Origin: an uncultured Bacteroidota bacterium
GTDB taxonomy: Bacteria > Bacteroidota > Ignavibacteria > Kryptoniales > JAKASW01
Reading direction: 5' to 3'
Length of the DNA stretch: 64,000 nucleotides
Assembly (NCBI GenBank): GCA_963703215.1
Contig: OY969800.1
Location: 3,522,581-3,586,580, forward strand
The notes beneath the pieces were generated by a model. It searched no databases. It was not told the origin of the DNA and saw only the letters and a list, made by a program, of their open reading frames with translations. Positions within the stretch are counted from its first letter, which is position 1; the number at the start of each line of letters is the position of its first letter. This document shows, one piece after another, positions 1 to 64,000 of the stretch. Both the position numbers and the translations under genes were made by a program.

Positions 1-480
1 CCCTGGTTGAATCGCATAACTTCGCTGCGCATTGAGCCAGACATAACCCAATCCGCCTCCCAAGAAGCAGCTAATCGGACCCGCGGGGACGCCGAACAAG
101 TAAGTCCCACCAACGTAACTCATTTGAATAAAGCTTGCGGACTGATTTTCTCCGAGCAATCCACTTGATTTCGATTTGAATACACTGCCTCCGAATTCAA
201 TCTGAACGGATTGTTGAGCAACCGGGGCGAACCTGATTCCTGCAAGGACGTTGTAATAGTCCTTGAAGTCCCTTCCTGAGGGAAGCAGATAATTTCTCTC
301 GATGGTTCGGAAAATCGCATCGACTTCCTCAAACCCCGGCGAGAAGTAGTCGCAACTCACAAAGAGTGAAACAGCAGGTACCGTTTTTCCGCCGGCTGAC
401 AGACTTTGTTTCTGCTGACCATAGCCGGGCTGGATCATGAACAGGATAAGAAGGAACAAATAGTTATACCGATTTTTCAT
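1..480 (-). CDS. Secreted/outer-membrane beta-barrel-like hypothetical protein (3' end runs off window)
   Basis: Not in ORF track. Manual translation from ATG at 480: MKNRYNYLFLLILFMIQPGYGQQKQ...CFLGGGLGYVWLNAQRSY, open to base 1. Signal peptide and AGGAGG RBS upstream. Confidence 0.6.
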   Translation of the reverse strand, partial: MKNRYNYLFLLILFMIQPGYGQQKQSLSAGGKTVPAVSLFVSCDYFSPGFEEVDAIFRTIERNYLLPSGRDFKDYYNVLAGIRFAPVAQQSVQIEFGGSVFKSKSSGLLGENQSASFIQMSYVGGTYLFGVPAGPISCFLGGGLGYVWLNAQRSYAIQPG

Positions 481-815
481 TGCCCTTACCTCCTTGGTTA
501 TTAAAGGTCGAAGGTGATTTTGTAGAAACCACGATATCTATATTCTATTCTTGCAACATTGATACTGGCCATCAGTCTTACGGTAGCACCCAGATCCTCT
601 TGCGGCGGTTCGATAGCCTGACAACAGTAAATGTACCTTCTGCTAAAAGTAAAAGCAATCTTTTGAACTGAAAATCTCAAAGGAAAGTGCGCTTCGTCAT
701 CTCGCGGAGCACCAATCACAAGAAACGACTCTTGGCAAACAAAAGAAATGATAAAATCGGGAAGATTTGGGGTGCTAGAAAATCTTTCCCCGCAGAATGA
801 TATATTTAGTAGTGC

Positions 816-2837
816 ATGAATTTTTGCGAACTCATTCGCGTTGGAATATCGTGGCCCAAATTTCTTTTGAAAAATCTTTGTGGACTTAGTATCATGCCCA
901 AAACCATTTTTAGACTTGGAAAATACGTGGAAGAACAATTATTCAACTCGCGCCCCCATTTTTCTATTCTCATTCTAGTCGCAATTATAATTTCCGTTCC
1001 ACTTTCTGCGTCGAGTAGAGTCGGCCGCGGAAGGTCAGCGCCTCTTGTCTTAATGAGTGTCTCTGCTCATCCAGATGACGAAGACGGTACGACACTGGCA
1101 TATTATACGCACGTCAAGAACATAAAGGCTTACAGCATTTTCTATACCCGCGGTGAAGGCGGACAAAACGTAATCGGTTCAGAGCTTTACGAAGAACTTG
1201 GGGAACTTCGAACCGAGGAGACTCTCGCTGCATCGAAACTCTTGGGAACACAAGTCTATTTCCTGAATTTTCCCGATTTCGGTTTTTCAAAGACTGCGAA
1301 AGAAACCTTTCGGATATGGGGCGGAAAGGATAATGTCCTTTCCAGAATCGTTTATATGATACGGGTGCTTAGACCCGATGTCATTATAACTAACCACGAT
1401 ACCATCACGACGCTTCCTTATCGGCAGCATGGCAACCACCAGGCTGTTGGCATAACTATTTACGAGGCATTCAAAAAGGCTGCTGATCCATCATATCATC
1501 CTGAGCAATTCAGACATGGACTGAGACCGTGTCAGGTAAAGAAGTTGTACTTCAGGATACACCAGCAGTCAGAGCTCACCAAGGATTCTCTCGTCACGAT
1601 TCCGGTCGATGCGAAATACGAATCGGAAACGATCCAGCAAATCTCCTGGGATGCACTTAAGAAGCACCGCACACAAGGCTTGGACAAGCTGGATTTCCCC
1701 GATCTGCCAGCTATGTTTAAGCAACCGGTTTATCGACTCGTCCGCAGTGATAAAGAATATCCATATGACCCTCATGATTTGTTTTCAGGAATTCAACCTT
1801 CGGACCGGCAAATCGGGTTGATTCCGGAAGTCTATTCAGCAAACCTAAAACCTCTCTCGATGTATGTTTCGCCAAAATATTCCTTGCTAAAACAACCTGC
1901 CGACGGATCCCGGCAGAAGATCGATTATGTGATCGACACATTCAACCGTACAAAAAACCGACTTCCAATCACCCTGTACGTTTATTTTGGCAGACACAAT
2001 ATTTTGATCAAGCGTTTCATCCTGCCGGATTCTGAGAGGTACCATTTGAATATTTCACTGGAGCTTCCTCGGAATAATTATGAGCGGGATTCATTGACCA
2101 TTGCAGCGCTGCCTCACCCGAAGCACGGCATTGCCGGTTTAAGATTTCAACGAGCCATGGTCTTTCTTAAGCGCGTTCCAGTTTCATTTGCACCAATCGA
2201 TTATATAGGTCTCGTGAACACCTACGACAATACCATTCAACAAACTTTCGATGCCTTCGGCTTAATATATCAAGTCCTGGACTCGGCTGATCTTGCATCG
2301 GAGGATTTGAGCAAGTTCACGACGATCGTCCTCGACATCAGAGGATATCTTTACCGGCACGACTTGGTAAGATACAACAACAGGATTCTCGAGTACGTCG
2401 AAAATGGCGGGAACGTCGTTTGCTTTTACAATAGACCTCCTGAGTGGGATGGACACAATTTTGCACCCTACCCGATTGATGTCACCCAGAAACGAGTCAC
2501 TGAAGAAGATCAACCCGTCACTATTCTCGATCCCGCAAATTCATTATTTCATTATCCGAACCAAATAACCACTTCAGACTGGAACGGGTGGATGGAGGAG
2601 AGAAGCATTTACCTGCCGGACGGCGATACCTCAAAGACTTCGGCAAAGTATGAGCGGCTTCTCGCCATGAGCGATGAAGATGAAACACAACCTTCGACAT
2701 CGCTGCTCTGGACAAAATATGGGAAAGGGACCTATAGTTATTGTTCGCTTGCTCTATACCGTCAGGTAAAAGTTTTGAATGAAGGTGGAGTAAAACTTCT
2801 GTTCAATTTGATTTCGCAGCCGAGAAGCGACAGATAG
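816..2837 (+). CDS. PIG-L/LmbE family deacetylase with C-terminal GATase-like domain (true start probably downstream of 816)
   Basis: SAHPDDE, TRGEGGQN, DFGFSK and HGNHQ motifs; hydrophobic signal-like segment. Confidence 0.85.
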   Translation: MNFCELIRVGISWPKFLLKNLCGLSIMPKTIFRLGKYVEEQLFNSRPHFSILILVAIIISVPLSASSRVGRGRSAPLVLMSVSAHPDDEDGTTLAYYTHVKNIKAYSIFYTRGEGGQNVIGSELYEELGELRTEETLAASKLLGTQVYFLNFPDFGFSKTAKETFRIWGGKDNVLSRIVYMIRVLRPDVIITNHDTITTLPYRQHGNHQAVGITIYEAFKKAADPSYHPEQFRHGLRPCQVKKLYFRIHQQSELTKDSLVTIPVDAKYESETIQQISWDALKKHRTQGLDKLDFPDLPAMFKQPVYRLVRSDKEYPYDPHDLFSGIQPSDRQIGLIPEVYSANLKPLSMYVSPKYSLLKQPADGSRQKIDYVIDTFNRTKNRLPITLYVYFGRHNILIKRFILPDSERYHLNISLELPRNNYERDSLTIAALPHPKHGIAGLRFQRAMVFLKRVPVSFAPIDYIGLVNTYDNTIQQTFDAFGLIYQVLDSADLASEDLSKFTTIVLDIRGYLYRHDLVRYNNRILEYVENGGNVVCFYNRPPEWDGHNFAPYPIDVTQKRVTEEDQPVTILDPANSLFHYPNQITTSDWNGWMEERSIYLPDGDTSKTSAKYERLLAMSDEDETQPSTSLLWTKYGKGTYSYCSLALYRQVKVLNEGGVKLLFNLISQPRSDR

Positions 2838-2947
2838 ATTTTTCTGTGTTGCAAAGAGAGCATCCCTTTTTTAGATTAAAAGGCAAGAAAGGTCCTTCTG
2901 TTTAGTCAGGGACAAATGTCAATTTCCTATTAGATTCGGAGGTAAGA

Positions 2948-3331
2948 TTGCCACAAGGGAACGGAAGAATTATTTTAGTTGTGGATGACAGCGAGGCCAT
3001 AAGAAACATAACCAAATCGGTGCTTGAAGCAAACGGCTACAAAGTCCTTTTGGCAGCTGATGGGAAGGACGCTATTCGAGTCTTCACGGAACATTCGAAT
3101 GAGATTGCACTCGTTTTGACTGATATGGTGATGCCTGAGATGGATGGAGTTTCTGCTGTCAGCGCCATTCGGGAAATTAGATCTGATATAAAAGCGATTG
3201 CGATTACCGCTTACGTCGATAGCGCACAGTACGTTGATTTGCTAGGCGAGGTGGATGCAATAATAAGAAAACCTTATGAGATAGAAATGCTCTTGAGTAC
3301 GATCGACCGAATGTTAACAGAATCACCTTGA
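2948..3331 (+). CDS. Single-domain response regulator (receiver)
   Basis: VVDD, LTDMVMPEMDG, TA and KP motifs. Confidence 0.9.
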   Translation: MPQGNGRIILVVDDSEAIRNITKSVLEANGYKVLLAADGKDAIRVFTEHSNEIALVLTDMVMPEMDGVSAVSAIREIRSDIKAIAITAYVDSAQYVDLLGEVDAIIRKPYEIEMLLSTIDRMLTESP

Positions 3332-3545
3332 TCGAGAGAAACCACTCGGAATCAATCCCGTTGAACCATCCTGAAGGGATCAGCTGTCCGCGCCCATCAT
3401 TTTCCACCTCACACTCCAAGAAATTTCGTCTTTCATTCTTGATAAATGCACCATGACGATCTTAACAAAAGGTAAGATGGACGCGCAGTAAGTATCTTCT
3501 TATCACATCTACGTTGATAGAAGCAAAATAAAAGTTTTCAAGAAA

Positions 3546-4985
3546 TTGACTCAAGCCGGATCTTCCTACGACTCGCCTCGACTCATCAGAGGGTTGACTC
3601 TTTCTGGTGCTGTATCCCTCAACATGGTTGACATGATTGGCGTCGGGCCATTCATTACAATTCCTCTGATCGTTTCAGTAATGGGTGGACCACAAGCGAT
3701 GTTGGGTTGGATTCTCGGGGCTGTACTCGCCGCTTGCGATGGAATGGTTTGGGCGGAACTTGGTGCCGCACTTCCTGGCTCAGGTGGGACTTACAAATAT
3801 CTGGGCGAGGCTTACGGACGAAACAAGTTTGGCAAGCTCATGTCCTTCCTTTTCATCTGGCAACTGATTTTCAGCGCTCCACTTTCAATCGCTTCGGGCT
3901 GCATCGGTTTGGCTGAGTATTCCACATATTATTTCAAGCGACTAAGCGATCCATTGTTTTCGTTAGACCTTCCCTTCCCGGAGATTTATCATGCCACCGT
4001 CACAGCAAGCGGGTTCACGTTCGTCGCAATCCTCGTTTGCCTCTTCGCAGTTTTTCTGCTTTACCGAAAAATCACAATCGTAAATAAACTGCTGCGTTTT
4101 CTATGGATCGTGGTGATGGCGACAATCGTGTGGATAATATTTTCAGGTGTTACACACTTCAACAGCACATTGGCGTTCGATTTTCCTAAAGGTGCGTTCA
4201 CTCCATCTCACAATTTTTTCCTCGGGCTTGGTTCGGCAATGCTCATCTCAGTCTACGATTACTGGGGATATTATAACATATGTTTCGTGGGCGATGAGGT
4301 GAAAGAGCCACACAGAACAATACCGCGCGCCATAATAATATCAATAGTGCTCGTGTCGATTATCTACATGGTTATGAACGTCAGCATCTTGGGGGTGATT
4401 CCATGGCGTGAACTGGTGAAAGATAGCGGAGAGGGACGCTATCTGATTTCCGCAATGATGGAACGGCTTTACGGAAGTTGGGCGGGAAAACTCGCGACCT
4501 TTTTGATTATGTGGACGGCGTTTGCTTCAGTCTTCTCGTTGCTTTTGGGCTACTCACGAATTCCATACGCAGCGTCATTGGATGGGAATTTCTTAAAAGT
4601 ATTCAGTCGCGTTCATGAAAAAAATCAGTTCCCTAATGTTTCACTTCTGACGCTTGGATTCATCGGAGCATTGTTCTGTTTTCTCAGCCTTGCCCAAGTC
4701 ATTGCAGCTCTAGTCGTGATAAGAATCATCATACAATTCCTGTCGCAGACAGTTGGACTTTTAGTGTGGCGCTGGAAACATCCGGATGCTCCACGCCCGT
4801 TCAAGATGTGGCTGTATCCGATTCCTGCGGTGATTTCGATTGCCGGCTTTCTGTTTGTTTTATTCTCGCGCAAGAATTTCTCAGTCGAGATCAAATACGC
4901 GGCGGTTATACTGATCGCTGGGCTGATCATCTATTTTATCAAGGCATATTCAAAGAAAGAATGGCCGTTTGCTAATTCAATTTAG
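3546..4985 (+). CDS. APC family amino acid permease
   Basis: MIGVGPF, AELGAALPGSGGTY, EVKEPHRTIPRA, PRPFK; about 12 hydrophobic segments. Confidence 0.9.
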   Translation: MTQAGSSYDSPRLIRGLTLSGAVSLNMVDMIGVGPFITIPLIVSVMGGPQAMLGWILGAVLAACDGMVWAELGAALPGSGGTYKYLGEAYGRNKFGKLMSFLFIWQLIFSAPLSIASGCIGLAEYSTYYFKRLSDPLFSLDLPFPEIYHATVTASGFTFVAILVCLFAVFLLYRKITIVNKLLRFLWIVVMATIVWIIFSGVTHFNSTLAFDFPKGAFTPSHNFFLGLGSAMLISVYDYWGYYNICFVGDEVKEPHRTIPRAIIISIVLVSIIYMVMNVSILGVIPWRELVKDSGEGRYLISAMMERLYGSWAGKLATFLIMWTAFASVFSLLLGYSRIPYAASLDGNFLKVFSRVHEKNQFPNVSLLTLGFIGALFCFLSLAQVIAALVVIRIIIQFLSQTVGLLVWRWKHPDAPRPFKMWLYPIPAVISIAGFLFVLFSRKNFSVEIKYAAVILIAGLIIYFIKAYSKKEWPFANSI

Positions 4986-5277
4986 CTGGAGGTTGAGCCG
5001 AATGACTTCAGGGAAAAGTGTTCCGCTTAACCGGGTGGTGGCTCAGTTTAAATTTTCGTTGTCGCCCCAAAGTTGTTTCTGGAACTAAGCACGACAAAAC
5101 CAGATAGTAAACCAAACCTGCACTGGAACGTTGCAGCCAAGGGTTCAGGGTGACCAATTTGTCAAATTCAAGCTCTACCCATTTTCGGGATTTTCCCCTT
5201 TTGTTCGTAAATTGGATGGAAATCCACGAAACGTTTCACAAACTTAACGCTGTTTACTATCACTTAGAAATTACAAG

Positions 5278-6720
5278 ATGGAAAAAATAGAACCACAAAA
5301 TGTAAAAGGCTTCCGTGACCTATTGCCGCGGTACGCCTCTAAGAAAAACGAAATCATTTCGATAATAAGAAGAGTTTATGAAAGCTTCGGATTTCTGCCG
5401 GTCGAAACGCCAGGGCTCGAATATTCAAATGTTCTTCTCGGTCAATATGGCGAAGAAAATACGAAACAGATTTTTGATGTCGTGGATCCAGATCGTTCCG
5501 TGTTGAGTAAAAGCTCTACGGGTAAAAACTATGAGAAGATCGCATTAGATATCGCTCTCCGTTTTGATCTCACTGTTCCTCTTGCGCGCATCGTGGCACA
5601 GTACAACAACCTGCCGAGGCCATTCAGGCGTTATCAGGTCGGATCAGTCTGGCGGGCAGACAAGCCGGACCCCGGACGGTTCCGTGAGTTCACACAATTC
5701 GATGTCGATGTAGTCGGAACTTCGAGTCAGCTTGCGGAGGCGGAAGTCATAGCAGCGGTTGTGAAAGCTCTTCAGGAAATTGGAGTAGGCGAATTTGTTG
5801 TAAACGTAAATAGTCGAAGAGTTTTGAACGCCGTGGTACAGTACAGCGGCATCTCGCCTGAAAGAGCCAAAGATGTCTTCCGCGTCTTGGATAAGTTGAA
5901 TAAGATCGGAATGCAGAACATCGAGCTTGAACTGACGAAAGGGAGATTCGATTCTTCTGGTGATTTCATCCGGGGTCTCGGTTTGACGGAGTCCAATGTA
6001 GAAAAGATAAAAGACTATCTTGCACTTCCGAATGGCGAGCGGAAAAAGGTTCTGTCTGAAATTTCTTCGCTCCTCGGTCCGGAAAGTTGCTCCGACCTAA
6101 AAAGTCTCCATGAGTTCCTGGATGCAATCAATCTTGGAAGCGACATCGTCGCGTTCGACCCCACGATAGCCCGAGGGCTCGACTATTATACCGGACCGGT
6201 CTTCGAGGTGAACCTGAAAGACAAGCCGCAATTCGGAAGCGTAGCCGGAGGAGGAAGATACGACAACCTCGTGAAGCGTTTTACGGATGCCGATTTACCT
6301 GCGGTAGGATTTTCAATCGGCGTCGATCGGCTCCTTGCGGCATTAGGTGACGAGTCCGAGACAGACTTTGTAGATGTCGTCGTTACCATCATGGAGCAAG
6401 ATAAGCTTCCAGAATACTTGAAGATCGCAAGCGAGCTCCGCGCTGCTGGACTGAGGACGGATTTATATTTAGGGACGGAAAAGGGATTGCGGAAACAGCT
6501 TCAATATGCCGACAAGGTCGGGGCGAAGTTTGCGGTCATCATCGGTTCGAACGAATTTGAAAAAGGAACAGTGACGATAAAAGATCTTACCGCCGGCGCA
6601 GAAGCAAGCAAAGACTCGGCAGAGCGTGAAGAGTGGCTAAAGAAAAGCAGAGAAGTTCAGAGAGAAATCCCGCGTAAAGATTTCATCAAGGAGTTAAAGA
6701 AGCTTCTCGAGCCCGGGTAA
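5278..6720 (+). CDS. hisS: Histidine--tRNA ligase
   Basis: KGFRD, LRFDLTVPLAR, GRFREFTQFD, RGLDYYTG, GGGRYD; anticodon-binding domain. Confidence 0.96.
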   Translation: MEKIEPQNVKGFRDLLPRYASKKNEIISIIRRVYESFGFLPVETPGLEYSNVLLGQYGEENTKQIFDVVDPDRSVLSKSSTGKNYEKIALDIALRFDLTVPLARIVAQYNNLPRPFRRYQVGSVWRADKPDPGRFREFTQFDVDVVGTSSQLAEAEVIAAVVKALQEIGVGEFVVNVNSRRVLNAVVQYSGISPERAKDVFRVLDKLNKIGMQNIELELTKGRFDSSGDFIRGLGLTESNVEKIKDYLALPNGERKKVLSEISSLLGPESCSDLKSLHEFLDAINLGSDIVAFDPTIARGLDYYTGPVFEVNLKDKPQFGSVAGGGRYDNLVKRFTDADLPAVGFSIGVDRLLAALGDESETDFVDVVVTIMEQDKLPEYLKIASELRAAGLRTDLYLGTEKGLRKQLQYADKVGAKFAVIIGSNEFEKGTVTIKDLTAGAEASKDSAEREEWLKKSREVQREIPRKDFIKELKKLLEPG

Positions 6721-7017
6721 GCAAATTATTCTCTGTGCTCTTTGGCATTCTGTTCCGTACTAAGTGAAGCAAGTATGAAACGGAAAAAAACCGGTAAACC
6801 TCTTGTCAAAGAATCCATTCCTCTCGCCGTCTAAAATTGTTCCTGAGTACTTGAATGATCTTCAACTGTTCAGTGGACGGAGTCATAAGCCCGATGATCT
6901 GACGATAATGGCACTCAAGAAAAAAATGAGACGATTATCCGAACTGATTTCGGAGACGAACGCTCCAAGCGGTTGAACGGGTAACTCTTCAGCGAATCCA
7001 GCGATTTTTTCCCCAGC

Positions 7018-7062
7018 CCCGAGAAGGCGGAACTTGCAGACGTACGGGACTCAAAATCCCGT
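7018..7062 (+). pseudogene. 5'-half fragment of tRNA-Leu(CAA); probable att remnant
   Basis: CCGAGAAGGCGGAACTTGCAGACGTACGGGACTCAAAATCCCG aligns to the 5' half of the tRNA at 8701; no variable arm, T-arm or 3' acceptor strand. Confidence 0.7.
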
Positions 7063-7301
7063 AACCTTGATCTTCAAAGTGCAAAGTGCTCAATTCTATT
7101 TCTATTTGGGCACTTTTTTTTTGCGCCTCAAGTATTTCCCATCTTCTGCGAGGACTGGCTATATTTTAGTTAGACAGTATACAGTAGCCTAAACTGGTAC
7201 GGGCAGTCGTTATGAAATGGTTAGGTGATAAGTTTGACTCATGCATAACACGAAAATAATCGATAATTTGTCCCTGGTGCATATTTCGAGAGCGATAAGC
7301 T

Positions 7302-7532
7302 ATGAAACGTTTTGAGTTTTATCTCAACATTTCGCCGGAGGATTTTCTAGATTACTATCGCGGCACCGCTCGCCAAGTCATTGCACACTGTCCCGGTGGG
7401 CTCAATGTGAAGTTCCCAGCTTCGCTGCTGAAACAGTTCGTAACCTCCGCTGGGATACAGGGTGATTTTGTTCTTACTTGTGATGATAACTTCAAGAATC
7501 CAGATTTACGAAGATTGCCCACCGAAAGTTGA
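7302..7532 (+). CDS. DUF2835-like small protein
   Basis: F.L.IS...FL.YY.G.A..V......G..V.FPA..L..FVT..GI.G.F pattern. Confidence 0.65.
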   Translation: MKRFEFYLNISPEDFLDYYRGTARQVIAHCPGGLNVKFPASLLKQFVTSAGIQGDFVLTCDDNFKNPDLRRLPTES

Positions 7533-7684
7533 TACATCGAGGATTATGGCACAATACAATCCCCTTTCCATTGTCCATGGCCTCGCAGACTGGGATTAAT
7601 TCTTACGTACCACTTCGAATTACTATTTGGTGGTACAGACCATTACCCGCTGTCGTTATGATTTGGTGATTCGACCATTGTGAC

Positions 7685-8239
7685 CTAGTGTGGTGAAGCC
7701 CTTTCAAGGTACTTCTGAATAACTTCGGACTGATCGTCGGTCATATTACGGGCAGTTCTTCTTAAAAGTGCCACGAAGGTCGAATCTTCTTCCTTTGAGC
7801 CTGGATATCCGATGTTTTGGCTGTCAGGCATGGCATTAGAGTTTCCAATGGTTTTTCCATTCTCATCTATGAATACGTAATATGGCAATCCTGATTTCTC
7901 TCCGTCTAGATCTTTCAATGTTTCGAACGCACCCGGGTTTTCAATCGTTTGTTTCTTTTCTCCTTGTTCCAACACGTCAACCCTTGTGACTACATAGCTC
8001 TCTTCGATCATCTTGCTGATATCTGGTTGTTCCAACAATGTGTCTAATTTCTTGCACCACTTACACCAGGACGCGTGGAAAATCAAGAACACATTCTTAT
8101 GAGAAGTCCGTGCCTGTTGAAGAGCCTGACTTAGAATGGAACTTGCGCTGTCTGGCTTCGAGCCCTGACAAATTCCCGACGCCGTAGATAGCACGACCGA
8201 TAATAATAAACAAATGTAGATAGCCCGTTTCTTGTTCAT
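7685..8239 (-). CDS. Exported thioredoxin-family protein
   Basis: Signal peptide, FHASWCKWC, cis-Pro GLPYY motif. Confidence 0.85.
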   Translation of the reverse strand: MNKKRAIYICLLLSVVLSTASGICQGSKPDSASSILSQALQQARTSHKNVFLIFHASWCKWCKKLDTLLEQPDISKMIEESYVVTRVDVLEQGEKKQTIENPGAFETLKDLDGEKSGLPYYVFIDENGKTIGNSNAMPDSQNIGYPGSKEEDSTFVALLRRTARNMTDDQSEVIQKYLERASPH

Positions 8240-8446
8240 AGCTCACCTATAGCTCACAATATAATTTCATTGATTTCATCGCATGGGTCCCTCTTATTGA
8301 CCTGCCAATTTATTTCATGCAGTGGTAAGTTACTAATCCCGTCTAGTATTGACAACCTCTTTTCCGGTTTGAAGGAAGGTCATGTAACTCATAATTTCAT
8401 AATGACATGTGAAAATGCCGGGGTCAGTGGATTCAAGCTTTAATGT

Positions 8447-8659
8447 TTGCGACACGCCTTTGGTACAAGACTAATCACTGCGGGCGCAGACATATCAATT
8501 GTCAGCAGAATTCTGGGACATTCAGACATCAAGAGCACCATGGTGTATGCAAAGGTCCGACTTGAAGCGATGAAAAACGCCGTGAAACTACTTGAGAATT
8601 TCAAAGTGGAGGTTAGATTTCGGTTAGACGACTGGGAGAAAAACAAAGAAACCGAATAG
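8447..8659 (+). pseudogene. Tyrosine recombinase/integrase C-terminal remnant
   Basis: RHAFGTRL...GADI...ILGHSDIKSTMVY (box II and catalytic Tyr); N-terminal part absent. Confidence 0.8.
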
Positions 8660-8700
8660 ATCTTTCTTAAAATCCGCTAAAATGTTATATTTTCACCGAA

Positions 8701-8787
8701 GCCGAGATGGCGGAACTGGTAGACGCACTGGACTCAAAATCCAGCGAGGCTTAACCCCTCGTGCGGGTTCGATTCCCGCTCTCGGCA
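8701..8787 (+). tRNA. tRNA-Leu(CAA)
   Basis: GCCGAGA/TCTCGGC acceptor stem, CTGGA-CTCAAAA-TCCAG anticodon arm, long variable arm, GGTTCGATTCC T-arm. Confidence 0.97.
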
Positions 8788-9118
8788 CTGATAATCAATG
8801 CGGGGTTCTCACAATTAAAAATAGGCTCATAAGATTCACCTGATGATGGCTCTGCGCTGAAGGCACATCAGCCTGCGACCGAGGTACCCGCGCTCGTCAC
8901 TGAATAATCCTCGGATGCCTGTACCACGATGACGTTTCTTCTTACTCCACTTTGATGATGATTGCATGAGAAATTCCCCTTCACGAGAATCTTGAGCTAT
9001 TCTCTCCCTATGGCGCTCCGGAAAAGAGTTTTACCGCAATTATGTTGGAGACAACCAGCCTCGTAAAGCTCTTAGGCGATCGACGGAAGTCATCTGTCCG
9101 TTGCAATTGACGCGGTCC

Positions 9119-9541
9119 TCATTTCCTGCCGTGCTCTGCCTCGACGGTGATTGAGATCCCGCCGCGCGCCGCGAATTCCGCAGTCACTTTGCACCACCGC
9201 GGCTCCAGTGCCTCCACGAGGTCGTCGAGAATTACATTTACGAGATGCTCCTGGAAAACACCTTCGTTGCGATATGACCAAAGATAAAGTTTCAGAGATT
9301 TCGACTCTACGATTTTTTTATTCGGAATATATTGGATAGTTATCTTTCCGAAGTCAGGCTGCCCGGTCGCCGGACAGACACATGTAAATTCTTCGGTATG
9401 TAGAGTAACCAGATAATCGCGGTTCGGATGGTGGTTTGGAAAAGCTTCGAGTTTCTTCTGCGGCTTGGTTCCCTTTCCGAGAAGGGACAAGCCGGAGAGA
9501 TCCTCGCTGCTTGTTGCACGAGTTGTAGTTTTACTTTTCAT
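9119..9541 (-). CDS. queF: PreQ0 (7-cyano-7-deazaguanine) reductase, unimodular type
   Basis: EFTCVCPATGQPDF, VESKSLKLY, ARGGI; start set at MKSKTT. Confidence 0.93.
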   Translation of the reverse strand: MKSKTTTRATSSEDLSGLSLLGKGTKPQKKLEAFPNHHPNRDYLVTLHTEEFTCVCPATGQPDFGKITIQYIPNKKIVESKSLKLYLWSYRNEGVFQEHLVNVILDDLVEALEPRWCKVTAEFAARGGISITVEAEHGRK

Positions 9542-9691
9542 GGTACAATTCAAGGTTTTCTTAGGATGAACTGAAGTATCAACTGATAACTTAGTGGTAT
9601 CGAGGGAAGCAATCAACAAGAAAAAGAAACCTTATCAAGGTCAAGAGCTTACGAACCCTGACAAAGTCTCCGAGATTGACACTTGTAACTG

Positions 9692-10847
9692 TTATCTCGG
9701 CCTGTCTTTCTTCTGATCCTGATTGTTCTTCTCCGGCGGCGTCTGTTGTGAAGTTGGTGAAGAATCCGTCCTCTTACGTTCCGGCTGCGATGGAGATTGC
9801 GGAGTCACTGGTTGGTAAAATGCCGGAGGAGTTGGATTATGTTCAGGCGGCGGATCAGTTCGCGGCCGTCCCACGTCGACAGGTTGCGTTGGAGTGGTCG
9901 GATGTGTTGGAGTCGGGATTGGACGTGGGCGTCCCACCGGCGGGGCCGGAGCCGGCGTTGGCATAATTGTACCACCATAAGGTGGGGGAGGATCGGGTCT
10001 GTGGGGAGGATGCGGTGAGGGCGGAGGCGGGAGCGGCCATGGCCCTGTCGGAGGAACAGACGGCGGCTCCGGAGCAGGCTCCAATATGACCGTTTCATTC
10101 GAGACCCTTATCCATGTCCCATCGGGTTCGACAATGCATGTATAGTTGACCTCGCCCGAAGGAGTTTCGTCTGTCACAAATGCCTCCTGGAGATCAGGTA
10201 TGAACTGAAACGAGTACCAATGCCCGATTAATGACCAGTCTGCCTGTTTGTCATAATAGTAAACGTCCGCTCCGAACGGGACGTGATTTCCAAAGAACTG
10301 CTGCGCAGCTTGTGCCTTTATCACCGACCAGTCGCCGAGGAATTCGCCTAACAATTCATTACGCCTATCATCCAGCATGATATACATCGGGCCATTAGGA
10401 TCATTTGATTGCGGATGGAAATTCATAAGAACGTATCCATTATCCGGAGACCATGATGGAGAAGAGACTGTAGCTTCTACATTGTCCTGAATCACCGCGT
10501 ACTCGTAAGGATAACCGGAGTTTTGAAAGTCATTGTTCAGCAGGGAGACAAAAAGCGAAGCGGTTGCATCGCTGATCGGAGAGTCCAGTATAGGCTCCTC
10601 AAGGATCTGAGTTTCGAGCCTCCAATTGTTGAAAAAGTTTACGAGAAGACTGTCCGATTTTGTGTTGTACGCATTCCAGAGAAGATTGAGTTGTGAATCG
10701 GAAAACCCTTCCGGCTCCCCACCGGGTGAACTCATGACCCGTGACCTGACCTGCTGAGGATTGTCCAGATGCATCTGAACTTCCTAACGAAAGTTGAATT
10801 CCAATAATAAGGGAAAATGAAAGCAACACTGACAAAGTAGGTTTCAT
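9692..10847 (-). CDS. Secreted protein with Pro-rich C-terminus (probable frameshift within the 10599-10790 overlap)
   Basis: Signal peptide MKPTLSVLLSFSLIIG with GGAGG RBS is in a different frame from the 360-aa Pro-rich ORF. Confidence 0.5.
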
Positions 10848-11033
10848 CTTCTTTACCTCCTTTTATGTTTGACTCGCTGTGTGACATCTAATTCGTTAGA
10901 CGCCACCATACCAAGAAGGTTCATTCAACATAGCACTTGCAAAAACACGGAACACCGAATCTGCGATTATGAACATAGAATGAAAACATACCTGCTCCGT
11001 TTCGGACGTGTACCATCCTAATCATTTCATCAA

Positions 11034-12662
11034 TTACCCTGCACCGTTTGCTTCGGAGACGTCGAACTCCTTGTCCTTCGGTCTCAACTGATCGTACAGC
11101 CGCTTGAGGGATTCATAGGCACTTTGACTTCCCCGCTGCGCGCAATCGCGATAAAGCCTGACGGCTTCCGCCGTGCTCTGTTCAACGCCAATTCCCTTTT
11201 CATAGCAGTATCCAAGAGTGAGCTGTCCAATAATCGAGCCATTGTCAGAAGCAGTAGTCAATGTTCTCACGGCATTAGCAAGAGAAGTGTCCACCGGGAT
11301 TTGTTGCGCAAAGACGCCACCATAGGAATGGACTGCCAAAGTGTCGGATAGGACTTCTGCGGCGGCGAGCCGAATCTCTGCATCGCGACTTCCTTCCCTC
11401 GCAGCACGAAGCCATGCCTGCTCACCCAACAAAGTGTTTTGAGCCGTCCACTGCCCGGTGAAATAGCAACGGCCTAACTCGATCAGTGACGGAATATTAC
11501 CATGGCTGGCAGCAACGACAAGGAGATGAAAAGCTTGGTCGTTGAGAATCTTCTGGTTAAGTCCAAGCTCCACCAGGCCTGCCCACACAAATGCCGCGTC
11601 GTCGTCATTTTTTCGAGTCCTGGCTTCTACTTCATCGAGAAATGATTTTTCACGCATGAGGCTCAGAAGAAGGATCGGCGCGCGGCGCGAGTCCATTCTC
11701 GCTGCCCGAAGATACTGCTCGGCAGCAAAGATCCTGTCACGCGGGACACCAACCCCCTTCTCAAAACACCTGCCGAGCACGGTCAATGCTTCCGGGCTTC
11801 CAGCATTTGCTGCACGTTCGATCATACCGATCCCTGTGGTGTCTTCTCTGGCTTCGAAGATTTTAGATAACCCAAGCGCCTCACGGAATTCCTCGTTCCC
11901 TTCGTGGAACGCCTCCTCAAGTAGAGTCAGATCATCGATTTGAGTAGACGTATCATTTCCAAAATCCAGAAAAACCGGCTCAATATCGCTCGATGATATT
12001 GCGGATTTTTTTTCCGCCCGGGTTGATGAAGAATCATAGGAAGCCAAAGGAACACCGGCACTGTCGCCTGGAATATGAATTCCTCTCTTAACGAATTCCT
12101 GGAGGACATTGCGGGCCGGTTCATAGTTTTGATCCGCCGAGGCTTTTACGAGATGGTACGCTTTGATCCAATCACGAGGCACTGCTAAGTTGTCCGTGTA
12201 AAACAAACCCATGACAAACTGTGCTTCGGGAAGTTTATGTGCTGCGGCTAACCTGAACCAATGGTAAGCCTCGAACGGATTCCATTTCACTCCCCAGCCG
12301 TTATTGAGGAACACTCCATAATTGTATTGCGCAATCGACATGTTTTGGTCTGCGGCTTTTCCGATCCAGTATGCGGCAAGCGCCGTATCTACTGGAAAAT
12401 CTTTGCCGAGGAGGTAGCGAAGCCCAAGTTCATGCTGGGCTACAGGGTCACCATCATTGGCCTTGTGCACGAGCATGAACCCTTCCCAAAGCTGGTAATC
12501 AAGATCGGTATGTCGGATTAGTTGAAGCGAACTCAGCGGATTCGGGTCTTTGAACACTGACGATCTTGTCGAGTCCTGACTATAACCAGGAAGAGGAAGC
12601 AGAAACGATATGAATAACCAAAGCGCCAGAAAACCTTTACTGCGAAATCCCTCACTCCTCAA
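11034..12662 (-). CDS. Secreted Sel1-repeat protein
   Basis: Repeated AQ..LG..Y..G.GV..D...A..W...AA motifs; signal peptide. Confidence 0.88.
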   Translation of the reverse strand: MRSEGFRSKGFLALWLFISFLLPLPGYSQDSTRSSVFKDPNPLSSLQLIRHTDLDYQLWEGFMLVHKANDGDPVAQHELGLRYLLGKDFPVDTALAAYWIGKAADQNMSIAQYNYGVFLNNGWGVKWNPFEAYHWFRLAAAHKLPEAQFVMGLFYTDNLAVPRDWIKAYHLVKASADQNYEPARNVLQEFVKRGIHIPGDSAGVPLASYDSSSTRAEKKSAISSSDIEPVFLDFGNDTSTQIDDLTLLEEAFHEGNEEFREALGLSKIFEAREDTTGIGMIERAANAGSPEALTVLGRCFEKGVGVPRDRIFAAEQYLRAARMDSRRAPILLLSLMREKSFLDEVEARTRKNDDDAAFVWAGLVELGLNQKILNDQAFHLLVVAASHGNIPSLIELGRCYFTGQWTAQNTLLGEQAWLRAAREGSRDAEIRLAAAEVLSDTLAVHSYGGVFAQQIPVDTSLANAVRTLTTASDNGSIIGQLTLGYCYEKGIGVEQSTAEAVRLYRDCAQRGSQSAYESLKRLYDQLRPKDKEFDVSEANGAG

Positions 12663-12797
12663 GACTTTTTCCGCTCCATGATAACTTTAGACGTGTAAAT
12701 TGTAAAATGGTTAATTACAATTATTGCCTAATTATAACCGGAGGCGAGATATGATTCAATCACGAATTCGGAAAGCAAGCCTTAATGCGATTTTGTC

Positions 12798-13511
12798 TCA
12801 ATCCGAGCTCAATCTATATCCGATTCCTGATTCAGTTAGAATGATCCGAGGATTTGTCGGATCGTCTTCTATTTTCCTTCGGAGCTGCCCAACATAAACC
12901 CGCGTGTATTGGGTTTCTTCCGAAAGAGACGGCCCCCAGATTTGCTCGAGAATGTAATTGTGGGTCAGAACTCTTCCTGCATTCTTAACGAAAAGTGATA
13001 GAAGGGAATATTCAGTTGCGGTAAGCTTGACAACCTCTTTCCCTTTCCTGACAATTCTTGCCGAAAGATCAACCTGAAGATCATGCGAAGTGAAAATATT
13101 CTTCTCTTCCGGAGATTGGTGGTGCCTGACAGCAGTCCTGACGCGCGCGAGCAGCTCTCCAGTCCGAAAAGGCTTTACAAGATAATCATCCGCTCCAGCA
13201 TCGAGACAGGCGATAATATCTTTTTCAGAGCTGCGAACAGAAAGTATAAGTACCGGGACTGAAGTCCATTCCCGAATCTTCTTCAGAACTTCCAATCCGT
13301 CCATGTCAGGCAAACCCAAATCGAGGATCACGAGGTCGGGACGTTCAGAGGCAACTTTCGAGACACCTTCGTTCGCTTTCATCGCGGCGCGGACAGTATA
13401 TCCGTCCGATTCCAGAGTCAATTCGAGAAGCTTCCGGATTTGTGCTTCGTCGTCGATAACAAGGATCACAAACTTGTTCGCAGTCTCGCGTTGCCCAACT
13501 TTCTCTTTCAA
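12798..13511 (-). CDS. kdpE: KDP operon response regulator
   Basis: OmpR-type receiver + winged helix (DLGLPDMDG, LRRKIEDDP); follows kdpD. Confidence 0.9.
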   Translation of the reverse strand: MKEKVGQRETANKFVILVIDDEAQIRKLLELTLESDGYTVRAAMKANEGVSKVASERPDLVILDLGLPDMDGLEVLKKIREWTSVPVLILSVRSSEKDIIACLDAGADDYLVKPFRTGELLARVRTAVRHHQSPEEKNIFTSHDLQVDLSARIVRKGKEVVKLTATEYSLLSLFVKNAGRVLTHNYILEQIWGPSLSEETQYTRVYVGQLRRKIEDDPTNPRIILTESGIGYRLSSD

Positions 13512-16215
13512 GCAGACTTCTCCTCATTAAGAATTCTTTCGGATTTGCCGCGGCTTTCAGCATCCATTGGCAGATAGATTATGAATTCCGCGCCGCCCTC
13601 CGGTCTGTTTCTCACAGTAATCTTACCATGGTGGGCTTCGACGAAACCTCTTGCGATAGTAAGTCCGAGTCCGGTGCCACCTGGCCTGCCATTTGCGGCC
13701 CGGTAAAATTTCTCGAAGACTTTCTCCGTATCTTCCTCAGGAAGGCCTGGTCCATTGTCCACTACGGAGATGGCACACTTATTTTCTTCCAGATAACTCT
13801 TTATCGTGACCTCTGTTCCTTTCGGTGTGTAGAGCACGGCATTGTGAATGAGGTTCGTCAGCGCCTGCTCTATTAGAACAAAGTCCAGCTTCAGAAGCGG
13901 CACATCGTCTTCGACTTTCACACCAATCACATGCTCGACAAGTTCTCCTTCAAGACTTTTCAACGATTGATTTATTATATCCCTGAACGTCGCACCAATC
14001 TAACCTCGGTTTTATCATTCCAGACTCCAGCCGGGTCATATCGAGCAAGTTGGCAACGAGCCTGTTCAATCGTTCCGCCGCAATATGAATTTCGTTAAGG
14101 TTATTTGTTTCGGATTCCTGGTGACGTGTGGGCGAATCGGATGAAAGAAGGTTCTCCGACATCCCCATGATCGTTGCTATAGGTGTCCTGAATTCATGAG
14201 AGATGGAGTTGAAAAGAGTCTTGTAAAGTCGCTCCGATTCGGCAAGCACAATCGATTTCTTGTTCACTTCGTTGAGCAGTTCACGCTCAATTGCTGAAGT
14301 GATCTGCGAAATAAAATTTTCGAGAAGAGATTCCTGGTCAAGGGAGAGGCTTGCGTCATTCCGAAATTTTACTCCTATCACACCCAAGGGGTATCGTGGT
14401 CCGGACATCGGAATATAAGTAGCCTGTGACGACGGCAAGGTATCTGTGTTTTTGCCGGCCCGTTTCTCGTTCCAATAAGACCATTCCGCAACGCCCATCT
14501 CTTTAGCGTCGGGAGAAAAAGTGCTGGCACTATGAGCGGTTCGGGAAATTTCACCTTCTGTGTCGCCGAGAATTATCGCTACGTCTGCATTGAAATATTT
14601 TTTCAAGTTTGAGATCGCAGCTTGAATGACCTCGTCCTGCGAATGTGCGGATGAAAGATCTTTCGTAAGAGAAAACAAAGCCGAGGTTCTCTCCTCCCTC
14701 AGCTGAAGAAGCTTCTCTCTCTTTCGTACGCGCGCGGAGAGAACACCGGTAACTGACGCGACGAGGAAGTATAAGCTGAGCAAAAGGACGTTCTTCAAGA
14801 TTCCCAACGAAGAAAGTGAATCGAGGCGGTATGAAGAAAAAGTCCCATGCGACTGCGCCGACCGCCGCACCGAGAAGCGTCGGCCCTGGCCCCATCCTCA
14901 AAGGAAGAAGCGAGACGGCGAGAAGAATGATAAATGATACGGTCCTGTATCCGATGAATGGCGTAATGGGATAACACAAAAGCGCTGTCAAAAGAACCAG
15001 GGCGCCTGCGGCTGCATATTGTGCCAAACTCGACTGAAGCCCGGGAAAGAGCATCCTTCTGACTCTCTTTCCTTGATCCCCTTCCTGACCGACTATGTAT
15101 ATGTCGAGCCCTTTGCTTTTCTGAATAAGTTCATCGACAAGACGCGCAGCCCGCGAGAACATCCTTCTATCGGGTTTTCCGACAAGCATTAAGCTCGCAT
15201 TCTGTTCATGGGCCACGCGCACGAGAGCACCGGCGATATTTTCATCCAAGGTGGTAACCACCTCAGCACCAAGCTCCTTTGCGAGCTTCATGTTCTTTGC
15301 AAGCTGTTCTTTTTCTTCCGTGCTAAGTCTCGTCGAGCGCTCGACATAAACGACAACCCACGAAGCATCCATGGTGTATGATACTCTTCGAGCCCAGCGA
15401 ATGACCGAGACTGAATGGGGACTTGGGCTTATAGCGGCAATCAGACGCTGCCCCGATTTCCACGGTCCGGCAATTCTTTTTCCCTGCATGTACTCGCGAA
15501 GCTCGCGGTCCACTCTCTCTGCAGTAAGACGCAGGGACATTTCTCGAAGTGCCGCCAGGTTTCCTTCCCTGAAGAAATTTGCGATGGCCTGCCTGGATCG
15601 ATCGGGAGTGTAGACCTTTCCTTCGCTAAGTCGCCTCAGCAAATCTTCGGGCGAAATATCGATCACCTTGATCTCATCCGCGGATTCGAAAATCGAGTCT
15701 GGGACTGTCTCTCTAATGGTTGTACCGGTAATTTGCGCTACGGCATCGGCCCGGCTCTCGAGATGCTGGACGTTCAACGTAGTATAGACGTCGATTCCCG
15801 CTTCTAATATTTCGAGGACATCCTGAAACCTTTTTGCATGACGGCTTCCCGGCACATTCGTGTGGGCAAGCTCGTCAACAAGAACCAATCTGGGTTTTCT
15901 TTCGAGGACCGCATCGGTGTCCATTTCTTCGAGAAGTGTACCACGGTATTCAACTTGCTTCCTCGGAACTACTTCGAGGCCGAGAACAAGTTCAGCCGTC
16001 TCCATCCGCTTATGAGTTTCAACGTAACCGATGACGGCATCTATCCCCTTGGCGACCATGTCCCGTGCCTCGCTTAACATAGCGTACGTCTTCCCGACCC
16101 CTGCACACATTCCGAAAAATATTTTCAGCTTTCCCTTTTCACTGCGTTCTTCTTCTTTTCTTATGAGATTAAGAAGGGTATCGGGGTCAGGGCGTGAAAA
16201 GTCTCTTTCTGGCAT
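13508..16215 (-). CDS. kdpD: Sensor histidine kinase KdpD (two apparent +1 frameshifts, about 14790 and 13988)
   Basis: GKLKIFFGMCAGVGKTY, VDELAH, Usp domain, TM, GAF, SISHEFRTP, HATPase spread over three overlapping ORFs. Confidence 0.9.
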
Positions 16216-16286
16216 GATGGTAACAATTTAATCACATCGAATGAAGAATTCGAATCGCAAACAGCCCGTCTTTGACATTGCAAGAA

Positions 16287-18041
16287 CTAAAGCGCCCCAA
16301 ATACAACGATCAACACGTCAATCAATTTTACAAACATTAATGGCATTATTAATCCGACAAGCCCAGATATCGGGACATTAAAGTTGGATAATCTGCGCTT
16401 TCCAGGAGGGTAGGCATCGACAGAGCCAAAGATAAGAAATGTGAAAAGGATCAAAACAAGTGCATCAAAGATGAGGATCCCAAAGATCGCTGTCTGCGGA
16501 GACGCTAGTCGGAGGAAATTGAGCGAGCGGAAAAATCCCGGAGCTTCTCCGGTGCCATACGATACTGCAATAATTGGGAAGAGCGCAATCAAGCTGAGAG
16601 AAACCGTCGCGCCTGTCCCGAACCTCATCAGGATCTTCTGTGCTCTATTTAGTCGTTTTCCGGTCTCGATGACTTCGACCAGTCTGCTCGGCCTGCCATT
16701 CAATTCCATGATGTTCCGTGCATCAATCGGTTTTTGCAGAACACCATCAACGATGAATCCAACATTAGCGTGCGCCATGGCATGGCCGTCCATATTCCTG
16801 TCTCCAACCACGGCCACCTCATGACCCGAATTCTGTTCACTGTGGATCCGCGCCGTCTTGTCTTCAGGCACCGAACATATGATGTAGTCGTCAATCCCAG
16901 CTTCCGCCGCTACCGACGCTGCTGACGATTGGCTTGCATCAGATGACATAACCGTCTTTATTCCCATTCCGCGGAATTTGTTCGAAGGGAAAGTCCCTAT
17001 TGAGTCAGATGTCTCGTCCTCGCCGGAAATATCGCTGTTCATGTTACCGATACTTAAGACGTTCCATTTTGTCAATTGCTTATCGAAGTTCAAGACTTCC
17101 CTTTCGTCTAACATCAACACTTCAATTTGTCCCGCGGATTCGACGGCGCCGATATGAGAAGGAACAATCTTCTTCCGAAGCAGGCGGCCCACAGCTGTTA
17201 GGCCTGAGATGTTCAGGAGTTCTGCGGCTGCCAACGGGAACACACAAATCCAAAGCGCAACCATGGCTGGCAATTTCAGCCACAAGTCCGAAAATCCATT
17301 TCGACTTCCCGATCCGTACCGAGCAAAAAAAGGAAGCGAGATGACCAAAATGGAGAGCCCGACGACAAGGAACCAGAGCGGAACCGCCATCGCCTTTTCG
17401 TCCGGTGTCGGATGATATTTGATTTCGTCTATAGAAGCAGTCATACGGTCATGGAGAGTCCTGCCATACGCGGCTGTCACTCGAACGACAATGCGGCCGC
17501 CTAATACGGTCGTGTTACCACAAACGATATTTTGATCGCGGTTACTTTCACGCACGACCGGCGGAGATTGGCCGGTTATCGCGGATTCATCTACGAGGGC
17601 TGTACCCTGTACGACTACTCCATCCGCCGGAATTACTTCGCCGATTTCACACAGCACAAGATCATTCTCGCGAAGGCTCTGGGGAGATACGAAGTGTTCC
17701 ACGCCATTGTCAAGCTTTCGTACTTTTACAACTGACGAATTCTTGCCATCAACCTGATCTTGAATTTTAGATCGCGCTCTGACAAAAGATTCGGCTAAGA
17801 TGGCGATAAAAAAAGTGAACCAGAGCATTAACACGATGCATTCATTGAATTCCGTCGGAGGTGTCATTCTAGCAAGTATGGCAAGCGTCGATAAAGCTGC
17901 CCCAACAAACATCATAATCATGATTGGATTTGCCAAGACATTCTTTGGCCTGCATCTTATGACGAACTCCCTGCTAAGCTGTGCCAGGATGTGCCGCCAG
18001 CTATTGTCAGTGGTCGCGATCCGTGTTGGATTCAAGTTCAT
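16287..18041 (-). CDS. Degenerate KdpB paralog (probably ATPase-dead)
   Basis: KdpB-like N-terminus, A-domain [15 protein letters not shown] replaced by DEREV, N-domain largely deleted, GDGTND replaced by GDRNMD, KdpB-like C-terminus (VKLIDVLI). Confidence 0.75.
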   Translation of the reverse strand: MNLNPTRIATTDNSWRHILAQLSREFVIRCRPKNVLANPIMIMMFVGAALSTLAILARMTPPTEFNECIVLMLWFTFFIAILAESFVRARSKIQDQVDGKNSSVVKVRKLDNGVEHFVSPQSLRENDLVLCEIGEVIPADGVVVQGTALVDESAITGQSPPVVRESNRDQNIVCGNTTVLGGRIVVRVTAAYGRTLHDRMTASIDEIKYHPTPDEKAMAVPLWFLVVGLSILVISLPFFARYGSGSRNGFSDLWLKLPAMVALWICVFPLAAAELLNISGLTAVGRLLRKKIVPSHIGAVESAGQIEVLMLDEREVLNFDKQLTKWNVLSIGNMNSDISGEDETSDSIGTFPSNKFRGMGIKTVMSSDASQSSAASVAAEAGIDDYIICSVPEDKTARIHSEQNSGHEVAVVGDRNMDGHAMAHANVGFIVDGVLQKPIDARNIMELNGRPSRLVEVIETGKRLNRAQKILMRFGTGATVSLSLIALFPIIAVSYGTGEAPGFFRSLNFLRLASPQTAIFGILIFDALVLILFTFLIFGSVDAYPPGKRRLSNFNVPISGLVGLIMPLMFVKLIDVLIVVFGAL

Positions 18042-18074
18042 TGCCTTTTGTCCTCCATTCTTACGGAGATACTC

Positions 18075-20175
18075 TTATACAATTCTCAGTGCAACTAACA
18101 ACAAGTCGATGAGCTTTATGCCGATGAACGGCGCAATTACTCCGCCGACACCGTAAATGAGCAAGTGTCTTCGGAGAAGGTGGACTGCACTTACCGCGCG
18201 ATACTTCACACCCTTCAGCGCCAGTGGAATCAGCGCGACTATTATGAGGGCATTAAAAATAACGGCGGACATGATGGCGCTCTCCGGTGTCGCTAGATTC
18301 ATAATATTCAGCGCGTTCAGAACCGGGTAAGTCGTTGCGAAAGCCGCAGGAATAATCGCGAAATATTTTGCAACGTCATTTGCAATGCTGAATGTCGTCA
18401 GAGTTCCACGCGTCATCAGAAGCTGTTTTCCTATCTCGACAATTTCCATCAGCTTTGTCGGGTTGCTGTCTAGGTCGATCATGTTTGCAGCTTCTCGGGC
18501 AGATTGAGTTCCCGTGTTCATCGCAACCGCGACGTCAGCTTGAGCGAGCGCCGGAGCGTCGTTTGTGCCATCACCGGTCATCGCGACGAGAACGTCCGCC
18601 TGTTTGATATTCACGGATCAGTCTGAGTTTATCCTCTGGCTTCGCTTCAGCGAGGAAATCGTCAACTCCAGCTTCAGCCGCAATCGCCGTTGCCGTCAGC
18701 GGATTATCACCCGTAATCATGACGGTTTTTATTCCCATGCTCCTCAGTTGAGCAAACCGTTCTTTGATTCCACCTTTGACGATGTCCTTCAAATGAATTA
18801 CGCCAAGAACTTCGCCATTCTCTGCTACCACTAGCGGTGTACCACCTTTGCGGCCAATATCCTGGACCATCTGTTCCACCTGTGATGGATATTTTCCATT
18901 CTGCTCCTCGACAAATTTCTTGATCGAATCCGCGGCACCCTTGCGGATACTTCTCAAAGATCTCTTGCCGTCCGTCTGGATATCCACTCCGCTCATTCGG
19001 GTCTGCGCACTGAACGGGACAAACTGCGCCGCAATCTGCTGGATGTCGCGCCCGCGCAGCGCATATTTTTCCTTCGCGAGAACGACAATCGACCTTCCTT
19101 CCGGAGTTTCATCAGCGAGCGAAGCCAACTGTGCCGCATCAGCTAAACGCTCCTGCGAGATTCCAGGGGCCGGGATGAACTCCGTCGCCATGCGATTGCC
19201 AAGCGTCACCGTTCCAGTTTTGTCCAATAGCAAAACATCGACATCGCCGGCGGCTTCAACCGCTCGGCCTGAAGTGGCAATGACATTATGGCGGATCATC
19301 CGGTCCATCCCGGCGATCCCTATGGCAGATAAAAGTCCTCCGATCGTAGTCGGAATAAGGCACACGAGAAGAGCGACAAGCACGGTCACAGTAACAGGCG
19401 TTCCCTGTCCAGCAGCTTGAACACTGAAAAGGGAATATGGAAGAAGCGTCACGCACACCATCAAAAAGATTATTGTGAATGCAGCCAATAAAATATCGAG
19501 AGCGATTTCGTTCGGCGTCTTTTGCCTTTTCGCGCCTTCGATCAAATGAATCATCTTATCGAGAAAACCTGCGCCAGGATCGGAAGTCATCCGTATGATT
19601 AGCCAATCGGAAAGGACGCGCGTTCCACCGGTTACTGCACTGCGGTCACCGCCAGATTCGCGAATCACCGGGGCGCTTTCGCCCGTTATCGCGCTCTCAT
19701 CGACCGATGCAATTCCTTCAACTACTTCACCATCTGCCGGGATTACATCGCCAGCTTCGGCAATGAAACAGTCTCCTTTATGAAGCGACGTAGAAGGAAC
19801 AAGCTGGACTTTTGCACCATGGTGCGGCTCGTGAAGAAGTTTAGCCATCGTTTGTCTGCGCGCTTTTCGCAGACTTTCCGCCTGGGCCTTTCCGCGACCT
19901 TCGGCAAGTGCTTCGGAGAAATTTGCGAAGAGTACCGTAAACCAGAGCCAGAGCGAAACAGTGCCGATATACCATGCAGGAGCCTCACCATGACCGGTAA
20001 GTGCCTGAATCCATAATCCTGTTGTGAGCACACTTCCGACTTCAACCACGAACATAACCGGGTTGCGCATCATGTTCTTCGGATTCAGTTTCAGAAACGA
20101 ATCTGAAACTGCTCTCTTAAATATTTCTCCTGTCAAACCCATTGGTTTTCTAAGCTGCGAAGATTCCGTAGTCAT
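18075..20175 (-). CDS. kdpB: K+-transporting ATPase subunit B (apparent +1 frameshift about 18592)
   Basis: TGES, DKTGT, KGA, TGDN, and [10 protein letters not shown] in the second frame. Confidence 0.93.
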
Positions 20176-20192
20176 AAATAAATTTTCCTCTT

Positions 20193-21935
20193 TCAATGTA
20201 CCATCATTAAATGTTCGACAATTGGACCGAGCGCAAGCGCGGGCAAGAAGTTAAGCGCACCAACGATCAGGATTACCGAGATCAGCCAGAATATGAACAG
20301 CGGCGTATGAGTGGGCAATGTGCCTTCACTCGGCGGGATCTTCTTTTTCCGCACGAGCGAGCCTGCAAGCGCCAATGTAGGAATAGCAAGCCAATAGCGA
20401 CAGATAAACATCGCAATAGCGCCTGTGATATTTGGAAAAGGCGCGTTGGCATTTACTCCGGCGAACGCGCTTCCATTGTTGTTGGCCTGCGAAGTATATG
20501 TATATAAGATCTCGCTGAAGCCATGTGGACCAGGATTGTCGATGATGGCTATTCCCGCGGGAACCACAACTGCAAGAGCAGTGAATACCAGCACCACGAT
20601 AGGCATTATCAAAATTAGAAGTGAAGCCATTTTCATGTCATAAGCTTCTACCTTGTGTCCTAAATATTCCGGCGTCCTTCCGACAAGAAGTCCGGCAACA
20701 AAGACGGCAACAATCACAAATACCAGCATACCGTAGAGACCGGAACCAACGCCTCCGAATACAACTTCGCCAAGATGCATTGCGATCAGTGGAATCAATC
20801 CGCCGAGCGGTGTGTATGAATCGTGCATCGAGTTTACGGAGCCATTCGACGCAGAAGTCGTCGTGACCGCCCACAGCGCTGAGTTGGCAACTCCGAACCT
20901 GACTTCTTTCCCTTCCATGTTTCCGCCGGATTGAAGAGCGCTGGCTGTCTGATCGATTCCAAGTTTATTGAGAAGCGGATTACCACTTTGTTCGGCTGGA
21001 TAACACACGAAGATCATGGCAACAAGTATAATCATCATGGCTGCGATCAAAGCCCAGCCTTGCCGCATGTCGCCGACCATCCTGCCGAACGTGAAACAGA
21101 CTGCAGCTCCAAGGAGCAGGATTGCAATCAACTCAAGAAAATTCGAAATCGGAGTGGGATTCTCATAAGGGTGTGCAGAGTTCACATTGAAAAATCCGCC
21201 GCCGTTTGTGCCAAGCTGCTTGATTGCAATCTGTGAAGCCGCTGGACCAACCGCGAGAACTTGCTCGGTAACTGCGGCCCCGCTTGTATCTGCAGTCGGC
21301 TGGACAAATTTCGCAGTCGCATAAGATGAAAATGTTTGTACCGTGCCTTGTGAGACAAGAACCAACGCAAAGACGACTGACAGCGGAAGCAGAACATAAA
21401 GGACGGTTCTTGTTAGGTCAACCCAGAAATTGCCGAGTGTTTTTGCGGAATGTCGTACAAGCCCGCGAATGAACAGGACAAGCACGGCTATTCCCGTCGC
21501 TGCAGAAAGAAAATTCTGAACTGTCAGTGCCACCATCTGCGTGAGATAGTTCATCGTGGTTTCGCCGCCATAGCCCTGCCAGTTGGTGTTCGTTGCAAAA
21601 CTGACCGCAGTATTAAACGAAGAATCTGGAGTGACCGCACCGAAGTGTTCCGGGTTCAATGGAAGAAGCTGCTGAAGACGCTGCAGCCCGTAAACTATTA
21701 CAATGCCAATCACGTTGAAGACCATCATTGCGATCGCATTCTGCTTCCAGTCCATCTCCTCATCGGGATTGATCCCAGAGACTCGATAGATAAATTTCTC
21801 CACCGGTCCGAAGATAGGATGGAGAAATGTTCTCTTTCCTTCGAATATTTTAGCCATGAATTCACCGAGCGGTTTGGCAAGAAGCACCAGTACCACTAAG
21901 TAAAGAACAATTTGAAATATGCCATTAAGTGTCAT
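20193..21935 (-). CDS. kdpA: K+-transporting ATPase subunit A
   Basis: [29 protein letters not shown] pore motifs. Confidence 0.96.
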
Positions 21936-22024
21936 TCGAATTTCTCCGGCTTAAGTAGTGCGATGAATAAATAGACAAACAGAGCAAGCGATATTGCGCC
22001 TGCAATCAGATAGAGCCAGTTCAT
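21932..22024 (-). CDS. kdpF: K+-transporting ATPase subunit F
   Basis: Manual translation [30 protein letters not shown]; YL..AL..PE.F signature; stop overlaps the kdpA start. Confidence 0.9.
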   Translation of the reverse strand: MNWLYLIAGAISLALFVYLFIALLKPEKFE

Positions 22025-22155
22025 GATTTTCCTCCATCCTTTTGGTTCACCACCGACGAAGATTTTGGACCTTCTGGTGGGACTTCACATATTTTCATCA
22101 ATGCCCAGGTCAGGAGAAGAAGCGCGGCTGTAATGCCTAAGTAAATTAGATCCAT
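22021..22155 (-). CDS. Small membrane peptide upstream of kdpF
   Basis: Manual translation MDLIYLGITAALLLLTWALMKICEVPPEGPKSSSVVNQKDGGKS (44 aa); stop overlaps the kdpF ATG. Confidence 0.7.
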   Translation of the reverse strand: MDLIYLGITAALLLLTWALMKICEVPPEGPKSSSVVNQKDGGKS

Positions 22156-22157
22156 TG

Positions 22158-22745
22158 TCATTTCCCCTTTCCTTGCATATCATCTAAAGTTAAGTTCAAC
22201 TTGACAACGTTGACACCGGGTTCACCGATAAATCCTAAGAATCGTCCATCAATGTTTTCGTTCACGAGATCGCGTACCTGATCCACGCTCAAGCCTCGAA
22301 CACGCGCAACTCTTGGAAGCTGGTACAGCGCGGCGGCTATACTGATATGCGGATCGAGTCCGCTACCTGAAGACGTCACGAGATCCACTGGGATGGGATT
22401 GGTATTCAGCGAGTCAACTTTTTTCAAGTCGCTGATTCTCTGGTTCACCTCAGCAATAAGCGCGGGATTCAGCGGGCCATTATTTGAGCCGGTGGATGCC
22501 GCTGCATTATACTGGTACGGACTCGTCGGCGAAAGACGGCTCCAGAAATATTTTGGATCGCTGAAAGGCTGTCCGATCAAAGTCGATCCGACGACTTTTC
22601 CGTTTTTCGTGATGAGGCTTCCATTTGCCTGCCACGGAAAAATCAATTGGGCAATTCCTGTAATTGCTAAAGGATATACCAATCCTGTCAGGACGGTAAA
22701 CAGCAAGAAACTGATTGCCGCTATTCGAAGATGTTTTAGAAACAT
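22158..22745 (-). CDS. kdpC: K+-transporting ATPase subunit C
   Basis: YPL..TGIAQ, ANGSL, LIGQ.F, YFWSR, VTSSGSGLDPHIS. Confidence 0.95.
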   Translation of the reverse strand: MFLKHLRIAAISFLLFTVLTGLVYPLAITGIAQLIFPWQANGSLITKNGKVVGSTLIGQPFSDPKYFWSRLSPTSPYQYNAAASTGSNNGPLNPALIAEVNQRISDLKKVDSLNTNPIPVDLVTSSGSGLDPHISIAAALYQLPRVARVRGLSVDQVRDLVNENIDGRFLGFIGEPGVNVVKLNLTLDDMQGKGK

Positions 22746-22877
22746 TGTTTTTGCTCTCGTTTGTGAAAGTCTATTTGTCTCATATTGACGGGTTAAATAT
22801 TGTCAATGCCCCATGGTCAAGCAATTAAGGGAGTATAAAAAGAGAGGATAAAGGTGTAAAGATTTCGTAAAGATTCT

Positions 22878-23201
22878 TTGATCGCCAGTGGTAAGTCCAT
22901 CTCGGACACCGCAAACGCGCGGCAACTGATCTCGGATTACAGCGCTTCTTTGGGCGGCAGGAACTCGACGAAAGCCGGACAGACATCCAGTAGGGAGTCT
23001 GTCGCGAAGATGTTCGCTCAGGCTGACTTTATCCTGGAGCATCAGATCGATATGGAGATGCGCTCGTTCAAGACGACTCATCCGGACTTCAGCAATGCTT
23101 ATGACGCGGCGCGGATAATTAAGGACGTCGCCGCCCATCATAAGGGAAAAGGAAACAACGGCAACGCAGGGTCTCCGAAGCCGCCGGATTCGAAACAGTA
23201 A
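22878..23201 (+). pseudogene. Probable 5'-truncated hypothetical gene
   Basis: Weak TTG start, no RBS; reads like the C-terminal part of a helical protein. Confidence 0.35.
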
Positions 23202-23333
23202 AGTAAGCAAGAGTCACGAACTGCAATCATGGCTTGCCTCCCGCCGAAGGGTGAGAGGCGGGCTTCTGAATTAGGGGATAGGAAGTCGACGTTGAGTGAT
23301 TGAATAACTGAAGACAGTGGATTATCTTTTGTC

Positions 23334-24428
23334 GTGCAGCCGGCGTTTAAAACCAAATTTGGTAAGATAGTTTTGCAAGACTCTCTTGATCTCATGAGAA
23401 ACGAAATCAAAGACGAGTCGGTAGATCTTATTGTAACCAGCCCACCATTCGGTTTGGTAAGGAAGAAAGCTTATGGAAACGTTGACGCTGACAAATATGT
23501 GCAATGGTTTTGGCCGTTTGCCCGTGAGTTTTATAGAATCTTGAAGCCAACAGGCTCGTTTGTGATTGACATAGGAGGTTCTTGGGTTCCTGGTCAACCA
23601 ACAAGAAGTCTGTACCATTTTGAACTACTTATGATGCTTTGCAGGGAAGCGAAATTCCATCTCGCTCAAGAATTTTACTGGTGGAATCCAGCAAAGCTGC
23701 CAACGCCGGCAGAATGGGTGACAGTTAGAAGGGTACGGGTAAAAGATGCAGTTAATACAGTATTCTGGCTTTCCAAGACACCCTGGCCAAAAGCAAGTAA
23801 TCGGCGTGTGCTCGCCCCTTACAGCGAATCGATGAAGGGTTTATTGAAGAATGGCTATAAAGCGAAGATGCGTCCTAGCGGCCATGATATTAGTGACAAG
23901 TTTCAAATAGACAATGGAGCAGCGATTCCGCCCAACCTCTTGGCAATTCCAAACACCGAAAGTAATTCCCAATATCTCAGATACTGCAAAGAAATCGGAG
24001 TAAAGCCACATCCAGCTCGATTTCCAGCGCAACTTCCGGAGTTTTTCGTTAGGATGCTTACAAACGTAGACGATTTTGTCCTTGATCCTTTCGCTGGCAG
24101 CTGTGTTACGGGGGAGGTGTGCGAGAGATTGGAAAGGAATTGGATATGCTGCGAGAACACTGAAGAATATATCAAAGGAGCTATTGGAAGGTTTAATGCC
24201 GATATAAAGATAGCTACCAAGAAAGTGGATCAGATTTTTTACAGAGTATATTCTTCATCTAGTTTGTGGAATGGCGTCAAGAGAGATCTTTTTGATAGAC
24301 TTCCAGAGGATGGTGGAAAGAAACGCATGTCGATATCAAGGGATAAAGACGAAACTCGGCAAGAGAGAAAATGGGTGGAGAAAAAAACTCAATATAAGCA
24401 ATCTAGGAAACCAAAGACAAAGAAGTAA
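23334..24428 (+). CDS. Beta-class amino (N4-C/N6-A) DNA methyltransferase, M.PvuII-like
   Basis: DLIVTSPPF (motif IV) precedes HPARFP and VLDPFAGS (motif I). Confidence 0.92.
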   Translation: MQPAFKTKFGKIVLQDSLDLMRNEIKDESVDLIVTSPPFGLVRKKAYGNVDADKYVQWFWPFAREFYRILKPTGSFVIDIGGSWVPGQPTRSLYHFELLMMLCREAKFHLAQEFYWWNPAKLPTPAEWVTVRRVRVKDAVNTVFWLSKTPWPKASNRRVLAPYSESMKGLLKNGYKAKMRPSGHDISDKFQIDNGAAIPPNLLAIPNTESNSQYLRYCKEIGVKPHPARFPAQLPEFFVRMLTNVDDFVLDPFAGSCVTGEVCERLERNWICCENTEEYIKGAIGRFNADIKIATKKVDQIFYRVYSSSSLWNGVKRDLFDRLPEDGGKKRMSISRDKDETRQERKWVEKKTQYKQSRKPKTKK

Positions 24429-24431
24429 TTT

Positions 24432-25430
24432 ATGCCGAGTCTGCCTGCAAATTTGCTAAATAAGTCCATTACTGATGCCTTGGAAGAAAGCGGAGCCGTC
24501 GCAAATATTATCACCGGTATTTCAAGAAATCCTCGGCAAGTCCTTGTACAAAATGGCCAAAATGTCTTTGAGCTTTGGGTGTACATTTGGACGTTGACTC
24601 ATGGCGGCGGCCAATTCAGACCGCCAGATGAATATCGTGTCCAATTGACAGGGGTGACTCCACCGTTAAACTTGAACCCAAATGGTCCCACGATCTTAAT
24701 CGGTTATAAGCCTGATCTAGGGTGCTTTGCCGGCTTTGATGTGGATCGACATAGACGGTTCTCAACGCATTCTCCCTCAATTCAGATACCTATCACTTCT
24801 TTGTATTCTGCGCTCCAACATGGGTTCGGATTCGCGACCAAAGGTAATAATGAGGTTGCTGTAGGATTCCGGTCTGACCAATTCTTGGCTTATGTTTTAA
24901 ACTCTGATCTTCTACACGAATATGGGGGTGAAGCGAAGATGGCAGATTTGTTGACAAAAGCAGCTTCCCTCCAACCAATTTCAGATCACGACCTAGGAAA
25001 AATAGCAAAGAAACGTCAACGAGTAGTGACCACAATATCTCATCTTTCTCGTGACTCCAACTTTGAGACTAAGGTAAAGAATGCCTACTCACATCGGTGC
25101 GCTGTAACTAGAATGCAACTCAAGTTGATTGACGCTGCACATATTCTACCTGTCGGTGCAGAAGGAAGCGACGACGAAGTTCACAATGGTATTTGTCTCT
25201 CGCCGACTTATCACAGAGCATTTGATCGGTCTCTGATCTATTTAGATGAACAACTTTTCATGCGAATCAACTCTTCAAAGAAACAAGAATTAACTCAGCT
25301 TAGTTTGGATGGAGGCATCACGGATTTTGAGATATGCCTTAATAGAAAAATTCATCTCCCTGCTGACCCGAACCAACAGCCTCTTCTTGATTTAATTCAA
25401 GAAGCAAATAAGTTTAGAAAAATTCCCTAG
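24432..25430 (+). CDS. HNH endonuclease with uncharacterised N-terminal domain
   Basis: AY..RCAVT...LIDAAHI...NGICLSPTYHRAFD (HNH_2-type). Confidence 0.85.
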   Translation: MPSLPANLLNKSITDALEESGAVANIITGISRNPRQVLVQNGQNVFELWVYIWTLTHGGGQFRPPDEYRVQLTGVTPPLNLNPNGPTILIGYKPDLGCFAGFDVDRHRRFSTHSPSIQIPITSLYSALQHGFGFATKGNNEVAVGFRSDQFLAYVLNSDLLHEYGGEAKMADLLTKAASLQPISDHDLGKIAKKRQRVVTTISHLSRDSNFETKVKNAYSHRCAVTRMQLKLIDAAHILPVGAEGSDDEVHNGICLSPTYHRAFDRSLIYLDEQLFMRINSSKKQELTQLSLDGGITDFEICLNRKIHLPADPNQQPLLDLIQEANKFRKIP

Positions 25431-25582
25431 TCCGGCCCGGCCTAACAGGGTGCATCTCAAAGAAAAAGGTCTATAACCCTTTTTCGTAGCTTATCAGGCT
25501 GGGGCTTCGGCAAGCCCCTCCCCTGCTTCTAACGGAAAACTTTATTAATAATCACGCCATTTGTATAAACTCATTTCTTTAC

Positions 25583-25615
25583 AAGCTGTGCGACAGTTAA
25601 ACTGTCGCACAGCTT
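25583..25615. terminator. Perfect 15-bp inverted repeat (terminator or REP-like) between convergent genes
   Basis: AAGCTGTGCGACAGT-TAA-ACTGTCGCACAGCTT. Confidence 0.55.
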
Positions 25616-25650
25616 TCGGTTTTGGAGTTAAACTCCAGAACAGCTGAGTT

Positions 25651-25959
25651 TCAAAATATCGTCAATACAATCCCGCCTGACGCTATAAGAATCCCCGCTA
25701 TCAGCGTCGGGAGACGAAGTGTCTCATGGAAAATGATTACCGAAACGACTTGAGACACTACGAAGAATACGGCGATGTAAATTCCAAGGAGCCGTCCGAA
25801 ATCCCACTTCGGGATATTAACAAACACGCCGTAAGAAAAAAGTGCGACCGCACCCAGGAGAAAACCGAGGATACGGCCGCCCTTCAATCCCCATCTTACT
25901 AATGCGTCTCCTCCGACTTCCAACAGAGCCGCCATGGTCAGGAATGCTAATTGACGCAA
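25651..25959 (-). CDS. Small 4-TM membrane protein (YnfA/DMT-like)
   Basis: AALLEVGGD, FGRLLGIY; four hydrophobic segments. Confidence 0.7.
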   Translation of the reverse strand: MRQLAFLTMAALLEVGGDALVRWGLKGGRILGFLLGAVALFSYGVFVNIPKWDFGRLLGIYIAVFFVVSQVVSVIIFHETLRLPTLIAGILIASGGIVLTIF

Positions 25960-26051
25960 ATTAAACCTTTCATGTAAATTGATTTCCTCAAAGAATCCAC
26001 TTTATCCGCCAAACGGAATCGGTCCGAAGAGATGGTACCCGAGCAGTAACC

Positions 26052-26405
26052 TCATTTTGTTAGTTGATACCATTGCGAAAGACTCTGATCGAGCTCTTCC
26101 TCTTCCACATCGACAACCTTCTCGATGGATGACACGGTAATTTTTCCGTCGGATGGAATTCCAGATCGCGCAGTGGAAAGAGCTGTGAATATCACCGGCT
26201 CAGTGAGTGAATTAGGGACAGTGAGCACCAACGCAGTTTTTGGAGTAATTATGATCTTGTCATCCAATTTTTCGAGATCATCCCCGATCGTGTTGTCAAT
26301 AGATCTCGATTCGTTCAGGACGATCCCGTAGATGCCCATGCTATGGAGTGCTTCGCAAACACCGCAAATCTTTTCGGGTCTAATACAAATCTCTATCTTT
26401 TTCAT
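26052..26405 (-). CDS. Divergent P-II family protein
   Basis: MKKIEICIRPEK, PK, TARSGIPSDGKI; T-loop degenerate. Confidence 0.75.
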   Translation of the reverse strand: MKKIEICIRPEKICGVCEALHSMGIYGIVLNESRSIDNTIGDDLEKLDDKIIITPKTALVLTVPNSLTEPVIFTALSTARSGIPSDGKITVSSIEKVVDVEEEELDQSLSQWYQLTK

Positions 26406-26571
26406 AATGTGATAAATATGACTATCAGGAAGACCATGATGCAATCAAGAAAGTGTAAAAATGGAGCCACAAATGATAAAGGGATTATAAAAATCGTAAA
26501 TTGAGCCCATGATAAATTCTTATTAGATTAAGGCACTGTGCAGTTTTTTTGCTGAATCAGGAGATCACGAA

Positions 26572-26770
26572 ATGTCGTTTGGAATGTTGATAATAGTTTC
26601 GGTCGTTGCAGGATTTGTCGGGGCTATGAGCGGTATGGGGGCGGTGTGATACTGATATCAGGGTGATGGCATCGATGTTCTTCTTCGCGTTTGAAGAAAG
26701 AAATTACAAGTACACAATTTTCACTGCCCTGGTATTCGCCGTACTGACCTACAGCCTTTTCTTGCGGTGA
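26572..26770 (+). pseudogene. Remnant resembling a TauE/SafE exporter N-terminus joined to a membrane-protein C-terminus
   Basis: RBS then MSFGMLIIVSVVAGFVGAMSGMG followed by an early stop; hydrophobic tail fragment follows. Confidence 0.45.
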
Positions 26771-26838
26771 AATCCAAAGCACAACGGCTAAGATGTTTTG
26801 CTACGTGGCGACAAAAGAGGTGATGGGAAAATATTCCA

Positions 26839-28332
26839 CTATTTCAAATTCATTATATGGTCTTCAAATATTTTTCTGAAATGGAATCCGTAGATGGAAA
26901 ACGTAATTGCCATCGGAAAAAGCTGCGGCCTGGTAAAGAGCGACCAGAAAAATAATCGCCAGTAGTAAACCCTTTCCTCCTCAATTATCCCAAGCCGCAC
27001 GATAGATCTGAACAGCGCTTTGATGTCGTCGAAATTTATGCGGAAAACTTTGGCTTGTGTCGGTTTGTAATTCCGCATGAAATTCTTTACGCGAGCGTAA
27101 TATTGCTTCGGAGAATAAATCCTCTTTACCACGTTCTTGTACCCCTTCAGAAGCGCGTCTCTGTTCATCTTCGGGATGAAGTTCATGGAGAGGTCGGTAT
27201 TGTCTCCAGAAAAAACCCGGAGCAATCTACCTTCATCTATCATTCTCTTGTAGAGTTTCGTACCGCGCGGCGCGTTCAGAAGTCCGACCATGGCAGTGAC
27301 TATTCCAGTATCCTGGATAAACTTTGTCAGTTTATCGAAGATGGACGCAGGGTCGACATCGAAGCCGAGTATGAATCCGCCCTGCACTTCCATGCCGAAT
27401 TTCTGAATCTTCTTAACACTCGCGACAAGGTCACGGCGTTTGTTGGGGATCTTCTTGCACTCTTCGAGGCTCTCCTCGTTAGGCGATTCTATTCCAACGA
27501 AGACCGCTTTGAACCCAGCTTGCGCCATCATTGTCATTAGCTCTTCATCGTCGGCGGTGTTCAACGAAACTTCGGTATTGAAATAGAACGGGTGTCTATT
27601 TTCTTTCATCCATTCGATTATCGGAGGAAGAATTTCCCTCTTCAATTTGTTTTTGTTCCCTATAAAGTTGTCATCTACAAAAAACACACTTGCTTTCCAG
27701 CCGCGTTCATATAATCGGACAAGCTCAGCGATGACTTGCTCTTTGGTTTTAGTGCGCGGCACTCTGCCGTACAAAACCGTGATGTCGCAGAATTCGCAAT
27801 CATACGGGCAGCCCCGCGAGTACTGAAGATTCATTGAGGCATAATTCTTGAAACTAATCAACTCCCAAGCCGGAATCGGAGTCTTTGTCAGATCAGCCCA
27901 CTCGGTGGTTGTGTAGATATGCTGTGCTCTTCCTTCCGCCAAGTCGGATAGAAATGGTTTCAAAGTGATTTCGGCTTCGTTCAGGACAAGATGGTCCACT
28001 TCGTCGAATTCATCATGGTGTGCAGTGAAGAGCGGTCCTCCCCCAACGATTTTTTTATTGAGTTCCTTGCATCTACGAATTATCTCCTTCGTGGATTCTT
28101 TCTGAACCGACATCGCACTTATGAAAACATAATCGGCCCGGAGAATATCCTCATCTCGCAACAGCTCGATGTTCAGGTCGACGACCCTCTTCTCCCACTC
28201 TTCGGGAAGCATCGCGGCAACTGTAAGCAGCCCCAACGGCGGAAACGCCGCTTTTTTAGAAATGAATTTTAGCGCATGCGTGAAGCTCCAGAAGGTGTCA
28301 GGATACTGTGGATACACGAGAAGTATTTTCAT
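26839..28332 (-). CDS. B12-binding radical SAM protein (DUF4070-type)
   Basis: PPLGLLTVA, SRGCPYDCEFC, FVDDNF. Confidence 0.92.
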   Translation of the reverse strand: MKILLVYPQYPDTFWSFTHALKFISKKAAFPPLGLLTVAAMLPEEWEKRVVDLNIELLRDEDILRADYVFISAMSVQKESTKEIIRRCKELNKKIVGGGPLFTAHHDEFDEVDHLVLNEAEITLKPFLSDLAEGRAQHIYTTTEWADLTKTPIPAWELISFKNYASMNLQYSRGCPYDCEFCDITVLYGRVPRTKTKEQVIAELVRLYERGWKASVFFVDDNFIGNKNKLKREILPPIIEWMKENRHPFYFNTEVSLNTADDEELMTMMAQAGFKAVFVGIESPNEESLEECKKIPNKRRDLVASVKKIQKFGMEVQGGFILGFDVDPASIFDKLTKFIQDTGIVTAMVGLLNAPRGTKLYKRMIDEGRLLRVFSGDNTDLSMNFIPKMNRDALLKGYKNVVKRIYSPKQYYARVKNFMRNYKPTQAKVFRINFDDIKALFRSIVRLGIIEEERVYYWRLFFWSLFTRPQLFPMAITFSIYGFHFRKIFEDHIMNLK

Positions 28333-28473
28333 TTAATGGCCTAATCTTGTCGTAGATAAGGTAACGACTGTTGGCGAGTCGTGCAATGCAAGTTTAAGTC
28401 CGCCTTCCGGCTCAATCACAGATGGTGCGAATGGAATTGGACAATTCCGTCCAAATGGCGCGAAACTTTTCTC

Positions 28474-28520
28474 TTGACATATTCGTAATTAATATATAAA
28501 TTACTTTGTAATTCAAAGTA
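28474..28520 (+). promoter_or_regulatory. Sigma70-type promoter with palindromic operator
   Basis: TTGACA-N17-TAAATT followed by TACTTTG-N5-CAAAGTA, upstream of the membrane protein + wHTH pair. Confidence 0.6.
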
Positions 28521-28539
28521 CTTTATAAAAGGAGATAAA

Positions 28540-29139
28540 ATGGACCAACAAACTGCGATTGAAGAGATAGCCCTTATAAAAAGAGTTATCGAGGAAAGCA
28601 GGGAGTTTACTTTCAATATCGGAAAGAACATCATCGTTTGGGGAATTTTAATAAGCGCGGCGATTTTTGGATCTTATGGAGCGATAATTATGGGCCATGG
28701 CGGTTTGAGCTTATGGATTTGGGCTGCGGCGATAGGAGCCGGTTGGATATTCTCCATAATCGCCGGGATTCGTGAAAAATCAAGAGAGAAGAACCTAGGA
28801 GTCAAAATCATTTCATTTGTGTGGACAAGCTGTGGAATCGCCATGACTATCCTGGGATTTGCGGGGACCATCTCAGGCGGAATCGAAGATTGGGCCGTTG
28901 CTCCGGTAATTGCAACGATCATGGGTACAGGTTTTGCCGGGACCGCATTCGTCCAAGAGTTTAAGTGGGTGATGTATGTGGCCTTAGCCTGGTGGCTCGG
29001 AGCGCTCCTTATGTTTTTCGTAAAAGGCTGCGAGACTCTTCCAATTTTCGGCGTAATGATGGTTCTCTTTGAAGTTGTGCCCGGGATAGTGTTTCACAGA
29101 CAATGGAAGAATAGACAAATAAGCGCCAAAACGAAATGA
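28540..29139 (+). CDS. 6-TM hypothetical membrane protein
   Basis: GGAG RBS, six hydrophobic segments, overlaps the downstream regulator. Confidence 0.75.
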   Translation: MDQQTAIEEIALIKRVIEESREFTFNIGKNIIVWGILISAAIFGSYGAIIMGHGGLSLWIWAAAIGAGWIFSIIAGIREKSREKNLGVKIISFVWTSCGIAMTILGFAGTISGGIEDWAVAPVIATIMGTGFAGTAFVQEFKWVMYVALAWWLGALLMFFVKGCETLPIFGVMMVLFEVVPGIVFHRQWKNRQISAKTK

Positions 29140-29432
29140 TTGACTTCGATTACAAGCAGCTCGACGACACGCTTCAATCAAGGATAAGAGTTGCGATCAT
29201 GGCTGCCCTTGTGAGCGTTGTAGAAGCCGATTTCAATTTCCTAAAAGAAATGGTAAAGACGACCGACGGCAACTTGAGCACTCACCTCCGAAAACTGGAG
29301 GATGCGGGATACATATTGATGAAGAAGAAATTTGTCGACAGAAAACCTCAGACGAAATACAAGGTGACAGAAAAAGGAAGACGTTCTCTTGAAGAACATG
29401 TTAGCGTCCTAGAAAAATTAATTAAGAAATGA
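29136..29432 (+). CDS. Winged-helix transcriptional regulator (ArsR/MarR-like, HTH_34)
   Basis: DFNFLKE...TTDGNLSTHLRKLEDAGYI...RKPQT.Y..T.KG. Confidence 0.88.
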   Translation: MIDFDYKQLDDTLQSRIRVAIMAALVSVVEADFNFLKEMVKTTDGNLSTHLRKLEDAGYILMKKKFVDRKPQTKYKVTEKGRRSLEEHVSVLEKLIKK

Positions 29433-29527
29433 AACCATCAATACTGCAAACGTCAGACAAAAGCCAAGATCGTTGCGTACTCAAGGAAATAATGGGATAT
29501 AGCTTGAAAAAGAACAATATTTGGCTA

Positions 29528-29556
29528 TTGACAACGTAACAGTGTTATGTTATATT
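29528..29556 (+). promoter_or_regulatory. Sigma70 promoter with spacer palindrome
   Basis: TTGACA-ACGTAACAGTGTTATGT-TATATT (17-bp spacer that is a near-perfect inverted repeat). Confidence 0.7.
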
Positions 29557-29569
29557 GTCTTAGAGGCCA

Positions 29570-30227
29570 TTGATGATGGAAAATGAATTGATTTCAAAAA
29601 AGGATTTATTGGAATTGACCGGAATATCCTACGGTCAGCTTTACAGGTGGAAAAGGAAATTGCTGATTCCTGAAGATTGGTTTATCCGCAAGTCGACGTT
29701 TACCGGTCAGGAGACTTTTTTCCCTCGGGACAAGATCGTCTCACGGATCGACAAAATTAAAAACATGAAAGAGGACGTTCTCTTTGGACGAGGCCGCGAA
29801 TATCCTTTCACCGAATCCTGCTGACGTGAAATCCGATAAAGAAAAATTGATAAAAGAGAAAATCGTATCGGAAGTTGCAATGAATATCTTTGTCGAGACA
29901 TTCGGAGAACCTGGCTCATTCGATTTCATAAAAATACTGTTGGTTTACATCCTTGACAAGATGTTACGGTCAGGCGAGATCAGCTCTGATGAAGGGAAAA
30001 ACATGCTGAAGACTTTCGATGAACACTACCCCTCCTTCGAAGGCAAGAATTGCGATTTAATTTTTACGCGGAAGTTGGGCATCTCCACTTGCTTCATGGT
30101 TTCCGCACCAAACCAAATTTATTTCGAGCCCGGCACGAAGGTCGTCAGCATTCAGAGCATTTCAAATTGCATCGAGGAACTAAAACAAAAGCTGTCTAAC
30201 GGAGAAATTGGAAATGGCAAGCAATAG
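29570..30227 (+). CDS. YhbD/DUF4004-like MerR-type HTH protein (apparent +1 frameshift about 29778)
   Basis: [45 protein letters not shown]; the second frame continues ...DVSLDE...RKLGIS. Confidence 0.8.
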
Positions 30228-30900
30228 ACGAAACGATTTACGAATAAACGGGCTCGGCAACTCACCGGGTGGAGCCTATAATTTTGTCCAGATAAACGGC
30301 AAGGGCGACATAAATGGAGACCTCGAATGTGAAGAGCTTCAAATAAATGGCCTCGGATGTATACATGGGAACGTGAAGACAGGTGCCGCAAGAGTCGCCG
30401 GCAAATCCGAAATCAGCGGAAGCTTCAATGGTCAGGAATTAATTATCGACGGCATGACGGAAATCGGCGGTCCAATATCTGCAAACAGGATTGAGAACCG
30501 CGGCATGTTAAAGGTGGGCAAAGACTGCGGGTCAGAGACATTCAGTTCGCAAGGTGGATTCATGATAGGCGGACTTCTCAACGCGGATAAAATCGATATC
30601 GAGATGTATGTCGCTTCCAGCGCGAGAGAGATTGGTGGTGAGGAAATTGAGATCAGAGCGGGCAGCGCATTCGGCTTCAAGAAATTTCTAAATTCAATCT
30701 TTCCTACCTGGCAATTCAATCAAGGACTTTCTGCTGAAACCATTGAAGCAGACAACATCTACCTTGAGAATGCGATGGTTAAGGTGGTACGCGGAAAAGA
30801 CATCAAGATTGGCCCAGGATGTCAAATCGATATGGTTGAGTACAAAAACAGTTTTCATCAAGATCATGGTGCAACTGTAAAACAGAACAAGAAGGTCTGA
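30208..30900 (+). CDS. Bactofilin-like beta-helix protein (YhbE/BacE-like)
   Basis: ING.G...GG, GLLNAD, EIGGE, IE.D.I.LE, V.G..I.IG.GC.I..VEY. Confidence 0.78.
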   Translation: MEMASNRRNDLRINGLGNSPGGAYNFVQINGKGDINGDLECEELQINGLGCIHGNVKTGAARVAGKSEISGSFNGQELIIDGMTEIGGPISANRIENRGMLKVGKDCGSETFSSQGGFMIGGLLNADKIDIEMYVASSAREIGGEEIEIRAGSAFGFKKFLNSIFPTWQFNQGLSAETIEADNIYLENAMVKVVRGKDIKIGPGCQIDMVEYKNSFHQDHGATVKQNKKV

Positions 30901-30912
30901 GAAAAGATTTAA

Positions 30913-31662
30913 GTGAAGATCAACACCAAAGGCGATCTCAAAATCATAGGCGACAGCAGCGCTTCAGGCGGCCATTACAAGAATGCAAGGATAATCGGCG
31001 ACAGCATTGTCAATGGAGACATCGATTGCGTGAATTTCAAATGTGTCGGCAACACGAAGGTTGATGGCAAGCTACATGCAGACAACACGAAGGTGGTTGG
31101 CTCGCTATCCGTAATCGGCTCGATCGAGTCAGACAATATCAGAATCGACGGCAATATTGAATCGTATGGAGATCTAATGTCGAAGAACCTCGTATTGAGA
31201 GGCGGGATGGACGTAAAAGGTGGAGTTACGGCCGAAGACATTCGCTTGATAGGTTACACAACAATAAGAAAAAATTGCGACGCTGAATCTTTCAGATCAG
31301 AAGGGCCGCTTACCATCGTCGGCCTGCTCAACGCAGATGAAATAGATATTAGAATTAACAGCCGGTGTAAAGTCGCCGAGATTGGTGGTGAAAGAATCCA
31401 AGCAAGAAGAGGACACTATCCAAGGCTCGGGAATCTAATAAAATCCTTCTTCATCCCTGCCGACTTATTCAAGGGTAAACTGATAACAGACAGCATCGAG
31501 GGCGATGAAATCCGGTTGGAAGACACGAACGCGAAAATAGTCCGGGGCAAAAAAATTTTTATCGGAGATGGATGTGAAATCGATATTGTGGAATATGCTG
31601 AAGAGTGCCGGATTACACGCAGGTCGTCGGTAAAAGAAAAAAAGAAAATTTCTGCCAGATGA
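30913..31662 (+). CDS. Bactofilin-like beta-helix protein (YhbF/BacF-like)
   Basis: Paralog of the upstream gene with the same motifs. Confidence 0.78.
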   Translation: MKINTKGDLKIIGDSSASGGHYKNARIIGDSIVNGDIDCVNFKCVGNTKVDGKLHADNTKVVGSLSVIGSIESDNIRIDGNIESYGDLMSKNLVLRGGMDVKGGVTAEDIRLIGYTTIRKNCDAESFRSEGPLTIVGLLNADEIDIRINSRCKVAEIGGERIQARRGHYPRLGNLIKSFFIPADLFKGKLITDSIEGDEIRLEDTNAKIVRGKKIFIGDGCEIDIVEYAEECRITRRSSVKEKKKISAR

Positions 31663-31906
31663 CTTCTCCGATTGAAGAAATATTCGCTTCATCATTGCTT
31701 AGCAATAAAGTAATGCAACAATATTGTGGCGTTTTCGTTCGTCATAATAAATTGAAAAGAAGGATAACAGGAACGAGACAGCTATTCTGGTTTTCCTTGC
31801 TTATCTGGACGGTGCAGGTTCAATGTGCAATAAAGTTTCAAACGAAAGATCAACATTCAGAGGCGCATTTGTTGCCAAACTCTAACTCGACAAATCGACC
31901 ATCATA

Positions 31907-32203
31907 ATGGAGAGTATGATGTTGGAACGTAGATCAAAAGTGGGAGCAAACATGATGACAGGAAATAGCATTATTGATACAGAGGCAATCGATTTGTTCA
32001 TTTTTCGGACAAATATTTCGAGGAAAAGAGATTTTGCCCACTTGAAAGACGAATTGGAAAAGAAACCGGGGATTCATTCTTGCACGATCGACCTTGAGGA
32101 CCGCGATAAGGTCCTTCGAGTCGAGTGCGAGAACGTAAGCATCGGTAAAGTTGTTGAGGAAGTAAGCAGTCATGGCTTCTTTTGCGAGGAGCTCGAGGAT
32201 TAA
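31907..32203 (+). CDS. Small HMA-fold-like hypothetical protein
   Basis: FRTNI...IDLEDRDKVLRV...GFFCEELED. Confidence 0.6.
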   Translation: MESMMLERRSKVGANMMTGNSIIDTEAIDLFIFRTNISRKRDFAHLKDELEKKPGIHSCTIDLEDRDKVLRVECENVSIGKVVEEVSSHGFFCEELED

Positions 32204-32250
32204 CATGCGACGGCAAAATTGAAAAATTCTAAGCAATTATCGAGGTAAAA

Positions 32251-33471
32251 GTGGAAATAAAGTCGAATATCCCGTTCACGGGAAATGCGGATTTATCAGG
32301 ACTGAAAATAGACAGATCAATAAAAGAATCTAACCTTGATTCGGGGAAAGGCACGCGGAGATTATTCACACTCGGCATACCGTTGATACTCATAGCGGGC
32401 GCAGTGGTTGCTATTTCGAGAACCGTTTTGGATTCGCCAGTCAGTGTCAAGGCAGTGACTGCTATTAAGCAATCTGTTTCACAGACTGATGCCATGCTGG
32501 CCGCGAGTGGCTACGTCGTGGCACAGAGGAAAGCTGCCGTTGCATCGAAGGCGACCGGAAGACTTATCTACCTCGGGGTCGTCGAAGGCGATAAAGTTAA
32601 AAAGGGCCAAATTATCGCGAGGCTTGAAGACAGCGACGTGAGTGCGCAATTAGATGAGGCAAAGGCAAACCTGGAATTGAGTGAAGTCACACTCGCGGAT
32701 GCAAAATGGAACTATGAAAGAAACCAGAAGCTATTGAAGTCTGGATCCATTACCGAGTTGACCTTTGAAAATTCAGAGACTCAATATAAGAAGGCACAAG
32801 CTTCGGTAGATATCGCGAAGGCAAATGTCGAATCCGCCGAAGTTGCCGTTGAAAACACACTGGTTCGTGCCCCGTTTGATGGCACAGTCTTGACTAAAGA
32901 CGCTGACGTTGGCGAGATCGTGGCACCAATGGCTGGCGGCATCAATTCACGAGGCGCAGTTGTGACAATTGCTGACATGAGCTCACTTCAAGTCGAAGCA
33001 GACGTTTCTGAGTCGAACATTCAAAAAGTACAACCGAATCAGGATTGCCAGATCACTCTGGATGCTTATCCGGACATTCAGTACGATGGATACGTGACGA
33101 AGATTGTCCCGACTGCAGACCGAGGCAAAGCGACGGTGACGGTAAAAGTTGCTTTCAAAAAATATGATGACCGAGTTTTGCCTGAGATGAGTGCAAAAGT
33201 TCTATTCTTGAAAGGCACGAAGGCAAATGCTGGCAACATAAACGAAAGTAAGCCGGCATTAATTGTGCCATCAACAGCGATCATAATGAGAGAAAATCGA
33301 CAGGTTGTTTTCAAGATACAAGAAAGCAAGGCGGTTGAAACCCCAGTTGCAACTGGCAGGAGTCTCGGAAATTATGTGGAAATAAAATCCGGCGTAACCG
33401 ATGGCGACCAAATTATCGACTCGCCAAGCAACGAAGTTAATGACGGCATTAAAATAAGTGTGAAACAGTAA
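32251..33471 (+). CDS. Efflux periplasmic adaptor (MacA/HlyD-like)
   Basis: ASGYVVA, GD.VKKGQ, RAPFDG, ADVSE. Confidence 0.9.
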   Translation: MEIKSNIPFTGNADLSGLKIDRSIKESNLDSGKGTRRLFTLGIPLILIAGAVVAISRTVLDSPVSVKAVTAIKQSVSQTDAMLAASGYVVAQRKAAVASKATGRLIYLGVVEGDKVKKGQIIARLEDSDVSAQLDEAKANLELSEVTLADAKWNYERNQKLLKSGSITELTFENSETQYKKAQASVDIAKANVESAEVAVENTLVRAPFDGTVLTKDADVGEIVAPMAGGINSRGAVVTIADMSSLQVEADVSESNIQKVQPNQDCQITLDAYPDIQYDGYVTKIVPTADRGKATVTVKVAFKKYDDRVLPEMSAKVLFLKGTKANAGNINESKPALIVPSTAIIMRENRQVVFKIQESKAVETPVATGRSLGNYVEIKSGVTDGDQIIDSPSNEVNDGIKISVKQ

Positions 33472-33528
33472 CTCATCTGCGGTTTTCAATAACAGGTTTT
33501 CTTAACAGATTCATGAGGAAAAAAATCG

Positions 33529-34206
33529 ATGAAAAATCTTATCGAAATAAAAGATGTAACGAAATCTTACCATCGCGACAGCATCGAGGTCCCGGTGCTG
33601 AACAACATTGACCTTGATGTTCCTGACGGAGAATTTCTCGCGTTGATGGGCCCATCAGGTTCCGGCAAAACCACTTTGCTCAACATGATCGCCGGAATAG
33701 ATAAGCCATCTTCAGGCGAGATAATCATAAACGGTACAGATATTTCAAAGTTGAGCGAGTCTGCGCTTGCAAAATGGAGATCGTCAAACATCGGATTCAT
33801 TTTCCAGTTTTACAATCTTATTCCTGTTCTGACAGCTTATGAAAACGTGGAGCTTCCTCTTCTCCTGACAAATCTCTCGAAATCTGAACGGAAGCAGCAT
33901 GTCAATACCGCGCTCACGATTGTCGGCCTTGCGGACCGAATGGACTTTTATCCCAAGCAGTTGTCTGGCGGACAGGAACAGAGAGTAGCAATTGCGCGAG
34001 CTATCGTCACCGATCCAGTTCTGCTGATCGCTGATGAACCAACGGGAGACCTCGACAAGAATTCCGCGGAAGAGATCATGACACTCATGCAAAGATTAAA
34101 TAAGGAATTCAAGAAGACAATCGTGATGGTCACGCACGATCCGCACACTGCACAGAAAGCGACATCTCTACGCCATCTCGAAAAAGGCGACCTGGTGAAG
34201 GAGTAA
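33529..34206 (+). CDS. ABC transporter ATP-binding protein (MacB/LolD-type)
   Basis: GPSGSGKT, LSGGQEQRV, ADEPTG, VTHD. Confidence 0.95.
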   Translation: MKNLIEIKDVTKSYHRDSIEVPVLNNIDLDVPDGEFLALMGPSGSGKTTLLNMIAGIDKPSSGEIIINGTDISKLSESALAKWRSSNIGFIFQFYNLIPVLTAYENVELPLLLTNLSKSERKQHVNTALTIVGLADRMDFYPKQLSGGQEQRVAIARAIVTDPVLLIADEPTGDLDKNSAEEIMTLMQRLNKEFKKTIVMVTHDPHTAQKATSLRHLEKGDLVKE

Positions 34207-34208
34207 CC

Positions 34209-35369
34209 ATGAAAGTATTGAAGTTAATCATAAAGAACGTTTTCCGGCATAAACTAAGAACATCGCTGACTGTAATAGGACTTGCTGTCGCTGTTACGGC
34301 ATTCGGTCTCATCCAGACGGCGGTCTCAAGCTGGAACTCCGGCGTTGCATCATCCCAGGTTGATAGGCTTGTCACGCGCGACGCTGTCACAATTATTAAT
34401 CCGCTCCCCTACGCTTATCTGGAAAAAATAGAACAAATTCCCGGGATAAAGCAAGTCACCTACATGAATTGGTTTGGTGGTACATACATCGATCGAAGCC
34501 ATTTCTTTGCACGAATGGCTGCAGATCCAAATACGTTATTCGATGTCTATCCGGAATATCTCATAAGCAAGAAAGAACTAAGTGATTTCCAAACGCAAGG
34601 CAACGCATGCGTTGTCGGCGGCGCGCTTGCAAGGCAGAACAACTTCAAACTCGGCGACGTAATCACACTCGACGGCGACATATATCCTGGCAAGTGGGAA
34701 TTTGTCGTGCGCGGAATCTATACTCCGAAGTTCCCATCGACCGATGCCACGCAGCTGTTTTTCCAATGGAATTATTTGAATGAAAAAGTGAAGCAGGATT
34801 TTCCATCGAGAGGAAATGAAGTTGGCTGGTACATCGAACGAATTGACAATGCTGCCGATGCGAGCAGGATCTCAGGCACCATTGACGCGTTGTTCGCAAA
34901 CTCTCCCGCAGAGACAAAGACAGAGACTGAACGAGCGTTCCAACAAAGTTTCGTTTCATCTTCGAGCGCGATTATAAACGGGATGCAGTACATGTCCTTT
35001 ATCATCGTTGGGATCATAATGTTGGTGCTCGGCAATACCATGATAATGTCGGCGAGAGAACGGACAAGGGAGTACGCAGTCTTGAAGGCGCTTGGCTTCT
35101 CGGCAAAACATTTGATCGGATTGATACTTGGAGAATCTCTTGTCATCTCCGCTATCGGCGGAGGACTCGGAATAATCCTCACGTTCGTCGCGGTTGACGG
35201 AATGGGCGAATATATTCCAAGGAGTTTCTTCCCTGTTTTCGAAGTCGATATGACAAATGTAATGCTCGCTGTCACAGCAGTTGTCATTGTAGGAATAGCG
35301 GCGGCGATTTTTCCAATAAGACGGGCGCTGACAACAAAAATTGCGGACGGATTTAGATTCGCAGGATAA
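34209..35369 (+). CDS. ABC permease (MacB/FtsX family)
   Basis: N-terminal TM, periplasmic domain, ERTREYAVLKALGF. Confidence 0.9.
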   Translation: MKVLKLIIKNVFRHKLRTSLTVIGLAVAVTAFGLIQTAVSSWNSGVASSQVDRLVTRDAVTIINPLPYAYLEKIEQIPGIKQVTYMNWFGGTYIDRSHFFARMAADPNTLFDVYPEYLISKKELSDFQTQGNACVVGGALARQNNFKLGDVITLDGDIYPGKWEFVVRGIYTPKFPSTDATQLFFQWNYLNEKVKQDFPSRGNEVGWYIERIDNAADASRISGTIDALFANSPAETKTETERAFQQSFVSSSSAIINGMQYMSFIIVGIIMLVLGNTMIMSARERTREYAVLKALGFSAKHLIGLILGESLVISAIGGGLGIILTFVAVDGMGEYIPRSFFPVFEVDMTNVMLAVTAVVIVGIAAAIFPIRRALTTKIADGFRFAG

Positions 35370-35382
35370 TTGATAATGAGAC

Positions 35383-35482
35383 GGCACAAAGGCACCGAGA
35401 TGCAAAGGCACAAAGTGGTACAGAATAGCACCGCTTCATCTCTGTTCCTTCTGCGCCTCTGTCACTTTGAAACTCTGTGCCT
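35383..35482. repeat. Octamer-periodic imperfect inverted repeat (REP-like) between permease genes
   Basis: GGCACAAA GGCACCGA GATGCAAA GGCACAAA ... CTCTGTTC/CCTCTGTC/ACTTTGAA/ACTCTGTGCC. Confidence 0.5.
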
Positions 35483-35498
35483 TTCTTAGGAGAAAACA

Positions 35499-36668
35499 AT
35501 GAGTGTACCATTCAAATACATGATCAAAAACTTTGGGAGAAGAAGACTCTCGACCATTATCACGCTTGCAGGTATCACGCTCGTAATATTTGTATTTACG
35601 GCAGTTTTGATGATGGCTAACGGTGTTAGGAAAACAATGGTGGCCACGGGTTCGCCAGACAATGTTGTCATTACCAGAAAAGGATCCAATGGCGAAATCT
35701 CCAGCATAATTCTTGGTGAAACGCAAAATGTCGTTGCCACACTTCCTTACATATCCAAAACTCCTGACGGAGCCCCGGCAATATCATACCAACCGGTAGT
35801 GGTGATCAACCTTACTACCGCGGACGGCGGGATGAGTAACGTCATGGTTCGAGGGGTGACCAAGCAGACATTGTACATCCACCCTAACGTGAAGATTATT
35901 GACGGGCAAATGTTCAATCCGGCACTGCGCGAAGTGATAGTGGGTCAATCCGTCGCCAAGAGATACGCCGATGCCCGTATAGGCGGGTCAATAAAACTAG
36001 CCGGAGATTACTGGAAGGTAGTCGGCATTTTTTCCAGCGACGGTACTGGTTTCGATTCGGAAATCTGGTGTGACTACCACCAAATCCAGGATGCATTTCA
36101 CAGAGGAAGCAGTGTCTCTTCGATCACGCTGAAGTTAGACAAACTTTCCGATTATGATGAATTCAAACAGGCATTCCTGGCAGACCGGCGCCTCCAGGAA
36201 TTCGAGCCCAAATTAGAGCAGGCATATTTTTCGGAACAATCGGAGACACTTTCGACTTTTATAAGAGTTATTGGAATCTTTGTCACGATAGTGTTTAGCA
36301 TCGGCGCGGCCATCGGTGCCATGATAACCATGTATGCCGAAGTGGCGAATCGGACAAAAGAGATCGGCACTCTGCGAGCGCTTGGATTCAGCAGAAGAAG
36401 TGTCTTGACGGTATTTCTCTTCGAGGCTGTGCTGATCTCGCTTACCGGAGGAATCGTTGGCGTCATACTCGCGTCGCTCCTTCAATTCTTTTCTGTGTCG
36501 ACTATGAACTTTGCATCATTCTCCGAACTGACTTTTGATTTCGCTCTCACTCCGTCGTCCATCGCCGCTTCATTAGTATTCGCAGTGATGATGGGACTCT
36601 TCGGAGGCTTTTTCCCTTCAGCTCGCGCAGCGAGGTTGAATATCGTAAACGCCTTGCGAGGAGAATAG
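35499..36668 (+). CDS. ABC permease (MacB/FtsX family)
   Basis: RTKEIGTLRALGF, FFPSARAAR. Confidence 0.9.
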   Translation: MSVPFKYMIKNFGRRRLSTIITLAGITLVIFVFTAVLMMANGVRKTMVATGSPDNVVITRKGSNGEISSIILGETQNVVATLPYISKTPDGAPAISYQPVVVINLTTADGGMSNVMVRGVTKQTLYIHPNVKIIDGQMFNPALREVIVGQSVAKRYADARIGGSIKLAGDYWKVVGIFSSDGTGFDSEIWCDYHQIQDAFHRGSSVSSITLKLDKLSDYDEFKQAFLADRRLQEFEPKLEQAYFSEQSETLSTFIRVIGIFVTIVFSIGAAIGAMITMYAEVANRTKEIGTLRALGFSRRSVLTVFLFEAVLISLTGGIVGVILASLLQFFSVSTMNFASFSELTFDFALTPSSIAASLVFAVMMGLFGGFFPSARAARLNIVNALRGE

Positions 36669-36671
36669 TTA

Positions 36672-37532
36672 ATGCGGACTGAGACACCCGAAGTTATCGA
36701 GAAGGAAAAGACTTTGAATTTTGACAGCAATCAACTAAACATTATTACCGTTTCAAATTTGACAAAGAAATTCGGCGAGATAGTTGCCGTCGATAATATT
36801 TCTTTTGAAGTAAAAAGAGGCGAGACCTTCGCATTTCTCGGACCGAATGGAGCTGGAAAATCGACCACCATCAAGATGTTGACTACCTTGCTCCATCCTA
36901 CCAGCGGGAAGATTATTTTAAACGGCCATGATCCATCTCATGATAAAGACGGCGTAAGAAAATCACTTGGCATTGTCTTTCAGGATCCAAGCTTAGATGA
37001 GGATTTGACAGCACTGGAGAACATGCAATTTCATGCGGTGTGTTACAAGATTCCAAAGGGCATCAGAGCGAATAGAATAGAAGAGATGCTAAGATTCGTC
37101 GAACTCTGGGACCGGAGAAATGATATGGTGAAAACATTTTCCGGTGGAATGAAACGCCGGCTTGAGATTGCACGAGGATTGCTGCACCACCCTACCATCC
37201 TTTTCCTCGATGAGCCGACACTGGGTCTAGATCCACAAACCCGAAACCATATGTGGAGCTATGTGAAGGACATAAATCAAAAGGAAAATATGACGGTATT
37301 CTTCACGACACATTATATGGAGGAGGCAGACCGAGTTGCAGACCGGATTGCGATCATCGACCATGGCAAGATCATAGCGACCGGGACTTCAGGGGAACTG
37401 AAAAGCCGCACGAATACGGAGACTCTCGAAGAGGCTTTTTTGAGCATGACCGGGCACAAGATTCGCGAGGAAGAGGCAAGCAGCCTGGATCGCATGAGAA
37501 GAATGGGGCGAATGTGGAGAGGAAGACGATAA
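36672..37532 (+). CDS. ABC transporter ATP-binding protein (DrrA-like)
   Basis: GPNGAGKST, FSGGMKRR, LDEPT.GLDP. Confidence 0.93.
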   Translation: MRTETPEVIEKEKTLNFDSNQLNIITVSNLTKKFGEIVAVDNISFEVKRGETFAFLGPNGAGKSTTIKMLTTLLHPTSGKIILNGHDPSHDKDGVRKSLGIVFQDPSLDEDLTALENMQFHAVCYKIPKGIRANRIEEMLRFVELWDRRNDMVKTFSGGMKRRLEIARGLLHHPTILFLDEPTLGLDPQTRNHMWSYVKDINQKENMTVFFTTHYMEEADRVADRIAIIDHGKIIATGTSGELKSRTNTETLEEAFLSMTGHKIREEEASSLDRMRRMGRMWRGRR

Positions 37533-38281
37533 TGAGTGTGATTTATATAATGTGGCTCAGGCAGTTGAAGAAATATTTCAGGTCAAAATCCCGGATCATC
37601 GGTTCACTCGGGCAACCTTTGCTTTTCCTGCTCGCATTCGGATTTGGCTTTGGAGCAATTTACAAGAGAGCAGGAGCCGGGAATTATATGCAGTTCTTAG
37701 CTCCTGGAATTATTTTGATGAGCGTCCTTTTCACCGCAATTTTTTCCGGAATCGATCTCATCTGGGACAGGCAATTCGGGTTTTTGAAAGAGACAATGAT
37801 CGCTCCGGTTTCACGATTCCAAATTATGCTCGGGAAAACGCTGGGCGGGGCAACAGTCGCTACGATACAGGGAATAATAGTCTTTGTGCTGACTCTTTTT
37901 GTGGGATTCCGTATCGAAAACTTTTACATGCTCCCAGTCGCATTCGTTGTTGTCTTCCTCGTAGCATTGCTATTTACATCTCTCGGGATCGCGCTGGCGT
38001 CAACGATGGAAGACATGCAAGGATTTCAACTGATAATGAATTTTCTCGTCATGCCGATATTTTTTCTTTCGGGAGCGCTCTTCCCTCTTCAGGGAGTTCC
38101 GAAAGCGTTGGACATCATCGCCGCGCTGGATCCACTGAGTTACGGCGTCGATGGATTGCGGTATTCCTTTCTCAATTCGACAACGGCATTTGGGATGGCA
38201 ACCGACCTGACTGTACTTTTAGTACTAACGGCCGCTCTCCTCGGTGTCGGAAGCTACCTCTTCGAAAGAATACAAGCATAG
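37532..38281 (+). CDS. ABC-2 type permease
   Basis: Start at MSVIY overlapping the upstream stop; DRQFGFLKE..IAP, FLSGALFP. Confidence 0.9.
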   Translation: MSVIYIMWLRQLKKYFRSKSRIIGSLGQPLLFLLAFGFGFGAIYKRAGAGNYMQFLAPGIILMSVLFTAIFSGIDLIWDRQFGFLKETMIAPVSRFQIMLGKTLGGATVATIQGIIVFVLTLFVGFRIENFYMLPVAFVVVFLVALLFTSLGIALASTMEDMQGFQLIMNFLVMPIFFLSGALFPLQGVPKALDIIAALDPLSYGVDGLRYSFLNSTTAFGMATDLTVLLVLTAALLGVGSYLFERIQA

Positions 38282-38411
38282 TCGCATATTCATTCTGTCA
38301 TTTCGTTAGGAAAATTCACTACGGTTTTCATGGAATTGTTGTAAGCTTTCAAGAAAGAGGTTAAATTTCTCCCGACCTGTTTGGAAATATCAATTAACCT
38401 CACTAAGAGTC

Positions 38412-40154
38412 ATGAAAAATCTGATCCTGCTTCTTGCCTTTGCAACTTTCTGCTTGACACAAACCAGCCACGCTCAAGAACCATCTCATTACAATTGGGG
38501 ACCCTTCACGCGAGCCGATTCGCTTCGCGGATATTTGTCTCCGCCTAGGACATGCTACGACGTCACTTACTACCATCTCGATGTTCTGATAGATCCCGAT
38601 TCGGAATCAATCCACGGTTCGAACACGATTAGGTTCAAAGTGGATGCTGCATTCAGCGAAATGCAAGTCGATCTTTTCGCAAACATGAAAGTGGACTCGA
38701 TAAAACTTTCCGCCGAAGGCGCTTCCGCTTCTGACGGAGAAGATGGAACGATGCTAAAGTATTCACGCGAATTCGGAGCGGTGTTCATCGACATGCCGAG
38801 AGAGTTAGAGCAAAACACCATGCATCAAATTATCTTCTACTATTCCGGGAAACCTCAAGTGGCTCTAAACCCTCCCTGGGACGGTGGTTTCATTTGGAAA
38901 AAAGACAAAGAAGGAAATCCGTGGGTGATGGTTACTTGCCAGGGAACCGGCGCAAGTCTGTGGTGGCCAAACAAAGACCACCAAACTGCAAAACCGGACA
39001 GCATGTTACTTAGTGTCACGGTCCCTAAAGGTCTTGAAGATATTTCCAACGGAAGATTGAGAAGCAAAGTTGATCTGCCAAACGGTGAGACTCAATACAA
39101 CTGGTTCATCAGCTACCCAATCAATAATTACAATGTCACTGTCAACATCGGGAAGTACACGCATTTCAGCGATATCTACAAGAGCCACGACGGAAGTCGA
39201 CTTACGCTCGATTACTACGTCATGCCTCAGAACCTAAAAAAAGCGAAGAAACAGTTTAGAGAAGCAAAGACAATGCTCGCCTGTTATGAAAAATACTTTG
39301 GCAAATACCCTTTCTACCGTGACGGCTACAAACTCATAGAGTCATCGCACAACGGTATGGAACACCAGACTGCCGTTGCATATGGCAACCATTACCACCT
39401 CGGATACGAAGGAAGAGCAAGCTCGGCAGTCGGTTTGAAATTTGATTTCATTATCATCCACGAAAGCGCGCATGAGTGGTGGGGCAATAGCGTGACTTCA
39501 AAAGATCTTGCAGACATGTGGATACATGAGAGTTTCGGCGCGTACGCGGAAGCGCTTTATGTCGAGTACAACTGGGGGCGCGGGGCATCATTGGAATACA
39601 TCAACACAAAGAAACAGACTGTCAAAAACGACGCACCAATCATTGGTCCTTATGATTTGAACCACGCGGGATCTGGTGACATGTATGACAAGGGACAGCT
39701 TGTATTGAATGCTCTTCGCGCCGTCATCGGAAACGACAGTTTATGGTTTTCGATTCTGAAAGGGCTTCAGGAAAAGTTCGCCTACCAGACGGTTGACGCC
39801 GATGACATCATCAATTATATAAATCGGAGAACTAATGCCGATTACAATTATTTTTTCGAACAATACCTCAGATACGCCACAATACCTGAATTGACAATCT
39901 CGATCACAGAAAAAGGCAACAGTACGGCTTTGCGTTATATGTGGGACGCGGATGTAAAGGATTTCAGAATGCCTGTTAAGGTCACCACTTCAAAAAATCA
40001 CTTTGTGCTGATACATCCCACAACCAAGTGGCAGACAATGAGACTGAAGAACTTCGACCCGAAAGATTTTCGAGTCGATGAAGATGAATTCTACTGTAAG
40101 GTCAAGATTTTAAGATATTACATCGATCCCAAAAGTGAGATAAAGATATTTTGA
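38412..40154 (+). CDS. Secreted M1 family aminopeptidase
   Basis: Signal peptide, GMEHQ, HESAHEWWGN...WIHESF, YDKG. Confidence 0.93.
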   Translation: MKNLILLLAFATFCLTQTSHAQEPSHYNWGPFTRADSLRGYLSPPRTCYDVTYYHLDVLIDPDSESIHGSNTIRFKVDAAFSEMQVDLFANMKVDSIKLSAEGASASDGEDGTMLKYSREFGAVFIDMPRELEQNTMHQIIFYYSGKPQVALNPPWDGGFIWKKDKEGNPWVMVTCQGTGASLWWPNKDHQTAKPDSMLLSVTVPKGLEDISNGRLRSKVDLPNGETQYNWFISYPINNYNVTVNIGKYTHFSDIYKSHDGSRLTLDYYVMPQNLKKAKKQFREAKTMLACYEKYFGKYPFYRDGYKLIESSHNGMEHQTAVAYGNHYHLGYEGRASSAVGLKFDFIIIHESAHEWWGNSVTSKDLADMWIHESFGAYAEALYVEYNWGRGASLEYINTKKQTVKNDAPIIGPYDLNHAGSGDMYDKGQLVLNALRAVIGNDSLWFSILKGLQEKFAYQTVDADDIINYINRRTNADYNYFFEQYLRYATIPELTISITEKGNSTALRYMWDADVKDFRMPVKVTTSKNHFVLIHPTTKWQTMRLKNFDPKDFRVDEDEFYCKVKILRYYIDPKSEIKIF

Positions 40155-40157
40155 TTT

Positions 40158-40185
40158 GTAGAGACGCAACATCTTACGCCTTCAC
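40158..40185. repeat. Degenerate GTAG-type REP-like palindrome
   Basis: GTAGAGACGCAACATCTTACGCCTTCAC between convergent genes. Confidence 0.4.
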
Positions 40186-40202
40186 AATCCAACAGGCAAA
40201 TG

Positions 40203-40586
40203 TCAATTGTCCATGTGGTGATGGTGGTGATGCTCACCATACTCATGGTGTTGGTGAGCGGTCGGAGCATTAGTAACAGGCAGCTTCCCTTCCGCCGCGA
40301 GCATCACCGCTTCAGCCACAGGAATACCTGAAGTAATGCATACCTCCACCTCGAACTTTTCGGCAACATGGAAGGCGTGCGGACCGATTCCGCCGCAAAT
40401 TATCTTTTTCACTCCGGCCTTTGCATTGTCATGAATGACGAGATGCGGATCAACGGTGTCGTCGTTAGCTTTCACTTCTAATTGTTTTGTCTCATCGTCA
40501 TAAACTAAGAAGTATGGCGCTCTGCCGAAGTGCCCGCTTACGCCGCTTTGAAGTGAATCCCCTTCTGATGCGACTAAATATTTCAT
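40203..40586 (-). CDS. NifB/NifX (FeMo-cofactor-binding-like) family protein with His-rich tail
   Basis: HFGRAPYFLVYD, IICGGIG, HQHHEYGEHHHHHH; start set at MKYLVAS. Confidence 0.85.
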   Translation of the reverse strand: MKYLVASEGDSLQSGVSGHFGRAPYFLVYDDETKQLEVKANDDTVDPHLVIHDNAKAGVKKIICGGIGPHAFHVAEKFEVEVCITSGIPVAEAVMLAAEGKLPVTNAPTAHQHHEYGEHHHHHHMDN

Positions 40587-41016
40587 CTTTATCCTTTTTT
40601 TGGTTTTCAACTTCGATTGCTTTAGTACGGTGCCTGACCCGATAAATAGTTTCATGCACCTCTTCATGCACCTCTTACTCCTTATGACGAATAAATTGCG
40701 GAATTATTTTGTCAGGCTGGGAAATTGTTCGGCGACAGCGTTTCTTCGCCTGTGTTACCCGCGGCGGCAATTGATTCCATTCCGAAAGGGAATTGTTGGA
40801 ATCTTGAACGACGCCGATCGGCTGCAAAAACTTTTAGTATTAGAGAAAGCACTTACAGCGTTAACTCTTCAACTTCTCCATCAAGAAGCAAACTCAATGC
40901 CTCTGTGAATAGATGACGAACATAGTCGATAGTCAGTGGAGCGTATTCATAAGAAACCTGACAAATGCATCTGACCCACGGAGGCCTTTGCATTCTTGTT
41001 GCATCGCGAAAGGTCG

Positions 41017-41150
41017 CTCTAACGTTTGGTGGAAAGAGTTGTTGCGCTGGCCCGCCTTGAGAGCTACATAGCGTCGAGTCATCGAGCGAAAGCAATGAAG
41101 CGACCACCTTGAATATACTATGTGGAGCATCCCTCGGCCTCTTGTCATAC
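41017..41150 (-). repeat. attC-like site 1 (degenerate)
   Basis: + strand CTCTAAC...TGAAGCG...GAGCAT...GTCATAC. Confidence 0.75.
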
Positions 41151-42149
41151 GCAGCAGCCGCTGTTCCAGAATATCAAGTGCCAGCGATTTGATTCGTCAT
41201 CTTCCTCTGACCAGCGGGCAACCAAATCAGAGCCCGCCCTGCTTAACGATATTCTATGAGCGAGCGAGTCGAAGTAAGTGGTGGGATAGCAACGAAGAGC
41301 CGTCATCAGATAGATTTGTGCCATTGCACGATCATTGCGGTCACCTCGATGAAGAAGTCTCTCGAAAAGAGCAATTGATTCAGGTCTATTATACTGGACA
41401 AGGGCTTCAATCAGATTACACAATGTCATGTCGCTTAGAGACTTGCCGACGAAAATGCTATCAACGGAAGCTTCCAACAACGGAAAGAAGACTGCTGCAG
41501 GGCACTCCCTCATAGATGTGATAGCATAATATGGATAATAGAGTCTTCCACCAGGAGGTATAGGTCGTTGCCAATGAAACTGCTTCACTTGGGAAGCAAT
41601 GAAGGATTCATCGGAATCCTTGCGAAATCGTGCTAAGGCAACCAGAGCAGCAGGGACTAGCGGATTCTCAGCTAGCTGACGAATGTGTCCGTGTAGTCCT
41701 TCATCTGGAGTAAGATGGAACAGATAATATTCAAGGAATTCGGTGCCAACAAATACACATAGTGGAGCTTCATCTCCCATGTCAAAGTGCATGATACGCG
41801 CTTCCGCAGTATCACGTAAGTGTTCCAACAACGCATTGAAAGCCTCTGGAGTTTGTGAGCGGCTCAAGGCTAGCAGACTGTAATACCTAACAATCGGGCT
41901 CCTATGATTGGCGAGTACCTGTAGCTCAGGTACAGTGGCACTGTCTGCAAGTCGCTCAAATCTCCCGAAAAGCTCCGACTTTTTTTGATGAGGCATCATG
42001 CCGATAAGTGGCCCCTCCGCATGGTCAGAACTCGCAAGCCAATCGGCAAGTGATAATAGGCTTGGCCTAACGGAGGGTGACTTGCTGCAGCCAATGAAGA
42101 CGAGAATCAATATCAATGATAATGAAAAAGGATTGATCCTACTTAACAT
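41145..42149 (-). CDS. Cassette gene: lipoprotein with HEAT-like repeats
   Basis: Lipobox FIGC; stop codon lies in the attC R'' box. Confidence 0.7.
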   Translation of the reverse strand: MLSRINPFSLSLILILVFIGCSKSPSVRPSLLSLADWLASSDHAEGPLIGMMPHQKKSELFGRFERLADSATVPELQVLANHRSPIVRYYSLLALSRSQTPEAFNALLEHLRDTAEARIMHFDMGDEAPLCVFVGTEFLEYYLFHLTPDEGLHGHIRQLAENPLVPAALVALARFRKDSDESFIASQVKQFHWQRPIPPGGRLYYPYYAITSMRECPAAVFFPLLEASVDSIFVGKSLSDMTLCNLIEALVQYNRPESIALFERLLHRGDRNDRAMAQIYLMTALRCYPTTYFDSLAHRISLSRAGSDLVARWSEEDDESNRWHLIFWNSGCCV

Positions 42150-42204
42150 GTAGATACCGACCTCACAGAAGAAATCTATTTAATAATTCCTAAGCGGCTG
42201 TTGC

Positions 42205-42318
42205 GTATAACGTGTGCCGGAATCCCGCCGTGCCGCGTTCCTTCTCTATGTAATAACCGCGGCATGGAGCGAGAACGACATATGAAAATGTCGAGCGTCG
42301 TGATTCGTGCTGTTAGGG
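42205..42318 (-). repeat. attC-like site 2
   Basis: GTATAAC...TGGAGCG...GAGCGT...GTTAGGG. Confidence 0.82.
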
Positions 42319-42362
42319 GCAGGCACGCATTCATGTTAACACTCAAATAATTTGGTCTTGTA

Positions 42363-42779
42363 TTATTTGTCAATTTGGTTTATCTGGTGCCTGCTGGTAC
42401 CATTTCGTGCATTGGTCTTCCCGAAACTGTGTATCAACACTCCGCCTCCGAAACCAATCGCTGCAATGACAAAAGAGAACACGGCGAGTTTCAGAATAGA
42501 AGCGCAGGTATTTGGATGCAAGGTATCAGGCAAACTAAAAATATGCTTGACAACATGTGCAAGCGGTAAGAATAACCATACCAAAATCGCCGCGATCCAG
42601 CCCCGCCCACCCCAGAGAATTCCAGAAGTGACAGTGGTACCAAGCAATAAGATAACAATTACGAATGGGCTAACCTCACCCCCGAATGCAAAATTATCCA
42701 CAGCGGAAACAGCAACTCCAATTGCAAGTCCGACAGCAATTAAAACAGTGCGACTTATCGCAGAAGCGTTTGAACTCAT
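42363..42779 (-). CDS. Cassette gene: 4-TM membrane protein
   Basis: GAGGAGG RBS, hydrophobic helices. Confidence 0.75.
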   Translation of the reverse strand: MSSNASAISRTVLIAVGLAIGVAVSAVDNFAFGGEVSPFVIVILLLGTTVTSGILWGGRGWIAAILVWLFLPLAHVVKHIFSLPDTLHPNTCASILKLAVFSFVIAAIGFGGGVLIHSFGKTNARNGTSRHQINQIDK

Positions 42780-42848
42780 GTCTATTATCCTCCTCTTACT
42801 CTTTCGTGATTATACGCTACTCTTCTATTATGCATAGCACGTGCTTTC

Positions 42849-42965
42849 GCCTAACGTCTGCGCGAATCATGTTCGTGCCGCACTCCTTCTTGACATAATG
42901 TGTGCGGCGTGGAGCGAGAACCATGATATACAATAATCGAGCGTCGTTGATACCCGTTGTTATGC
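42849..42965 (-). repeat. attC-like site 3
   Basis: GCCTAAC...TGGAGCG...GAGCGT...GTTATGC. Confidence 0.85.
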
Positions 42966-42975
42966 GCGGTGGCTT

Positions 42976-43553
42976 TCATTGAGTTCTTTCAAGTTTTACG
43001 TAACCAATATATACTCTCCAATTCACGTTTATGGATTCGTATTTACCGGTCGTGAATTCCACTGCGATAGTATCTCCTGGCTCTGCAGAGATTGAATCCG
43101 CCAATGTTATAAGAGTCCAGCCACTTGAATTGCTAAAATTCATCTTGGGATTGATAAATGAACCTTCTTTCCAAAGCCCCATCACAATAGTGCCCGTGAA
43201 ACCGCTGATGCTATTTTGCCATACAGTGAGTTTGTAGACTCCAACAATAGAGTCTTCCGGGATGTAAGTTATGGCATAAGGGGCCGGTTCGGGAATTCGA
43301 GGGGGTTCCCCGGAAGTAACTCAAGTGAAAATGGTCCATCATTGGGAGGCGCTATCGAGACCACCGATGGATATGGGTCACCACCGACAACCCATCCCGA
43401 TAGGGATGGCTTACCATCCACCTGAAAGTTGGGGTTCCCAATTAAATTCGTAATGTTGGTGCTGGGGACAATTGGGTTGTGAGCGCACGAGTATATTGAC
43501 AGCGATAGCACCAACACTATGGCGACTACAACATACTTATATTTGAGTAACAT
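42976..43553 (-). CDS. Cassette gene: lipoprotein, beta-sandwich-like (frameshift about 43300)
   Basis: IYSC lipobox; NLIGNPNFQ...LSGW; adding one C in the C-run joins ORFs 43269-43553 and 42976-43185. Confidence 0.6.
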
Positions 43554-43581
43554 GATTATCGTCTTTCATAAAAGCCATTGC

Positions 43582-43715
43582 GCATAACGTCCACCAAAAA
43601 GAAGTCGTTGCTTTCGCCCGCTATAAAAGTCGCGTAGCGTCGAGTCATCGGGCGAAAGCAATGAAGCGACCACGATATATACAAATATGGAGCGTCTTCT
43701 TTTTGGTTGTTAGCC
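43582..43715 (-). repeat. attC-like site 4
   Basis: GCATAAC GTCCA CCAAAAAGAAG...CTTCTTTTTGG TT GTTAGCC. Confidence 0.9.
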
Positions 43716-43736
43716 GTTCGTGCACGGCGGCCGGCT

Positions 43737-44153
43737 TTACTCCACTGGCTCACCAGCAAGCTCCAAAGAAAATGCCTTCAGAGAGTCAACCCATTGAAGG
43801 TCGGCAGGGTCGGAACTAGTGCCATCTTTTTTCGAGAGCCAGGTCTCGAATGAAGCTGGTCCCGTTAAGTTAATTCTCCATCCGTCATAGCCTTCGGTCG
43901 ATGCACCCGCCTGCAAACCCTTGGGGTTGTGGAATCCAGTGCTGTCAATTCGATACAGTGTATCGCCATTGTTCACCACGAAAAATTCCGAGTAAAGGCT
44001 ATCCGCAATCTCCACACCATAAAGCGTTCCGACGAGGGAACCATTGCTTGTAGTCAAGTTATGAATGACTTCAAGGTGGGGGGCCCGAGAGGTAGGCGTC
44101 TTAGAGCAAGAAGCGAGGAAGACTAGTGATAAGATGATGGACAATTTAAACAT
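43737..44153 (-). CDS. Cassette gene: hypothetical lipoprotein
   Basis: LASC lipobox, GAGG RBS. Confidence 0.75.
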   Translation of the reverse strand: MFKLSIILSLVFLASCSKTPTSRAPHLEVIHNLTTSNGSLVGTLYGVEIADSLYSEFFVVNNGDTLYRIDSTGFHNPKGLQAGASTEGYDGWRINLTGPASFETWLSKKDGTSSDPADLQWVDSLKAFSLELAGEPVE

Positions 44154-44200
44154 GTCAGTTTACCTCAGCTTTAATATGGATTGTCGCCGCCGTGCATGAC

Positions 44201-44313
44201 GTATAACGTACTGCCGGACAAAGTCGTGGCACGCTCCTTCTTCATATAATTTGCGTGCCATGAAGCGACCACGACATATATAATGTGGAGCGTCTTCTTC
44301 TCGCATGTTATAG
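44201..44313 (-). repeat. attC-like site 5
   Basis: GTATAAC...TGAAGCG...GAGCGT...GTTATAG. Confidence 0.85.
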
Positions 44314-45000
44314 GACGTTGGTTTGCGATTCGTTATGATCCTGCATATTGGGTTGTTCATTTAGTAAAGGCCTCTTTGCAAGCCTAACCACATCATCAAG
44401 CATTCGATAGTAGGACACGAAGATGTAAACTATGGGGACATACGCAGCGACGCTAAGAACATAGAAAAGAACATTGTCGGGAATGTGGAATCCTGTTTTA
44501 GTATCAAAACTCACGGCCAAATTAAATGCAACTCTGAGATGAAACACTTGCGAGCAAATTAGGATTGCGAGAGTTGGGACCACATAGCAGAATCCACTAA
44601 GAATCATTGAGTATCTCCAGCTCTTGGTGGATTTCACCATATGGTAAGATTCAGCCACTTCCATCATTGCCCAACAAAATAGAAACGCGGAGACCAGTGC
44701 ACCATAAAAAGTCAGGTCACTACTGTCTGCACAGAGAGAAATCATGGTATCAACGAGCCCGCTCAAGGACAATATCGATCGGAACACAATCATTGTCCAA
44801 ATGAAAATGACGGACCAAAGAAGTGATTTACTCTTTCTTGTCTCGGGGCAATCGTAGAGAAAGGCTACACTGCATAATAGAAGTGCCCCTCCAAAATCAG
44901 ATGACTTATATTCGACGTCGCCCACGCTGAAGCGGAAAAAGCACAAGATGATCCCGACAGCTAAAAACCTTCGCGACCAGAGAAGAGCGCCCTTATCCAT
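44308..45000 (-). CDS. Cassette gene: multi-pass membrane protein
   Basis: About six hydrophobic segments; stop TAA lies in the R'' box. Confidence 0.7.
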   Translation of the reverse strand: MDKGALLWSRRFLAVGIILCFFRFSVGDVEYKSSDFGGALLLCSVAFLYDCPETRKSKSLLWSVIFIWTMIVFRSILSLSGLVDTMISLCADSSDLTFYGALVSAFLFCWAMMEVAESYHMVKSTKSWRYSMILSGFCYVVPTLAILICSQVFHLRVAFNLAVSFDTKTGFHIPDNVLFYVLSVAAYVPIVYIFVSYYRMLDDVVRLAKRPLLNEQPNMQDHNESQTNVL

Positions 45001-45096
45001 TGATTGATGACGTCAGCTTTGGACTAGAAATAGCAGAATATGACATTCCTAATATTCCTCCATTTAAATTGTATTGGAGAAAGCAAACCAATGTTC

Positions 45097-45230
45097 CTAT
45101 AACGTGACCCGCAAAGAAGTCGTGCTCTTGCCCGCTATGAAAAATCGCGGAGCGTCCAGATGGCGGGCAAGAGCATGAAGCGAGTTCTATCATATACAAT
45201 AACCGAGCGTCTTTTTTGCGGTTGTTAGGC
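45097..45230 (-). repeat. attC-like site 6
   Basis: CTATAAC GTGAC CCGCAAAGAAG...CTTTTTTGCGG TT GTTAGGC. Confidence 0.9.
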
Positions 45231-45252
45231 GACGTGCCATCTTGTTAGTTAG

Positions 45253-45807
45253 CTAAGACTTCAAGTTCTGGAATGTCACATTGGTACAGAAATAGTTATA
45301 TTCTTTTTCACGGAACCATACTGTTTCTAATTTTTTGGAATCCTTGACCTCCTTTTGGATAAGCCATTTTGCAAATGAAGGAAGCTGTTTCCTCTTGTAC
45401 CGAGCGGCGGCAACAATGAAATCTAGATTTTCGTTGTGTATGAAGAAGCGATTAGGAATGCACTCCAAATCGCTTGCAATTATGCCATACCGCAGCCAAG
45501 GATAGATTGCTTTGTGTTTGCCAGCTTTTGCAGAATAGGTAATGACATCATGGGTTGTAAGCTTGGTTTTAAACTCGATTACGACCCTTGGGAGGAAGCG
45601 GGAAGCAGATAATTCCAAGATGCAAATGTCAGTTTGGAAAGCTGAGATGCCTCTTTTGGGATTCTTCGTGTCGCTAACTGAAACATCTAATGACGTGTTC
45701 AGCGTCAATTCGTAGAGAAGGTTATGTCCGCGCTCCACCTTCAGAGAATCAGCGAGAGCATTGCTCGCTGATTTTTCAAACAGAGTCACAAAGGCAGATT
45801 CTTTCAT
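45253..45807 (-). CDS. Cassette gene: PD-(D/E)xK nuclease-fold protein
   Basis: FQTDICI...PRVVIEFKTK...HDVITYSAKA. Confidence 0.65.
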   Translation of the reverse strand: MKESAFVTLFEKSASNALADSLKVERGHNLLYELTLNTSLDVSVSDTKNPKRGISAFQTDICILELSASRFLPRVVIEFKTKLTTHDVITYSAKAGKHKAIYPWLRYGIIASDLECIPNRFFIHNENLDFIVAAARYKRKQLPSFAKWLIQKEVKDSKKLETVWFREKEYNYFCTNVTFQNLKS

Positions 45808-45821
45808 ATTTGGACTGACAG

Positions 45822-46595
45822 CTAGTTACCGTTGATGGAGTTACCAACAATCTCGATGGCTTCAACGTCGGCGTTGAAAGCATTCTTTGAAATTGCTGTG
45901 CCAATAAAATAACCAGCACACGTGATTATTGATTGTGGCTCAAGACGAGAAGAACTGCCATTGTACAGGAATTCAACCGTAGAAACACCCGCTAGGGAGT
46001 TTGAGCTTTCTACTGCAATCATAACGTCGGTCCAATTGCCGAGCGAAGGCGACACACTCTGAACAGTATAAACGTCGCCAGTGGCGCGGACGAGTTGACC
46101 AATGTAGGCGTATGGATTTTTCGATATTTCGGATACTGGCACCCTCCTAGCATTGTGCCATGTTGACGATGGGGTTGAATCCTGAATTTTACGCATAGCC
46201 ACGGCGAGATTGCCATTTGATTGAATTGAGGCATCAGAAGTATTGAATGATTCTTGGCGTTGGTAGGACTGCGAGGTATAACTATTGTTGTTCGTTTGAA
46301 AAAGAGAAGACAAATTTATGACTCCATATTTGTTGAGGAGATATATCACGACAGCAATGACAAGTAGAGCTTCTCCCACTTCCTTGAATCTGAAAGACGA
46401 TGATTGTTGCGGTGACTTTGGTAAGTTGTCCTCATCAGTAACGTGTTCACGCTTAGCGGAGCTGTTGGTCTCATCGGATTCTACAGATGGCGAAGGTTGA
46501 GGTACAAGGTCTGTGCGACTCTGAAGGGCAGCCCCACAGTTTATGCAGAACTTGAAGTCGTCTGAATTAAATTTGCCGCATGATGTACAGTACAT
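45822..46595 (-). CDS. Cassette gene: zinc-ribbon, single-TM protein with OB-fold-like ectodomain
   Basis: MYCTSCG...FCINCG, TM helix, NPYAYIGQLVRATG.V. Confidence 0.75.
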   Translation of the reverse strand: MYCTSCGKFNSDDFKFCINCGAALQSRTDLVPQPSPSVESDETNSSAKREHVTDEDNLPKSPQQSSSFRFKEVGEALLVIAVVIYLLNKYGVINLSSLFQTNNNSYTSQSYQRQESFNTSDASIQSNGNLAVAMRKIQDSTPSSTWHNARRVPVSEISKNPYAYIGQLVRATGDVYTVQSVSPSLGNWTDVMIAVESSNSLAGVSTVEFLYNGSSSRLEPQSIITCAGYFIGTAISKNAFNADVEAIEIVGNSINGN

Positions 46596-46623
46596 TCATC
46601 CTCCTATTTCTTGATGGCATGAC

Positions 46624-46740
46624 GCCTAACGTCTGCCAGAAAGAAGTCGCGCCGCGCATCCATGTTATTCCTATGAGCGCGGCGTGAAGCGAACTCGATA
46701 TTATATCTCATGATGAGCGTCTTCTTTCTGGCTGTTAGGC
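46624..46740 (-). repeat. attC-like site 7
   Basis: GCCTAAC GTCTG CCAGAAAGAAG...CTTCTTTCTGG CT GTTAGGC. Confidence 0.9.
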
Positions 46741-47259
46741 GCAGCGTGGCCAGTACTTAAGCACCACTGCCCACATCACAAGAACGATGAAGGTGAGCAA
46801 GAATCTCATCTTGCGAACCGCACCCTTGCCGGTGAGCAGTCGAACGAGAAAGTTCCTGTCAGGCCTCTTCTCAGGCAACGGATCGGTAATCACTACCAAT
46901 TTCTCAATCTCAAGGAGCCACTCGAGCGATTTATCTTGAAATGCTCGATGATTTTCGGCAATCACCAACCAAATGATCATTATCGCCGATGATACGAGTG
47001 CAAGAGTCAGGAGATGAACAAACTGTGGTTCCTTCAAAGCAGTTAGAGCAGCGAAACCAGCAAGGGAAAGCGGTATCATGATTTGAGCAGTTGACCAGAT
47101 GCGATTGTTGTCAGAGAGAAATCGTTGAGAATAACTGGAGTAAAAAGCCTTCAACCAGTCATCAGCGATGGCAGGATTGTTCTTGCGGAAATCCGTAAGT
47201 TGATCACGAAGAGACCGCCTTGGTTGCTGAGTGACAGGTTGGGGATTATTTAAGTTCAT
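46735..47259 (-). CDS. Cassette gene: 3-TM membrane protein
   Basis: GAGGAGG RBS; TM hairpin, W...LLEIEK helix, C-terminal TM; stop in R'' box. Confidence 0.75.
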   Translation of the reverse strand: MNLNNPQPVTQQPRRSLRDQLTDFRKNNPAIADDWLKAFYSSYSQRFLSDNNRIWSTAQIMIPLSLAGFAALTALKEPQFVHLLTLALVSSAIMIIWLVIAENHRAFQDKSLEWLLEIEKLVVITDPLPEKRPDRNFLVRLLTGKGAVRKMRFLLTFIVLVMWAVVLKYWPRCA

Positions 47260-47301
47260 TGTTGCCTCCTCTTTCTATGGGAGATTCGATTGCCACGTTG
47301 C

Positions 47302-47439
47302 GCCTAACGTCCTGCCGCAAACAAGTCGTCCCGATTGTCGCATATAAATATTTGCGAAGCATCCATGATACGCGGCAATCGGGATGAAGCGAGCTCCATC
47401 ATATAAAATAACCGAGCGTCTTTTTTGCGGTTGTTAGTT
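47302..47439 (-). repeat. attC-like site 8
   Basis: GCCTAAC...CCGCAAACAAG...CTTTTTTGCGG TT GTTAGTT. Confidence 0.9.
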
Positions 47440-47455
47440 GCAGTTGCCCGCCGTT

Positions 47456-48733
47456 TCATTTGAGCAATAAAAGTTTCTTGGTGTCATGGTACGTGCCAGC
47501 GTCAAGCCTGTAGAAGTATATTCCACTGGGAAGGCTGCCTGCGTTAAACGTAATGGAATGATTGCCTGCACTCTGGCGTTCGTTAACCAGAGTTTCAACT
47601 CTTCTCCCCAATACATCGAATACCATTAACGACACAAAAACGTTCGTTGTCAATTGGTAACCTATGATGGTTGATGGGTTAAATGGGTTAGGGAAATTCT
47701 GAAGCAAGGCAAATCTCTTCGGCACTCTATTGTCCGCTTGTTTTACAGACGTAGTCATTTCAGACAAAGTCCTTTTCCACACTCCATGTCCCCAGGTACC
47801 TGCAAATAGAAACGAGTCCTTAATGGCGAGAGAGTAGACCGCTGAATCTAAGGATCCTGTATTGACGGCGCTCCAGGTCGTGTCATGGTCAGTGGACAGA
47901 AAGACTCCTCCCCAAGTGCCTGCAAAGAGTCTGTCGCCGCTAGTCACAAGAGACATGACGTTCCCTCCAGCGAACGTGAGACCAGAACTACTGTTGAACC
48001 AATTTGTGCCGTTGTTTGTCGTGAAGAAAACGCCACCGCCATCGGTACCAGCAAATAGAGTGCCTCCTATAAAGGTCAGCGCTTGAACAACTGTTGTTCC
48101 TAAGCCAATCCAGTGAACAGATTCAATCAGTCCATTACTTACAGCAGTCCAACTTGTTCCATTATTGATCGAAAGAAAGACTCCTTTATCCGTCCCTGCA
48201 AAAAGCTCTGTATCTCTGATGGCAAGACACTCGACATACGCATCTTCCATGCCAGTATTTGCAGCTGTCCAGCTATCGCCGTTGTTGGTGGAAAGAAAAA
48301 CCCCTTGACCATAGATACCCGCAAAGATATTGGTTCCACTGAAAGCAAAAGTTGTGAGGTCGTAGTTTGTCAAGCCGCTGTCTATTGATGTCCAACTGGA
48401 ACCGTTATCGGTGGAACGAAAGACTCCTCCATCTGCATGCGCAAAAAGAACCGTGTCTTTGATGGCCAAAACGTTGGCAACATTGCCAGACGGACTTATG
48501 CGGATAGTGTCCCAACTATTGCCGTTGTCGCTGGACAAAAATGTTCCCCCTCCGATATAGTAGTGATCTACAGTAGTTGGCCCATCACCGACAACGAGAT
48601 TCTTACCGAGCACGGCAATGCAATAGATGTGACCGTCGGAAAGTCCGTTGGTTTGTATCCATTGTGCATTTAAAGAACTTATAGCGCTGAAGAAGGTAAT
48701 CACCAACGCTAAAACCCGAAATAGATTCTTCAT
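47456..48733 (-). CDS. Cassette gene: BNR/Asp-box beta-propeller with T9SS type A C-terminal sorting domain
   Basis: Start MKNLF after AGGAG; repeats GVF.S.DNG.SW; LLQNFPNPFNPST...SGIYFYRL...TKKLLLLK. Confidence 0.9.
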   Translation of the reverse strand: MKNLFRVLALVITFFSAISSLNAQWIQTNGLSDGHIYCIAVLGKNLVVGDGPTTVDHYYIGGGTFLSSDNGNSWDTIRISPSGNVANVLAIKDTVLFAHADGGVFRSTDNGSSWTSIDSGLTNYDLTTFAFSGTNIFAGIYGQGVFLSTNNGDSWTAANTGMEDAYVECLAIRDTELFAGTDKGVFLSINNGTSWTAVSNGLIESVHWIGLGTTVVQALTFIGGTLFAGTDGGGVFFTTNNGTNWFNSSSGLTFAGGNVMSLVTSGDRLFAGTWGGVFLSTDHDTTWSAVNTGSLDSAVYSLAIKDSFLFAGTWGHGVWKRTLSEMTTSVKQADNRVPKRFALLQNFPNPFNPSTIIGYQLTTNVFVSLMVFDVLGRRVETLVNERQSAGNHSITFNAGSLPSGIYFYRLDAGTYHDTKKLLLLK

Positions 48734-48770
48734 CAGGTTCTCCTTTCGTGTAGCAGTAAAGGGCAATTGC

Positions 48771-48904
48771 AACTAACGTCCACCGCAAAAAAGTTGTCCC
48801 GCTTGCCGCTAAAAATATTGCATGGCATCCACGATGCGGCGAAGCGGGATGAAGCGAGTTCTATCATATACAATAATCGAGCGTCTTTTTTGCGGTTGTT
48901 AGGC
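48771..48904 (-). repeat. attC-like site 9
   Basis: AACTAAC GTCCA CCGCAAAAAAG...CTTTTTTGCGG TT GTTAGGC. Confidence 0.9.
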
Positions 48905-48941
48905 GAAGTTGTTTTGTAACCGTAATTCACGTCTACAATGT

Positions 48942-49385
48942 TCAAAGCCAAACTCCGCCGATCGCCATAATCGCCATCAAGTTTATGCCTTGGATGACCC
49001 ATTGAATGAACAGAAAAAAACTCAGAGAGAACCATCTTGCACCCTTCATCTTTGCGATGTAGTAGACTCCGATGAGAAGTGAGAACAAATTCAGAAGGCT
49101 TACAGAGATTACAGCAAGCTCGTTTGGGGCAGGTCTGTTTGGAGGAGCACCCCCAGGGTTCCATCCGAACGCCGCTACGATGGCAATCAAAGGGAAAAAC
49201 AGTATTTGGATGAACATTAAGGAATATGACTGCTTCCATGTCCTCCCCTCAAACGGGTGACCAATAACAATGGAAGCTATCAAATTTGCAAGCAAAGGGA
49301 TGGTCACAAGCACGAACCACCATCCCCAAAGGAATTCAAATCCCTGCTCCATCAGCCAGAATGCGCTAGACATATAGTTGTTCAC
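48942..49385 (-). CDS. Cassette gene: 4-TM membrane protein
   Basis: Four hydrophobic segments; fills the cassette. Confidence 0.7.
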   Translation of the reverse strand: MNNYMSSAFWLMEQGFEFLWGWWFVLVTIPLLANLIASIVIGHPFEGRTWKQSYSLMFIQILFFPLIAIVAAFGWNPGGAPPNRPAPNELAVISVSLLNLFSLLIGVYYIAKMKGARWFSLSFFLFIQWVIQGINLMAIMAIGGVWL

Positions 49386-49422
49386 GACATTTGATCCTTA
49401 AAAGACATTGCAAAACAATTTC

Positions 49423-49537
49423 GCCTAACGTCCTGCCGGACAAAGTCGTGCCGCGCTCCTTCTTGACATAATGCGCGCGGCATGAAGCGAGTTCGATAGT
49501 ATATAATAGTCGAGCGTCATGATTGCCGTTGTTATAC
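49423..49537 (-). repeat. attC-like site 10
   Basis: GCCTAAC...TGAAGCG...GAGCGT...GTTATAC. Confidence 0.85.
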
Positions 49538-49589
49538 GCTGGCGCAGCCGATTGTCATGGCTCAGAAATGAGTTGCAAATCATTGCGTT

Positions 49590-50333
49590 TTATTTCCACC
49601 AAGCCGTGGTATCTGCATCATATGATCCCCAACCATAAGCTGAGTACTTATCTGCTGGGTGAAATTCGCCTGCACCGTCGTCAAGGTCGCCACTGTTCGG
49701 TATTCTGGAATCTCCCCAGTTACAGACCTTGACAGAAGGGACATTGTAGTCCTTCCACGTTCCGACAAAGGCGCAGTTTATAAATCCGTCGGCACAACCC
49801 CAGAGATCATCGTATCTAAGGCGGCCTCGGGAATCGAGATACCACGAAACAGCAGCATTGCCTTCGAATACTCCTGAAAACTTTTGATCTGGGTTCTCAC
49901 GGAAAGAATAGTTGAACAAAGCGATCCCTTGGGTTTTGGGGTGAACTGGATTCTCGCATGCTTCAGGGTCAACTATCTTGCGAATAGCTGTCAAGGTCAT
50001 CGTGCCTTGAAAGTCACAAATGTTGGCTTTAACACGGGTCTTTCCATCGACACGATAAAGATAAGGGTTGACAGTGTCCTTCTTGATCGAGAAAAAGTAA
50101 ATATCAAACCTCTGATATTTGTCACCAATGAACCCTAGCCTCCAAGACTGGTTTTGAATGCACAGCCGCCCAAAGTCGTATCTCCCAAATTTGGACGAGT
50201 AGTCACCCTTAAGCATCTGACAATCTCTTTCGTCTACAATGCTTTCCAAAGCAGACCGTGGCGTGCGCGTGGTCTGTGAGCCCGCGAGGGAGACGGCGCA
50301 GGCAATATATAGAATCACAAAGAATGAACCCAT
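49590..50333 (-). CDS. Cassette gene: secreted hypothetical protein
   Basis: Start MGSFFVILY after GAGGAG; LGFIG..YQR, FVGTW..Y, CNWGD.RIP motifs. Confidence 0.75.
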   Translation of the reverse strand: MGSFFVILYIACAVSLAGSQTTRTPRSALESIVDERDCQMLKGDYSSKFGRYDFGRLCIQNQSWRLGFIGDKYQRFDIYFFSIKKDTVNPYLYRVDGKTRVKANICDFQGTMTLTAIRKIVDPEACENPVHPKTQGIALFNYSFRENPDQKFSGVFEGNAAVSWYLDSRGRLRYDDLWGCADGFINCAFVGTWKDYNVPSVKVCNWGDSRIPNSGDLDDGAGEFHPADKYSAYGWGSYDADTTAWWK

Positions 50334-50379
50334 GAAAACTCCTCGCGCTGTTTTAGAAAACGCAACTGGCTGCGCTTGC

Positions 50380-50514
50380 GTATAACGTGACCCGCAAAAA
50401 AGTCCGTCCCGCTTCGACGCTATAAATGTGCGAAGCTCGATGAGAGCGGCGAAGCGGGATGAAGCGAGCACCATGATACAGAATAATCGAGCATCTTTTT
50501 TGCGGTTGTTATCT
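50380..50514 (-). repeat. attC-like site 11
   Basis: GTATAAC GTGAC CCGCAAAAAAG...CTTTTTTGCGG TT GTTATCT. Confidence 0.9.
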
Positions 50515-50543
50515 GCTGTGGCGCTCGCCCATCGGTTTACCAC

Positions 50544-52112
50544 TTACTTCCTTTTGGATGACTTCTCAGGCAAAAGGTTAATCACGTATTCGGTGTTATA
50601 CTTAAGTAAGGCATACGATTCACTCGTCATTATCACTTCAATTTTTTCTTTTTTCTCTCTTTTCTCCCTTTGTTCATCTTCTTGACTTCTTTTCCAAATG
50701 CGTTCTATCTTCTGGACGAGTGATTCCAGTTCCCGCCGAGCTTGAACTGAATCGCGGCTCAGCAATTCCTGCTTGGCTCTTTGGTACCGTTGTTCAATAT
50801 TTTTAGCTATGCCATTGTCGGCCAGTTCGTCGTTATCATTGTCGTTATCGCGGCCTTTTCCGAGCCAACCAAGGTCAGCGGACTGTCGCGTATAATTGAT
50901 AAGGCTATCGAGAAGATTCAGCGGATTAGCGGAAGACGAATTTATTTTTGGGCCAATCGTATAGCCAATTACCGAATTTGTTAAAAGATCATTACGAACT
51001 TGTTCATCAGTAGGCACCTGCATTGGGTCATCCCAAGATATTGATGATGGTGCGTACCCTTTCACGAAGTAACGAACAATCGCAGGCAAATATGAGTCAT
51101 GCAGCCCAAACCCTTCAGCACTTTTGCCTATCCCGATCATGTAATGCTTTTCAGAATCTTGAAGATCCCACAAAACTGCAGAAAAGGGTGTTGTGGGTAG
51201 TGCTGCCAACCAACCTCTTGGCGAAGTCATGATTGCGTCCTGATCCACGTCTTGGAGAAAAATACTTCTTATCTTTTGTTTGCTTGTCGGCGCATTTGAC
51301 CATCGGTAATGATAGTTAAATGCTGAACTATCTTGAGTCACCCAGCAAGATGGTTCGACGCTTAATCGGTCAGCGGGTAAGTTAGTAGTGGAAGGGGTTT
51401 GAACCGTGTTGGGCCATAACCCATAAAGCGAACCATTATAGCTGTATGTAACATACGGTCTTGTGTTCATTAACGTATCGGGGAACAGTGCGTTGTCTTT
51501 ATCCCAAAAAGCCCAAATCTCCTTGATGCCGTTCCCTTTCAAGTCGAATAACTGGTACCAATCAGCTCCTGATAAAAGAACGGATTGCCCCGTGTTGGGA
51601 TTGACAGCGTTTAGGATTCGAGCCCGCCTTCCGTTCCAACTGAGTATCCACAGGTAGCTGAGATAGTCTATGTCCTGATCTGCGTCTCTCACGCTGACTA
51701 AAACATCAACCTCTCCATCATTGTTTATGTCTGAACTACCCAAGACGTATGCTCCACGACACGCACAGAGAGGCCCCGAATCCCATATAACATTTCCATT
51801 TGAAGAGAATCCAAAAATCTTTTTTGCCTCTGGTATCTGCATATCCTTTTCATCGGCTTGCCAAGCCTCAAAAAACATTTTACCTTTGAGCGTGCCATAA
51901 GGGTCTAAGAAATCCTGATCTATGGTAGCATCCCTCACAACTACGAGTAGGGTATCAAACGGATCAACGGCTACCAGATAATTCTTTGAATATTTCTGTA
52001 ATAAGTATGATTCGATTTGGCGGTCAATTGCTAAATAGGGTCTTCCCGTCTGAGATTTCGCAGACTGTTGTAAGAAGAAGATTACGAGTAAACATAAGAA
52101 TACTGTTTTCAT
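50544..52112 (-). CDS. Cassette gene: secreted multidomain protein (Ca-binding DxNxDG loops, helical C-terminus)
   Basis: Signal peptide; DINNDGEVDV and DLKGNGIKEI; 14 bp downstream of the transglycosylase-like gene. Confidence 0.75.
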   Translation of the reverse strand: MKTVFLCLLVIFFLQQSAKSQTGRPYLAIDRQIESYLLQKYSKNYLVAVDPFDTLLVVVRDATIDQDFLDPYGTLKGKMFFEAWQADEKDMQIPEAKKIFGFSSNGNVIWDSGPLCACRGAYVLGSSDINNDGEVDVLVSVRDADQDIDYLSYLWILSWNGRRARILNAVNPNTGQSVLLSGADWYQLFDLKGNGIKEIWAFWDKDNALFPDTLMNTRPYVTYSYNGSLYGLWPNTVQTPSTTNLPADRLSVEPSCWVTQDSSAFNYHYRWSNAPTSKQKIRSIFLQDVDQDAIMTSPRGWLAALPTTPFSAVLWDLQDSEKHYMIGIGKSAEGFGLHDSYLPAIVRYFVKGYAPSSISWDDPMQVPTDEQVRNDLLTNSVIGYTIGPKINSSSANPLNLLDSLINYTRQSADLGWLGKGRDNDNDNDELADNGIAKNIEQRYQRAKQELLSRDSVQARRELESLVQKIERIWKRSQEDEQREKREKKEKIEVIMTSESYALLKYNTEYVINLLPEKSSKRK

Positions 52113-52126
52113 TTTACTTCTCCTTA

Positions 52127-53092
52127 TTAATGAGGTAAATATTTTTGTGAAAGAGATAACACTTTCTTTCCATAATTCTTTTCGCCAGGATTATGTTGTT
52201 GAAAAGCCTTTCTCCATGCCTCCTCGAAACCTATGCTCCAATCATGGTCAGGAATAGAAGCGGGTTTCCCAAGAACCACCCACAATCTCTGAAGCATCAG
52301 ATCGGTATACCGAGGGAACAAATAATCGATTTCGTTTAGTTTTTCAGGAGGAGAAGAAGCATCTGAGCGTTTCATAAAAAGAGAATTTGCAGGAGCATAA
52401 CGAGAACCTGTCTGCGTAAACTTTGTGCAGACTGCGGTCGTGTAAAGCATCTGAGTCAACCCGTACGATGCTGATATTCGAGTTTGTGCGTAGAGATTGT
52501 TGTAATCATTTCCATACAATTCAGAATGAAATTTATTTTTCATGATGTCTATGGCAAAATTCGTTGCATCTTTTCCTTTATATCCAAGCGCGAGCACCTC
52601 CTTATATATTAGCCTAAAGTCACTTGTCAAAGGTTGTGTGTATTCCTGCCTGCCGATCACGAGAAGCTTTGATCTGTTGACATATCGTTCCAAGTGATTT
52701 TCGAGAAAATGTGTAATCTTAAGAGGCGTCCGTTGATAATCCGTCGGGCTCACGTTCGTGTGACCAGATGGAAAATTTCCGCCCATTCCTGAAGCGGAAA
52801 CAACAAATGGAAGCAATGCCCCATCTCTATTGGTTAATAACCCGATATTCTCATCGTGTCTTTGTATATAAATATCCTCAAACGGTTCGTAACGCCACAC
52901 GTTCTTGAATAGAGTCTCTTTCTCAATGTGACCTTTAATCATTTGCGGTGGAATCCCGTTTTCACCAGCATATTTTATGATGACATCATCTAAGTTGATG
53001 GTATTACCGAAGACGTCCGTAATCTGACTATACTGTGCCATGGTTACCGTCGGCACAAACAGAACAATTGCAAAAAGAACTTTCATCGACAT
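52127..53092 (-). CDS. Cassette gene: secreted lytic transglycosylase/lysozyme-like protein
   Basis: IIKYAGENGIPPQMIKGHIEKET (catalytic E), ASYGLTQM (GLMQ-like), HNPG...Y..KV. Confidence 0.7.
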   Translation of the reverse strand: MSMKVLFAIVLFVPTVTMAQYSQITDVFGNTINLDDVIIKYAGENGIPPQMIKGHIEKETLFKNVWRYEPFEDIYIQRHDENIGLLTNRDGALLPFVVSASGMGGNFPSGHTNVSPTDYQRTPLKITHFLENHLERYVNRSKLLVIGRQEYTQPLTSDFRLIYKEVLALGYKGKDATNFAIDIMKNKFHSELYGNDYNNLYAQTRISASYGLTQMLYTTAVCTKFTQTGSRYAPANSLFMKRSDASSPPEKLNEIDYLFPRYTDLMLQRLWVVLGKPASIPDHDWSIGFEEAWRKAFQQHNPGEKNYGKKVLSLSQKYLPH

Positions 53093-53148
53093 TTGACCTC
53101 CATTTTAACTCCTAAGTTCTCCAACGTTTGCTCGGCGAGCGCCATTGC

Positions 53149-53282
53149 AGATAACGTCCTGCGGCAAAAAGTCGTTGCTTTCGCTCGCTATAAAAGTTGC
53201 GAAGCATCGAGTCATCGAGCGAAAGCAATGAAGCGACCACGATGTATAAAAATGCGGAGCGTCTTTTTGCCGCTTGTTATGC
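53149..53282 (-). repeat. attC-like site 12
   Basis: AGATAAC GTCCT GCGGCAAAAAG...CTTTTTGCCGC TT GTTATGC. Confidence 0.9.
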
Positions 53283-53358
53283 GCAGGCAAAGTTTCTTGT
53301 CATTTGCTTTTTTGGCCCGACATATCGAATTTGAATGCGATACTTGCAAGGTTAGCAA

Positions 53359-53829
53359 CTACCAGCTGTCCTGCTTGTTTTCTTTTACGAATGAATATAG
53401 GTCTGTTATTAAGTTCGAGAGATTGGCTTTCACTTGATTCAGTTCTCCTTCCGTTTCCATCGGTCCGCGAGAGCCGTTATCATATAAACGCACAATTTGA
53501 TCGCAAGTGACTCTAAGCTTCCCGTCTTTGGTTTCGATGGTGATAAGATATTCAGCAGGAATTTTCACCCATGCGCGAGTGAACTCACTAACACCTCTTC
53601 CGATAATTTTGCCATTTTCAGGATCTCGCAATTGGATAACATCTTTTGATGACACGTACGTCTTCGACATCCATTCGTTGGCTTTATCATATATTTGCTT
53701 TTGGCTTAAACCAGGGAGATCAAAGATTTTTTGTACTTGGCGTTGTTCTTGTGGAAGATTCTCTGTGGTAGCACAGGAAGCAAGAAGAACGCATAAAGTT
53801 ATTAACGAAGAGATTTTGTAAAGTCTCAT
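53359..53829 (-). CDS. Cassette gene: DUF4468-like lipoprotein
   Basis: Start MRLYK after AGGAG; LASC; IY.KA.EW...Y.S.K.VIQ..D.E.G.IIG.G, I..KDGK.R. Confidence 0.75.
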   Translation of the reverse strand: MRLYKISSLITLCVLLASCATTENLPQEQRQVQKIFDLPGLSQKQIYDKANEWMSKTYVSSKDVIQLRDPENGKIIGRGVSEFTRAWVKIPAEYLITIETKDGKLRVTCDQIVRLYDNGSRGPMETEGELNQVKANLSNLITDLYSFVKENKQDSW

Positions 53830-53878
53830 ACTTATTCTCCTTTTTTGATTTGTGAAATAATATTGATTCAACTAATAC

Positions 53879-54508
53879 TTATTCCTTCTTAATAAGTTTA
53901 GCAATTTCTTCCAGGTGTTTTGATATTTCGTTCAGTTGAGTCTCAGTGCTTTTGGTTAATACCATATCTTCGAAGATGACAGAATTCATATCGATGGTAT
54001 ATGAATGTCGATATATTTCGTTATTTGAATCAGCGTATGAGTAACTAACAGTGAAAACTCTGTTTTCAGGATTAACCCTGTTGGCGTGAAGAGTTGTGCT
54101 GACCAAATTCTTGACTTCATAATTAGGAGGAAGGAAAGATTGGTTCAAAAGCGGATCGGCCATTCCCTTAAAGCGTCCATCCTTACTCAATTCTTCGAGA
54201 GATGGCGAAATATTTATTTCCACATTATACGCTGGGCGACTACCGACATTTTTAACCGAAAACCAAATAGCACTTGAATCAACTGGTAAACTGACAACTA
54301 CATAGGGCCTTGATTGCTCCTGCATGGTTTTTTGAGATGAGCGAAGAATGAAGAATGTCAGGATAACATATGCAGCGGTCAATATTGCCAGTAACGGATT
54401 AGAAACGCTGGATATAATTTTGATGACGGCAGAATCTGGGAAGACAAATAAGAGGATTACTCCTAATGCAAAGAGTACGAAAACAAAATATGGTGCCTTA
54501 TTTTTCAT
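53879..54508 (-). CDS. Cassette gene: N-terminally membrane-anchored hypothetical protein
   Basis: Two N-terminal TMs, QSRPYVVV, KNVGSRPAYNV. Confidence 0.7.
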   Translation of the reverse strand: MKNKAPYFVFVLFALGVILLFVFPDSAVIKIISSVSNPLLAILTAAYVILTFFILRSSQKTMQEQSRPYVVVSLPVDSSAIWFSVKNVGSRPAYNVEINISPSLEELSKDGRFKGMADPLLNQSFLPPNYEVKNLVSTTLHANRVNPENRVFTVSYSYADSNNEIYRHSYTIDMNSVIFEDMVLTKSTETQLNEISKHLEEIAKLIKKE

Positions 54509-54613
54509 TGCTAAGTCAGGGACTTAATTTTCCTTTTTTGGACAGAAAACTCTTATCGGCAAAAATCATTGCTTCTTCAAATAAACATATTGCCATATCA
54601 GAACTTTGCTTGC

Positions 54614-54729
54614 GCATAACGTTTGCGAGAAAAGAGTCGCGGCGCACTCCTGGCAGCCTATAATGTGTGCGCCGTGAAGCGAGCACCATCATATATAATA
54701 ATCGAGCGTCTCTTTTCTCGTTGTTATCT
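54614..54729 (-). repeat. attC-like site 13
   Basis: GCATAAC GTTTG CGAGAAAAGAG...CTCTTTTCTCG TT GTTATCT. Confidence 0.9.
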
Positions 54730-54771
54730 GTTCGTTGGCTTGCGTGAAGCGTTGGTAGCCTGGTAAGCATA

Positions 54772-55278
54772 TCAGCCATTCACCAGAAATGCTAGATTTA
54801 AATTTACATTTACTTTCTTGTTGTTCTCGTGCACCGTCGCATGAACTCTATACACCCCCAGCGGGTCATTGTGCTCAAGGGCAATGTCGATCTTAGACCA
54901 CGAAAGTTCCATCACAGGCGCGGGCTCGTCCTTCCAGATCGTGAGCCCATCAAAGTGAGCATACATAGACCCATCGGGTTTGGTCACGGTCAGATCGCAT
55001 GTTAAGTTAGCGTTGCCCTTGTCATCCTTACCGTCCGTGGCAAAAATTATAATCGGGAGCGCAGTCTGCCCGCGTTTGAATGTGTCTTGAGTACTGATGT
55101 GGGGAGTCTCGGGCAATGCCCACTTCTGATAAAAGGTCGTGTCGTCAGTCAGCAAGAAAATCACAGAAAAGCCATCCTTATTGTATTCGTCCTTCTGAAT
55201 CAAGGAATCAGGAGGCGCGGCAAACACTTTTCCAAAGCCGCAGACAAACATTAAGAAAAATAGAGAAGCTTTGTTCAT
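54772..55278 (-). CDS. Cassette gene: secreted hypothetical protein
   Basis: Signal peptide ending VFA; Ig-like C-terminus (DPLGVYRV). Confidence 0.75.
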   Translation of the reverse strand: MNKASLFFLMFVCGFGKVFAAPPDSLIQKDEYNKDGFSVIFLLTDDTTFYQKWALPETPHISTQDTFKRGQTALPIIIFATDGKDDKGNANLTCDLTVTKPDGSMYAHFDGLTIWKDEPAPVMELSWSKIDIALEHNDPLGVYRVHATVHENNKKVNVNLNLAFLVNG

Positions 55279-55353
55279 CCTTCAACCTTTCTTTATCGAT
55301 AATATTTCATGGTAGCATACTCATGTCATCAGAGCGGCTCGCAAGCCAATGAC

Positions 55354-55488
55354 AGATAACGTCCTGCAAGAAAAAGTCGTTGCTCTCGCCCGCCACAAAT
55401 GTTGCGAAGCATCCAGACAACGGGCGAGAGCAATGAAGCGACCACCTTGCATATATAATGTGGAGCATCTTTTTCTTGCTTGTTAAGC
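55354..55488 (-). repeat. attC-like site 14
   Basis: AGATAAC GTCCT GCAAGAAAAAG...CTTTTTCTTGC TT GTTAAGC. Confidence 0.9.
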
Positions 55489-55545
55489 GCAGTTGTTTTG
55501 CATCTTAAAGTTGACCACTTCTGCGAACGAGGACTTGCTCGCCTT

Positions 55546-56160
55546 TTAGAACCACCGCTTCCTTTTTTTGTAAACCACATCGTCGCCCTTACCATGGTCG
55601 TCCTTCAAGTCTTTTCCAACACTGTAAAGCAAAAACGAATCAGGTGCAACAGGTCTATAAATTATTGTGAGTTCTGGTATTCCCACTCCTACATATGTAT
55701 GGACTGGAGAGTGTTGGTCAAAATCGTTCATAGTGAAATCACCAACAGAATTAGAATCTCCAATCTTCATGGGTTTCACCCACCCAACATCACCACGATT
55801 CTTCACAAATAGAGTGTCCCTCGTCCTGTTAATCGAATCAGCGTAAATGTAAACGTCTTCGATGTGAACGTATTTCCTGATAGAATCAATAAAATATTTT
55901 CCACTAATTTGAGGGTAGTGGCCATAATCGGAGTGGTATTTATGTAACCCTGTCGCTGTTGAATCTAGAAGTTCGGAGATGATTTTCGCATCCAGTTCAT
56001 TATACAAATCGGGACCATGAATGAAACTCAGTTGCATTTGCCTGAGTTGCCAATATGCAAATGAAATGAGCAAACCGACAATAGTAATGCCAAGAACAAT
56101 TTGCAACCACCGTTTCTGTTTGATAACGCGTGGAATGAATCGCTCAGGGATTGGAATCAT
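55546..56160 (-). CDS. Putative immunity protein 1: single TM + GspG-pseudopilin-like domain
   Basis: Overlaps the toxin stop by 17 nt; YHSDYGHYP and FLLYSVGKD..DD.GKGDDV motifs. Confidence 0.6.
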   Translation of the reverse strand: MIPIPERFIPRVIKQKRWLQIVLGITIVGLLISFAYWQLRQMQLSFIHGPDLYNELDAKIISELLDSTATGLHKYHSDYGHYPQISGKYFIDSIRKYVHIEDVYIYADSINRTRDTLFVKNRGDVGWVKPMKIGDSNSVGDFTMNDFDQHSPVHTYVGVGIPELTIIYRPVAPDSFLLYSVGKDLKDDHGKGDDVVYKKRKRWF

Positions 56161-56899
56161 TTCCTGACTCTGGTATTAGTGGTACAGTATTTATTGGGAC
56201 ACCCACAGGATTTATAATCCCTTCATTCATTAGCAATCCAACCGCTTGGTAAATAATCTCGCCAGCTATTGAGGAACCACTCAACGAAATTGTCCTCTCT
56301 GAATTTGTGACGTAGCCAGAATTTTGAAGAGCATTAGAGAGCTGCTCTGGTGACACCGCTCCATTTGGTTGATTGAAAGGAATTCCGCCAGCCTTCAACG
56401 CGTTCATTGTGGTTGTTACGCATGAATTAGTTTCCGCGTTATAAGTGCCATCCTGTCGGCTATCGAGAACTTTCTGAACTTTTGTTTCGTCAACATTAAC
56501 CGTTTGCTCTATGACAGACCGAACCTGCTTTTCATTTGCAACATACTTATCATATGAAACCAAGTGCCATTTCCCGTCACCCTCAAAGGAATACACTTTC
56601 CCATCTCTCCTGATAGCCGTATGGCCAGCAAGACTGTTAGCAGTAGGACTACCATTAGTTGTGTTCTGAATCGTAGGGCCAGAAGTAATCACCGATGTGG
56701 TATCACCGTTAGGGTCAATAAACCTTATCGGATTATCCATCCCATAGTTGTATGGCGACAATCCTGGATACTTTCGTTGCATCGGGTCAGGTGTCGTCCA
56801 CCTCGCGCACCATGAATCAAAATATCTGTGCGCGTAGGTCGGTTGAACAAATGTGAATGCCAAAAGAAGGAGTGGGAAAAAGTTTCTAATCTTTTTCAT
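56144..56899 (-). CDS. Signal-peptide mini-RHS toxin 1 with permuted papain-like C-terminal domain
   Basis: Sec signal, then RYFDSWCARWTTPDP...SPYNYGMDNPIRFIDPNG (RHS core), then GHTAI...YNAETNSC. Confidence 0.8.
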   Translation of the reverse strand: MKKIRNFFPLLLLAFTFVQPTYAHRYFDSWCARWTTPDPMQRKYPGLSPYNYGMDNPIRFIDPNGDTTSVITSGPTIQNTTNGSPTANSLAGHTAIRRDGKVYSFEGDGKWHLVSYDKYVANEKQVRSVIEQTVNVDETKVQKVLDSRQDGTYNAETNSCVTTTMNALKAGGIPFNQPNGAVSPEQLSNALQNSGYVTNSERTISLSGSSIAGEIIYQAVGLLMNEGIINPVGVPINTVPLIPESGNDSNP

Positions 56900-56919
56900 G
56901 AGAATGCCCTTTCTGCGAT

Positions 56920-58236
56920 TTAGTATTGTCCAGTTAGTTTAAACTTCTCGATTGATTCTGCCTGCTTGATGAAAAACTTCTCAGGGAACTTCAGCACGAT
57001 TCCTAATTGCTTGGCTTTCGTCTTCAATTTATGGCCAAGGTCTATGAGTTCCAATATCTGCTTCCCGTAGCTGTCATTTATGTATGCAATCTCTCCCATC
57101 ATCTCAGCCTCATCATTCTGACGCTGAACGTTTGGATTTTGGTTTACTGGAAACTGGTTGTAAGGATTATTTGGCTTCTCAAACGGATTCGGAGCTTGAG
57201 GACTCATATTTCTTGTAAATTGATCGAACATCGTGGTTATTGGTTGACGAGGTTGTGTTGGGTCGGAGGTCCCTTGTTGAATAAACTGGTCGGGGTGTAT
57301 TATTTGCATTGGCTCTGGAGTAGGATTCACTTCCATTTGTGATGATGGTTGTCGCGTTGGATACGTGTCGACAATGTAGCTTCGCCTTACGTCCTGAATC
57401 CTTTCGTACCTTGTGCTGTCAAGCTCTATCGCCTTTCTTCTGCAAAGCTCACCAAGGTTCCACCATGCGCTTGAGTTGGTAGAATCGTAGGAAAGCGAAA
57501 GCCGTGTGTAGTAAATAGCTTTATCCAAATCCTTTCTCTTTTCTAAAAAGTATCTTGCGTTCACTCCGAGAAGCGAGGCGACGTATTCTTTATTTGTGAG
57601 AACTCTTTCATAAACTCCATTCTTGATGGCTCTCTTTGGTTCACCAGCATCGGTGGCGTACCTCCATGTGGGAATATATCCACCGCCACATGTTGCCTCA
57701 ACGTTGTTTAGCTTGAATCCTTTCTGCATGTAACGGCAGTAGAAATGCTTTGCGCTTCTAACAGGCTTAATGGGCCAACCGAGTCGTTGCGCCAAGACAA
57801 GATGGAGCATCGACATCGTGACACATGAGCCGAGTTTCGTTGCGATGTAGCCGTTTAAGAATTGGTCACTGGTACTATCACCTTCAAGGTCATTGAGGTT
57901 ATAAGTGAAGGTAATTGAATCGTTCCACCGCCCAGGCCTGTAAAGATAGGTATTCATCAAGCCAATGCGGAAAACTGGGTCGGCTTTGCCTTGGTCAAGG
58001 TAACGAATCTGGTCAGCCATGTAGTTAATGACGTAATCAAAGGACTCGACTTTTAGATTTGGATATGCATCTTTTGCAAGAGCGAGGCAAGCAATCCCAA
58101 GGTTTATGCTGTCATCGGGCATAGCGAGGATCTGTTCAATCGTCTGCCCTGTGTACTTCGATTGTGGTTTCGTCGTGTCAGGAATCAAGAAACAGAGAAT
58201 AACCACTGCCGATAATAAGATTTCAAGTCGCTTCAT
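56920..58236 (-). CDS. Secreted SirB1/transglutaminase-like protein with TPR and Pro/Gln-rich region, copy 1
   Basis: FLNGYIATKLGSCVTMSMLHLVLAQRLGWPI...AKHFYCRY...NVEAT; TPR (KAIYY...AWWNLG). Confidence 0.75.
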   Translation of the reverse strand: MKRLEILLSAVVILCFLIPDTTKPQSKYTGQTIEQILAMPDDSINLGIACLALAKDAYPNLKVESFDYVINYMADQIRYLDQGKADPVFRIGLMNTYLYRPGRWNDSITFTYNLNDLEGDSTSDQFLNGYIATKLGSCVTMSMLHLVLAQRLGWPIKPVRSAKHFYCRYMQKGFKLNNVEATCGGGYIPTWRYATDAGEPKRAIKNGVYERVLTNKEYVASLLGVNARYFLEKRKDLDKAIYYTRLSLSYDSTNSSAWWNLGELCRRKAIELDSTRYERIQDVRRSYIVDTYPTRQPSSQMEVNPTPEPMQIIHPDQFIQQGTSDPTQPRQPITTMFDQFTRNMSPQAPNPFEKPNNPYNQFPVNQNPNVQRQNDEAEMMGEIAYINDSYGKQILELIDLGHKLKTKAKQLGIVLKFPEKFFIKQAESIEKFKLTGQY

Positions 58237-58245
58237 GCTCGCCTC

Positions 58246-58274
58246 ACTTTACTGATGATTTCATGTTTACGCAA
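58246..58274 (-). promoter_or_regulatory. Candidate cassette-internal promoter
   Basis: Minus strand TTGCGT-N17-TAAAGT, conserved in the next cassette. Confidence 0.4.
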
Positions 58275-58308
58275 TACCCCGTTTGAGGTATTTTCGCAAA
58301 ACAATTGC

Positions 58309-58445
58309 GCTTAACGTCCACCGCAAAAAAGTCGTCCCGATTGCCGCACATAAATATTTGCGCAGCATCCATGATACGCGGCAATCGGGATGAAGCGAAT
58401 TCAATATATGTTCCATAATGAGCGTCTTTTTTGCGGTTGTTAGCT
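58309..58445 (-). repeat. attC-like site 15
   Basis: GCTTAAC GTCCA CCGCAAAAAAG...CTTTTTTGCGG TT GTTAGCT. Confidence 0.9.
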
Positions 58446-58511
58446 GCTGTTGGTTTGCGCTTCGTTAGCCTCCTGATATGCCATGGTCAATCACCTTACT
58501 CTATAATTGGC

Positions 58512-59129
58512 CTATTCTTTCAAAAATCTTTCTTTTTCCGTCTGAAAAAATTTAACCTCTCGAAACCTCCCTGTGATGCTGGTCTCGTAAAGTACCTCAG
58601 AATGTTTTAGAGACTCATTTATCGGACTGATATTATTAATTGCGCAATCCATTTGTTCAATAGCTTTGGATAAGCTTCCAAACTTCTTGTAGGCACCAGC
58701 TAATACATATCTATTAAGAACCCAATCTGGAGATGAAAAAACAGATTGTTCGAGCAAATCAATCTGTTCCATGAGATTTATTTTCTCTAAATCATCAAGG
58801 GTTTCGGCTAGTAACATAAAAACTGCGCCTTTTTGTTTGGAAACATTATTCAATATCATGGATCGCAACAATTTCTCAGCTTGCAGAAGTGAACTTTTAT
58901 CCATTGAATAATGAATGTGACAGAAACAGAGCCAAAGTTTGGCAATTTCATATTCTGGATTCAACGCAAGGATTCTATTCAATAGAGCAATTGCTTTATC
59001 TTCTTTATGAAATGGCTCGATGTAGAAACTTGATAACTCAAGCATATTACTGACATCACCTTTGTCTGTCGAGGTTTTACGCTCAAGGGCTACCAGTTTT
59101 TCTATGTCTTCTTTTGTTTCGTGTCCCAT
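58512..59129 (-). CDS. Putative immunity protein 2 (TPR-like, cytoplasmic)
   Basis: Immediately downstream of toxin 2; AT-rich; helical TPR-like repeats; no signal peptide. Confidence 0.6.
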   Translation of the reverse strand: MGHETKEDIEKLVALERKTSTDKGDVSNMLELSSFYIEPFHKEDKAIALLNRILALNPEYEIAKLWLCFCHIHYSMDKSSLLQAEKLLRSMILNNVSKQKGAVFMLLAETLDDLEKINLMEQIDLLEQSVFSSPDWVLNRYVLAGAYKKFGSLSKAIEQMDCAINNISPINESLKHSEVLYETSITGRFREVKFFQTEKERFLKE

Positions 59130-59142
59130 GATTTAAAGGTTA

Positions 59143-59893
59143 TTATTGGTTTGGTACGAAAACAGTTCCCAGCTTTACGGTTCGGTCACTGTCAATAAAA
59201 CCTCGTATGGCGACAGTTGTTCCATCAATGTCTTTTGTTACTGCAAAAGTCCCAGGTGAAGGATTGTCCTCTTGGACAGACTCTTATCACGGACTCTAAG
59301 AAATTTTCGTTTCCGCCGAGCCTTTCTATCAGGGGTTGAAGCATATGTTCGTCCTGCAGTATGTGGGCAAGCTTAGCCTCCTTCATAGCATATTCAAGTG
59401 ATTTTGCTAAAACTTCTTCCTCACCAGCTGGCCCGCCAGGGATATTTACGATTCCCATCGTGAGAGTCGGTCTCGGTGCGAACCATCTCGCTCCGTTTGC
59501 GGTCGGTACGATTTCACGGTTAGGCTGCATATGGTGGAAATGCCCCATGAACGGATCAATCACGGTGTATTGAGCAAGAGTTAAAATTGTGAAATTTCCA
59601 GAAACATAATTAGAGTTTTGCTGTCCCCAAACAATCATATCTGGCGAGTTATCAATAGGAACTAAATTGTGGTTTTGGTCGTAAGCATATGTCGTATCTC
59701 CGCTTGGGTCGATATTTCTTAATGGGTTACAGAGTCCGTAGTTGTACGGAGACCATGCTGGGTACAGCATTAGATATGGGTCAGGGGTGCACCATTGCGC
59801 ACGCCATGAATCAAAATATCTATGAGCGTAGCTCGGTTGAACAAACGTAAATGCCAAAAGAAGAAGTGAGAAAAAGTAAGTAGTCTTTTTCAT
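59143..59893 (-). CDS. Signal-peptide mini-RHS toxin 2 (apparent +1 frameshift about 59281)
   Basis: Sec signal + RHS core ...NPLRNIDPSG; repaired C-terminus KLAHILQDEHMLQPL...SVQEDNPSPGTFAVTKDIDGTTVAIRGFIDSDRTVKLGTVFVPNQ*. Confidence 0.75.
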
Positions 59894-61177
59894 CGGAATG
59901 CCCTTTCAGTTAGTCAGTATTGTCCTGTTCGTTTGAACTTCTCAATTGATGCTGCTTGCTTGATGAAAAACTCTTTGGGAAACTTCAGCACGATTCCAAG
60001 TTCCTTAGCTTTTGCTTTTAATTTATGTCCAAGGTCTATGAGTTCCAATATTTGCTTTCCGTAGCTGTCGTTTATGTACGCAATCTCTCCCATCATCTCT
60101 GCTTCATCATTCTGCCTTTGAATGTTTGGATTCTGATTAATAGGGAACTGATTGTATGGATTGTTTGGCTTCTCAAGCAGTGATGGAGGTTGCGGAGCTA
60201 TGTTCCTCGTGAACTGGTCGAACATGTCTGTTACTGGAATTCTTGGTTGCGTCGGATCAGGAGGCACCTGTTGGATGAATTGGTCTGGATGTATTATCTG
60301 TGTTGGCTGAGGATTCGGATTCACCTGAACTTGTGGTGATGGCTGTCGCATAAGATAATCGTCAGTTGCGTAGTTCCGCTTCACGTCTTGTATTCTCTCA
60401 TATCTGATACTATCAAGCTCTATCGCTTTCTTCCTACAAAGCTCGCCGAGGTTCCACCACGCACTTGAGTTGGTGGAGTCGTAGGAGAGGGAAAGCCGTG
60501 TGTAGTAAATGGCTCTGTCCAATTCTTTCTTTTTCTCTGCGAAGTACCTTGCATTCACTTCGAGAAGCCCTGCAATGTATTCTTTGTTCGTGAGAACTCT
60601 CTCATAAACTCCATTCTTGATAGCCTTCTTCGGCTCTCCTGCATCGCGCGCGTAACGCCATGTCGGTATCCATCCCCCACCGCAGGTCGCTTCGATATTA
60701 TCGTACTTGAGACCTTTCTTGATGTAACGACAATAGAAATGCTTAGCACTTCTGACAGGTCTGATGGGCCAGCCGAGCCTCTGCACCAAGGCAAGGTGGA
60801 GCATCGACATCGTAATACAAGAACCATGCTTCGTTGCGATATATCCGTTCAGAAATTGGTCGTTGGTGCTGTCGGCGTCGAGGTCATCAAGATTATAAGT
60901 GAATGTGATGGCATCGTTCCACCATCCAGGCCGATATAGGTAGGTATTCATCATGCTAATCCGAACCGTGGGGTCGGTTTTCCCTTCGCAAAGCGGTCGA
61001 ATGTGGTCAGCCATATAGTTGAGACTGTAATCGAAGAAATTTATGTTGAGATTCGGATACGCATCCTTTGCAAGAACGAGACAAGCTATTCCAATATTGA
61101 TGCTGTCCTCTGGCATGGCAAGAATTTGCTCAATGGTTTGTCCTGTGTATTTCGATTGTGGCACGGACTCGTTGGGA
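59429..61177. repeat. Long direct repeat, copy A (pairs with 62252-64000, offset 2823)
   Basis: High identity over the SirB1-like gene and the toxin N-terminal half; ends abruptly at the IPGGP codons. Confidence 0.9.
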
Positions 61178-61230
61178 TTAAAGAAGGACACCACTACAAG
61201 AACCGAAAGCAGGGTATTTAAATGTTTCAT
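59914..61230 (-). CDS. Secreted SirB1/transglutaminase-like protein, copy 2
   Basis: 438 aa; GSCITMS, AKHFY, NIEAT conserved. Confidence 0.75.
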   Translation of the reverse strand: MKHLNTLLSVLVVVSFFNPNESVPQSKYTGQTIEQILAMPEDSINIGIACLVLAKDAYPNLNINFFDYSLNYMADHIRPLCEGKTDPTVRISMMNTYLYRPGWWNDAITFTYNLDDLDADSTNDQFLNGYIATKHGSCITMSMLHLALVQRLGWPIRPVRSAKHFYCRYIKKGLKYDNIEATCGGGWIPTWRYARDAGEPKKAIKNGVYERVLTNKEYIAGLLEVNARYFAEKKKELDRAIYYTRLSLSYDSTNSSAWWNLGELCRKKAIELDSIRYERIQDVKRNYATDDYLMRQPSPQVQVNPNPQPTQIIHPDQFIQQVPPDPTQPRIPVTDMFDQFTRNIAPQPPSLLEKPNNPYNQFPINQNPNIQRQNDEAEMMGEIAYINDSYGKQILELIDLGHKLKAKAKELGIVLKFPKEFFIKQAASIEKFKRTGQY

Positions 61231-61239
61231 GCTCGCCTC

Positions 61240-61268
61240 ACTTTACTGATGATTTCACGTTGACGCAA
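61240..61268 (-). promoter_or_regulatory. Candidate cassette-internal promoter
   Basis: Minus strand TTGCGT-N17-TAAAGT. Confidence 0.4.
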
Positions 61269-61304
61269 TACCTCAATTGGGGTATTTTCGCGCAAACTAA
61301 TTGC

Positions 61305-61441
61305 AGATAACGTCCACCGCAAAAAAGTCGTCACGATTGCCGCATATAAATATTTATGTAGCATCCATGGCACGCAGCAATCGGGATGAAGCGAGTTCCA
61401 TCATATAGAATAACTGAGCGTCTTTTTTGCGGTTGTTAGCT
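61305..61441 (-). repeat. attC-like site 16
   Basis: AGATAAC GTCCA CCGCAAAAAAG...CTTTTTTGCGG TT GTTAGCT. Confidence 0.9.
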
Positions 61442-61481
61442 GCTGTTGGTTTGCGCTTCGTTATTTTGCTGAGTGCCCAAT

Positions 61482-61922
61482 CTATTTTCCGATAGCCACC
61501 GCTTTCAGCCCCTTCCTTATTTCTAATTCCGAAAATACCACGTCTATCCTCCTCATGTTGCCTCGCTCCCAAAGTATCGCAATATGTTGAAACTCTTTTG
61601 GCAATTCTTCATAAGGCTTAAGCATGGTGGAATGTTCTTCCAGTCTAATTGCCGCAACTTCATTGATTCCCCAATTTATTCGATAAGGGTCAAGAACCAT
61701 GGATTCATTAAGGGCATTAGTCAAATGGAATTCTTGAACCAACTTGAAGGACATAACTATCGGTTCCTTCTCGTTCAGGTTCTCTCTTATCTTCCCCTGT
61801 TTGTTCCAAGAGTAATCAAAGGTTAGCTCAATTGTTGTACCATAATGTAACCACTTTATATCTAGTAGAACGCACTCTTGGAAGTTCCGATAGCTTGCAA
61901 GCAAACTCTTTATGTGTTCCAT
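61482..61922 (-). CDS. Putative immunity protein 3 (cytoplasmic)
   Basis: GGAGG RBS, 17 bp after the toxin 3 stop, no signal peptide. Confidence 0.6.
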   Translation of the reverse strand: MEHIKSLLASYRNFQECVLLDIKWLHYGTTIELTFDYSWNKQGKIRENLNEKEPIVMSFKLVQEFHLTNALNESMVLDPYRINWGINEVAAIRLEEHSTMLKPYEELPKEFQHIAILWERGNMRRIDVVFSELEIRKGLKAVAIGK

Positions 61923-61939
61923 TTTTCCTCCGCACTTAG

Positions 61940-62716
61940 TTAATATGGAGACACCTGAATGCCATGCGAGCTCGCTCTATCTGGTGCCACATTTCCAGCA
62001 TTATCCAGATAGTTGCCGAACTCGTTCATGACACGGATTTCCCAACCACCGTTCCGATTCATTATCCTCACCTCTTCACCCAAGCCGTTTCTAAAAAGGT
62101 ATCCTCCTCCGCTTTCGGACAAACTTTGGGTAAAGCCACTTTTGAGAAGAAGGTCACGAATTCCAATAATACTTTTTCCTTCCACTGTACCACCCTCAAA
62201 TAGTGCCTTCAACGCACTTGAAGCTACTCTTAAACCAGAGGGAAGTTCTTCTGGCCCCCCAGGGATATTTACAATTCCCATACTTATGGTTGGCCTTGGC
62301 GCGAACCATCTTGCTCCGTTTGCGGTCGGTACGATTTCACGGTTAGGCTGCATATAATGAAAGCGACCCATGAACGGGTCAATCACAGTGTATTGAGCAA
62401 GAGTTAAAATTGTGAAATTGCCAGAAACATAATTAGGGCTTTGCTGTCCCCAAGAAATTATATCAGGCGAGTTATCGATTGGCACTAAATCATGATTTTG
62501 ATTGTAAGCATACGTCGTATCTCCGCTAGGGTCTATATTCCGCAACGGATTGCAGAGTCCGTAATTGTACGGAGACCAGCCAGGGTACAACATTAGATAT
62601 GGGTCAGGGGTGCACCATTGCGCACGCCATGAATCAAAATATCTGTGAGCATAGCTCGGTTGAACAAACGTGAATGCCAAAAGAAGAAATGAGAAAAAGT
62701 AAGTAGTCTTTTTCAT
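61940..62716 (-). CDS. Signal-peptide mini-RHS toxin 3 with putative RNase-like C-terminal domain
   Basis: Sec signal + RHS core; C-terminus VRIM...IRVMNEFGNYLDNAGN...SH. Confidence 0.78.
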   Translation of the reverse strand: MKKTTYFFSFLLLAFTFVQPSYAHRYFDSWRAQWCTPDPYLMLYPGWSPYNYGLCNPLRNIDPSGDTTYAYNQNHDLVPIDNSPDIISWGQQSPNYVSGNFTILTLAQYTVIDPFMGRFHYMQPNREIVPTANGARWFAPRPTISMGIVNIPGGPEELPSGLRVASSALKALFEGGTVEGKSIIGIRDLLLKSGFTQSLSESGGGYLFRNGLGEEVRIMNRNGGWEIRVMNEFGNYLDNAGNVAPDRASSHGIQVSPY

Positions 62717-64000
62717 CGGAATGCCCTTTCAGTTAGTCAGTATTGTCCTGTTCGTTTAAACTTCTCAATTGATTCTGCTTGCTTGATGAAAAACTCTTTT
62801 GGAAACTTCAGCACGATTCCAAGTTCCTTAGCTTTTGCTTTTAATTTATGCCCAAGGTTTATGAGTTCCAATATTTGCTTTCCGTAGCTGTCGTTTATAT
62901 AAGCAATCTCTCCCATCATCTCCGCCTCGTCATTCTGTTGCTGTACGTTGGGATTCTGGTTGACAGGGAATTGATTGTAAGGATTATTCGGCTTTTGAAG
63001 AATTGACGGAGGTTGCGGGGCCATATTCCTTGTGTATTGGTCGAACATGTCGGTTACTGGAATTCTTGGTTGTGTCGGGTCGGAAGGCGTCTGTTGGATA
63101 AACTGGTCGGGGTGCATTATCTGCATTGGTTCTGGGGTAGGATTCACTGGTAACTGCGGTGATGGTTGCCGCGTTGGGTAGTTGTCCACAACGTAGCTTC
63201 GCTTCACATCTTGAATCCTTTCGTACCTGATACTGTCCAGTTCTATCGCTTTCTTCCTGCAAAGCTCGCCGAGGTTCCACCACGCACTTGAGTTGGTGGA
63301 GTCGTAGGAGAGGGAAAGCCGTGTGTAGTAAATGGCTCTGTCCAAATCTTTCTTTTTCTCTGCGAAGTACCTTGCATTCACTTCGAGAAGCCCTGCAACA
63401 TATTCTTTGTTCGTGAGAACTCTTTCATAAACTCCATTCTTGATAGCCTTCTTCGGCTCTCCTGCATCGCGCGCGTAACGCCATGTCGGTATCCATCCCC
63501 CACCGCAGGTCGCTTCGATATTATCGTACTTGAGACCTTTCTTGATGTAACGACAATAGAAATGCTTAGCACTTCTGACAGGTCTGATGGGCCAGCCGAG
63601 CCTCTGCACCAAGGCAAGGTGGAGCATCGACATCGTAATACAAGAACCATGCTTCGTTGCGATATATCCGTTCAGAAATTGGTCGTTGGTGCTGTCGGCG
63701 TCGAGGTCATCAAGATTATAAGTGAATGTGATGGCATCGTTCCACCATCCAGGCCGATATAGGTAGGTATTCATCATGCTAATCCGAACCGTGGGGTCGG
63801 TTTTCCCTTCGCAAAGCGGTCGAATGTGGTCAGCCATATAGTTGAGACTGTAATCGAAGAAATTTATGTTGAGATTCGGATACGCATCCTTTGCAAGAAC
63901 GAGACAAGCTATTCCAATATTGATGCTGTCCTCTGGCATGGCAAGAATTTGCTCAATGGTTTGTCCTGTGTATTTCGATTGTGGCACGGACTCGTTGGGA
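62252..64000. repeat. Long direct repeat, copy B
   Basis: Matches 59429-61177. Confidence 0.9.
62737..64000 (-). CDS. SirB1/transglutaminase-like protein, copy 3 (5' end beyond window)
   Basis: Nearly identical to copy 2 in the catalytic domain; the signal peptide would lie past 64000. Confidence 0.75.
   Translation of the reverse strand, partial: PNESVPQSKYTGQTIEQILAMPEDSINIGIACLVLAKDAYPNLNINFFDYSLNYMADHIRPLCEGKTDPTVRISMMNTYLYRPGWWNDAITFTYNLDDLDADSTNDQFLNGYIATKHGSCITMSMLHLALVQRLGWPIRPVRSAKHFYCRYIKKGLKYDNIEATCGGGWIPTWRYARDAGEPKKAIKNGVYERVLTNKEYVAGLLEVNARYFAEKKKDLDRAIYYTRLSLSYDSTNSSAWWNLGELCRKKAIELDSIRYERIQDVKRSYVVDNYPTRQPSPQLPVNPTPEPMQIMHPDQFIQQTPSDPTQPRIPVTDMFDQYTRNMAPQPPSILQKPNNPYNQFPVNQNPNVQQQNDEAEMMGEIAYINDSYGKQILELINLGHKLKAKAKELGIVLKFPKEFFIKQAESIEKFKRTGQY

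Follow-up and report, generated by a model that had tools for sequence, protein, structure and literature searches.

AttC-like sites with an asymmetric loop and an unbulged stem in a cassette array of an uncultured Bacteroidota bacterium: a proposed separate class of attC and its probable I2-less integrase

The attC sites of integrons are the closest described counterparts of the repeats reported here. Like canonical attC sites (class 1, Vibrio VCR), these repeats are imperfect palindromes bounded by AAC and GTT that occur once per cassette with co-oriented ORFs; each cassette has an R'' complementary to its own start, the bottom strand folds better, the distal structure is variable and sometimes branched and, in related loci, an attI-like site lies beside a recombinase gene. 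Canonical attC sites are described, in the available portion of Nivina et al. (2016; PMC5027507), as having an unpaired central spacer of ~5-6 nt per arm, and the SS_cons of the attC_4 model shows spacers of ~5-6 nt in either arm, with a single extrahelical base in an L box of 3+4 bp (accessible text of Cury et al., 2016; PMC4889954). The present sites depart from this architecture in their loop of 4-5 x 1-2 nt, in a stem of 11-12 bp without a bulge and in a conserved lateral branch, and the recombinase found by related arrays differs from canonical IntI in lacking the additional domain (I2). In the "reverse" integrons of Spirochaetota and in archaeal integrons attI is located immediately 3' of intI (accessible part of bioRxiv 10.1101/2022.02.06.479319), and our related loci resemble them in having a recombinase that is co-directional with the cassettes and an attI-like site just 3' of the gene; the integrases of those integrons are, however, reported there with the IntI-specific additional domain, which the array-adjacent recombinases lack. 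Cury et al. (2016; PMC4889954, in the text available) also observed tyrosine recombinases without intI_Cterm that co-localized with fewer than three attC sites, and did not regard them as IntI. Ours are similar in possessing PF00589 without the IntI domain (four of those recombinases were placed between IntI and Xer there), but here the type heads multi-cassette arrays with an attI-like site. An integrase without a domain thought essential for integrons adjoins related arrays.

In the present work, we have analysed a stretch of 64,000 nucleotides (the window) from an uncultured Bacteroidota bacterium. Our analyses have identified 16 attC-like repeats of 107-132 nt, all on the + strand at 41020-61438, in agreement with the first-pass annotation, which had claimed 16 sites at 41017..61441. 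A strict pattern matches 14 of the 16 sites and none in 100 dinucleotide shuffles, and a new covariance model of the kind proposed in that annotation, built from 15 sites, recovered the same 15 and the degenerate site 1 in a scan of the 64 kb, with nothing further above 17 bits. TAACGT stands at the start of all 16 sites and GTTA at the end of 15; TGAAGCGA is present in 14 sites and TGGAGCGA in 2, while GAGCGTC is found in 13 and GAGCATC in 3. Site 1 (41020..41147), the last in the array, is matched by the model at 41014-41154 with 59.5 bits; its left (R') half is intact, and its right arm and GTTA are degenerate. A short type comprises site 2 (42208..42315; 8/11 stem pairs), site 3 (42852..42962; stem badly paired, with 13 nt from GAGCGTC to GTTA), site 5 (44204..44310; 5' arm GCCGGACAAAG, 3' arm mismatched, 7/11), site 7 (46627..46737; arms CCAGAAAGAAG/CTTCTTTCTGG, perfect 12-bp run), site 10 (49426..49534; 5' arm identical to that of site 5, 3' arm mismatched, 3/11) and site 13 (54617..54726; arms CGAGAAAAGAG/CTCTTTTCTCG, 5/2 loop). 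The others are site 4 (43585..43712; arms CCAAAAAGAAG/CTTCTTTTTGG, perfect 12-bp run, 4/1 loop), site 6 (45100..45227; 10/11 stem pairs), site 8 (47305..47436; 10/11), site 9 (48774..48901; arms CCGCAAAAAAG/CTTTTTTGCGG), site 11 (50383..50511; 11/11, 5/2 loop), site 12 (53152..53279; arms GCGGCAAAAAG/CTTTTTGCCGC, 5/2 loop), site 14 (55357..55485; arms GCAAGAAAAAG/CTTTTTCTTGC, 5/2 loop), site 15 (58312..58442; 11/11, 12-bp run) and site 16 (61308..61438; 11/11, 12-bp run), the last of which is 89% identical to site 15.

Read on the + strand, the sites consist of TAACGT, an asymmetric loop of 4-5 x 1-2 nt, an unbulged stem of 11-12 bp and a three-way junction. The stem is perfect in 9 of the 16 window sites, contains one mismatch in 2 and is poorly paired in 5. 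Of the nine perfect stems, five combine 12 bp with a 4/1 loop and four combine 11 bp with a 5/2 loop; the nine use six different arm sequences, each with its own complement. The arms had been said to covary perfectly, which is correct for the five arm pairs listed in the first-pass annotation, all of them verified, though not for every site. A consensus structure was derived with RNAalifold, and pairing was assessed on 116 distinct sites from 70 loci among the relatives of the window. Of their 3901 pair cells 93.9% are paired; shuffling lowers this to 70.6%, with none of 500 shuffles as high as the real sites, pairing falls to 50% or less when the partners are slid, and double changes are seen at 10 of the 11 stem pairs and 14 of the 15 hairpin pairs. 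The terminal boxes R'' (RYYYAAC) and R' (GTTRRRY) are present, columns 8-11 and 337-340 being near-invariant. The difference between 5' and 3' unpaired nucleotides in the loop is 3 in 113 of the 116 sites, so that the asymmetry initially noted as 5/2 holds generally, with five window sites in the 4/1 form. The insert columns of the stem are occupied in just 1 and 3 of the 116 sites and hence, as had been stated, there is no bulge within it. The TCG described as a segment between arm and hairpin is present, but its role is refined by column pair 34-207 (UA 83, CG 25), in which the post-stem TCG pairs with the TGA of TGAAGCGA; the GC-rich hairpin is therefore stacked on the stem. The segment formed by AGCGA, an AT-rich stretch and GAGCGT constitutes a lateral branch, 31-33 nt long in 93 of the 116 sites. 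At 14 of 15 window sites the + strand folds more stably than the - strand does (sums of -383.0 and -356.2 kcal/mol, respectively), and G.T and A.C mismatches in the 11-bp stem (28 and 31) exhibit no strand bias; the assignment of the + strand as the bottom strand that is used would rest on the energies, on three invariant G.T positions and on analogy.

The comparison with canonical attC sites bears upon the possibility that the repeats belong, as ordinary attC sites, to a canonical integron whose I2-bearing IntI lies just beyond the window or elsewhere in the genome, with the Xer-like recombinase of related loci as a bystander and the geometry within the tolerance of IntI. We consider this explanation unlikely. 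We have threaded the canonical bulged L box (3 bp, an extrahelical base, 4 bp) on 206 sites and on 10 class 1 controls, and it fits with 7/7 pairs in 43 of the 206 sites versus 8 of the 10 controls; a further 69 sites reach 6/7, so that 112 of the 206 thread at 6/7 or better, a result that favours the canonical explanation. The unbulged arrangement fits with 7/7 in 140 of the 206 sites, and slippage in A/T runs allows about one fifth of the sites to be fitted, by force, to the canonical architecture. A standard L box with an extrahelical base, part of the observation named beforehand as one that would overturn a separate class, is not general in the family, in which the insert columns are nearly empty and the central spacer is 4-5 versus 1-2 nt instead of ~5-6 nt on each arm. 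Five class 1 controls that we folded have a near-symmetric spacer of 5x4 or smaller, and their 3' arm is interrupted by two bulges of 1 nt. Also against canonical sites, the pairs that the canonical model leaves as unpaired spacer, next to the loop, covary strongly. The canonical explanation can, on the other side, draw on R''/R' boxes, cassette sizes, ORF orientation and junction logic that are all canonical, on the report that deletion of the extrahelical bases leaves bottom-strand recombination undiminished at some sites (available portion of Nivina et al., 2016; PMC5027507) and on VCR sites known to have large branched terminal structures (accessible part of PMC2727003).

The sites punctuate the distal part of a cassette array (41020..64000, - strand), as delineated from the ORF list, Pfam matches and flank complementarity. 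It contains 15 complete cassettes and one that is cut by the window end, each consisting of its own attC-like site at the low-coordinate end and 1-3 ORFs on the - strand; in the window and related loci together, 80 of 93 inter-site segments have their longest ORF on the strand opposite to the pattern, and the median cassette is 839 bp. The 10 nt following GTTA match the reverse complement of those preceding the next TAAC, across the ORF, at 7.1 of 10 positions (15 window pairs), compared with 3.9 for the flanks of one and the same site and 3.7 for other combinations, and this complementarity is the cassette logic of integrons. A REP/MITE-like or regulatory hairpin family, which would not consist of recombination sites, could likewise account for intergenic repeats that are conserved and structured and include an AT-rich segment; this reading is disfavoured and we regard it as highly improbable in view of the strictly uniform orientation of the repeats, their TAAC/GTTA ends, flank complementarity that spans ORFs and is missing within a single site, the recombinase and attI-like site at array ends of related loci, and an Rfam search in which the sites matched no family at gathering score.

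The window yielded neither an attI-like motif nor a tyrosine recombinase other than a remnant of 71 aa (8444-8656), and with 16 sites and no integrase the window has the appearance of a CALIN (two or more attC sites without an integrase nearby). This appearance may merely reflect where the window ends; the recombinase-proximal end of the array is expected beyond the right edge. The alternative that the sites are relics, viz. a frozen CALIN upon which no enzyme now acts and which is kept as terminators or insulators between genes, accords with the missing integrase, with the 5 of 16 window stems that are decayed or chimeric and with the many related clusters that have no recombinase within 2 kb. 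It is nevertheless very unlikely, because the nine perfect stems preserve six arm sequences with their complements, covariation is strong across genomes, junction complementarity is kept, and near-identical sites flank differing cassettes in different genomes. A family scan yielded at least 172 stretches, whose assemblies were counted from accession prefixes. The family is present in at least about 49 assemblies, 41 of them labelled within the Bacteroidota/Ignavibacteriota/Kryptoniota/Chlorobi group among the matches listed; for the most part these assemblies are MAGs of Ignavibacteriota, Kryptoniota and "Bacteroidetes". From one genome to another the sites reach 97.5% identity, while the longest alignment between the window and these loci is 158 nt, and therefore the intervening cassettes differ.

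In four related loci (L004, L037, L039 and L008, the last with a truncated copy) a co-directional tyrosine recombinase adjoins the array, its position at one particular end and its orientation being shared by all four. Behind each of the three intact genes there is an attI-like site, whose motif is exact in all three and whose GTTA flank is complementary, over 10-16 nt, to the sequence flanking R'' in the first attC. The intact proteins contain a PF00589 catalytic domain and a PF13495 SAM-like N-terminal domain, and the catalytic residues R-K-H-R-H-Y are invariant in 27 aligned members; a family member, P0018, is 72% identical to the L037 enzyme. Where VchIntIA (2a3v) has 68 residues, these proteins have 26. 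The intI_Cterm HMM of IntegronFinder matches none of the 4 array-adjacent recombinases, none of two sets of relatives (0/120 and 0/149) and not the single Chryseobacterium protein described below, whereas all three IntI1 genes and 119 of 120 IntI1 relatives are matched by it. The array recombinases score 235.5, 223.1 and 215.0 bits with TIGR02249, each in two stretches and below the cutoff of 265; 174-196 bits with XerC and 176-190 bits with XerD, equivalog models with cutoffs of about 330; and 225.8, 218.5 and 219.2 with NF040815 ("XerA/integron integrase"; cutoff 220), one of the three being above it. Among 35 loci with ~2 kb proximal of the last site, grouped by hand into ~25 contigs, a recombinase is present on only 4; another locus, L025, has the attI-like motif with 3 mismatches and no recombinase beyond it.

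A 66-kb Chryseobacterium plasmid (L178) encodes a further recombinase, the only homologue that tblastn revealed on that plasmid. This protein is 47% identical, is I2-less with no match to intI_Cterm, and has the same layout, in which an attI-like GTTGGGA is followed by a chain of five complementary R'/R'' junctions. Its sites are unrelated in sequence to the window family, yet two of its three site types have spacers of 1x5 and 2x5. The recurrence of a 1-2 x 5 asymmetry favours the loop as a recognition feature; the junction motifs of the window family are absent from the plasmid sites and are therefore family-specific, not general. Of the two recognition features originally suggested, the asymmetric loop thus gains, and the conserved junction motifs lose, from this comparison.

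These loci also weigh against a canonical IntI, as the four recombinase-bearing array ends and the plasmid are all I2-less in one fixed arrangement, the attI-like flank matches the first cassette in the three intact MAG copies and in the plasmid copy, and the homologue stands alone on that plasmid. The accessible text of Cury et al. (2016; PMC4889954) records intI_Cterm-positive integrases in Ignavibacteria, viz. two In0 in Ignavibacterium album and an integron with one attC in Melioribacter roseus, and therefore a canonical IntI acting in trans is conceivable; the same text gives these IntI genes only 0-1 detected attC sites. Taken together, the loop asymmetry, covariation at spacer positions, L-box threading and the neighbouring recombinase type, which lacks the domain that binds extrahelical bases, support the earlier proposal that the window repeats are a distinct attC class, and by analogy this class is probably paired with an I2-less integrase. 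Since the window has neither recombinase nor attI-like motif, the link to the I2-less enzyme as the one acting on these sites is made by analogy with other genomes. We assign a probability of about 0.68 to the reading that the window holds the distal stretch of a sedentary cassette array, integron-like in kind, from a bacterium of the Kryptoniota/Ignavibacteriota lineage, in which the repeats act like attC and the cognate enzyme is I2-less.

According to this preferred reading, the window + strand would be the bottom strand and would fold in vivo into an attC-like hairpin, with an R box of TAAC/GTTA lengthened by the flanks of the excised cassette, an internal loop of 4-5 nt on the AAC side and 1-2 nt opposite, and then an uninterrupted stem of 11-12 bp ending in a three-way junction, where the GC-rich hairpin would stack on the stem and the 31-33 nt branch would project opposite the AAC triplet. 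Loop asymmetry and the lateral branch may replace extrahelical bases as the signal for strand choice. The cognate enzyme would most likely be a tyrosine recombinase, nearest relative of the integron integrases but devoid of their I2/additional domain, whose gene would precede the cassettes and be read in their direction, followed ~60-100 bp past the stop codon by an attI-like site. One strand would be exchanged at the conserved (AC)G|TTA, a putative cleavage point, when folded attC recombines with attI or with a second attC, and the product would then be resolved by replication. In the XerCD/CTXphi system, the phage genome goes into dif via the housekeeping Xer pair of the host, a hairpin of folded ssDNA exchanges one strand with a duplex site, and replication completes the process. 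Xer enzymes, which are I2-less, are reported to recombine folded single-stranded DNA during CTXphi integration (available part of PMC3442271). Unlike the system proposed here, XerCD/CTXphi has neither a dedicated recombinase nor gene-cassette arrays.

The high-coordinate portion of the window array (55486..64000, - strand) is occupied by three paralogous three-gene cassettes, recognized as direct repeats D3 and D5 with 83-87% identity. Their ORFs are located at 55546-56160, 56144-56899 and 56920-58236 in the first, at 58512-59129, 59225-59893 and 59914-61230 in the second, and at 61482-61922, 61940-62716 and 62737-63987+ in the third, all on the - strand, and their three largest proteins match Transglut_core2.

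Our analyses have identified 16 copies of a 107-132 nt repeat at positions 41020-61438 of the window, all of them on the + strand. A strict pattern (TAAC, gap, TGRAGCGA, gap, GAGCRTC, 12 nt, GTTA) matched 14 of the 16 copies and had no match in 100 dinucleotide-preserving shuffles. A covariance model built from 15 of the window sites scored these building sites at 97-149 bits and the decayed site 1 at 59.5 bits, and no further match above 17 bits was found with it in the whole 64 kb; a search of the window against Rfam returned a tRNA as its sole match. Every copy starts with TAACGT (16/16), followed by 3-4 further unpaired bases, an arm of 11-12 nt, TCG and a GC-rich hairpin of variable length, and the sites fall into size classes of ~110 and ~128 nt. 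The hairpin is followed by TGAAGCGA in 14 window sites and TGGAGCGA in 2, then by an AT-rich segment of 19-22 nt, GAGCGTC (13 sites) or GAGCATC (3 sites), the complementary arm, 1-2 bases and GTTA (15/16). The perfect covariation of the arms that was reported in the first-pass annotation holds for six arm sequences, including all five quoted there, for which exact complements are present, but it does not extend to the whole array: among the 16 window stems, nine pair perfectly, two contain a single mismatch and five have decayed. Two sites of the short type (44204-44310 and 49426-49534) have a common 5' arm, GCCGGACAAAG, of which only 7/11 and 3/11 positions are paired by the respective 3' arms; in the first site of L004 (a locus of the same site family in another genome) this arm has a perfectly matching partner. 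These two sites look chimeric or decayed, and they may have arisen by homologous exchange across the conserved core.

The secondary structure of this site family was examined in an alignment of matches from other genomes. The model gave 173 matches in 70 loci, and the best 150 of these 173 were aligned, leaving 116 distinct rows. Standard pairs occupy 93.9% of the 3901 cells of this alignment; column shuffles gave 70.6% and reached the observed value in 0 of 500 trials, and sliding the partners by 1-3 columns left at most 50% of the cells paired. Changes on both sides were found for 10 of the 11 stem pairs and 14 of the 15 hairpin pairs. The asymmetric loop that had been noticed from the sequence is present, with 4 versus 1 nt if the invariant G.T beside the R box is counted as a pair and 5 versus 2 nt otherwise, and the difference between its two sides is three in 113 of the 116 distinct sites. 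The claim that the stem contains no bulge is likewise borne out, because its insert columns are filled in only 1 and 3 of the 116 sites and there is thus no extrahelical base in it. The branched core that had been proposed is refined in that TCG is paired with the TGA of TGAAGCGA (the first pair being UA in 83 sites and CG in 25), and therefore the GC-rich hairpin is stacked directly on the stem. The lateral branch is formed by the segment from AGCGA to GAGCGT, which is 31-33 nt long in 93 of the 116 sites; its base consists of G-C, C-G, an invariant G/A opposite A/G and then a covarying pair, and the invariant positions may form a tandem G.A.

In the seed alignment of attC_4 (the standard attC covariance model), the order of elements is R'' (7 nt), a spacer (usually 5), L'' (3 bp, one unpaired base and 4 bp), a variable part, L' (7), a spacer (5-6) and R' (7) (Cury, 2016, supplement). 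In earlier work, each arm is described as having a spacer of five to six bases, and the extrahelical bases are placed on the arm that faces the AAC triplet (Bouvier, 2009; Nivina, 2016, PMC5027507). When folds were walked by an automatic routine, five of seven class 1 controls were cleanly delimited (all except estX and aadA2), and in these five the spacer loop was nearly symmetric, 5x4 nt or smaller, with two 1-nt bulges on the 3' arm, whereas the window family has a (3,0) to (5,2) loop followed by 11-12 uninterrupted pairs and then the junction. The comparison was extended by threading on the published attC_4 consensus structure, for which ten class 1 controls were used (dfrA12 being counted although its automatic delimiting failed). 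The canonical bulged L box was threaded with 7/7 pairs in 8/10 controls versus 43/206 family sites and with 6/7 pairs in 1/10 versus 69/206, whereas an unbulged register with 7/7 pairs was found in 0/10 controls and 140/206 family sites, with spacers of 1/4 or 2/5. The family sites that fit the canonical box do so via slippage in A/T runs, and only when covarying pairs are opened. The arm that carries the lateral branch is the canonical one, facing the AAC triplet, and the branch is separated from the loop by about one helical turn, approximately at the position of the distal extrahelical T in class 1 sites; we infer that it may serve the same purpose. Within open-access PMC papers and bioRxiv, we found no prior description of this site class.

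On the evidence of their sequences, the repeats and the ORFs between them follow the organization of integron cassettes. When the ten bases that follow each GTTA in the window were compared, across the same ORF, with the reverse-complemented ten bases preceding the next TAAC, 7.1/10 positions agreed, in comparison to 3.9/10 for the two flanks of a single site and 3.7/10 for unrelated combinations. All of the sizeable ORFs between sites in the window are on the - strand, and when the longest ORF of each inter-site segment was taken from the window and the loci together (n=93), 80 were opposite to the pattern strand, 3 were on the same strand and 10 were ambiguous; the median unit is 839 bp. The left neighbours of the array are ordinary chromosomal genes (viz. 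peptidase M1 and a NifB/X-like protein). Its right side is made up of three paralogous three-gene cassettes (55486-64000), which run past the window edge. Each encodes a 438-aa transglutaminase-like protein and two proteins of unknown family, one with a weak TPR match, and at ~2.9 kb these multi-gene cassettes are large by integron standards. They were also considered as a test of the side of the ORF on which attC lies, and both readings were equally parsimonious; polarity was derived instead from the loci with attI-like sites. Another cassette protein (47456-48772, -) combines Sortilin/DUF6242 repeats with a type IX secretion (Por_Secre_tail) sorting domain.

No tyrosine recombinase was found in the array, and a search of the window for an attI-like site returned none. 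The only tyrosine recombinase of the window is a C-terminal remnant of 71 residues at 8.4-8.8 kb, beside tRNA-Leu; it lies at 8444-8656 (+), directly upstream of tRNA-Leu(CAA) (8701-8788, +), is 43% identical to the array-type enzyme over 37 residues and is probably left over from an integrated element. When all ORFs of the 172 loci listed were examined, a tyrosine recombinase was present in four contigs (L004, L037, L039 and, in truncated form, L008/L009), always at one constant end of the array and transcribed in the direction of the cassette ORFs. The three loci with an intact gene have a conserved motif of AAAAACG, 5 nt, CGTTTTT or CGTTGTT, 6 nt and GTTA ~60-70 bp past the recombinase stop codon, and the 10-16 nt beyond this GTTA are reverse-complementary to the sequence that flanks the first site ahead of its TAAC. 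This arrangement looks like an attI with its first cassette, and it sets the gene-sense strand as top and the window + strand as bottom. The latter strand, which had been assumed from the outset to be the bottom one, also folds more stably than its complement in 14 of 15 window sites; wobble bias, tried as a further strand test, was uninformative (G.T 28 versus A.C 31 in the 11-bp stem). The recombinase of L008 (1280-1951 of JAMCQL010000035.1) ends after the catalytic lysine box, with the first site less than 50 bp away, and is likely a pseudogene. A further attI-like motif with 3 mismatches is located at 3326-3354 of L025, 1.2 kb past the last site, and the 750 nt available beyond it contained no recombinase ORF.

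The array-end recombinases carry PF00589 and a SAM-like N-terminal domain, and their catalytic set is invariant. Their alignment with the solved Vibrio integrase is in two pieces, with 26 residues in place of 68, whereas that with archaeal XerA is ungapped, and their TIGR02249 scores (215-235 bits) are below the cutoff of 265. We remade the intI_Cterm profile, which represents the additional domain of IntI with the I2 helix, using supplementary material of Cury et al. (2016; PMC4889954). It matched 0/4 array-adjacent proteins, 0/120 close relatives and 0/149 representatives at 50% identity, in comparison to 3/3 IntI1 genes (~80 bits) and 119/120 IntI1 relatives, all of the latter being at least 74% identical to IntI1. 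The array-adjacent recombinase is not an IntI when judged by the test that the field itself applies. It belongs to a family of 4175 clusters at E <=1e-30. The enzyme was seen in only 4 of ~25 contigs (grouped by hand) that show 2 kb at the proximal end, and Ignavibacteria reference genomes encode intI_Cterm-positive integrases with 0-1 detected attC (Cury, 2016, supplement, PMC4889954). These integrases could act in trans on the sites described here, or they could be integrases with sites that are missed by the standard model; the position of the array-end enzyme, next to an attI-like motif in its three intact loci, points to a dedicated recombinase.

The site pattern occurs in at least 172 stretches of genome contigs, a set that does not include the window's own genome. 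Among the matches listed, about 49 assemblies carry the site family, and by hand count 41 of them are labelled as members of the Bacteroidota/Ignavibacteriota/Kryptoniota/Chlorobi group, the remaining eight having labels outside that group. Alignments of the window with the loci (blastn) are site-sized only, at most 158 nt long and up to 97.5% identical, and hence different cassettes lie between the sites. Across species-level genomes (the window versus L020, L021, L047, L081 and other loci), individual site subtypes show 92-97% identity, and site types appear to be shared among members of the lineage. The histidyl-tRNA synthetase encoded in the window shows 70-86% identity to its nearest relatives, and most of those that carry a name come from Candidatus Kryptoniota or "Bacteroidetes" MAGs. 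No match to the site sequence was found in plasmid and phage collections.

We consider it about an even bet (roughly 50%) that these loci represent a widespread integron-like platform lineage of the Bacteroidota/Ignavibacteriota/Kryptoniota group, in which a dedicated recombinase without I2 reads a hairpin with an asymmetric loop and an unbulged stem, the lateral branch being optional; such a lineage would be either a "proto-integron" that predates I2 or one in which I2 was lost and the sites were re-tuned. In several works (Bouvier, 2009; Cury, 2016; the archaeal-integron preprint, bioRxiv 10.1101/2022.02.06.479319), two features are held to be defining and essential for integrons, namely the additional domain of IntI that carries the I2 helix and the extrahelical attC bases, and an eLife 2020 paper (PMC7790495) takes the same view. 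The loci described here, at which recombination is predicted, would be a counter-case to a statement of Cury et al. (2016; PMC4889954). If this reading is true, a natural and widespread cassette system has kept the junction logic while dropping both essential features together, and the I2 innovation would be unnecessary for cassette capture via folded single-stranded sites. The system would then test alternative routes to strand choice and hairpin recognition and inform the order of events in the evolution of IntI from Xer. Surveys of the IntegronFinder kind would file such elements as integrase-less clusters or overlook them, and cassette platforms would be undercounted across a large section of the bacterial tree that is mostly uncultured.

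Among plasmids, the best match to the recombinase (47% identity) is encoded by a 66-kb replicon from Chryseobacterium sp. SNU WT5 (locus L178), and this protein also had no match to intI_Cterm. Its gene is followed by an attI-like ...AAGTTGGGA and then by small co-directional genes, and at five chained junctions each R'' is complementary to the R' with which its own cassette begins. No sequence motifs common to the plasmid sites and the window family were found. In two of the three plasmid site types, the top-strand AAC is again followed by a spacer of 1-2 nt and GTT is preceded by one of 5 nt, and the bottom-strand fold is better for all three. The third type, present four times (NZ_CP041688.1, 8946-9087, 11041-11182, 13422-13563 and 16491-16632), is a perfect, GC-rich hairpin of 142 nt bounded by ..CCCAAC and GTTA.. 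Judged from sequence, this plasmid is an independent, cultured example, and it would provide a cultured entry point for experiments. Each copy of the 142-nt hairpin is preceded by an identical 38-nt palindromic "empty cassette," and the plasmid array is interrupted by an IS110 element and a group II intron.

Two other groups of genes were observed in the window. In the kdp operon (13508-16215, -, and 18075-20196, -), kdpD appears split into three overlapping ORFs and kdpB into two, which may reflect frameshifts, pseudogenes or assembly indels. At 23334-25430 (+), an N6/N4 DNA methylase is followed by an MTaX1/HNH endonuclease protein, and the two look like a restriction-modification-like pair.

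Follow-up and report, generated by a model that had tools for sequence, protein, structure and literature searches.

Class 1 attC sites and the VCRs of Vibrio have in common R'' (RYYYAAC) and R' (GTTRRRY) boxes, crossover at G|TT, a bottom-strand hairpin as the substrate and a cassette whose first bases complement its own R'' box, all of which are shared by the locus described here, where the hairpin substrate is a predicted one. On the attI side, attI1 carries in duplex form the conserved direct repeats DR1 and DR2, which are accessory binding sites for the integrase. The attC site of the accessible literature is built from five features: the R box, the L box, the spacer, the extrahelical bases and the terminal loop. 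Bouvier et al. 2009 state that the self-pairing covers 9–11 nt in most cassettes, past the 7-nt R box. Strand selection is ascribed (Bouvier 2009; Nivina 2016) to the extrahelical bases, the unpaired central spacer and the variable terminal structure.

The window (the whole stretch of 64 000 nucleotides that was analysed) contains 16 attC sites and 15 complete cassettes between 41017 and 61441 on the + strand, and the array continues past the right edge of the window. The sites were located with nhmmer and a profile derived from those in the window itself, with + strand matches from 41019 to 61458. The first site, attC 1 (41017..41150; 88.1 bits), has the C of its left-end TAAC at 41023 and its right-end G at 41144, with a degenerate R'' box, GTCATAC. 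The others, all on the + strand and given with the C of TAAC and the G of GTTA, are attC 2 (42205..42318; C 42211, G 42312), attC 3 (42849..42965; 42855, 42959), attC 4 (43582..43715; 43588, 43709), attC 5 (44201..44313; 44207, 44307), attC 6 (45097..45230; 45103, 45224), attC 7 (46624..46740; 46630, 46734), attC 8 (47302..47439; 47308, 47433), attC 9 (48771..48904; 48777, 48898), attC 10 (49423..49537; 49429, 49531), attC 11 (50380..50514; 50386, 50508), attC 12 (53149..53282; 53155, 53276), attC 13 (54614..54729; 54620, 54723), attC 14 (55354..55488; 55360, 55482), attC 15 (58309..58445; 58315, 58439) and attC 16 (61305..61441; 61311, 61435). The left end is thus TAAC in 16/16 sites and the right end is GTTA in 15/16, with a single GTCA; across 113 aligned sites TAAC pairs with GTTA in 110–112. 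Compared with canonical attC, the sites are long (113–138 nt from R' to R'') and their 3' arm carries a conserved branch of 35–40 nt.

The sites are imperfect palindromes that fold into hairpins, with conservation of the structure and not of the sequence. The internal helices comprise 30 model pairs, which are 96.1% paired in an alignment that was fitted to the model and so favours high pairing; slid controls are 31–53% paired. Double-sided changes in these helices number 759 versus 217 in shuffles, and none of 500 shuffles reached 759. Two more near-invariant bottom-strand G·T pairs lie within attC. In the folds, 3–5 unpaired nucleotides follow TAAC on the 5' arm and 0–2 are present on the 3' arm; the canonical extrahelical G and T could not be clearly identified in the folded sites of the window. 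The integrase gene (G000:C1:3493885-3494820) is not adjacent but lies ∼69 kb from the array. It scores 434.3 bits against TIGR02249 (cut-off 265), as an integron integrase, a tyrosine recombinase with the IntI-specific extra domain; its product is 49% identical to IntI1 and matches the solved IntI4 (PDB entry 2a3v) with an E value of 1e-87.

The large ORFs between the sites all lie on the − strand of the window, each with an attC downstream. Identical cassettes in different arrays have no internal mismatches, and their identity breaks within −5 to +3 of TAA|C. A contig joint seen in three runs from two studies omits exactly cassette 12 (1465 nt, with seven ambiguous letters). Both observations place the crossover, at a resolution of ∼7 nt, between the G and the TT of R', and the metagenomic variants lacking cassette 12 suggest cassette turnover. 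As the ORFs are on the − strand with a downstream attC and identity breaks at TAA|C, the + strand is the bottom strand. Judged by these sequence characters, the units are true integron cassettes.

Each complete cassette is bracketed by an inverted repeat of its own, as the earlier note had claimed: the left end aligns with the reverse complement of the right end over 16–23 columns in 15/15 cassettes, with identities ranging from 13/16 to 20/22. The four end pairs that the note had quoted as examples (cassettes 8, 9, 11 and 14) agree letter for letter. On the + strand, cassette 1 spans 41144..42211 (arms 41144–41162 and 42193–42211; 17/19) and cassette 2, the weakest, spans 42312..42855 (42312–42327 and 42840–42855; 13/16), both with G/A at column 11. 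They are followed by cassette 3 at 42959..43588 (42959–42979 and 43568–43588; 18/21; GG/AA at columns 10–11), cassette 4 at 43709..44207 (43709–43731 and 44186–44207; 19/23; a 1-nt indel, TCG versus CA), cassette 5 at 44307..45103 (44307–44326 and 45083–45103; 19/21; a 1-nt indel, CG versus ACA), cassette 6 at 45224..46630 (45224–45241 and 46613–46630; 16/18; column 11 G/A), cassette 7 at 46734..47308 (46734–46750 and 47292–47308; 16/17) and cassette 8 at 47433..48777 (47433–47449 and 48761–48777; 16/17). The remainder are cassette 9 at 48898..49429 (48898–48919 and 49408–49429; 20/22), cassette 10 at 49531..50386 (49531–49549 and 50368–50386; 17/19; TG/AA), cassette 11 at 50508..53155 (50508–50529 and 53134–53155; 20/22; TG/AA), cassette 12 at 53276..54620 (53276–53294 and 54602–54620; 18/19), cassette 13 at 54723..55360 (54723–54744 and 55340–55360; 20/22; a 1-nt indel, TCG versus CA), cassette 14 at 55482..58315 (55482–55501 and 58296–58315; 19/20) and cassette 15 at 58439..61311 (58439–58460 and 61290–61311; 18/22).

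The repeat is specific to the cassette. In a 16 × 16 matrix of ends the cognate partner scores best in 15/15 rows (8.5–17.5, with best non-cognate scores of 6.0–13.5). In 12/15 cassettes (1, 2, 3, 6–12, 14 and 15) column 11 reads G/A with no indel, and in cassettes 4, 5 and 13, which have the 1-nt indel, G/A directly precedes the outer match; the earlier note gave the same counts. It had also stated that the repeat sets the last codons of three genes, and three ORFs (41145..42149, 44308..45000 and 46735..47259) do have their stop codon within R''.

The bracket is not confined to the window. Genome-wide, 49/50 adjacent attC pairs score at least 8, and the pattern is also present across 13 related genomes. 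In the 14 genomes together, G/A at column 11–14 followed by at least four matches is found in 123/154 unique pairs, compared with 43/1529 shuffled partners. A covariation table was drawn up from 103 of the 154 pairs, using only ungapped alignments of at least 15 nt, a selection that favours good matches. All four bases are used at columns 12–17, where the arms are nevertheless identical in 86–103/103 cassettes versus 27–49 expected; columns 12–16 are 97–100% paired. The comparison of these arms shows that the outer pairing is maintained by covariation. Column 11 is G in 102/103 on one arm and A in 103/103 on the other, giving G·T on the bottom strand only and C·A on the coding strand, which is the strand assignment that the earlier note had made. 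Mismatches at columns 12–17 comprise six bottom-type and eight top-type transitions, with no bias towards bottom-strand G·T, so that, column 11 excepted, both strands would be able to form the helix.

The R arm falls into three parts. In an R-box duplex of 9–10 bp, GTTA and G8 are fixed and positions 5–7 and 9–10 are free yet paired, with position 10 sometimes mismatched or accompanied by a 1-nt bulge; about one helical turn away from the cleavage point comes the near-invariant wobble at position 11; and beyond it a further helix of 5–14 bp has a cassette-specific sequence. In 100/142 parsed pairs the first uninterrupted run measures 9 or 10 nt. The cassette start thus complements its own R'' consecutively to 9–11 nt, as in the published cassettes, and the complementarity then continues past the wobble.

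In class 1 integrons own-end pairing covers 7–12 nt in the nine cassettes measured, without the wobble, whereas here it runs 5–14 bp past position 11 after a fixed G·T; the Vibrio side of the comparison is taken from the statement in Bouvier 2009. Five further chromosomal arrays have homogeneous attC sites beside an IntI that is 54–57% identical to that of this genome, and their cassette starts likewise complement their own R''. This complementarity ends at 6–11 nt in L071 (Verrucomicrobiae; 15 cassettes), 10–12 nt in L092 (a betaproteobacterium; 11 cassettes), 5–11 nt in L090 (Thermoanaerobaculia; five cassettes), 7–8 nt in L042 (Thermoanaerobaculia; four cassettes, by eye) and 8–10 nt in L036 (Calditrichia; four cassettes, by eye), and none of the cassettes measured in these five arrays has an outer helix. 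Outer runs of 5 or more are present in 85/111 focal cassettes, 0/15 class 1 candidates and 3/183 candidates at 52 other IntI loci, where the three exceptions have a run of 5 and none reaches 6. The earlier note had named routine extension in known attC sets as an observation that would tell against it; an extension of this kind is not routine in the other integrons examined, so its proposal stands on this point.

The known strand-selection features resemble the wobble in being a structural asymmetry that distinguishes the bottom from the top strand. They differ in position, lying between R and the loop while the wobble is outside R, and in kind, the wobble being a type of base pair rather than an unpaired base. 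DR1 and DR2 of attI1 are likewise extra elements beyond the core recombination boxes, but they are conserved in sequence and the outer helix is not. No description of a wobble followed by a further cassette-specific helix was found in the accessible literature. As the first 9–11 nt have already been published as a common property of cassettes (Bouvier 2009), the earlier note, to which the extension was not known as a defined attC feature, needs correction for this part, and only the wobble and the outer helix of 5–14 bp past position 11 appear to be undescribed. The outer stem with its wobble is real and represents a variant attC architecture specific to this lineage; the attC family that carries it occurs in a single Ignavibacteria-like genus and in some neighbouring families.

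Isolated strands were folded at 37°C with DNA parameters; the organism's own growth temperature may differ. In the window the circular cognate junction has a mean of −42.1 kcal/mol versus −30.1 kcal/mol for the array hybrids and is lower in 15/15 cases; for 44 unique sites genome-wide the values are −42.7 and −32.0 kcal/mol (lower in 43/44). Array sites are hybrids that are unable to form the outer helix; in the modelled folds it arises solely at the circular cognate junction, as the earlier note had supposed for the long stem. Bottom strands fold more stably than top strands at 13/15 window sites and 36/44 genome-wide, with 3.7 versus 1.2 G·T pairs per fold. The R-box pair probability is 0.90 with the outer helix, 0.88 with only ten cognate nucleotides and 0.28 in array hybrids. 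The drop in the hybrids is already caused by the cassette-specific R-box positions, and the contrast between circle and array comes mostly from positions 5–10, as for any integron with varied R boxes. In this pair-probability model the outer helix brings no gain in R-box formation, and a simple clamp role is thus not supported.

We consider it on balance probable that the bracket forms the outer section of the cassette's own attC hairpin, a module that stabilizes and marks this hairpin on the bottom strand while the cassette is free. With crossover at AA|C on the bottom strand, each cassette would take along one arm of its R-box duplex at its far (5') end, so that the arms would meet only in the circle or when the ends of a single-stranded cassette pair. 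The fixed wobbles would add to the bottom-strand bias because they are C·A mismatches on the top strand. The excised circle would be a far better folded substrate than the array hybrids, and hence the system would be biased towards capture and retention; the earlier note had likewise proposed that re-integration would be favoured and excision disfavoured. A bolder version, which we offer tentatively and think possible but doubtful, is that the outer helix and its G·T make up a third attC module, specific to this lineage and present only once the cassette has been excised. As a cognate lock it would give free circles that fold into full, bottom-strand-marked substrates and leave array sites as crippled hybrids, with ready capture and rare release; the arms may also preserve a footprint of the joining of attC to a gene.

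The bracket could instead be a scar of cassette genesis alone, a short inverted repeat made or used when an attC core joined a gene, for example by insertion into an existing palindrome or by fold-back synthesis, which persists as cassettes are young or copied as units and not through any present function. Every cassette does have an outer sequence of its own (97 distinct 6-mers among 142), the arm sometimes reaches the last codons of the gene (the three ORFs above) and modelled R-box pairing gains nothing from the helix. We nevertheless regard such a scar as unlikely: pairing at columns 12–16 is near-complete in the 103 cassettes of the covariation table, the stem is unchanged between two copies of a cassette whose 2651 nt have diverged by 7%, and copying would yield a perfect repeat, into which an invariant G·T at a fixed position is hard to fit. 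Were the arm derived from a terminator, a T-run would be predicted after the arms, and none follows them in the cassettes of the window.

On an R arm of 11 bp, G8 and the G·T might also be points that the integrase, or else a host protein, recognizes directly, with the outer helix only supplying duplex for a protein clamp and acting in binding or register rather than hairpin stability. The fixed positions 1–4, 8 and 11 among free but paired ones, the helical turn separating position 11 from the cleavage site and the close relationship of the integrase to IntI4 fit such contacts, as does the end of the published self-pairing at about the same place (9–11 nt; Bouvier 2009). However, IntI1-type cassettes manage with 7–12 bp and without the wobble, and we judge direct recognition to be rather improbable. 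It is very improbable that the pairing acts in RNA, as a 5'–3' panhandle of the cassette transcript controlling translation or stability: the arms do lie in the 5' leader and just past, or across, the stop codon, but position 11 is an A·C mismatch on the sense transcript, with the wobble only on the antisense (bottom) strand, and the arms are 0.5–3 kb apart within a long co-oriented array. Although every unit is flanked by a 16–23-nt inverted repeat, we give almost no credence to transposon-like units moved by a transposase, since the repeat differs between units past GTTA and would be unreadable by a sequence-specific enzyme, no target duplications were seen, the boundaries coincide with the attC crossover and no transposase gene was recognized in a scan of 23 ORFs from the array region.

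Beyond the R box, a conserved helix that has a strand-fixed type of base pair would be a feature left unscored by current attC models and integron finders. In this bacterial group the bracket delimits cassettes exactly and independently of assembly, and its cassette-specific arms are one of the few sequence clues that may bear on the origin of cassettes. The stem would offer a simple reason why an excised cassette and an array site could differ as substrates, which matters for how stable large chromosomal arrays are.

The 30 nt from the GTTA G of each of the 15 complete cassettes were compared with the reverse complement of the 30 nt ending at the next TAAC C. The arms align from the first base in 15/15 cassettes, over 16–23 columns and with identities of 13/16 to 20/22, and in an all-against-all matrix the cognate partner has the top score in all 15 rows (8.5–17.5, compared with 6.0–13.5 for the best other arm). 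Every complete cassette is thus bracketed by its own extended inverted repeat, as an earlier note based on the sequence had claimed, and the four example arm pairs quoted there are exact. The G (left) and A (right) at column 11, counted from GTTA G, were reproduced in 12 of the cassettes; the other three are offset by a 1-nt indel, which lies directly before the G/A. The repeat also dictates the last codons of three genes, as proposed: in three ORFs the reading frame runs through the arm, with the stop codon located in R″.

A profile derived from the repeats of the window places 16 attC sites on the + strand (41019–61458). The sites start with ...TAAC and end with GTTA... (one exception, GTCA), with 113–138 nt from R′ to R″. 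All of the sizeable ORFs between the sites are on the − strand, making this the top strand of the cassettes and the + strand the bottom strand, which is the strand recombined by integron integrases. At the last site R″ is degenerate, GTCATAC (41144–41150); read on the opposite strand, this box supplies the TGA stop codon of a 334-aa HEAT-repeat ORF. The array continues up to the contig end. The genome consists of one contig of 3.6 Mb, in which a profile search found 63 attC sites, grouped in about seven clusters. Rfam gave a single match in the window, a tRNA gene at 8701–8787. An integron integrase is encoded at 3493885–3494820 of the same contig (G000:C1:3493885-3494820; TIGR02249, 434 bits, cut-off 265). 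It has 49% identity to IntI1 and matches the solved IntI4 structure (PDB entry 2a3v) with an E value of 1e-87, and its closest relatives in public genomes are from Ignavibacteria MAGs (61–69% identity). This is the sole full IntI of the genome and lies ∼69 kb from the array with no adjoining attC. A 303-aa IntI-like recombinase is found among the attC sites at the far end of the contig (C1:4189-4998); it scores 216.9 bits, under the cut-off, and aligns to the model in two segments, with positions 180–241 of the model skipped.

On the bottom strand of the circular form, in which the cassette's own two ends are joined, the outermost element is an outer helix with a first unbroken run of 4–14 bp (median of 8) past the wobble. 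Position 11, the next element inward, is T.G in the bottom fold and C.A if the top strand is folded, which bears out the G-T on the + strand and A-C on the coding strand described in the earlier note. Position 10 is paired, forms a T.T mismatch or is a bulged T, and the R-box duplex has 9–10 bp and ends in TAA|C. A short asymmetric unpaired stretch lies inside the R-box duplex and beyond it are a helix of ∼12 bp and then the inner helix and loop, while the 3′ arm of the attC carries a conserved branch of 35–40 nt. The branch segment is present in every attC of the window (for example at 58390–58430), with the motifs GAAGCGA ... GAGCGTC; it forms a side branch in the consensus fold, which is unusual for attC sites. 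The canonical extrahelical G and T were not recognised in these sites. In the attC alignment (A3), which was fitted to the model, 96.1% of the cells of the internal helices are paired (31–53% in slid controls) and 759 cells have double-sided changes, compared with 217 in shuffles. Two more bottom-strand G.T pairs inside the attC are near-invariant (108/112 and 107/113): one joins the G after each TAAC to the T before each GTTA (A3 columns 8/258) and the other joins the G in AAGTCG to the T of ATGAAGCGA (A3 columns 30/154). The wobble at position 11 is therefore one of three fixed wobbles, all of which would be C.A on the top strand.

Both strands of the circular and array sites were folded, as the earlier note had proposed. 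Using DNA parameters at 37 °C, the bottom strand of the circular form has a mean energy of −42.1 kcal/mol, compared with −30.1 kcal/mol for the hybrid sites of the array, the arms of which come from neighbouring cassettes; the circular form is lower in 15/15 cassettes. For the 44 unique sites of the genome the means are −42.7 and −32.0 kcal/mol, with the circular form lower in 43. At 13/15 window sites and 36/44 genome sites the bottom strand folds more stably than the top strand, by 2.5–2.9 kcal/mol; it contains 3.7 G.T pairs per fold versus 1.2. Averaged over the seven R-box pairs, the pairing probability is 0.90 when the outer arms are present and 0.88 when the cognate sequence is limited to 10 nt; it is 0.28 in the array hybrids, and the top strand gives 0.81. 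The model thus assigns the contrast between circle and array to the cassette-specific positions of the R box and not to the outer helix, and a role for the outer helix as a clamp on the R box is unsupported (0.90 versus 0.88).

The bracket is a property of the attC family and not of the window's array alone. Genome-wide, 49 of 50 adjacent site pairs score at least 8, and the single failure has a degenerate neighbour. Searches with R1, a covariance model of the attC, found the family in 24/25 other species of the genus, in 7/22 other searched genomes of the class and in 0/12 genomes of a sister family's genus. The arrays of 13 related genomes and the window's genome gave 164 pairs of adjacent sites, of which 154 are unique. 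Under a strict criterion (G/A at column 9–15, followed by at least four matches), 123/154 unique pairs pass, as do 43/1529 pairs with shuffled partners; of the 31 unique pairs that fail, many show the same pattern in a variant alignment (CCG against CA, for instance) and about a dozen look like non-adjacent sites. At the loci L023, L024 (G051) and L012 (G024) attC sites are found 74–151 nt apart, giving near-empty 'cassettes' in which the arms and the G/A position are kept.

Columns were tabulated for 103 pairs that align ungapped over at least 15 nt, a subset thus picked for good alignment. Columns 1–4 and 8 are fixed, and column 11 is G on one arm in 102/103 pairs and A on the other in 103/103. 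These columns bear on one of the two main rival explanations, the direct recognition of positions 8 and 11 by a protein. Columns 5–7, 9 and 10 vary, with the arms agreeing in 86–101/103 pairs, and columns 12–17 contain all four bases, with the arms agreeing in 86–103/103 pairs, compared with 27–49 with shuffled partners. Mismatches inside the outer helix in columns 12–17 are without strand bias (six bottom-type and eight top-type transitions). The other main rival is that the bracket is a scar of cassette genesis; a search for orthologous cassettes with differing arms yielded four informative pairs in 14, too small a number to tell selection apart from a templated origin. A count of 'compensatory' differences between similar arm pairs, 347 versus 113, was not limited to homologous cassettes and only restates the covariation. 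Transposon ends, an RNA panhandle and chance were considered as readings and rejected.

The inner part of the bracket is already known: most cassettes are stated to self-pair past the 7-nt boxes 'to a total of 9-11 consecutive complementary nt' in the part consulted of Bouvier et al. (2009; PMC2727003), who cite Rowe-Magnus (2003) and Sundstrom (1991). Only the wobble and the helix beyond it therefore look undescribed, and the contrast arrays have no counterpart to this helix. Nine class 1 cassettes on three plasmids, inspected by eye, match over 7–12 nt and nothing further. The matches are 6–11 nt in a Verrucomicrobiae array (15 cassettes), 10–12 nt in a betaproteobacterial array (11), 5–11 nt in a Thermoanaerobaculia array (five) and, by eye, 7–8 nt in a second Thermoanaerobaculia array (four) and 8–10 nt in a Calditrichia array (four). 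R1 found no sites of the window's type beside 80 IntI loci from other taxa (one weak match), so that these are usable only as contrasts; repeats at one locus, L049, were rejected as attC sites, being G+C-rich tandem repeats. An energy-only attC finder (AAC...GTT, forced closing pairs) called many false sites when run on the window as a control and was dropped as a stand-alone method; it was later used only jointly with a perfect 9-nt end match. A uniform scan (perfect 9-nt end match, hairpins at both ends, longest run after at most three irregular columns) found an outer run of at least 5 in 85/111 focal cassettes, 0/15 class 1 candidates and 3/183 candidates at 52 other IntI loci; the 183 include a share of false cassettes, and the validated arrays among them show no outer helix. 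A run of at least 6 was found in neither class 1 nor these 52 loci, a set without Vibrio arrays. The outer helix is thus present in the window's family and absent from the class 1 and other arrays measured, and equal extension, which the earlier note had asked about, is not routine in the other integrons examined.

The literature search, in main texts, found no paper joining attC, integron, wobble and bottom strand. In the portions consulted, Nivina (2016), Nivina (2020), Vorobevskaia (2024) and a 2022 review give the R box, L box, spacer, extrahelical bases and terminal structure as attC features and do not describe the outer helix; Larouche and Roy (2011) contains none of the terms looked for. 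The sole paper found that joins attC and Ignavibacteria, that on IntegronFinder 2.0, only lists integrons in this class in the part consulted.

Copies of the same cassette in different arrays of the genome have no internal mismatches over 774 and 708 nt, and their divergence begins only at −5 and at +3 on the two sides of TAA|C; the units are mobile cassettes with the canonical boundary. Public metagenomes were used for contig joints, excluding depth and holes in the contig lay-out. One form, seen in three runs from two studies, omits exactly 1465 nt, the length of cassette 12 (window 53150–54616, with a seven-letter ambiguity at the conserved box); it is not fully independent evidence, because the assembly itself may derive from one of these runs. 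In further contigs attC 13 is joined to attC 15. The joints suggest that cassette content varies in natural populations. A joint that 'goes back 2342' in one contig of one run was left out of the evidence. At locus L009 two copies of one cassette (12479–12993 and 15403–15901) are 100% identical over 499 nt and their 5′ ends differ by 16 nt; the shorter starts at a second GTTAG within the longer, as though recombination had used a secondary site. Three paralogous multi-gene cassettes of 2.8–3.0 kb in the window (55360–58314, 58315–61310 and 61311–64000) each encode a 438-aa transglutaminase-like protein, a secreted protein and a small ORF. The secreted proteins have a divergent C-terminus and an RHS-associated core motif (TIGR03696; 41.2, 32.8 and 32.4 bits, cut-off 32.5); the three units look like cassette-borne modules of polymorphic toxin and immunity genes.

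The structural part of the interpretation in the earlier note stands, while its functional step is one that we infer. The safest statement is that the R arm of this attC family is longer than in existing descriptions, is interrupted by a strand-specific wobble and is maintained by covariation. Given where the crossover lies, the arm can be formed only from the cassette's own two ends. The free cassette would then be the better folded substrate, marked for the bottom strand, and the array would consist of poor hybrid sites.

Follow-up and report, generated by a model that had tools for sequence, protein, structure and literature searches.

Layout of the locus

The window, which is the whole 64,000-nucleotide stretch of DNA that we analysed from an uncultured Bacteroidota bacterium (GCA_963703215.1 OY969800.1:3522581-3586580), contains three minus-strand ORFs of 251, 222 and 258 aa, all with an N-terminal Sec-type signal peptide according to a hydropathy heuristic. 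In all three predicted toxins, the signal sequence MKK..LLLAFTFVQP(T/S)YA is directly followed by the RHS-core sequence HRYFDSW.A.W.TPDP...SPYNYG..NP.R.IDP.G, and then by DTT and a variable tip. The ORFs and their alignment reproduce exactly the order that an earlier sequence-only reading of this DNA had described. The gene order is partner, toxin, immunity gene for each toxin, and the features are as follows.

55353..55502, minus strand: attC-like site closing cassette 1 (nhmmer, at genome 3578082-3577933; repeat families D7, D10)
55546..56160, minus strand: putative immunity protein 1, 204 aa, with an N-terminal membrane helix (by position; overlaps the toxin 1 stop)
56144..56899, minus strand: toxin 1, 251 aa (ORF; TIGR03696 41.2 bits, residues 22-65)
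56831-56899, minus strand: toxin 1 signal peptide, aa 1-23
56705-56830, minus strand: toxin 1 RHS-core remnant, aa 24-65
56920..58236, minus strand: partner 1, 438 aa (PF13369 31.8 bits; stop 20 nt ahead of the toxin 1 start)
58306..58461, minus strand: attC-like site between cassettes 2 and 1 (nhmmer E 1.9e-40)
58512..59129, minus strand: putative immunity protein 2, 205 aa, TPR-like, without signal peptide (by position only)
59225..59893, minus strand: toxin 2, 222 aa (ORF; TIGR03696 32.8 bits)
59825-59893, minus strand: toxin 2 signal peptide
59699-59824, minus strand: toxin 2 core
59914..61230, minus strand: partner 2, 438 aa, 79% identical to partner 1 (ORF, PF13369)
61302..61457, minus strand: attC-like site between cassettes 3 and 2 (nhmmer E 1.5e-44; repeat families D3, D4)
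61482..61922, minus strand: putative immunity protein 3, 146 aa, without signal peptide (ORF; conserved pair in locus L013)
61940..62716, minus strand: toxin 3, 258 aa (ORF; TIGR03696 32.4 bits)
62648-62716, minus strand: toxin 3 signal peptide
62522-62647, minus strand: toxin 3 core
62737..64000, minus strand: partner 3, cut by the window end (full gene at genome 3585320-3586633; 94% identical to partner 2)

A fourth toxin copy lies beyond the window edge (genome 3587372-3588085), with the same layout, a different signal peptide and 45% identity across the first 68 residues. Toxins 2 and 3 are near-identical up to GGP at approximately aa 155, which defines a common middle domain, and unrelated beyond it; their immunity genes also differ, as expected of a tip swap. 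The variable tip of toxin 1 (aa 66-251) matched no Pfam family. Immunity protein 1 likewise found no family in the Pfam or NCBIfam profile searches, and the TPR matches of immunity protein 2 were weak and below cut-offs. Homologues of toxin 1 and immunity protein 1 (67 and 52% identity) stand side by side at locus L015, and homologues of toxin 3 and immunity protein 3 (82 and 75%) are paired at L013. Some toxin-immunity pairs occur in tandem without a partner gene of their own (L012, L016).

A widespread family of small secreted RHS-core proteins, predicted to be toxins

The NCBIfam profile TIGR03696 matched toxin residues 22-65 with its positions 33-75 of 76, the C-terminal half of the RHS core. 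Two of the three scores (41.2, 32.8 and 32.4 bits) exceed the cut-off of 32.5, and the third falls 0.1 bit below it. The Pfam RHS_repeat profile gave no match in toxins 1 and 3 and 15.4 bits in toxin 2, against a cut-off of 22, and no YD/RHS array was present. The predicted mature toxin starts one residue ahead of the core.

Signal peptides were called by a heuristic that takes a K or R in the first 8 residues plus a 10-residue window with a mean Kyte-Doolittle value of >=2.0. The sequence-only reading had staked its case on a signal being predicted, and 49 of 50 family members passed this heuristic in the 21-25 residues preceding the invariant Arg. Ala occupies position -2 from this Arg (the predicted -1 of cleavage) in 44/50, and a small or aliphatic residue occupies position -4 (the predicted -3) in 44/50. 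The pattern fits a predicted signal peptidase I cut between A and G/H, which would leave a mature N-terminus of G/H-R-Y-Y/F-D. AF2 placed a confident helix at toxin residues 4-22.

A profile search of 1.84 billion protein representatives returned 34750 matches at E<=1e-3, with 977 at E<=1e-10. The signal-peptide-core layout was found in at least 70 of the best 150 representatives (55 by a strict pattern and 15 by eye), a recurrence far beyond chance; the sequence-only reading had proposed to look for such small signal-plus-core proteins. Small secreted RHS-core proteins with a predicted toxic function are real and widespread.

Pfam tip families scored above cut-off in 7/63 family members: DUF5675 (twice), Ntox44, YkuD, VanY, Colicin_D and Peptidase_M91. 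By these profile matches, some tips would be enzymes acting on peptidoglycan, and others a domain resembling metallopeptidases or a tRNase of the colicin D type. The family has the conserved N-terminal part, the variable tips and the conserved toxin-immunity pairs of polymorphic toxins, with a predicted toxic function.

Each trio forms an integron-type cassette

In this genome each trio is a single integron-type cassette, and four stand in tandem. On the gene strand, the 5' end of the site at 58306..58461 reads ..CTAAC.. and the 3' end GTTAAGC, and the site folds into an imperfect hairpin of 130 nt; its DNA fold of -32.8 kcal/mol (z -5.63) was not equalled in stability by any of 200 shuffles. 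The array comprises 29 contiguous attC-like sites, and the cassettes have both the attC end, with R''/R' boxes, and the hairpin. The genome encodes an integron integrase at 3493885-3494820 (434 bits, cut-off 265); it does not adjoin the array, as an integrase with its attI would in an integron, but stands 69 kb away from the first attC, and ordinary genes fill the interval. A further Xer/IntI-like recombinase at genome 4153-5064 scored 216.9 bits, below the 265 cut-off. The trios resemble integron gene cassettes in their flanking attC-like imperfect hairpins, GTTRRRY-type 3' end, array arrangement and the presence of an integrase in the genome, but differ in holding three genes each (approximately 2.8-3.0 kb) and in the distance between integrase and array.

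The partner is a transglutaminase-like protein with an intact triad

Partner 1 combines a core of transglutaminase type (C138, H164, E180) and TPR-like helices with a signal or anchor helix at the N-terminus, a P/Q-rich disordered linker at aa 292-365, and a conserved helical hairpin at the C-terminus. PF13369 scored 31.8 and 32.3 bits in the partners, above the cut-off of 23.5. Across 29 sequences that are 37-82% identical to partner 1, C138 and H164 never vary, and E180 is kept in 93%. In the AF2 model (mean pLDDT 80.3), the Cys sits at a helix N-terminus and the His and Glu lie on strands. Among solved structures, menin matched best (Z 15.6, rmsd 4.1 A over 247 residues); the second-best match scored 10.4.

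A signal-peptide-core toxin is the next gene after the partner in 8/9 loci found with the partner, and in the ninth the contig ends; partner precedes toxin in all three loci of one further genome (G041), and the pair was present in 11/12 related loci examined. The order of partner, toxin and immunity gene is conserved across phylum-level distances. We found no fused or longer transglutaminase-RHS homologue of the partner, which is weak evidence.

At some loci the partner gene adjoins secretion genes. Prepilin peptidase, T2SSE ATPase and secretin genes lie directly ahead of it at L017, a secretin gene lies ahead of it at L016, and genes for PilM/N, PilO, PilX_N and N-methyl pilins surround the modules at L018 and L019. 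This linkage, in 4/9 loci, represents about two independent lineages and is not seen at the cassettes of this genome, where an orthologous secretion cluster adjoins conventional RHS genes and has a T2SSE gene that reads in two frames. The sequence-only reading mentioned neither the intact partner triad nor the integron-cassette context nor the link to type II secretion genes.

Modelled docking of the RHS-core remnant on the partner

In one modelling run made with our own alignments, in which the pLDDT of the partner chain was low (51-53), the toxin-partner complex scored 0.64, 0.64 and 0.67, compared with 0.00 for the best control. The mark for complex scores is reached by 58/80 solved complexes and 2/110 mismatched pairs. 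The model runs coincide in 52% or more of their contacts. The modelled interface involves residues 28, 30, 56-59, 61-66 and 68 of the toxin, and residues 58-73, 106, 108, 123, 128-133 and 163 of the partner. Confident contacts exclude the catalytic C138; close to the triad they include only K163, which adjoins H164. Conservation in the predicted partner interface did not significantly exceed that of the remaining fold (0.73 vs 0.65; 905 of 10000 random residue sets reach this value).

The model supports docking of the NPxxxDPxG stretch of the toxin on the partner. The sequence-only reading had offered such a docking tag as an alternative to self-cleavage, and this part of it gains support at the level of modelling (0.64 vs 0.00 for the best control).

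Function of the RHS-core remnant

On balance, we favour the reading that these loci encode a three-gene, shell-less polymorphic toxin module in which the RHS remnant is a partner-binding processing tag. Its three products would be a transglutaminase-like/TPR partner that is secreted, a small toxin exported through Sec, and the matching immunity protein. The whole RHS shell would have been lost, with the last 42 core residues kept one residue past the signal-peptidase site and followed by an exchangeable toxic tip. With no barrel to plug, the remnant may act as a pre-toxin tag, docking through its NPxxxDPxG half on the menin-like peptide-binding face of the partner, beside the Cys-His-Glu site, as modelled. 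The partner would escort the toxin and most likely free the tip at or near DPxG, and the outer membrane would probably be crossed by a type II secretion/pilus-type secretin machine. The cleavage step (by the partner or together with it), the route of export and an antibacterial use of the toxins are our inferences. In this genome, each trio has been captured as one integron-type cassette.

The remnant could instead be a barrel-free autoprotease, folding alone or transiently and cleaving after DPxG without shell or partner, with the partner having another role. R25, D38, P39, Y50, N56, P57, D62 and G65 are invariant in 50/50 family members, and R25, D38 and D62 correspond by sequence to the Arg/Asp/Asp autoprotease positions of RHS proteins, the motif recognised in the sequence-only reading. 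The published aspartyl residues are D1324 and D1346 in RhsA and D1141 and D1164 in Tse5, and bacterial teneurin-like proteins have a conserved Arg at the equivalent core position. The toxin residues stand at this catalytic spacing (24 between the Asp residues, vs 22-23 in RhsA and Tse5), and their invariance is equally predicted by autonomous autoproteolysis. The strong purifying selection on the core described below also speaks for this explanation. However, characterized Rhs proteins have PxxxxDPxG followed by W, L or F at the cleavage site; the toxins keep PxxxxDPxG, but continue with D, D, D and R across the four copies. The conventional RHS cores of the same genome have L or F directly after DPxG in 11/16, whereas this residue is K, R, D, N, Q or E in 78/101 proteins whose core starts within 45 residues, a set that includes short proteins without signal peptide. 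This argument is soft, as the nearest RHS fragments also vary at this position. The first DPxG of the toxin core also lacks its Gly, and in solved RHS structures the cleavage site lies within a plug packed against the shell. The NPxxxDPxG half of the toxin modelled alone is predicted to be disordered (residues 55-63, pLDDT <50). Autonomous self-cleavage is less likely, and we regard this explanation as unlikely.

Another alternative is that the tag is solely an escort or secretion signal, which would bind the partner or the secretion machine without ever being cut, with the triad acting on, for example, the cell wall or a target-cell protein. The binding model, the menin-like scaffold fold, the secretin and pilus gene linkage and the position of C138 outside the confident interface are all consistent with this explanation. 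It leaves unexplained, however, the invariance of the exact RHS catalytic positions beyond the contact residues, as well as the intact Cys-His-Glu triad beside the docked DPxG, and we consider it quite unlikely.

The conserved stretch might also serve at the DNA level, as a homology handle for tip swapping with RHS genes in the manner of orphan rhs-CT cassettes. Toxins 2 and 3 do differ in the distal tip only (aa 1-155 are common), and a conventional RHS gene at ~238.8 kb in the same genome has RYYDSW...DPYG and then ...DKDHNLVPI..., like the tip starts of these toxins. Yet core nucleotide identity between subtypes is just 52-67%, with synonymous sites near saturation and the protein kept (pS 0.50, pN 0.01 for toxins 2 and 3; pS 0.73, pN 0.22 for toxins 1 and 2 at 67% nucleotide identity), and members below 50% identity retain the same eight invariant residues. 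The toxin core is under strong purifying selection at the protein level, and a DNA handle appears very unlikely.

That the toxins are remnants of decayed full-length RHS genes whose N-terminus is hydrophobic by chance is hardly credible: 47 of the best 150 core proteins are indeed ordinary RHS fragments, with YDYFGA-type repeat sequence ahead of the core, but the signal peptide stands at a fixed distance in the 70 or more noted above, gene order is kept across phylum-level distances and selection is purifying. The toxins form a conserved, selected family with the signal peptide one residue ahead of the core, and are not orphan fragments, as the sequence-only reading had argued; its worry that homologues might only be truncated remnants of full RHS genes is contradicted by family layout, gene order and selection.

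Relationship to known systems

The toxins share the core Arg and two Asp, the exchangeable tip and the downstream immunity gene with Rhs/YD-shell toxins (RhsA, Tse5, Rhs1, TcC and bacterial teneurin-like proteins). They differ in having no YD repeats, shell, PAAR, VgrG or TcB-type delivery domain, in retaining only core profile positions 33-75 of 76 without W/L/F after DPxG, and in consisting of ~200 residues after signal-peptide removal, with a separate partner gene. The same genome also encodes conventional RHS proteins, one of them a 2285-aa teneurin-like protein.

Neisseria Maf loci have an accessory gene, mafA, upstream, and spare tip cassettes follow. The logic of the MafA/MafB/MafI system is similar: the toxin, MafB, starts with a signal peptide and a short conserved region and ends in a variable tip (PMC4436062), and an immunity gene accompanies it. 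The conserved MafB region is DUF1020, not an RHS core, and we found no sequence relationship to the toxins.

Menin (PF05053) and PF13369 Transglut_core2/SirB1 proteins resemble the partner in having a transglutaminase-like domain packed on TPR helices. The menin pocket binds peptides, as titles of PDB entries and of a cited reference reflect. SirB1-type proteins are cytoplasmic, whereas the partner is predicted to be exported. Human menin lacks the catalytic Cys according to PMC10318531, whereas the partner family keeps Cys-His-Glu; the same paper states the function of bacterial PF13369 proteins as unknown.

Proteins with a signal peptide, an inactive transglutaminase, RHS repeats and a toxin were described by Zhang et al. 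2012 (PMC3482391), who proposed peptide binding or anchoring as the role of the transglutaminase domain. They, too, are polymorphic toxins that combine a Sec signal with a module of transglutaminase fold and with sequence derived from RHS. Their transglutaminase domain is fused ahead of a full RHS array and lacks the triad residues, whereas here a PF13369-type partner with intact triad is encoded by its own gene, and there is no RHS array.

Returning to the partner-bound processing tag, a bolder version, which we put forward as doubtful, is a two-protein minimal RHS. The 42-residue plug would be a portable cleavage module, inactive and unfolded alone, and would be folded and fired only in the menin-like pocket of the partner, which would replace the 100-kDa shell; a type II-like secretin machine, shared with the giant teneurin-like RHS toxins, would carry the pair as dedicated cargo. 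If true, bacterial PF13369 proteins would thereby acquire a first function, and the RHS protease mechanism could be studied in a tractable system.

A putative secreted toxin whose mature form would begin with an RHS core remnant

The ORF listing of the window contains three tandem three-gene units on the minus strand. Each unit encodes a predicted secreted transglutaminase-like/TPR partner protein, followed after a gap of 20 nt in all three cases by a small toxin, and then by a third, putative immunity gene:

56920-58236, minus strand: unit 1, partner gene (438 aa)
56144-56899, minus strand: unit 1, toxin 1 (251 aa)
55546-56160, minus strand: unit 1, third gene (204 aa)
59914-61230, minus strand: unit 2, partner gene (438 aa)
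59225-59893, minus strand: unit 2, toxin 2 (222 aa)
58512-59129, minus strand: unit 2, third gene (205 aa)
62737 to past the window end, minus strand: unit 3, partner gene
61940-62716, minus strand: unit 3, toxin 3 (258 aa)
61482-61922, minus strand: unit 3, third gene (146 aa)

The N-termini of toxins 1-3 read MKK..LLLAFTFVQP(T/S)YA, then HRYFDSW.A.W.TPDP...SPYNYG..NP.R.IDP.G, then DTT. The sequence-only reading had described this order of signal peptide, core and DTT in three copies; the ORF alignment reads exactly so, and a fourth copy extends it. The fourth unit lies past the window end (genome 3586.9-3589.4 kb) with the same layout as units 1-3. Its partner is 40% identical to partner 1, and the first 68 residues of toxin 4 are 45% identical, with a signal peptide of other sequence (MRKLSIVVLLVVAFSQFAFA, then GRYYDSW...). 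The NCBIfam model of the RHS-associated core, TIGR03696, matched residues 22-65 of toxins 1, 2 and 3 at profile positions 33-75 of 76, scoring 41.2, 32.8 and 32.4 bits, respectively (cut-off 32.5), and the Pfam scan found no RHS repeat above cut-off in these three proteins.

The signal peptide was judged by a heuristic on 50 aligned family members. In 49 of them, the 21-25 residues preceding the invariant Arg carry an early K or R and a 10-residue stretch of strong hydrophobicity. Position -2 from this Arg is Ala in 44/50 members and position -4 is S, A, I, V, T or L in 44/50, a pattern that fits cleavage by signal peptidase I at A|G/H. With the predicted cut, the mature toxin would start G/H-R-Y-Y/F-D, which leaves no space for another N-terminal domain. 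Residues 4-22 of toxin 1 form a confident helix in the AF2 model. The signal peptide finishes in a stretch (..FAG or ..YAH before RYYD or RYFD; window 56831-56845 and family-wide) that resembles the ..YFGA standing before RYYD in ordinary RHS repeats, and the leader may have been grafted exactly at the RHS repeat boundary.

The partner and its predicted contact with the core remnant

The partner matches PF13369 (Transglut_core2) with 31.8 and 32.3 bits (cut-off 23.5). At least 95 relatives share roughly its length, and those with a named source, few in number, come from Ignavibacteria, Calditrichaceae and KSB1 bins. Among 29 partner sequences (37-82% identity to partner 1), G136, C138, H164, N178 and T182 never vary, and position 180 is E in 93% and D in the remainder. 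In the AF2 model (mean pLDDT 80.3), C138 sits at a helix N-terminus, and H164 and E180 lie on neighbouring strands; beyond this triad domain lie TPR-like helices, a P/Q-rich disordered linker (292-365) and, at the C-terminus, a long helical hairpin. The top solved match by VIA-align was menin (Z 15.6, rmsd 4.1 Å over 247 residues, model range 26-424), ahead of a next match at 10.4, these lower matches being coiled-coil hits onto the partner hairpin; Streptococcus pyogenes TglA gave Z 9.1. Foldseek against the PDB returned no match at E<=0.001, the best being menin at E 2.6e-3.

A review of papain-like folds describes, in its passages on these proteins, the function of bacterial PF13369 members as unknown and human menin as having no catalytic Cys (PMC10318531), whereas the triad Cys is present in the partner family. 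In the relevant part of their paper, Zhang et al. (2012) describe toxins in which a signal peptide, an inactive transglutaminase and RHS repeats are fused, and propose a peptide-binding anchor role for the transglutaminase (PMC3482391). Unlike those proteins, the partner is a separate protein with an intact triad, and a search for longer, fused partner homologues found none, which is weak evidence.

Partner residues 25-438 (alignment of 29) were modelled in complex with toxin residues 24-75 (alignment of 50). The complex scored 0.64, 0.64 and 0.67, as against 0.00 for three controls; of 80 solved complexes 58 attain this mark, and of 110 mismatched pairs 2 do. The toxin chain had a pLDDT of 51-53, and at least 52% of contacts were common to the runs. 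Confident contacts comprise D28, W30, N56-R59, I61-D66 and T68 of the toxin, and 58-73, D106, I108, 123, N128-T133 and K163 of the partner, K163 adjoining H164. Toxin residues 55-63 have a pLDDT below 50 when folded alone (AF2). Conservation of the predicted partner interface did not differ significantly from that of the rest of the fold (0.73 against 0.65; reached by 905 of 10000 random sets). The suggestion that the core is a docking tag for the partner is favoured by the complex model, which supports binding and does not show it.

Our best reading is that the small proteins are shell-less, Sec-exported polymorphic toxins, in which the RHS remnant would act as a partner-binding pre-toxin tag and the tip would be set free at DPxG or close to it, either by the partner or together with it.

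Comparison with conventional RHS proteins

It is possible, and less likely, that the core remnant cleaves itself autonomously, with no barrel. In characterized Rhs proteins, as outlined in the pertinent sections of two reports, the catalytic Asp pair is 22-23 residues apart and cleavage follows DPxG-W/L/F: RhsA has D1324/D1346 and is cut after W1350, and Tse5 has D1141/D1164 and is cut at L1168|I1169 (PMC8765631, PMC10684867). A conserved Arg adjoins the catalytic Asp residues, according to part of a further account (PMC13018210). The toxin family has R25, D38 and D62 at these Arg/Asp/Asp positions, with an Asp-Asp spacing of 24, but the first DPxG has no Gly. Directly behind the second DPxG, the four copies have D, D, D and R, in contrast to L/F in 11 of the 16 conventional cores that are preceded by repeat sequence in this genome. 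Among 101 proteins with a core start within 45 residues, which were drawn from the best 150 matches of the family search and include short proteins without a signal peptide, the residue at this position was K in 36, R in 13, D in 9, N in 9, Q in 7 and E in 4. The difference is a soft argument, because the closest RHS fragments also vary there (M10, R10, K7 and others, of 48).

One conventional core, near 238.8 kb of the genome, reads ..LDYFGA RYYDSWRGQW...DPYG L and continues with ..DKDHNLVPI.., a stretch closely resembling the one that opens the tips of toxins 2 and 3. Sequence has therefore been exchanged between the small toxins and conventional RHS tips.

Family breadth and selection on the core

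A 68-column profile built from the four N-termini was searched against 1.84 billion cluster representatives with HMMER; 34750 matches had E<=1e-3, 977 of these reaching E<=1e-10. By word index, residues 1-70 had retrieved just 8 short relatives. Of the best 150 matches, 55 satisfied a strict pattern of Met start, hydrophobic leader and core start at residue 15-45, and a further 15 showed the layout by eye, the pattern having missed RYYI/RMYD/DK variants. Another 47 were ordinary RHS fragments in which repeat sequence ending ..YDYFGA precedes the core, and the remainder were short or N-terminally cut proteins. Family members are usually 180-310 aa long. In the alignment of 50 members (16-39% overall identity to toxin 1), R25, D38, P39, Y50, N56, P57, D62 and G65 are invariant.

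Divergence between the cores of the four toxins was as follows:

toxin 2 against toxin 3: pS 0.50, pN 0.01, 89% nucleotide identity
toxin 1 against toxin 2: pS 0.73, pN 0.22, 67% nucleotide identity
either of these against toxin 4: pS saturated, pN 0.29-0.36, 52-61% nucleotide identity

These substitution patterns show protein-level purifying selection on the core. The view that the proteins are not orphan RHS fragments was borne out: the family accounts for at least 70 of the best 150 matches, and this shared layout together with the selection led us to reject decayed RHS remnants. Low pN beside high or saturated pS, at 52-89% nucleotide identity, speaks against the core being merely a DNA homology handle for recombination, and that reading was likewise rejected.

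Linkage of partner and toxin

The partner query recovered nine genome loci (37-77% identity), in bins assigned to Kryptoniota, Ignavibacteriota, Bacteroidota/Bacteroidetes, Cytophagia and KSB1. In eight of the nine, the gene after the partner encodes a signal-peptide-core toxin of 245-300 aa; in the ninth (L018) nothing of the contig is left beyond the partner gene. L014, L015 and L019 each have two or three units, and L012 and L016 carry extra toxin-immunity pairs without their own partner gene. Across 301 genomes sampled from the phylum, this query recovered the partner in two, the present one included, and not in the one same-genus genome, so the system is sporadic rather than lineage-wide. 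The sequencing runs listed for the locus comprised 7 DNA runs from 2 studies and no RNA run. The second genome, G041, has a signal-peptide-core toxin after all three of its partner genes. G041 encodes a variant toxin (L025:451-1299, minus strand) after a shorter, 336-aa partner, with a signal peptide, a spacer of ~45 residues and the second half of the core alone (FLSVDP...SPYHYSLNNPLRYIDPNG), the RYYD half being missing.

Variable tips and candidate immunity genes

Among 63 scanned members, seven tips matched a family above the Pfam cut-off (DUF5675 twice, Ntox44, YkuD, VanY, Colicin_D and Peptidase_M91, the last being the fourth-copy toxin), four more had sub-threshold matches and 52 had none. 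Neither the toxin 1-3 tips nor the candidate immunity proteins matched any Pfam or NCBIfam family. An atlas search with the toxin 1 tip yielded leads only, scoring 0.91 to an unnamed cluster and 0.83-0.86 to TseH, IcsB_M and Lnb_N clusters; folded alone, toxin 1 was poorly modelled (AF2 mean pLDDT 57.2).

Toxin 1 and its downstream gene recur as a pair at L015 (67% and 52% identity), as do toxin 3 and its downstream gene at L013 (82% and 75%). Up to about residue 155, toxins 2 and 3 are nearly identical; past that point they are unrelated, and so are their third genes. Judged from the alignment, this is a classic tip swap. Between core and swapped tip, the two share a conserved middle domain of ~90 residues (aa 66-155; window 59440-59698 and 62263-62521), found also in L011, L013, P0104 and P0106, for which a family search found none and which could be a receptor-binding or translocation part. 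An N-terminal membrane or signal segment is present in immunity candidates 1 and 4 and absent from 2 and 3, suggesting both periplasmic and cytoplasmic toxin targets.

Integron-type cassettes

The units are separated by ~150-nt repeats that, on the gene strand, have ..CTAAC.. at the start and GTTAAGC/GTTAGGC-like sequence at the end, and form long hairpins with imperfect pairing (-32.8 kcal/mol, z -5.63). A search of the genome with a profile made from eight copies gave 61 attC-like sites, 29 of them contiguous and co-oriented at genome 3563599-3602672 (window 41019 onward). The other 32 lie elsewhere, mostly in seven other clusters, for example 16 sites at 2938156-2958200. With repeat spacings of 2994 and 2823 nt around the trios, the array repeats between units indicate that each trio is one three-gene cassette.

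The sole integron integrase above cut-off (genome 3493885-3494820; 434 bits, cut-off 265) lies 69 kb from the array, with no site of the attC profile beside it. Near the other array end is a 303-aa Xer/IntI-like tyrosine recombinase (L010:4153-5064, minus strand), which scores 216.9 bits with the integron-integrase model (cut-off 265) and 213.9 bits with XerA (cut-off 220), and does not have profile positions 180-241. Immediately upstream of it is an attC-like site (genome 5257-5329); if the single contig is circular, the array picks up again across the beginning of the genome record.

A 168-aa secreted protein is identical in two other cassettes of the array (window 54772-55278; genome 3602703-3603209), and ORFs of matching length, 522 and 321 aa, lie alongside it in both places (window 50544-53092; genome 3599940-3602488). 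The 438-aa product of another cassette (window 47456-48772, minus strand) carries a C-terminal sorting domain of type IX secretion, Por_Secre_tail (37 bits); it equals the partner in length and is unrelated to it.

A candidate export route

Secretion or pilus genes accompany the modules at four loci, L016-L019, which represent about two independent lineages. At L017, a prepilin peptidase, a T2SSE ATPase (467 bits) and a secretin (144 bits) precede the partner gene; a secretin precedes it at L016; and PilM/PilN, PilO/T2SSM, PilX_N and N-methyl pilin genes surround the modules at L018 and L019. In the present genome, what comes after the orthologous peptidase-ATPase-secretin cluster (229.9-234.8 kb, 57-78% identity) is instead a 2285-aa teneurin-like YD-shell protein with an array of RHS cores, suggesting one machine for both giant and minimal toxins. 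The T2SSE gene of this cluster is in two frames (overlapping ORFs, L027 11170-11958 and 11948-12694), which could reflect a real break or an assembly error. The 2285-aa protein (L027, genome 221000-240999) has 12 Glucodextran_B/Ig domains, a teneurin TTR, an FN-plug, NHL and a YD-shell, and beyond it ~15 RHS cores with different tips lie at 191-221 kb. We infer that a type II-like secretin machine is the export route of the toxins. One 2026 paper states, in the part pertinent here, that the delivery of teneurin-like toxins is still to be elucidated (PMC13018210).

Implications

We found no description of the signal-peptide-core and partner architecture in a search of the main texts of openly accessible papers. 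RHS toxins have been seen so far as cargo in a large shell, whose last residues are the releasing protease. The loss of the shell from a widespread family whose remnant, exactly those last residues, is under strong selection and has a dedicated partner suggests that the function of the remnant is separable from the shell, and the pair of ~250 and ~440 residues offers a system for testing that function. The findings also suggest a first role for bacterial Transglut_core2 (PF13369) proteins and show that whole toxin-helper-immunity modules are mobile as integron cassettes. For the Fibrobacteres-Chlorobi-Bacteroidetes group of phyla, they point to export of RHS-type toxins by Sec together with a type II-like route.
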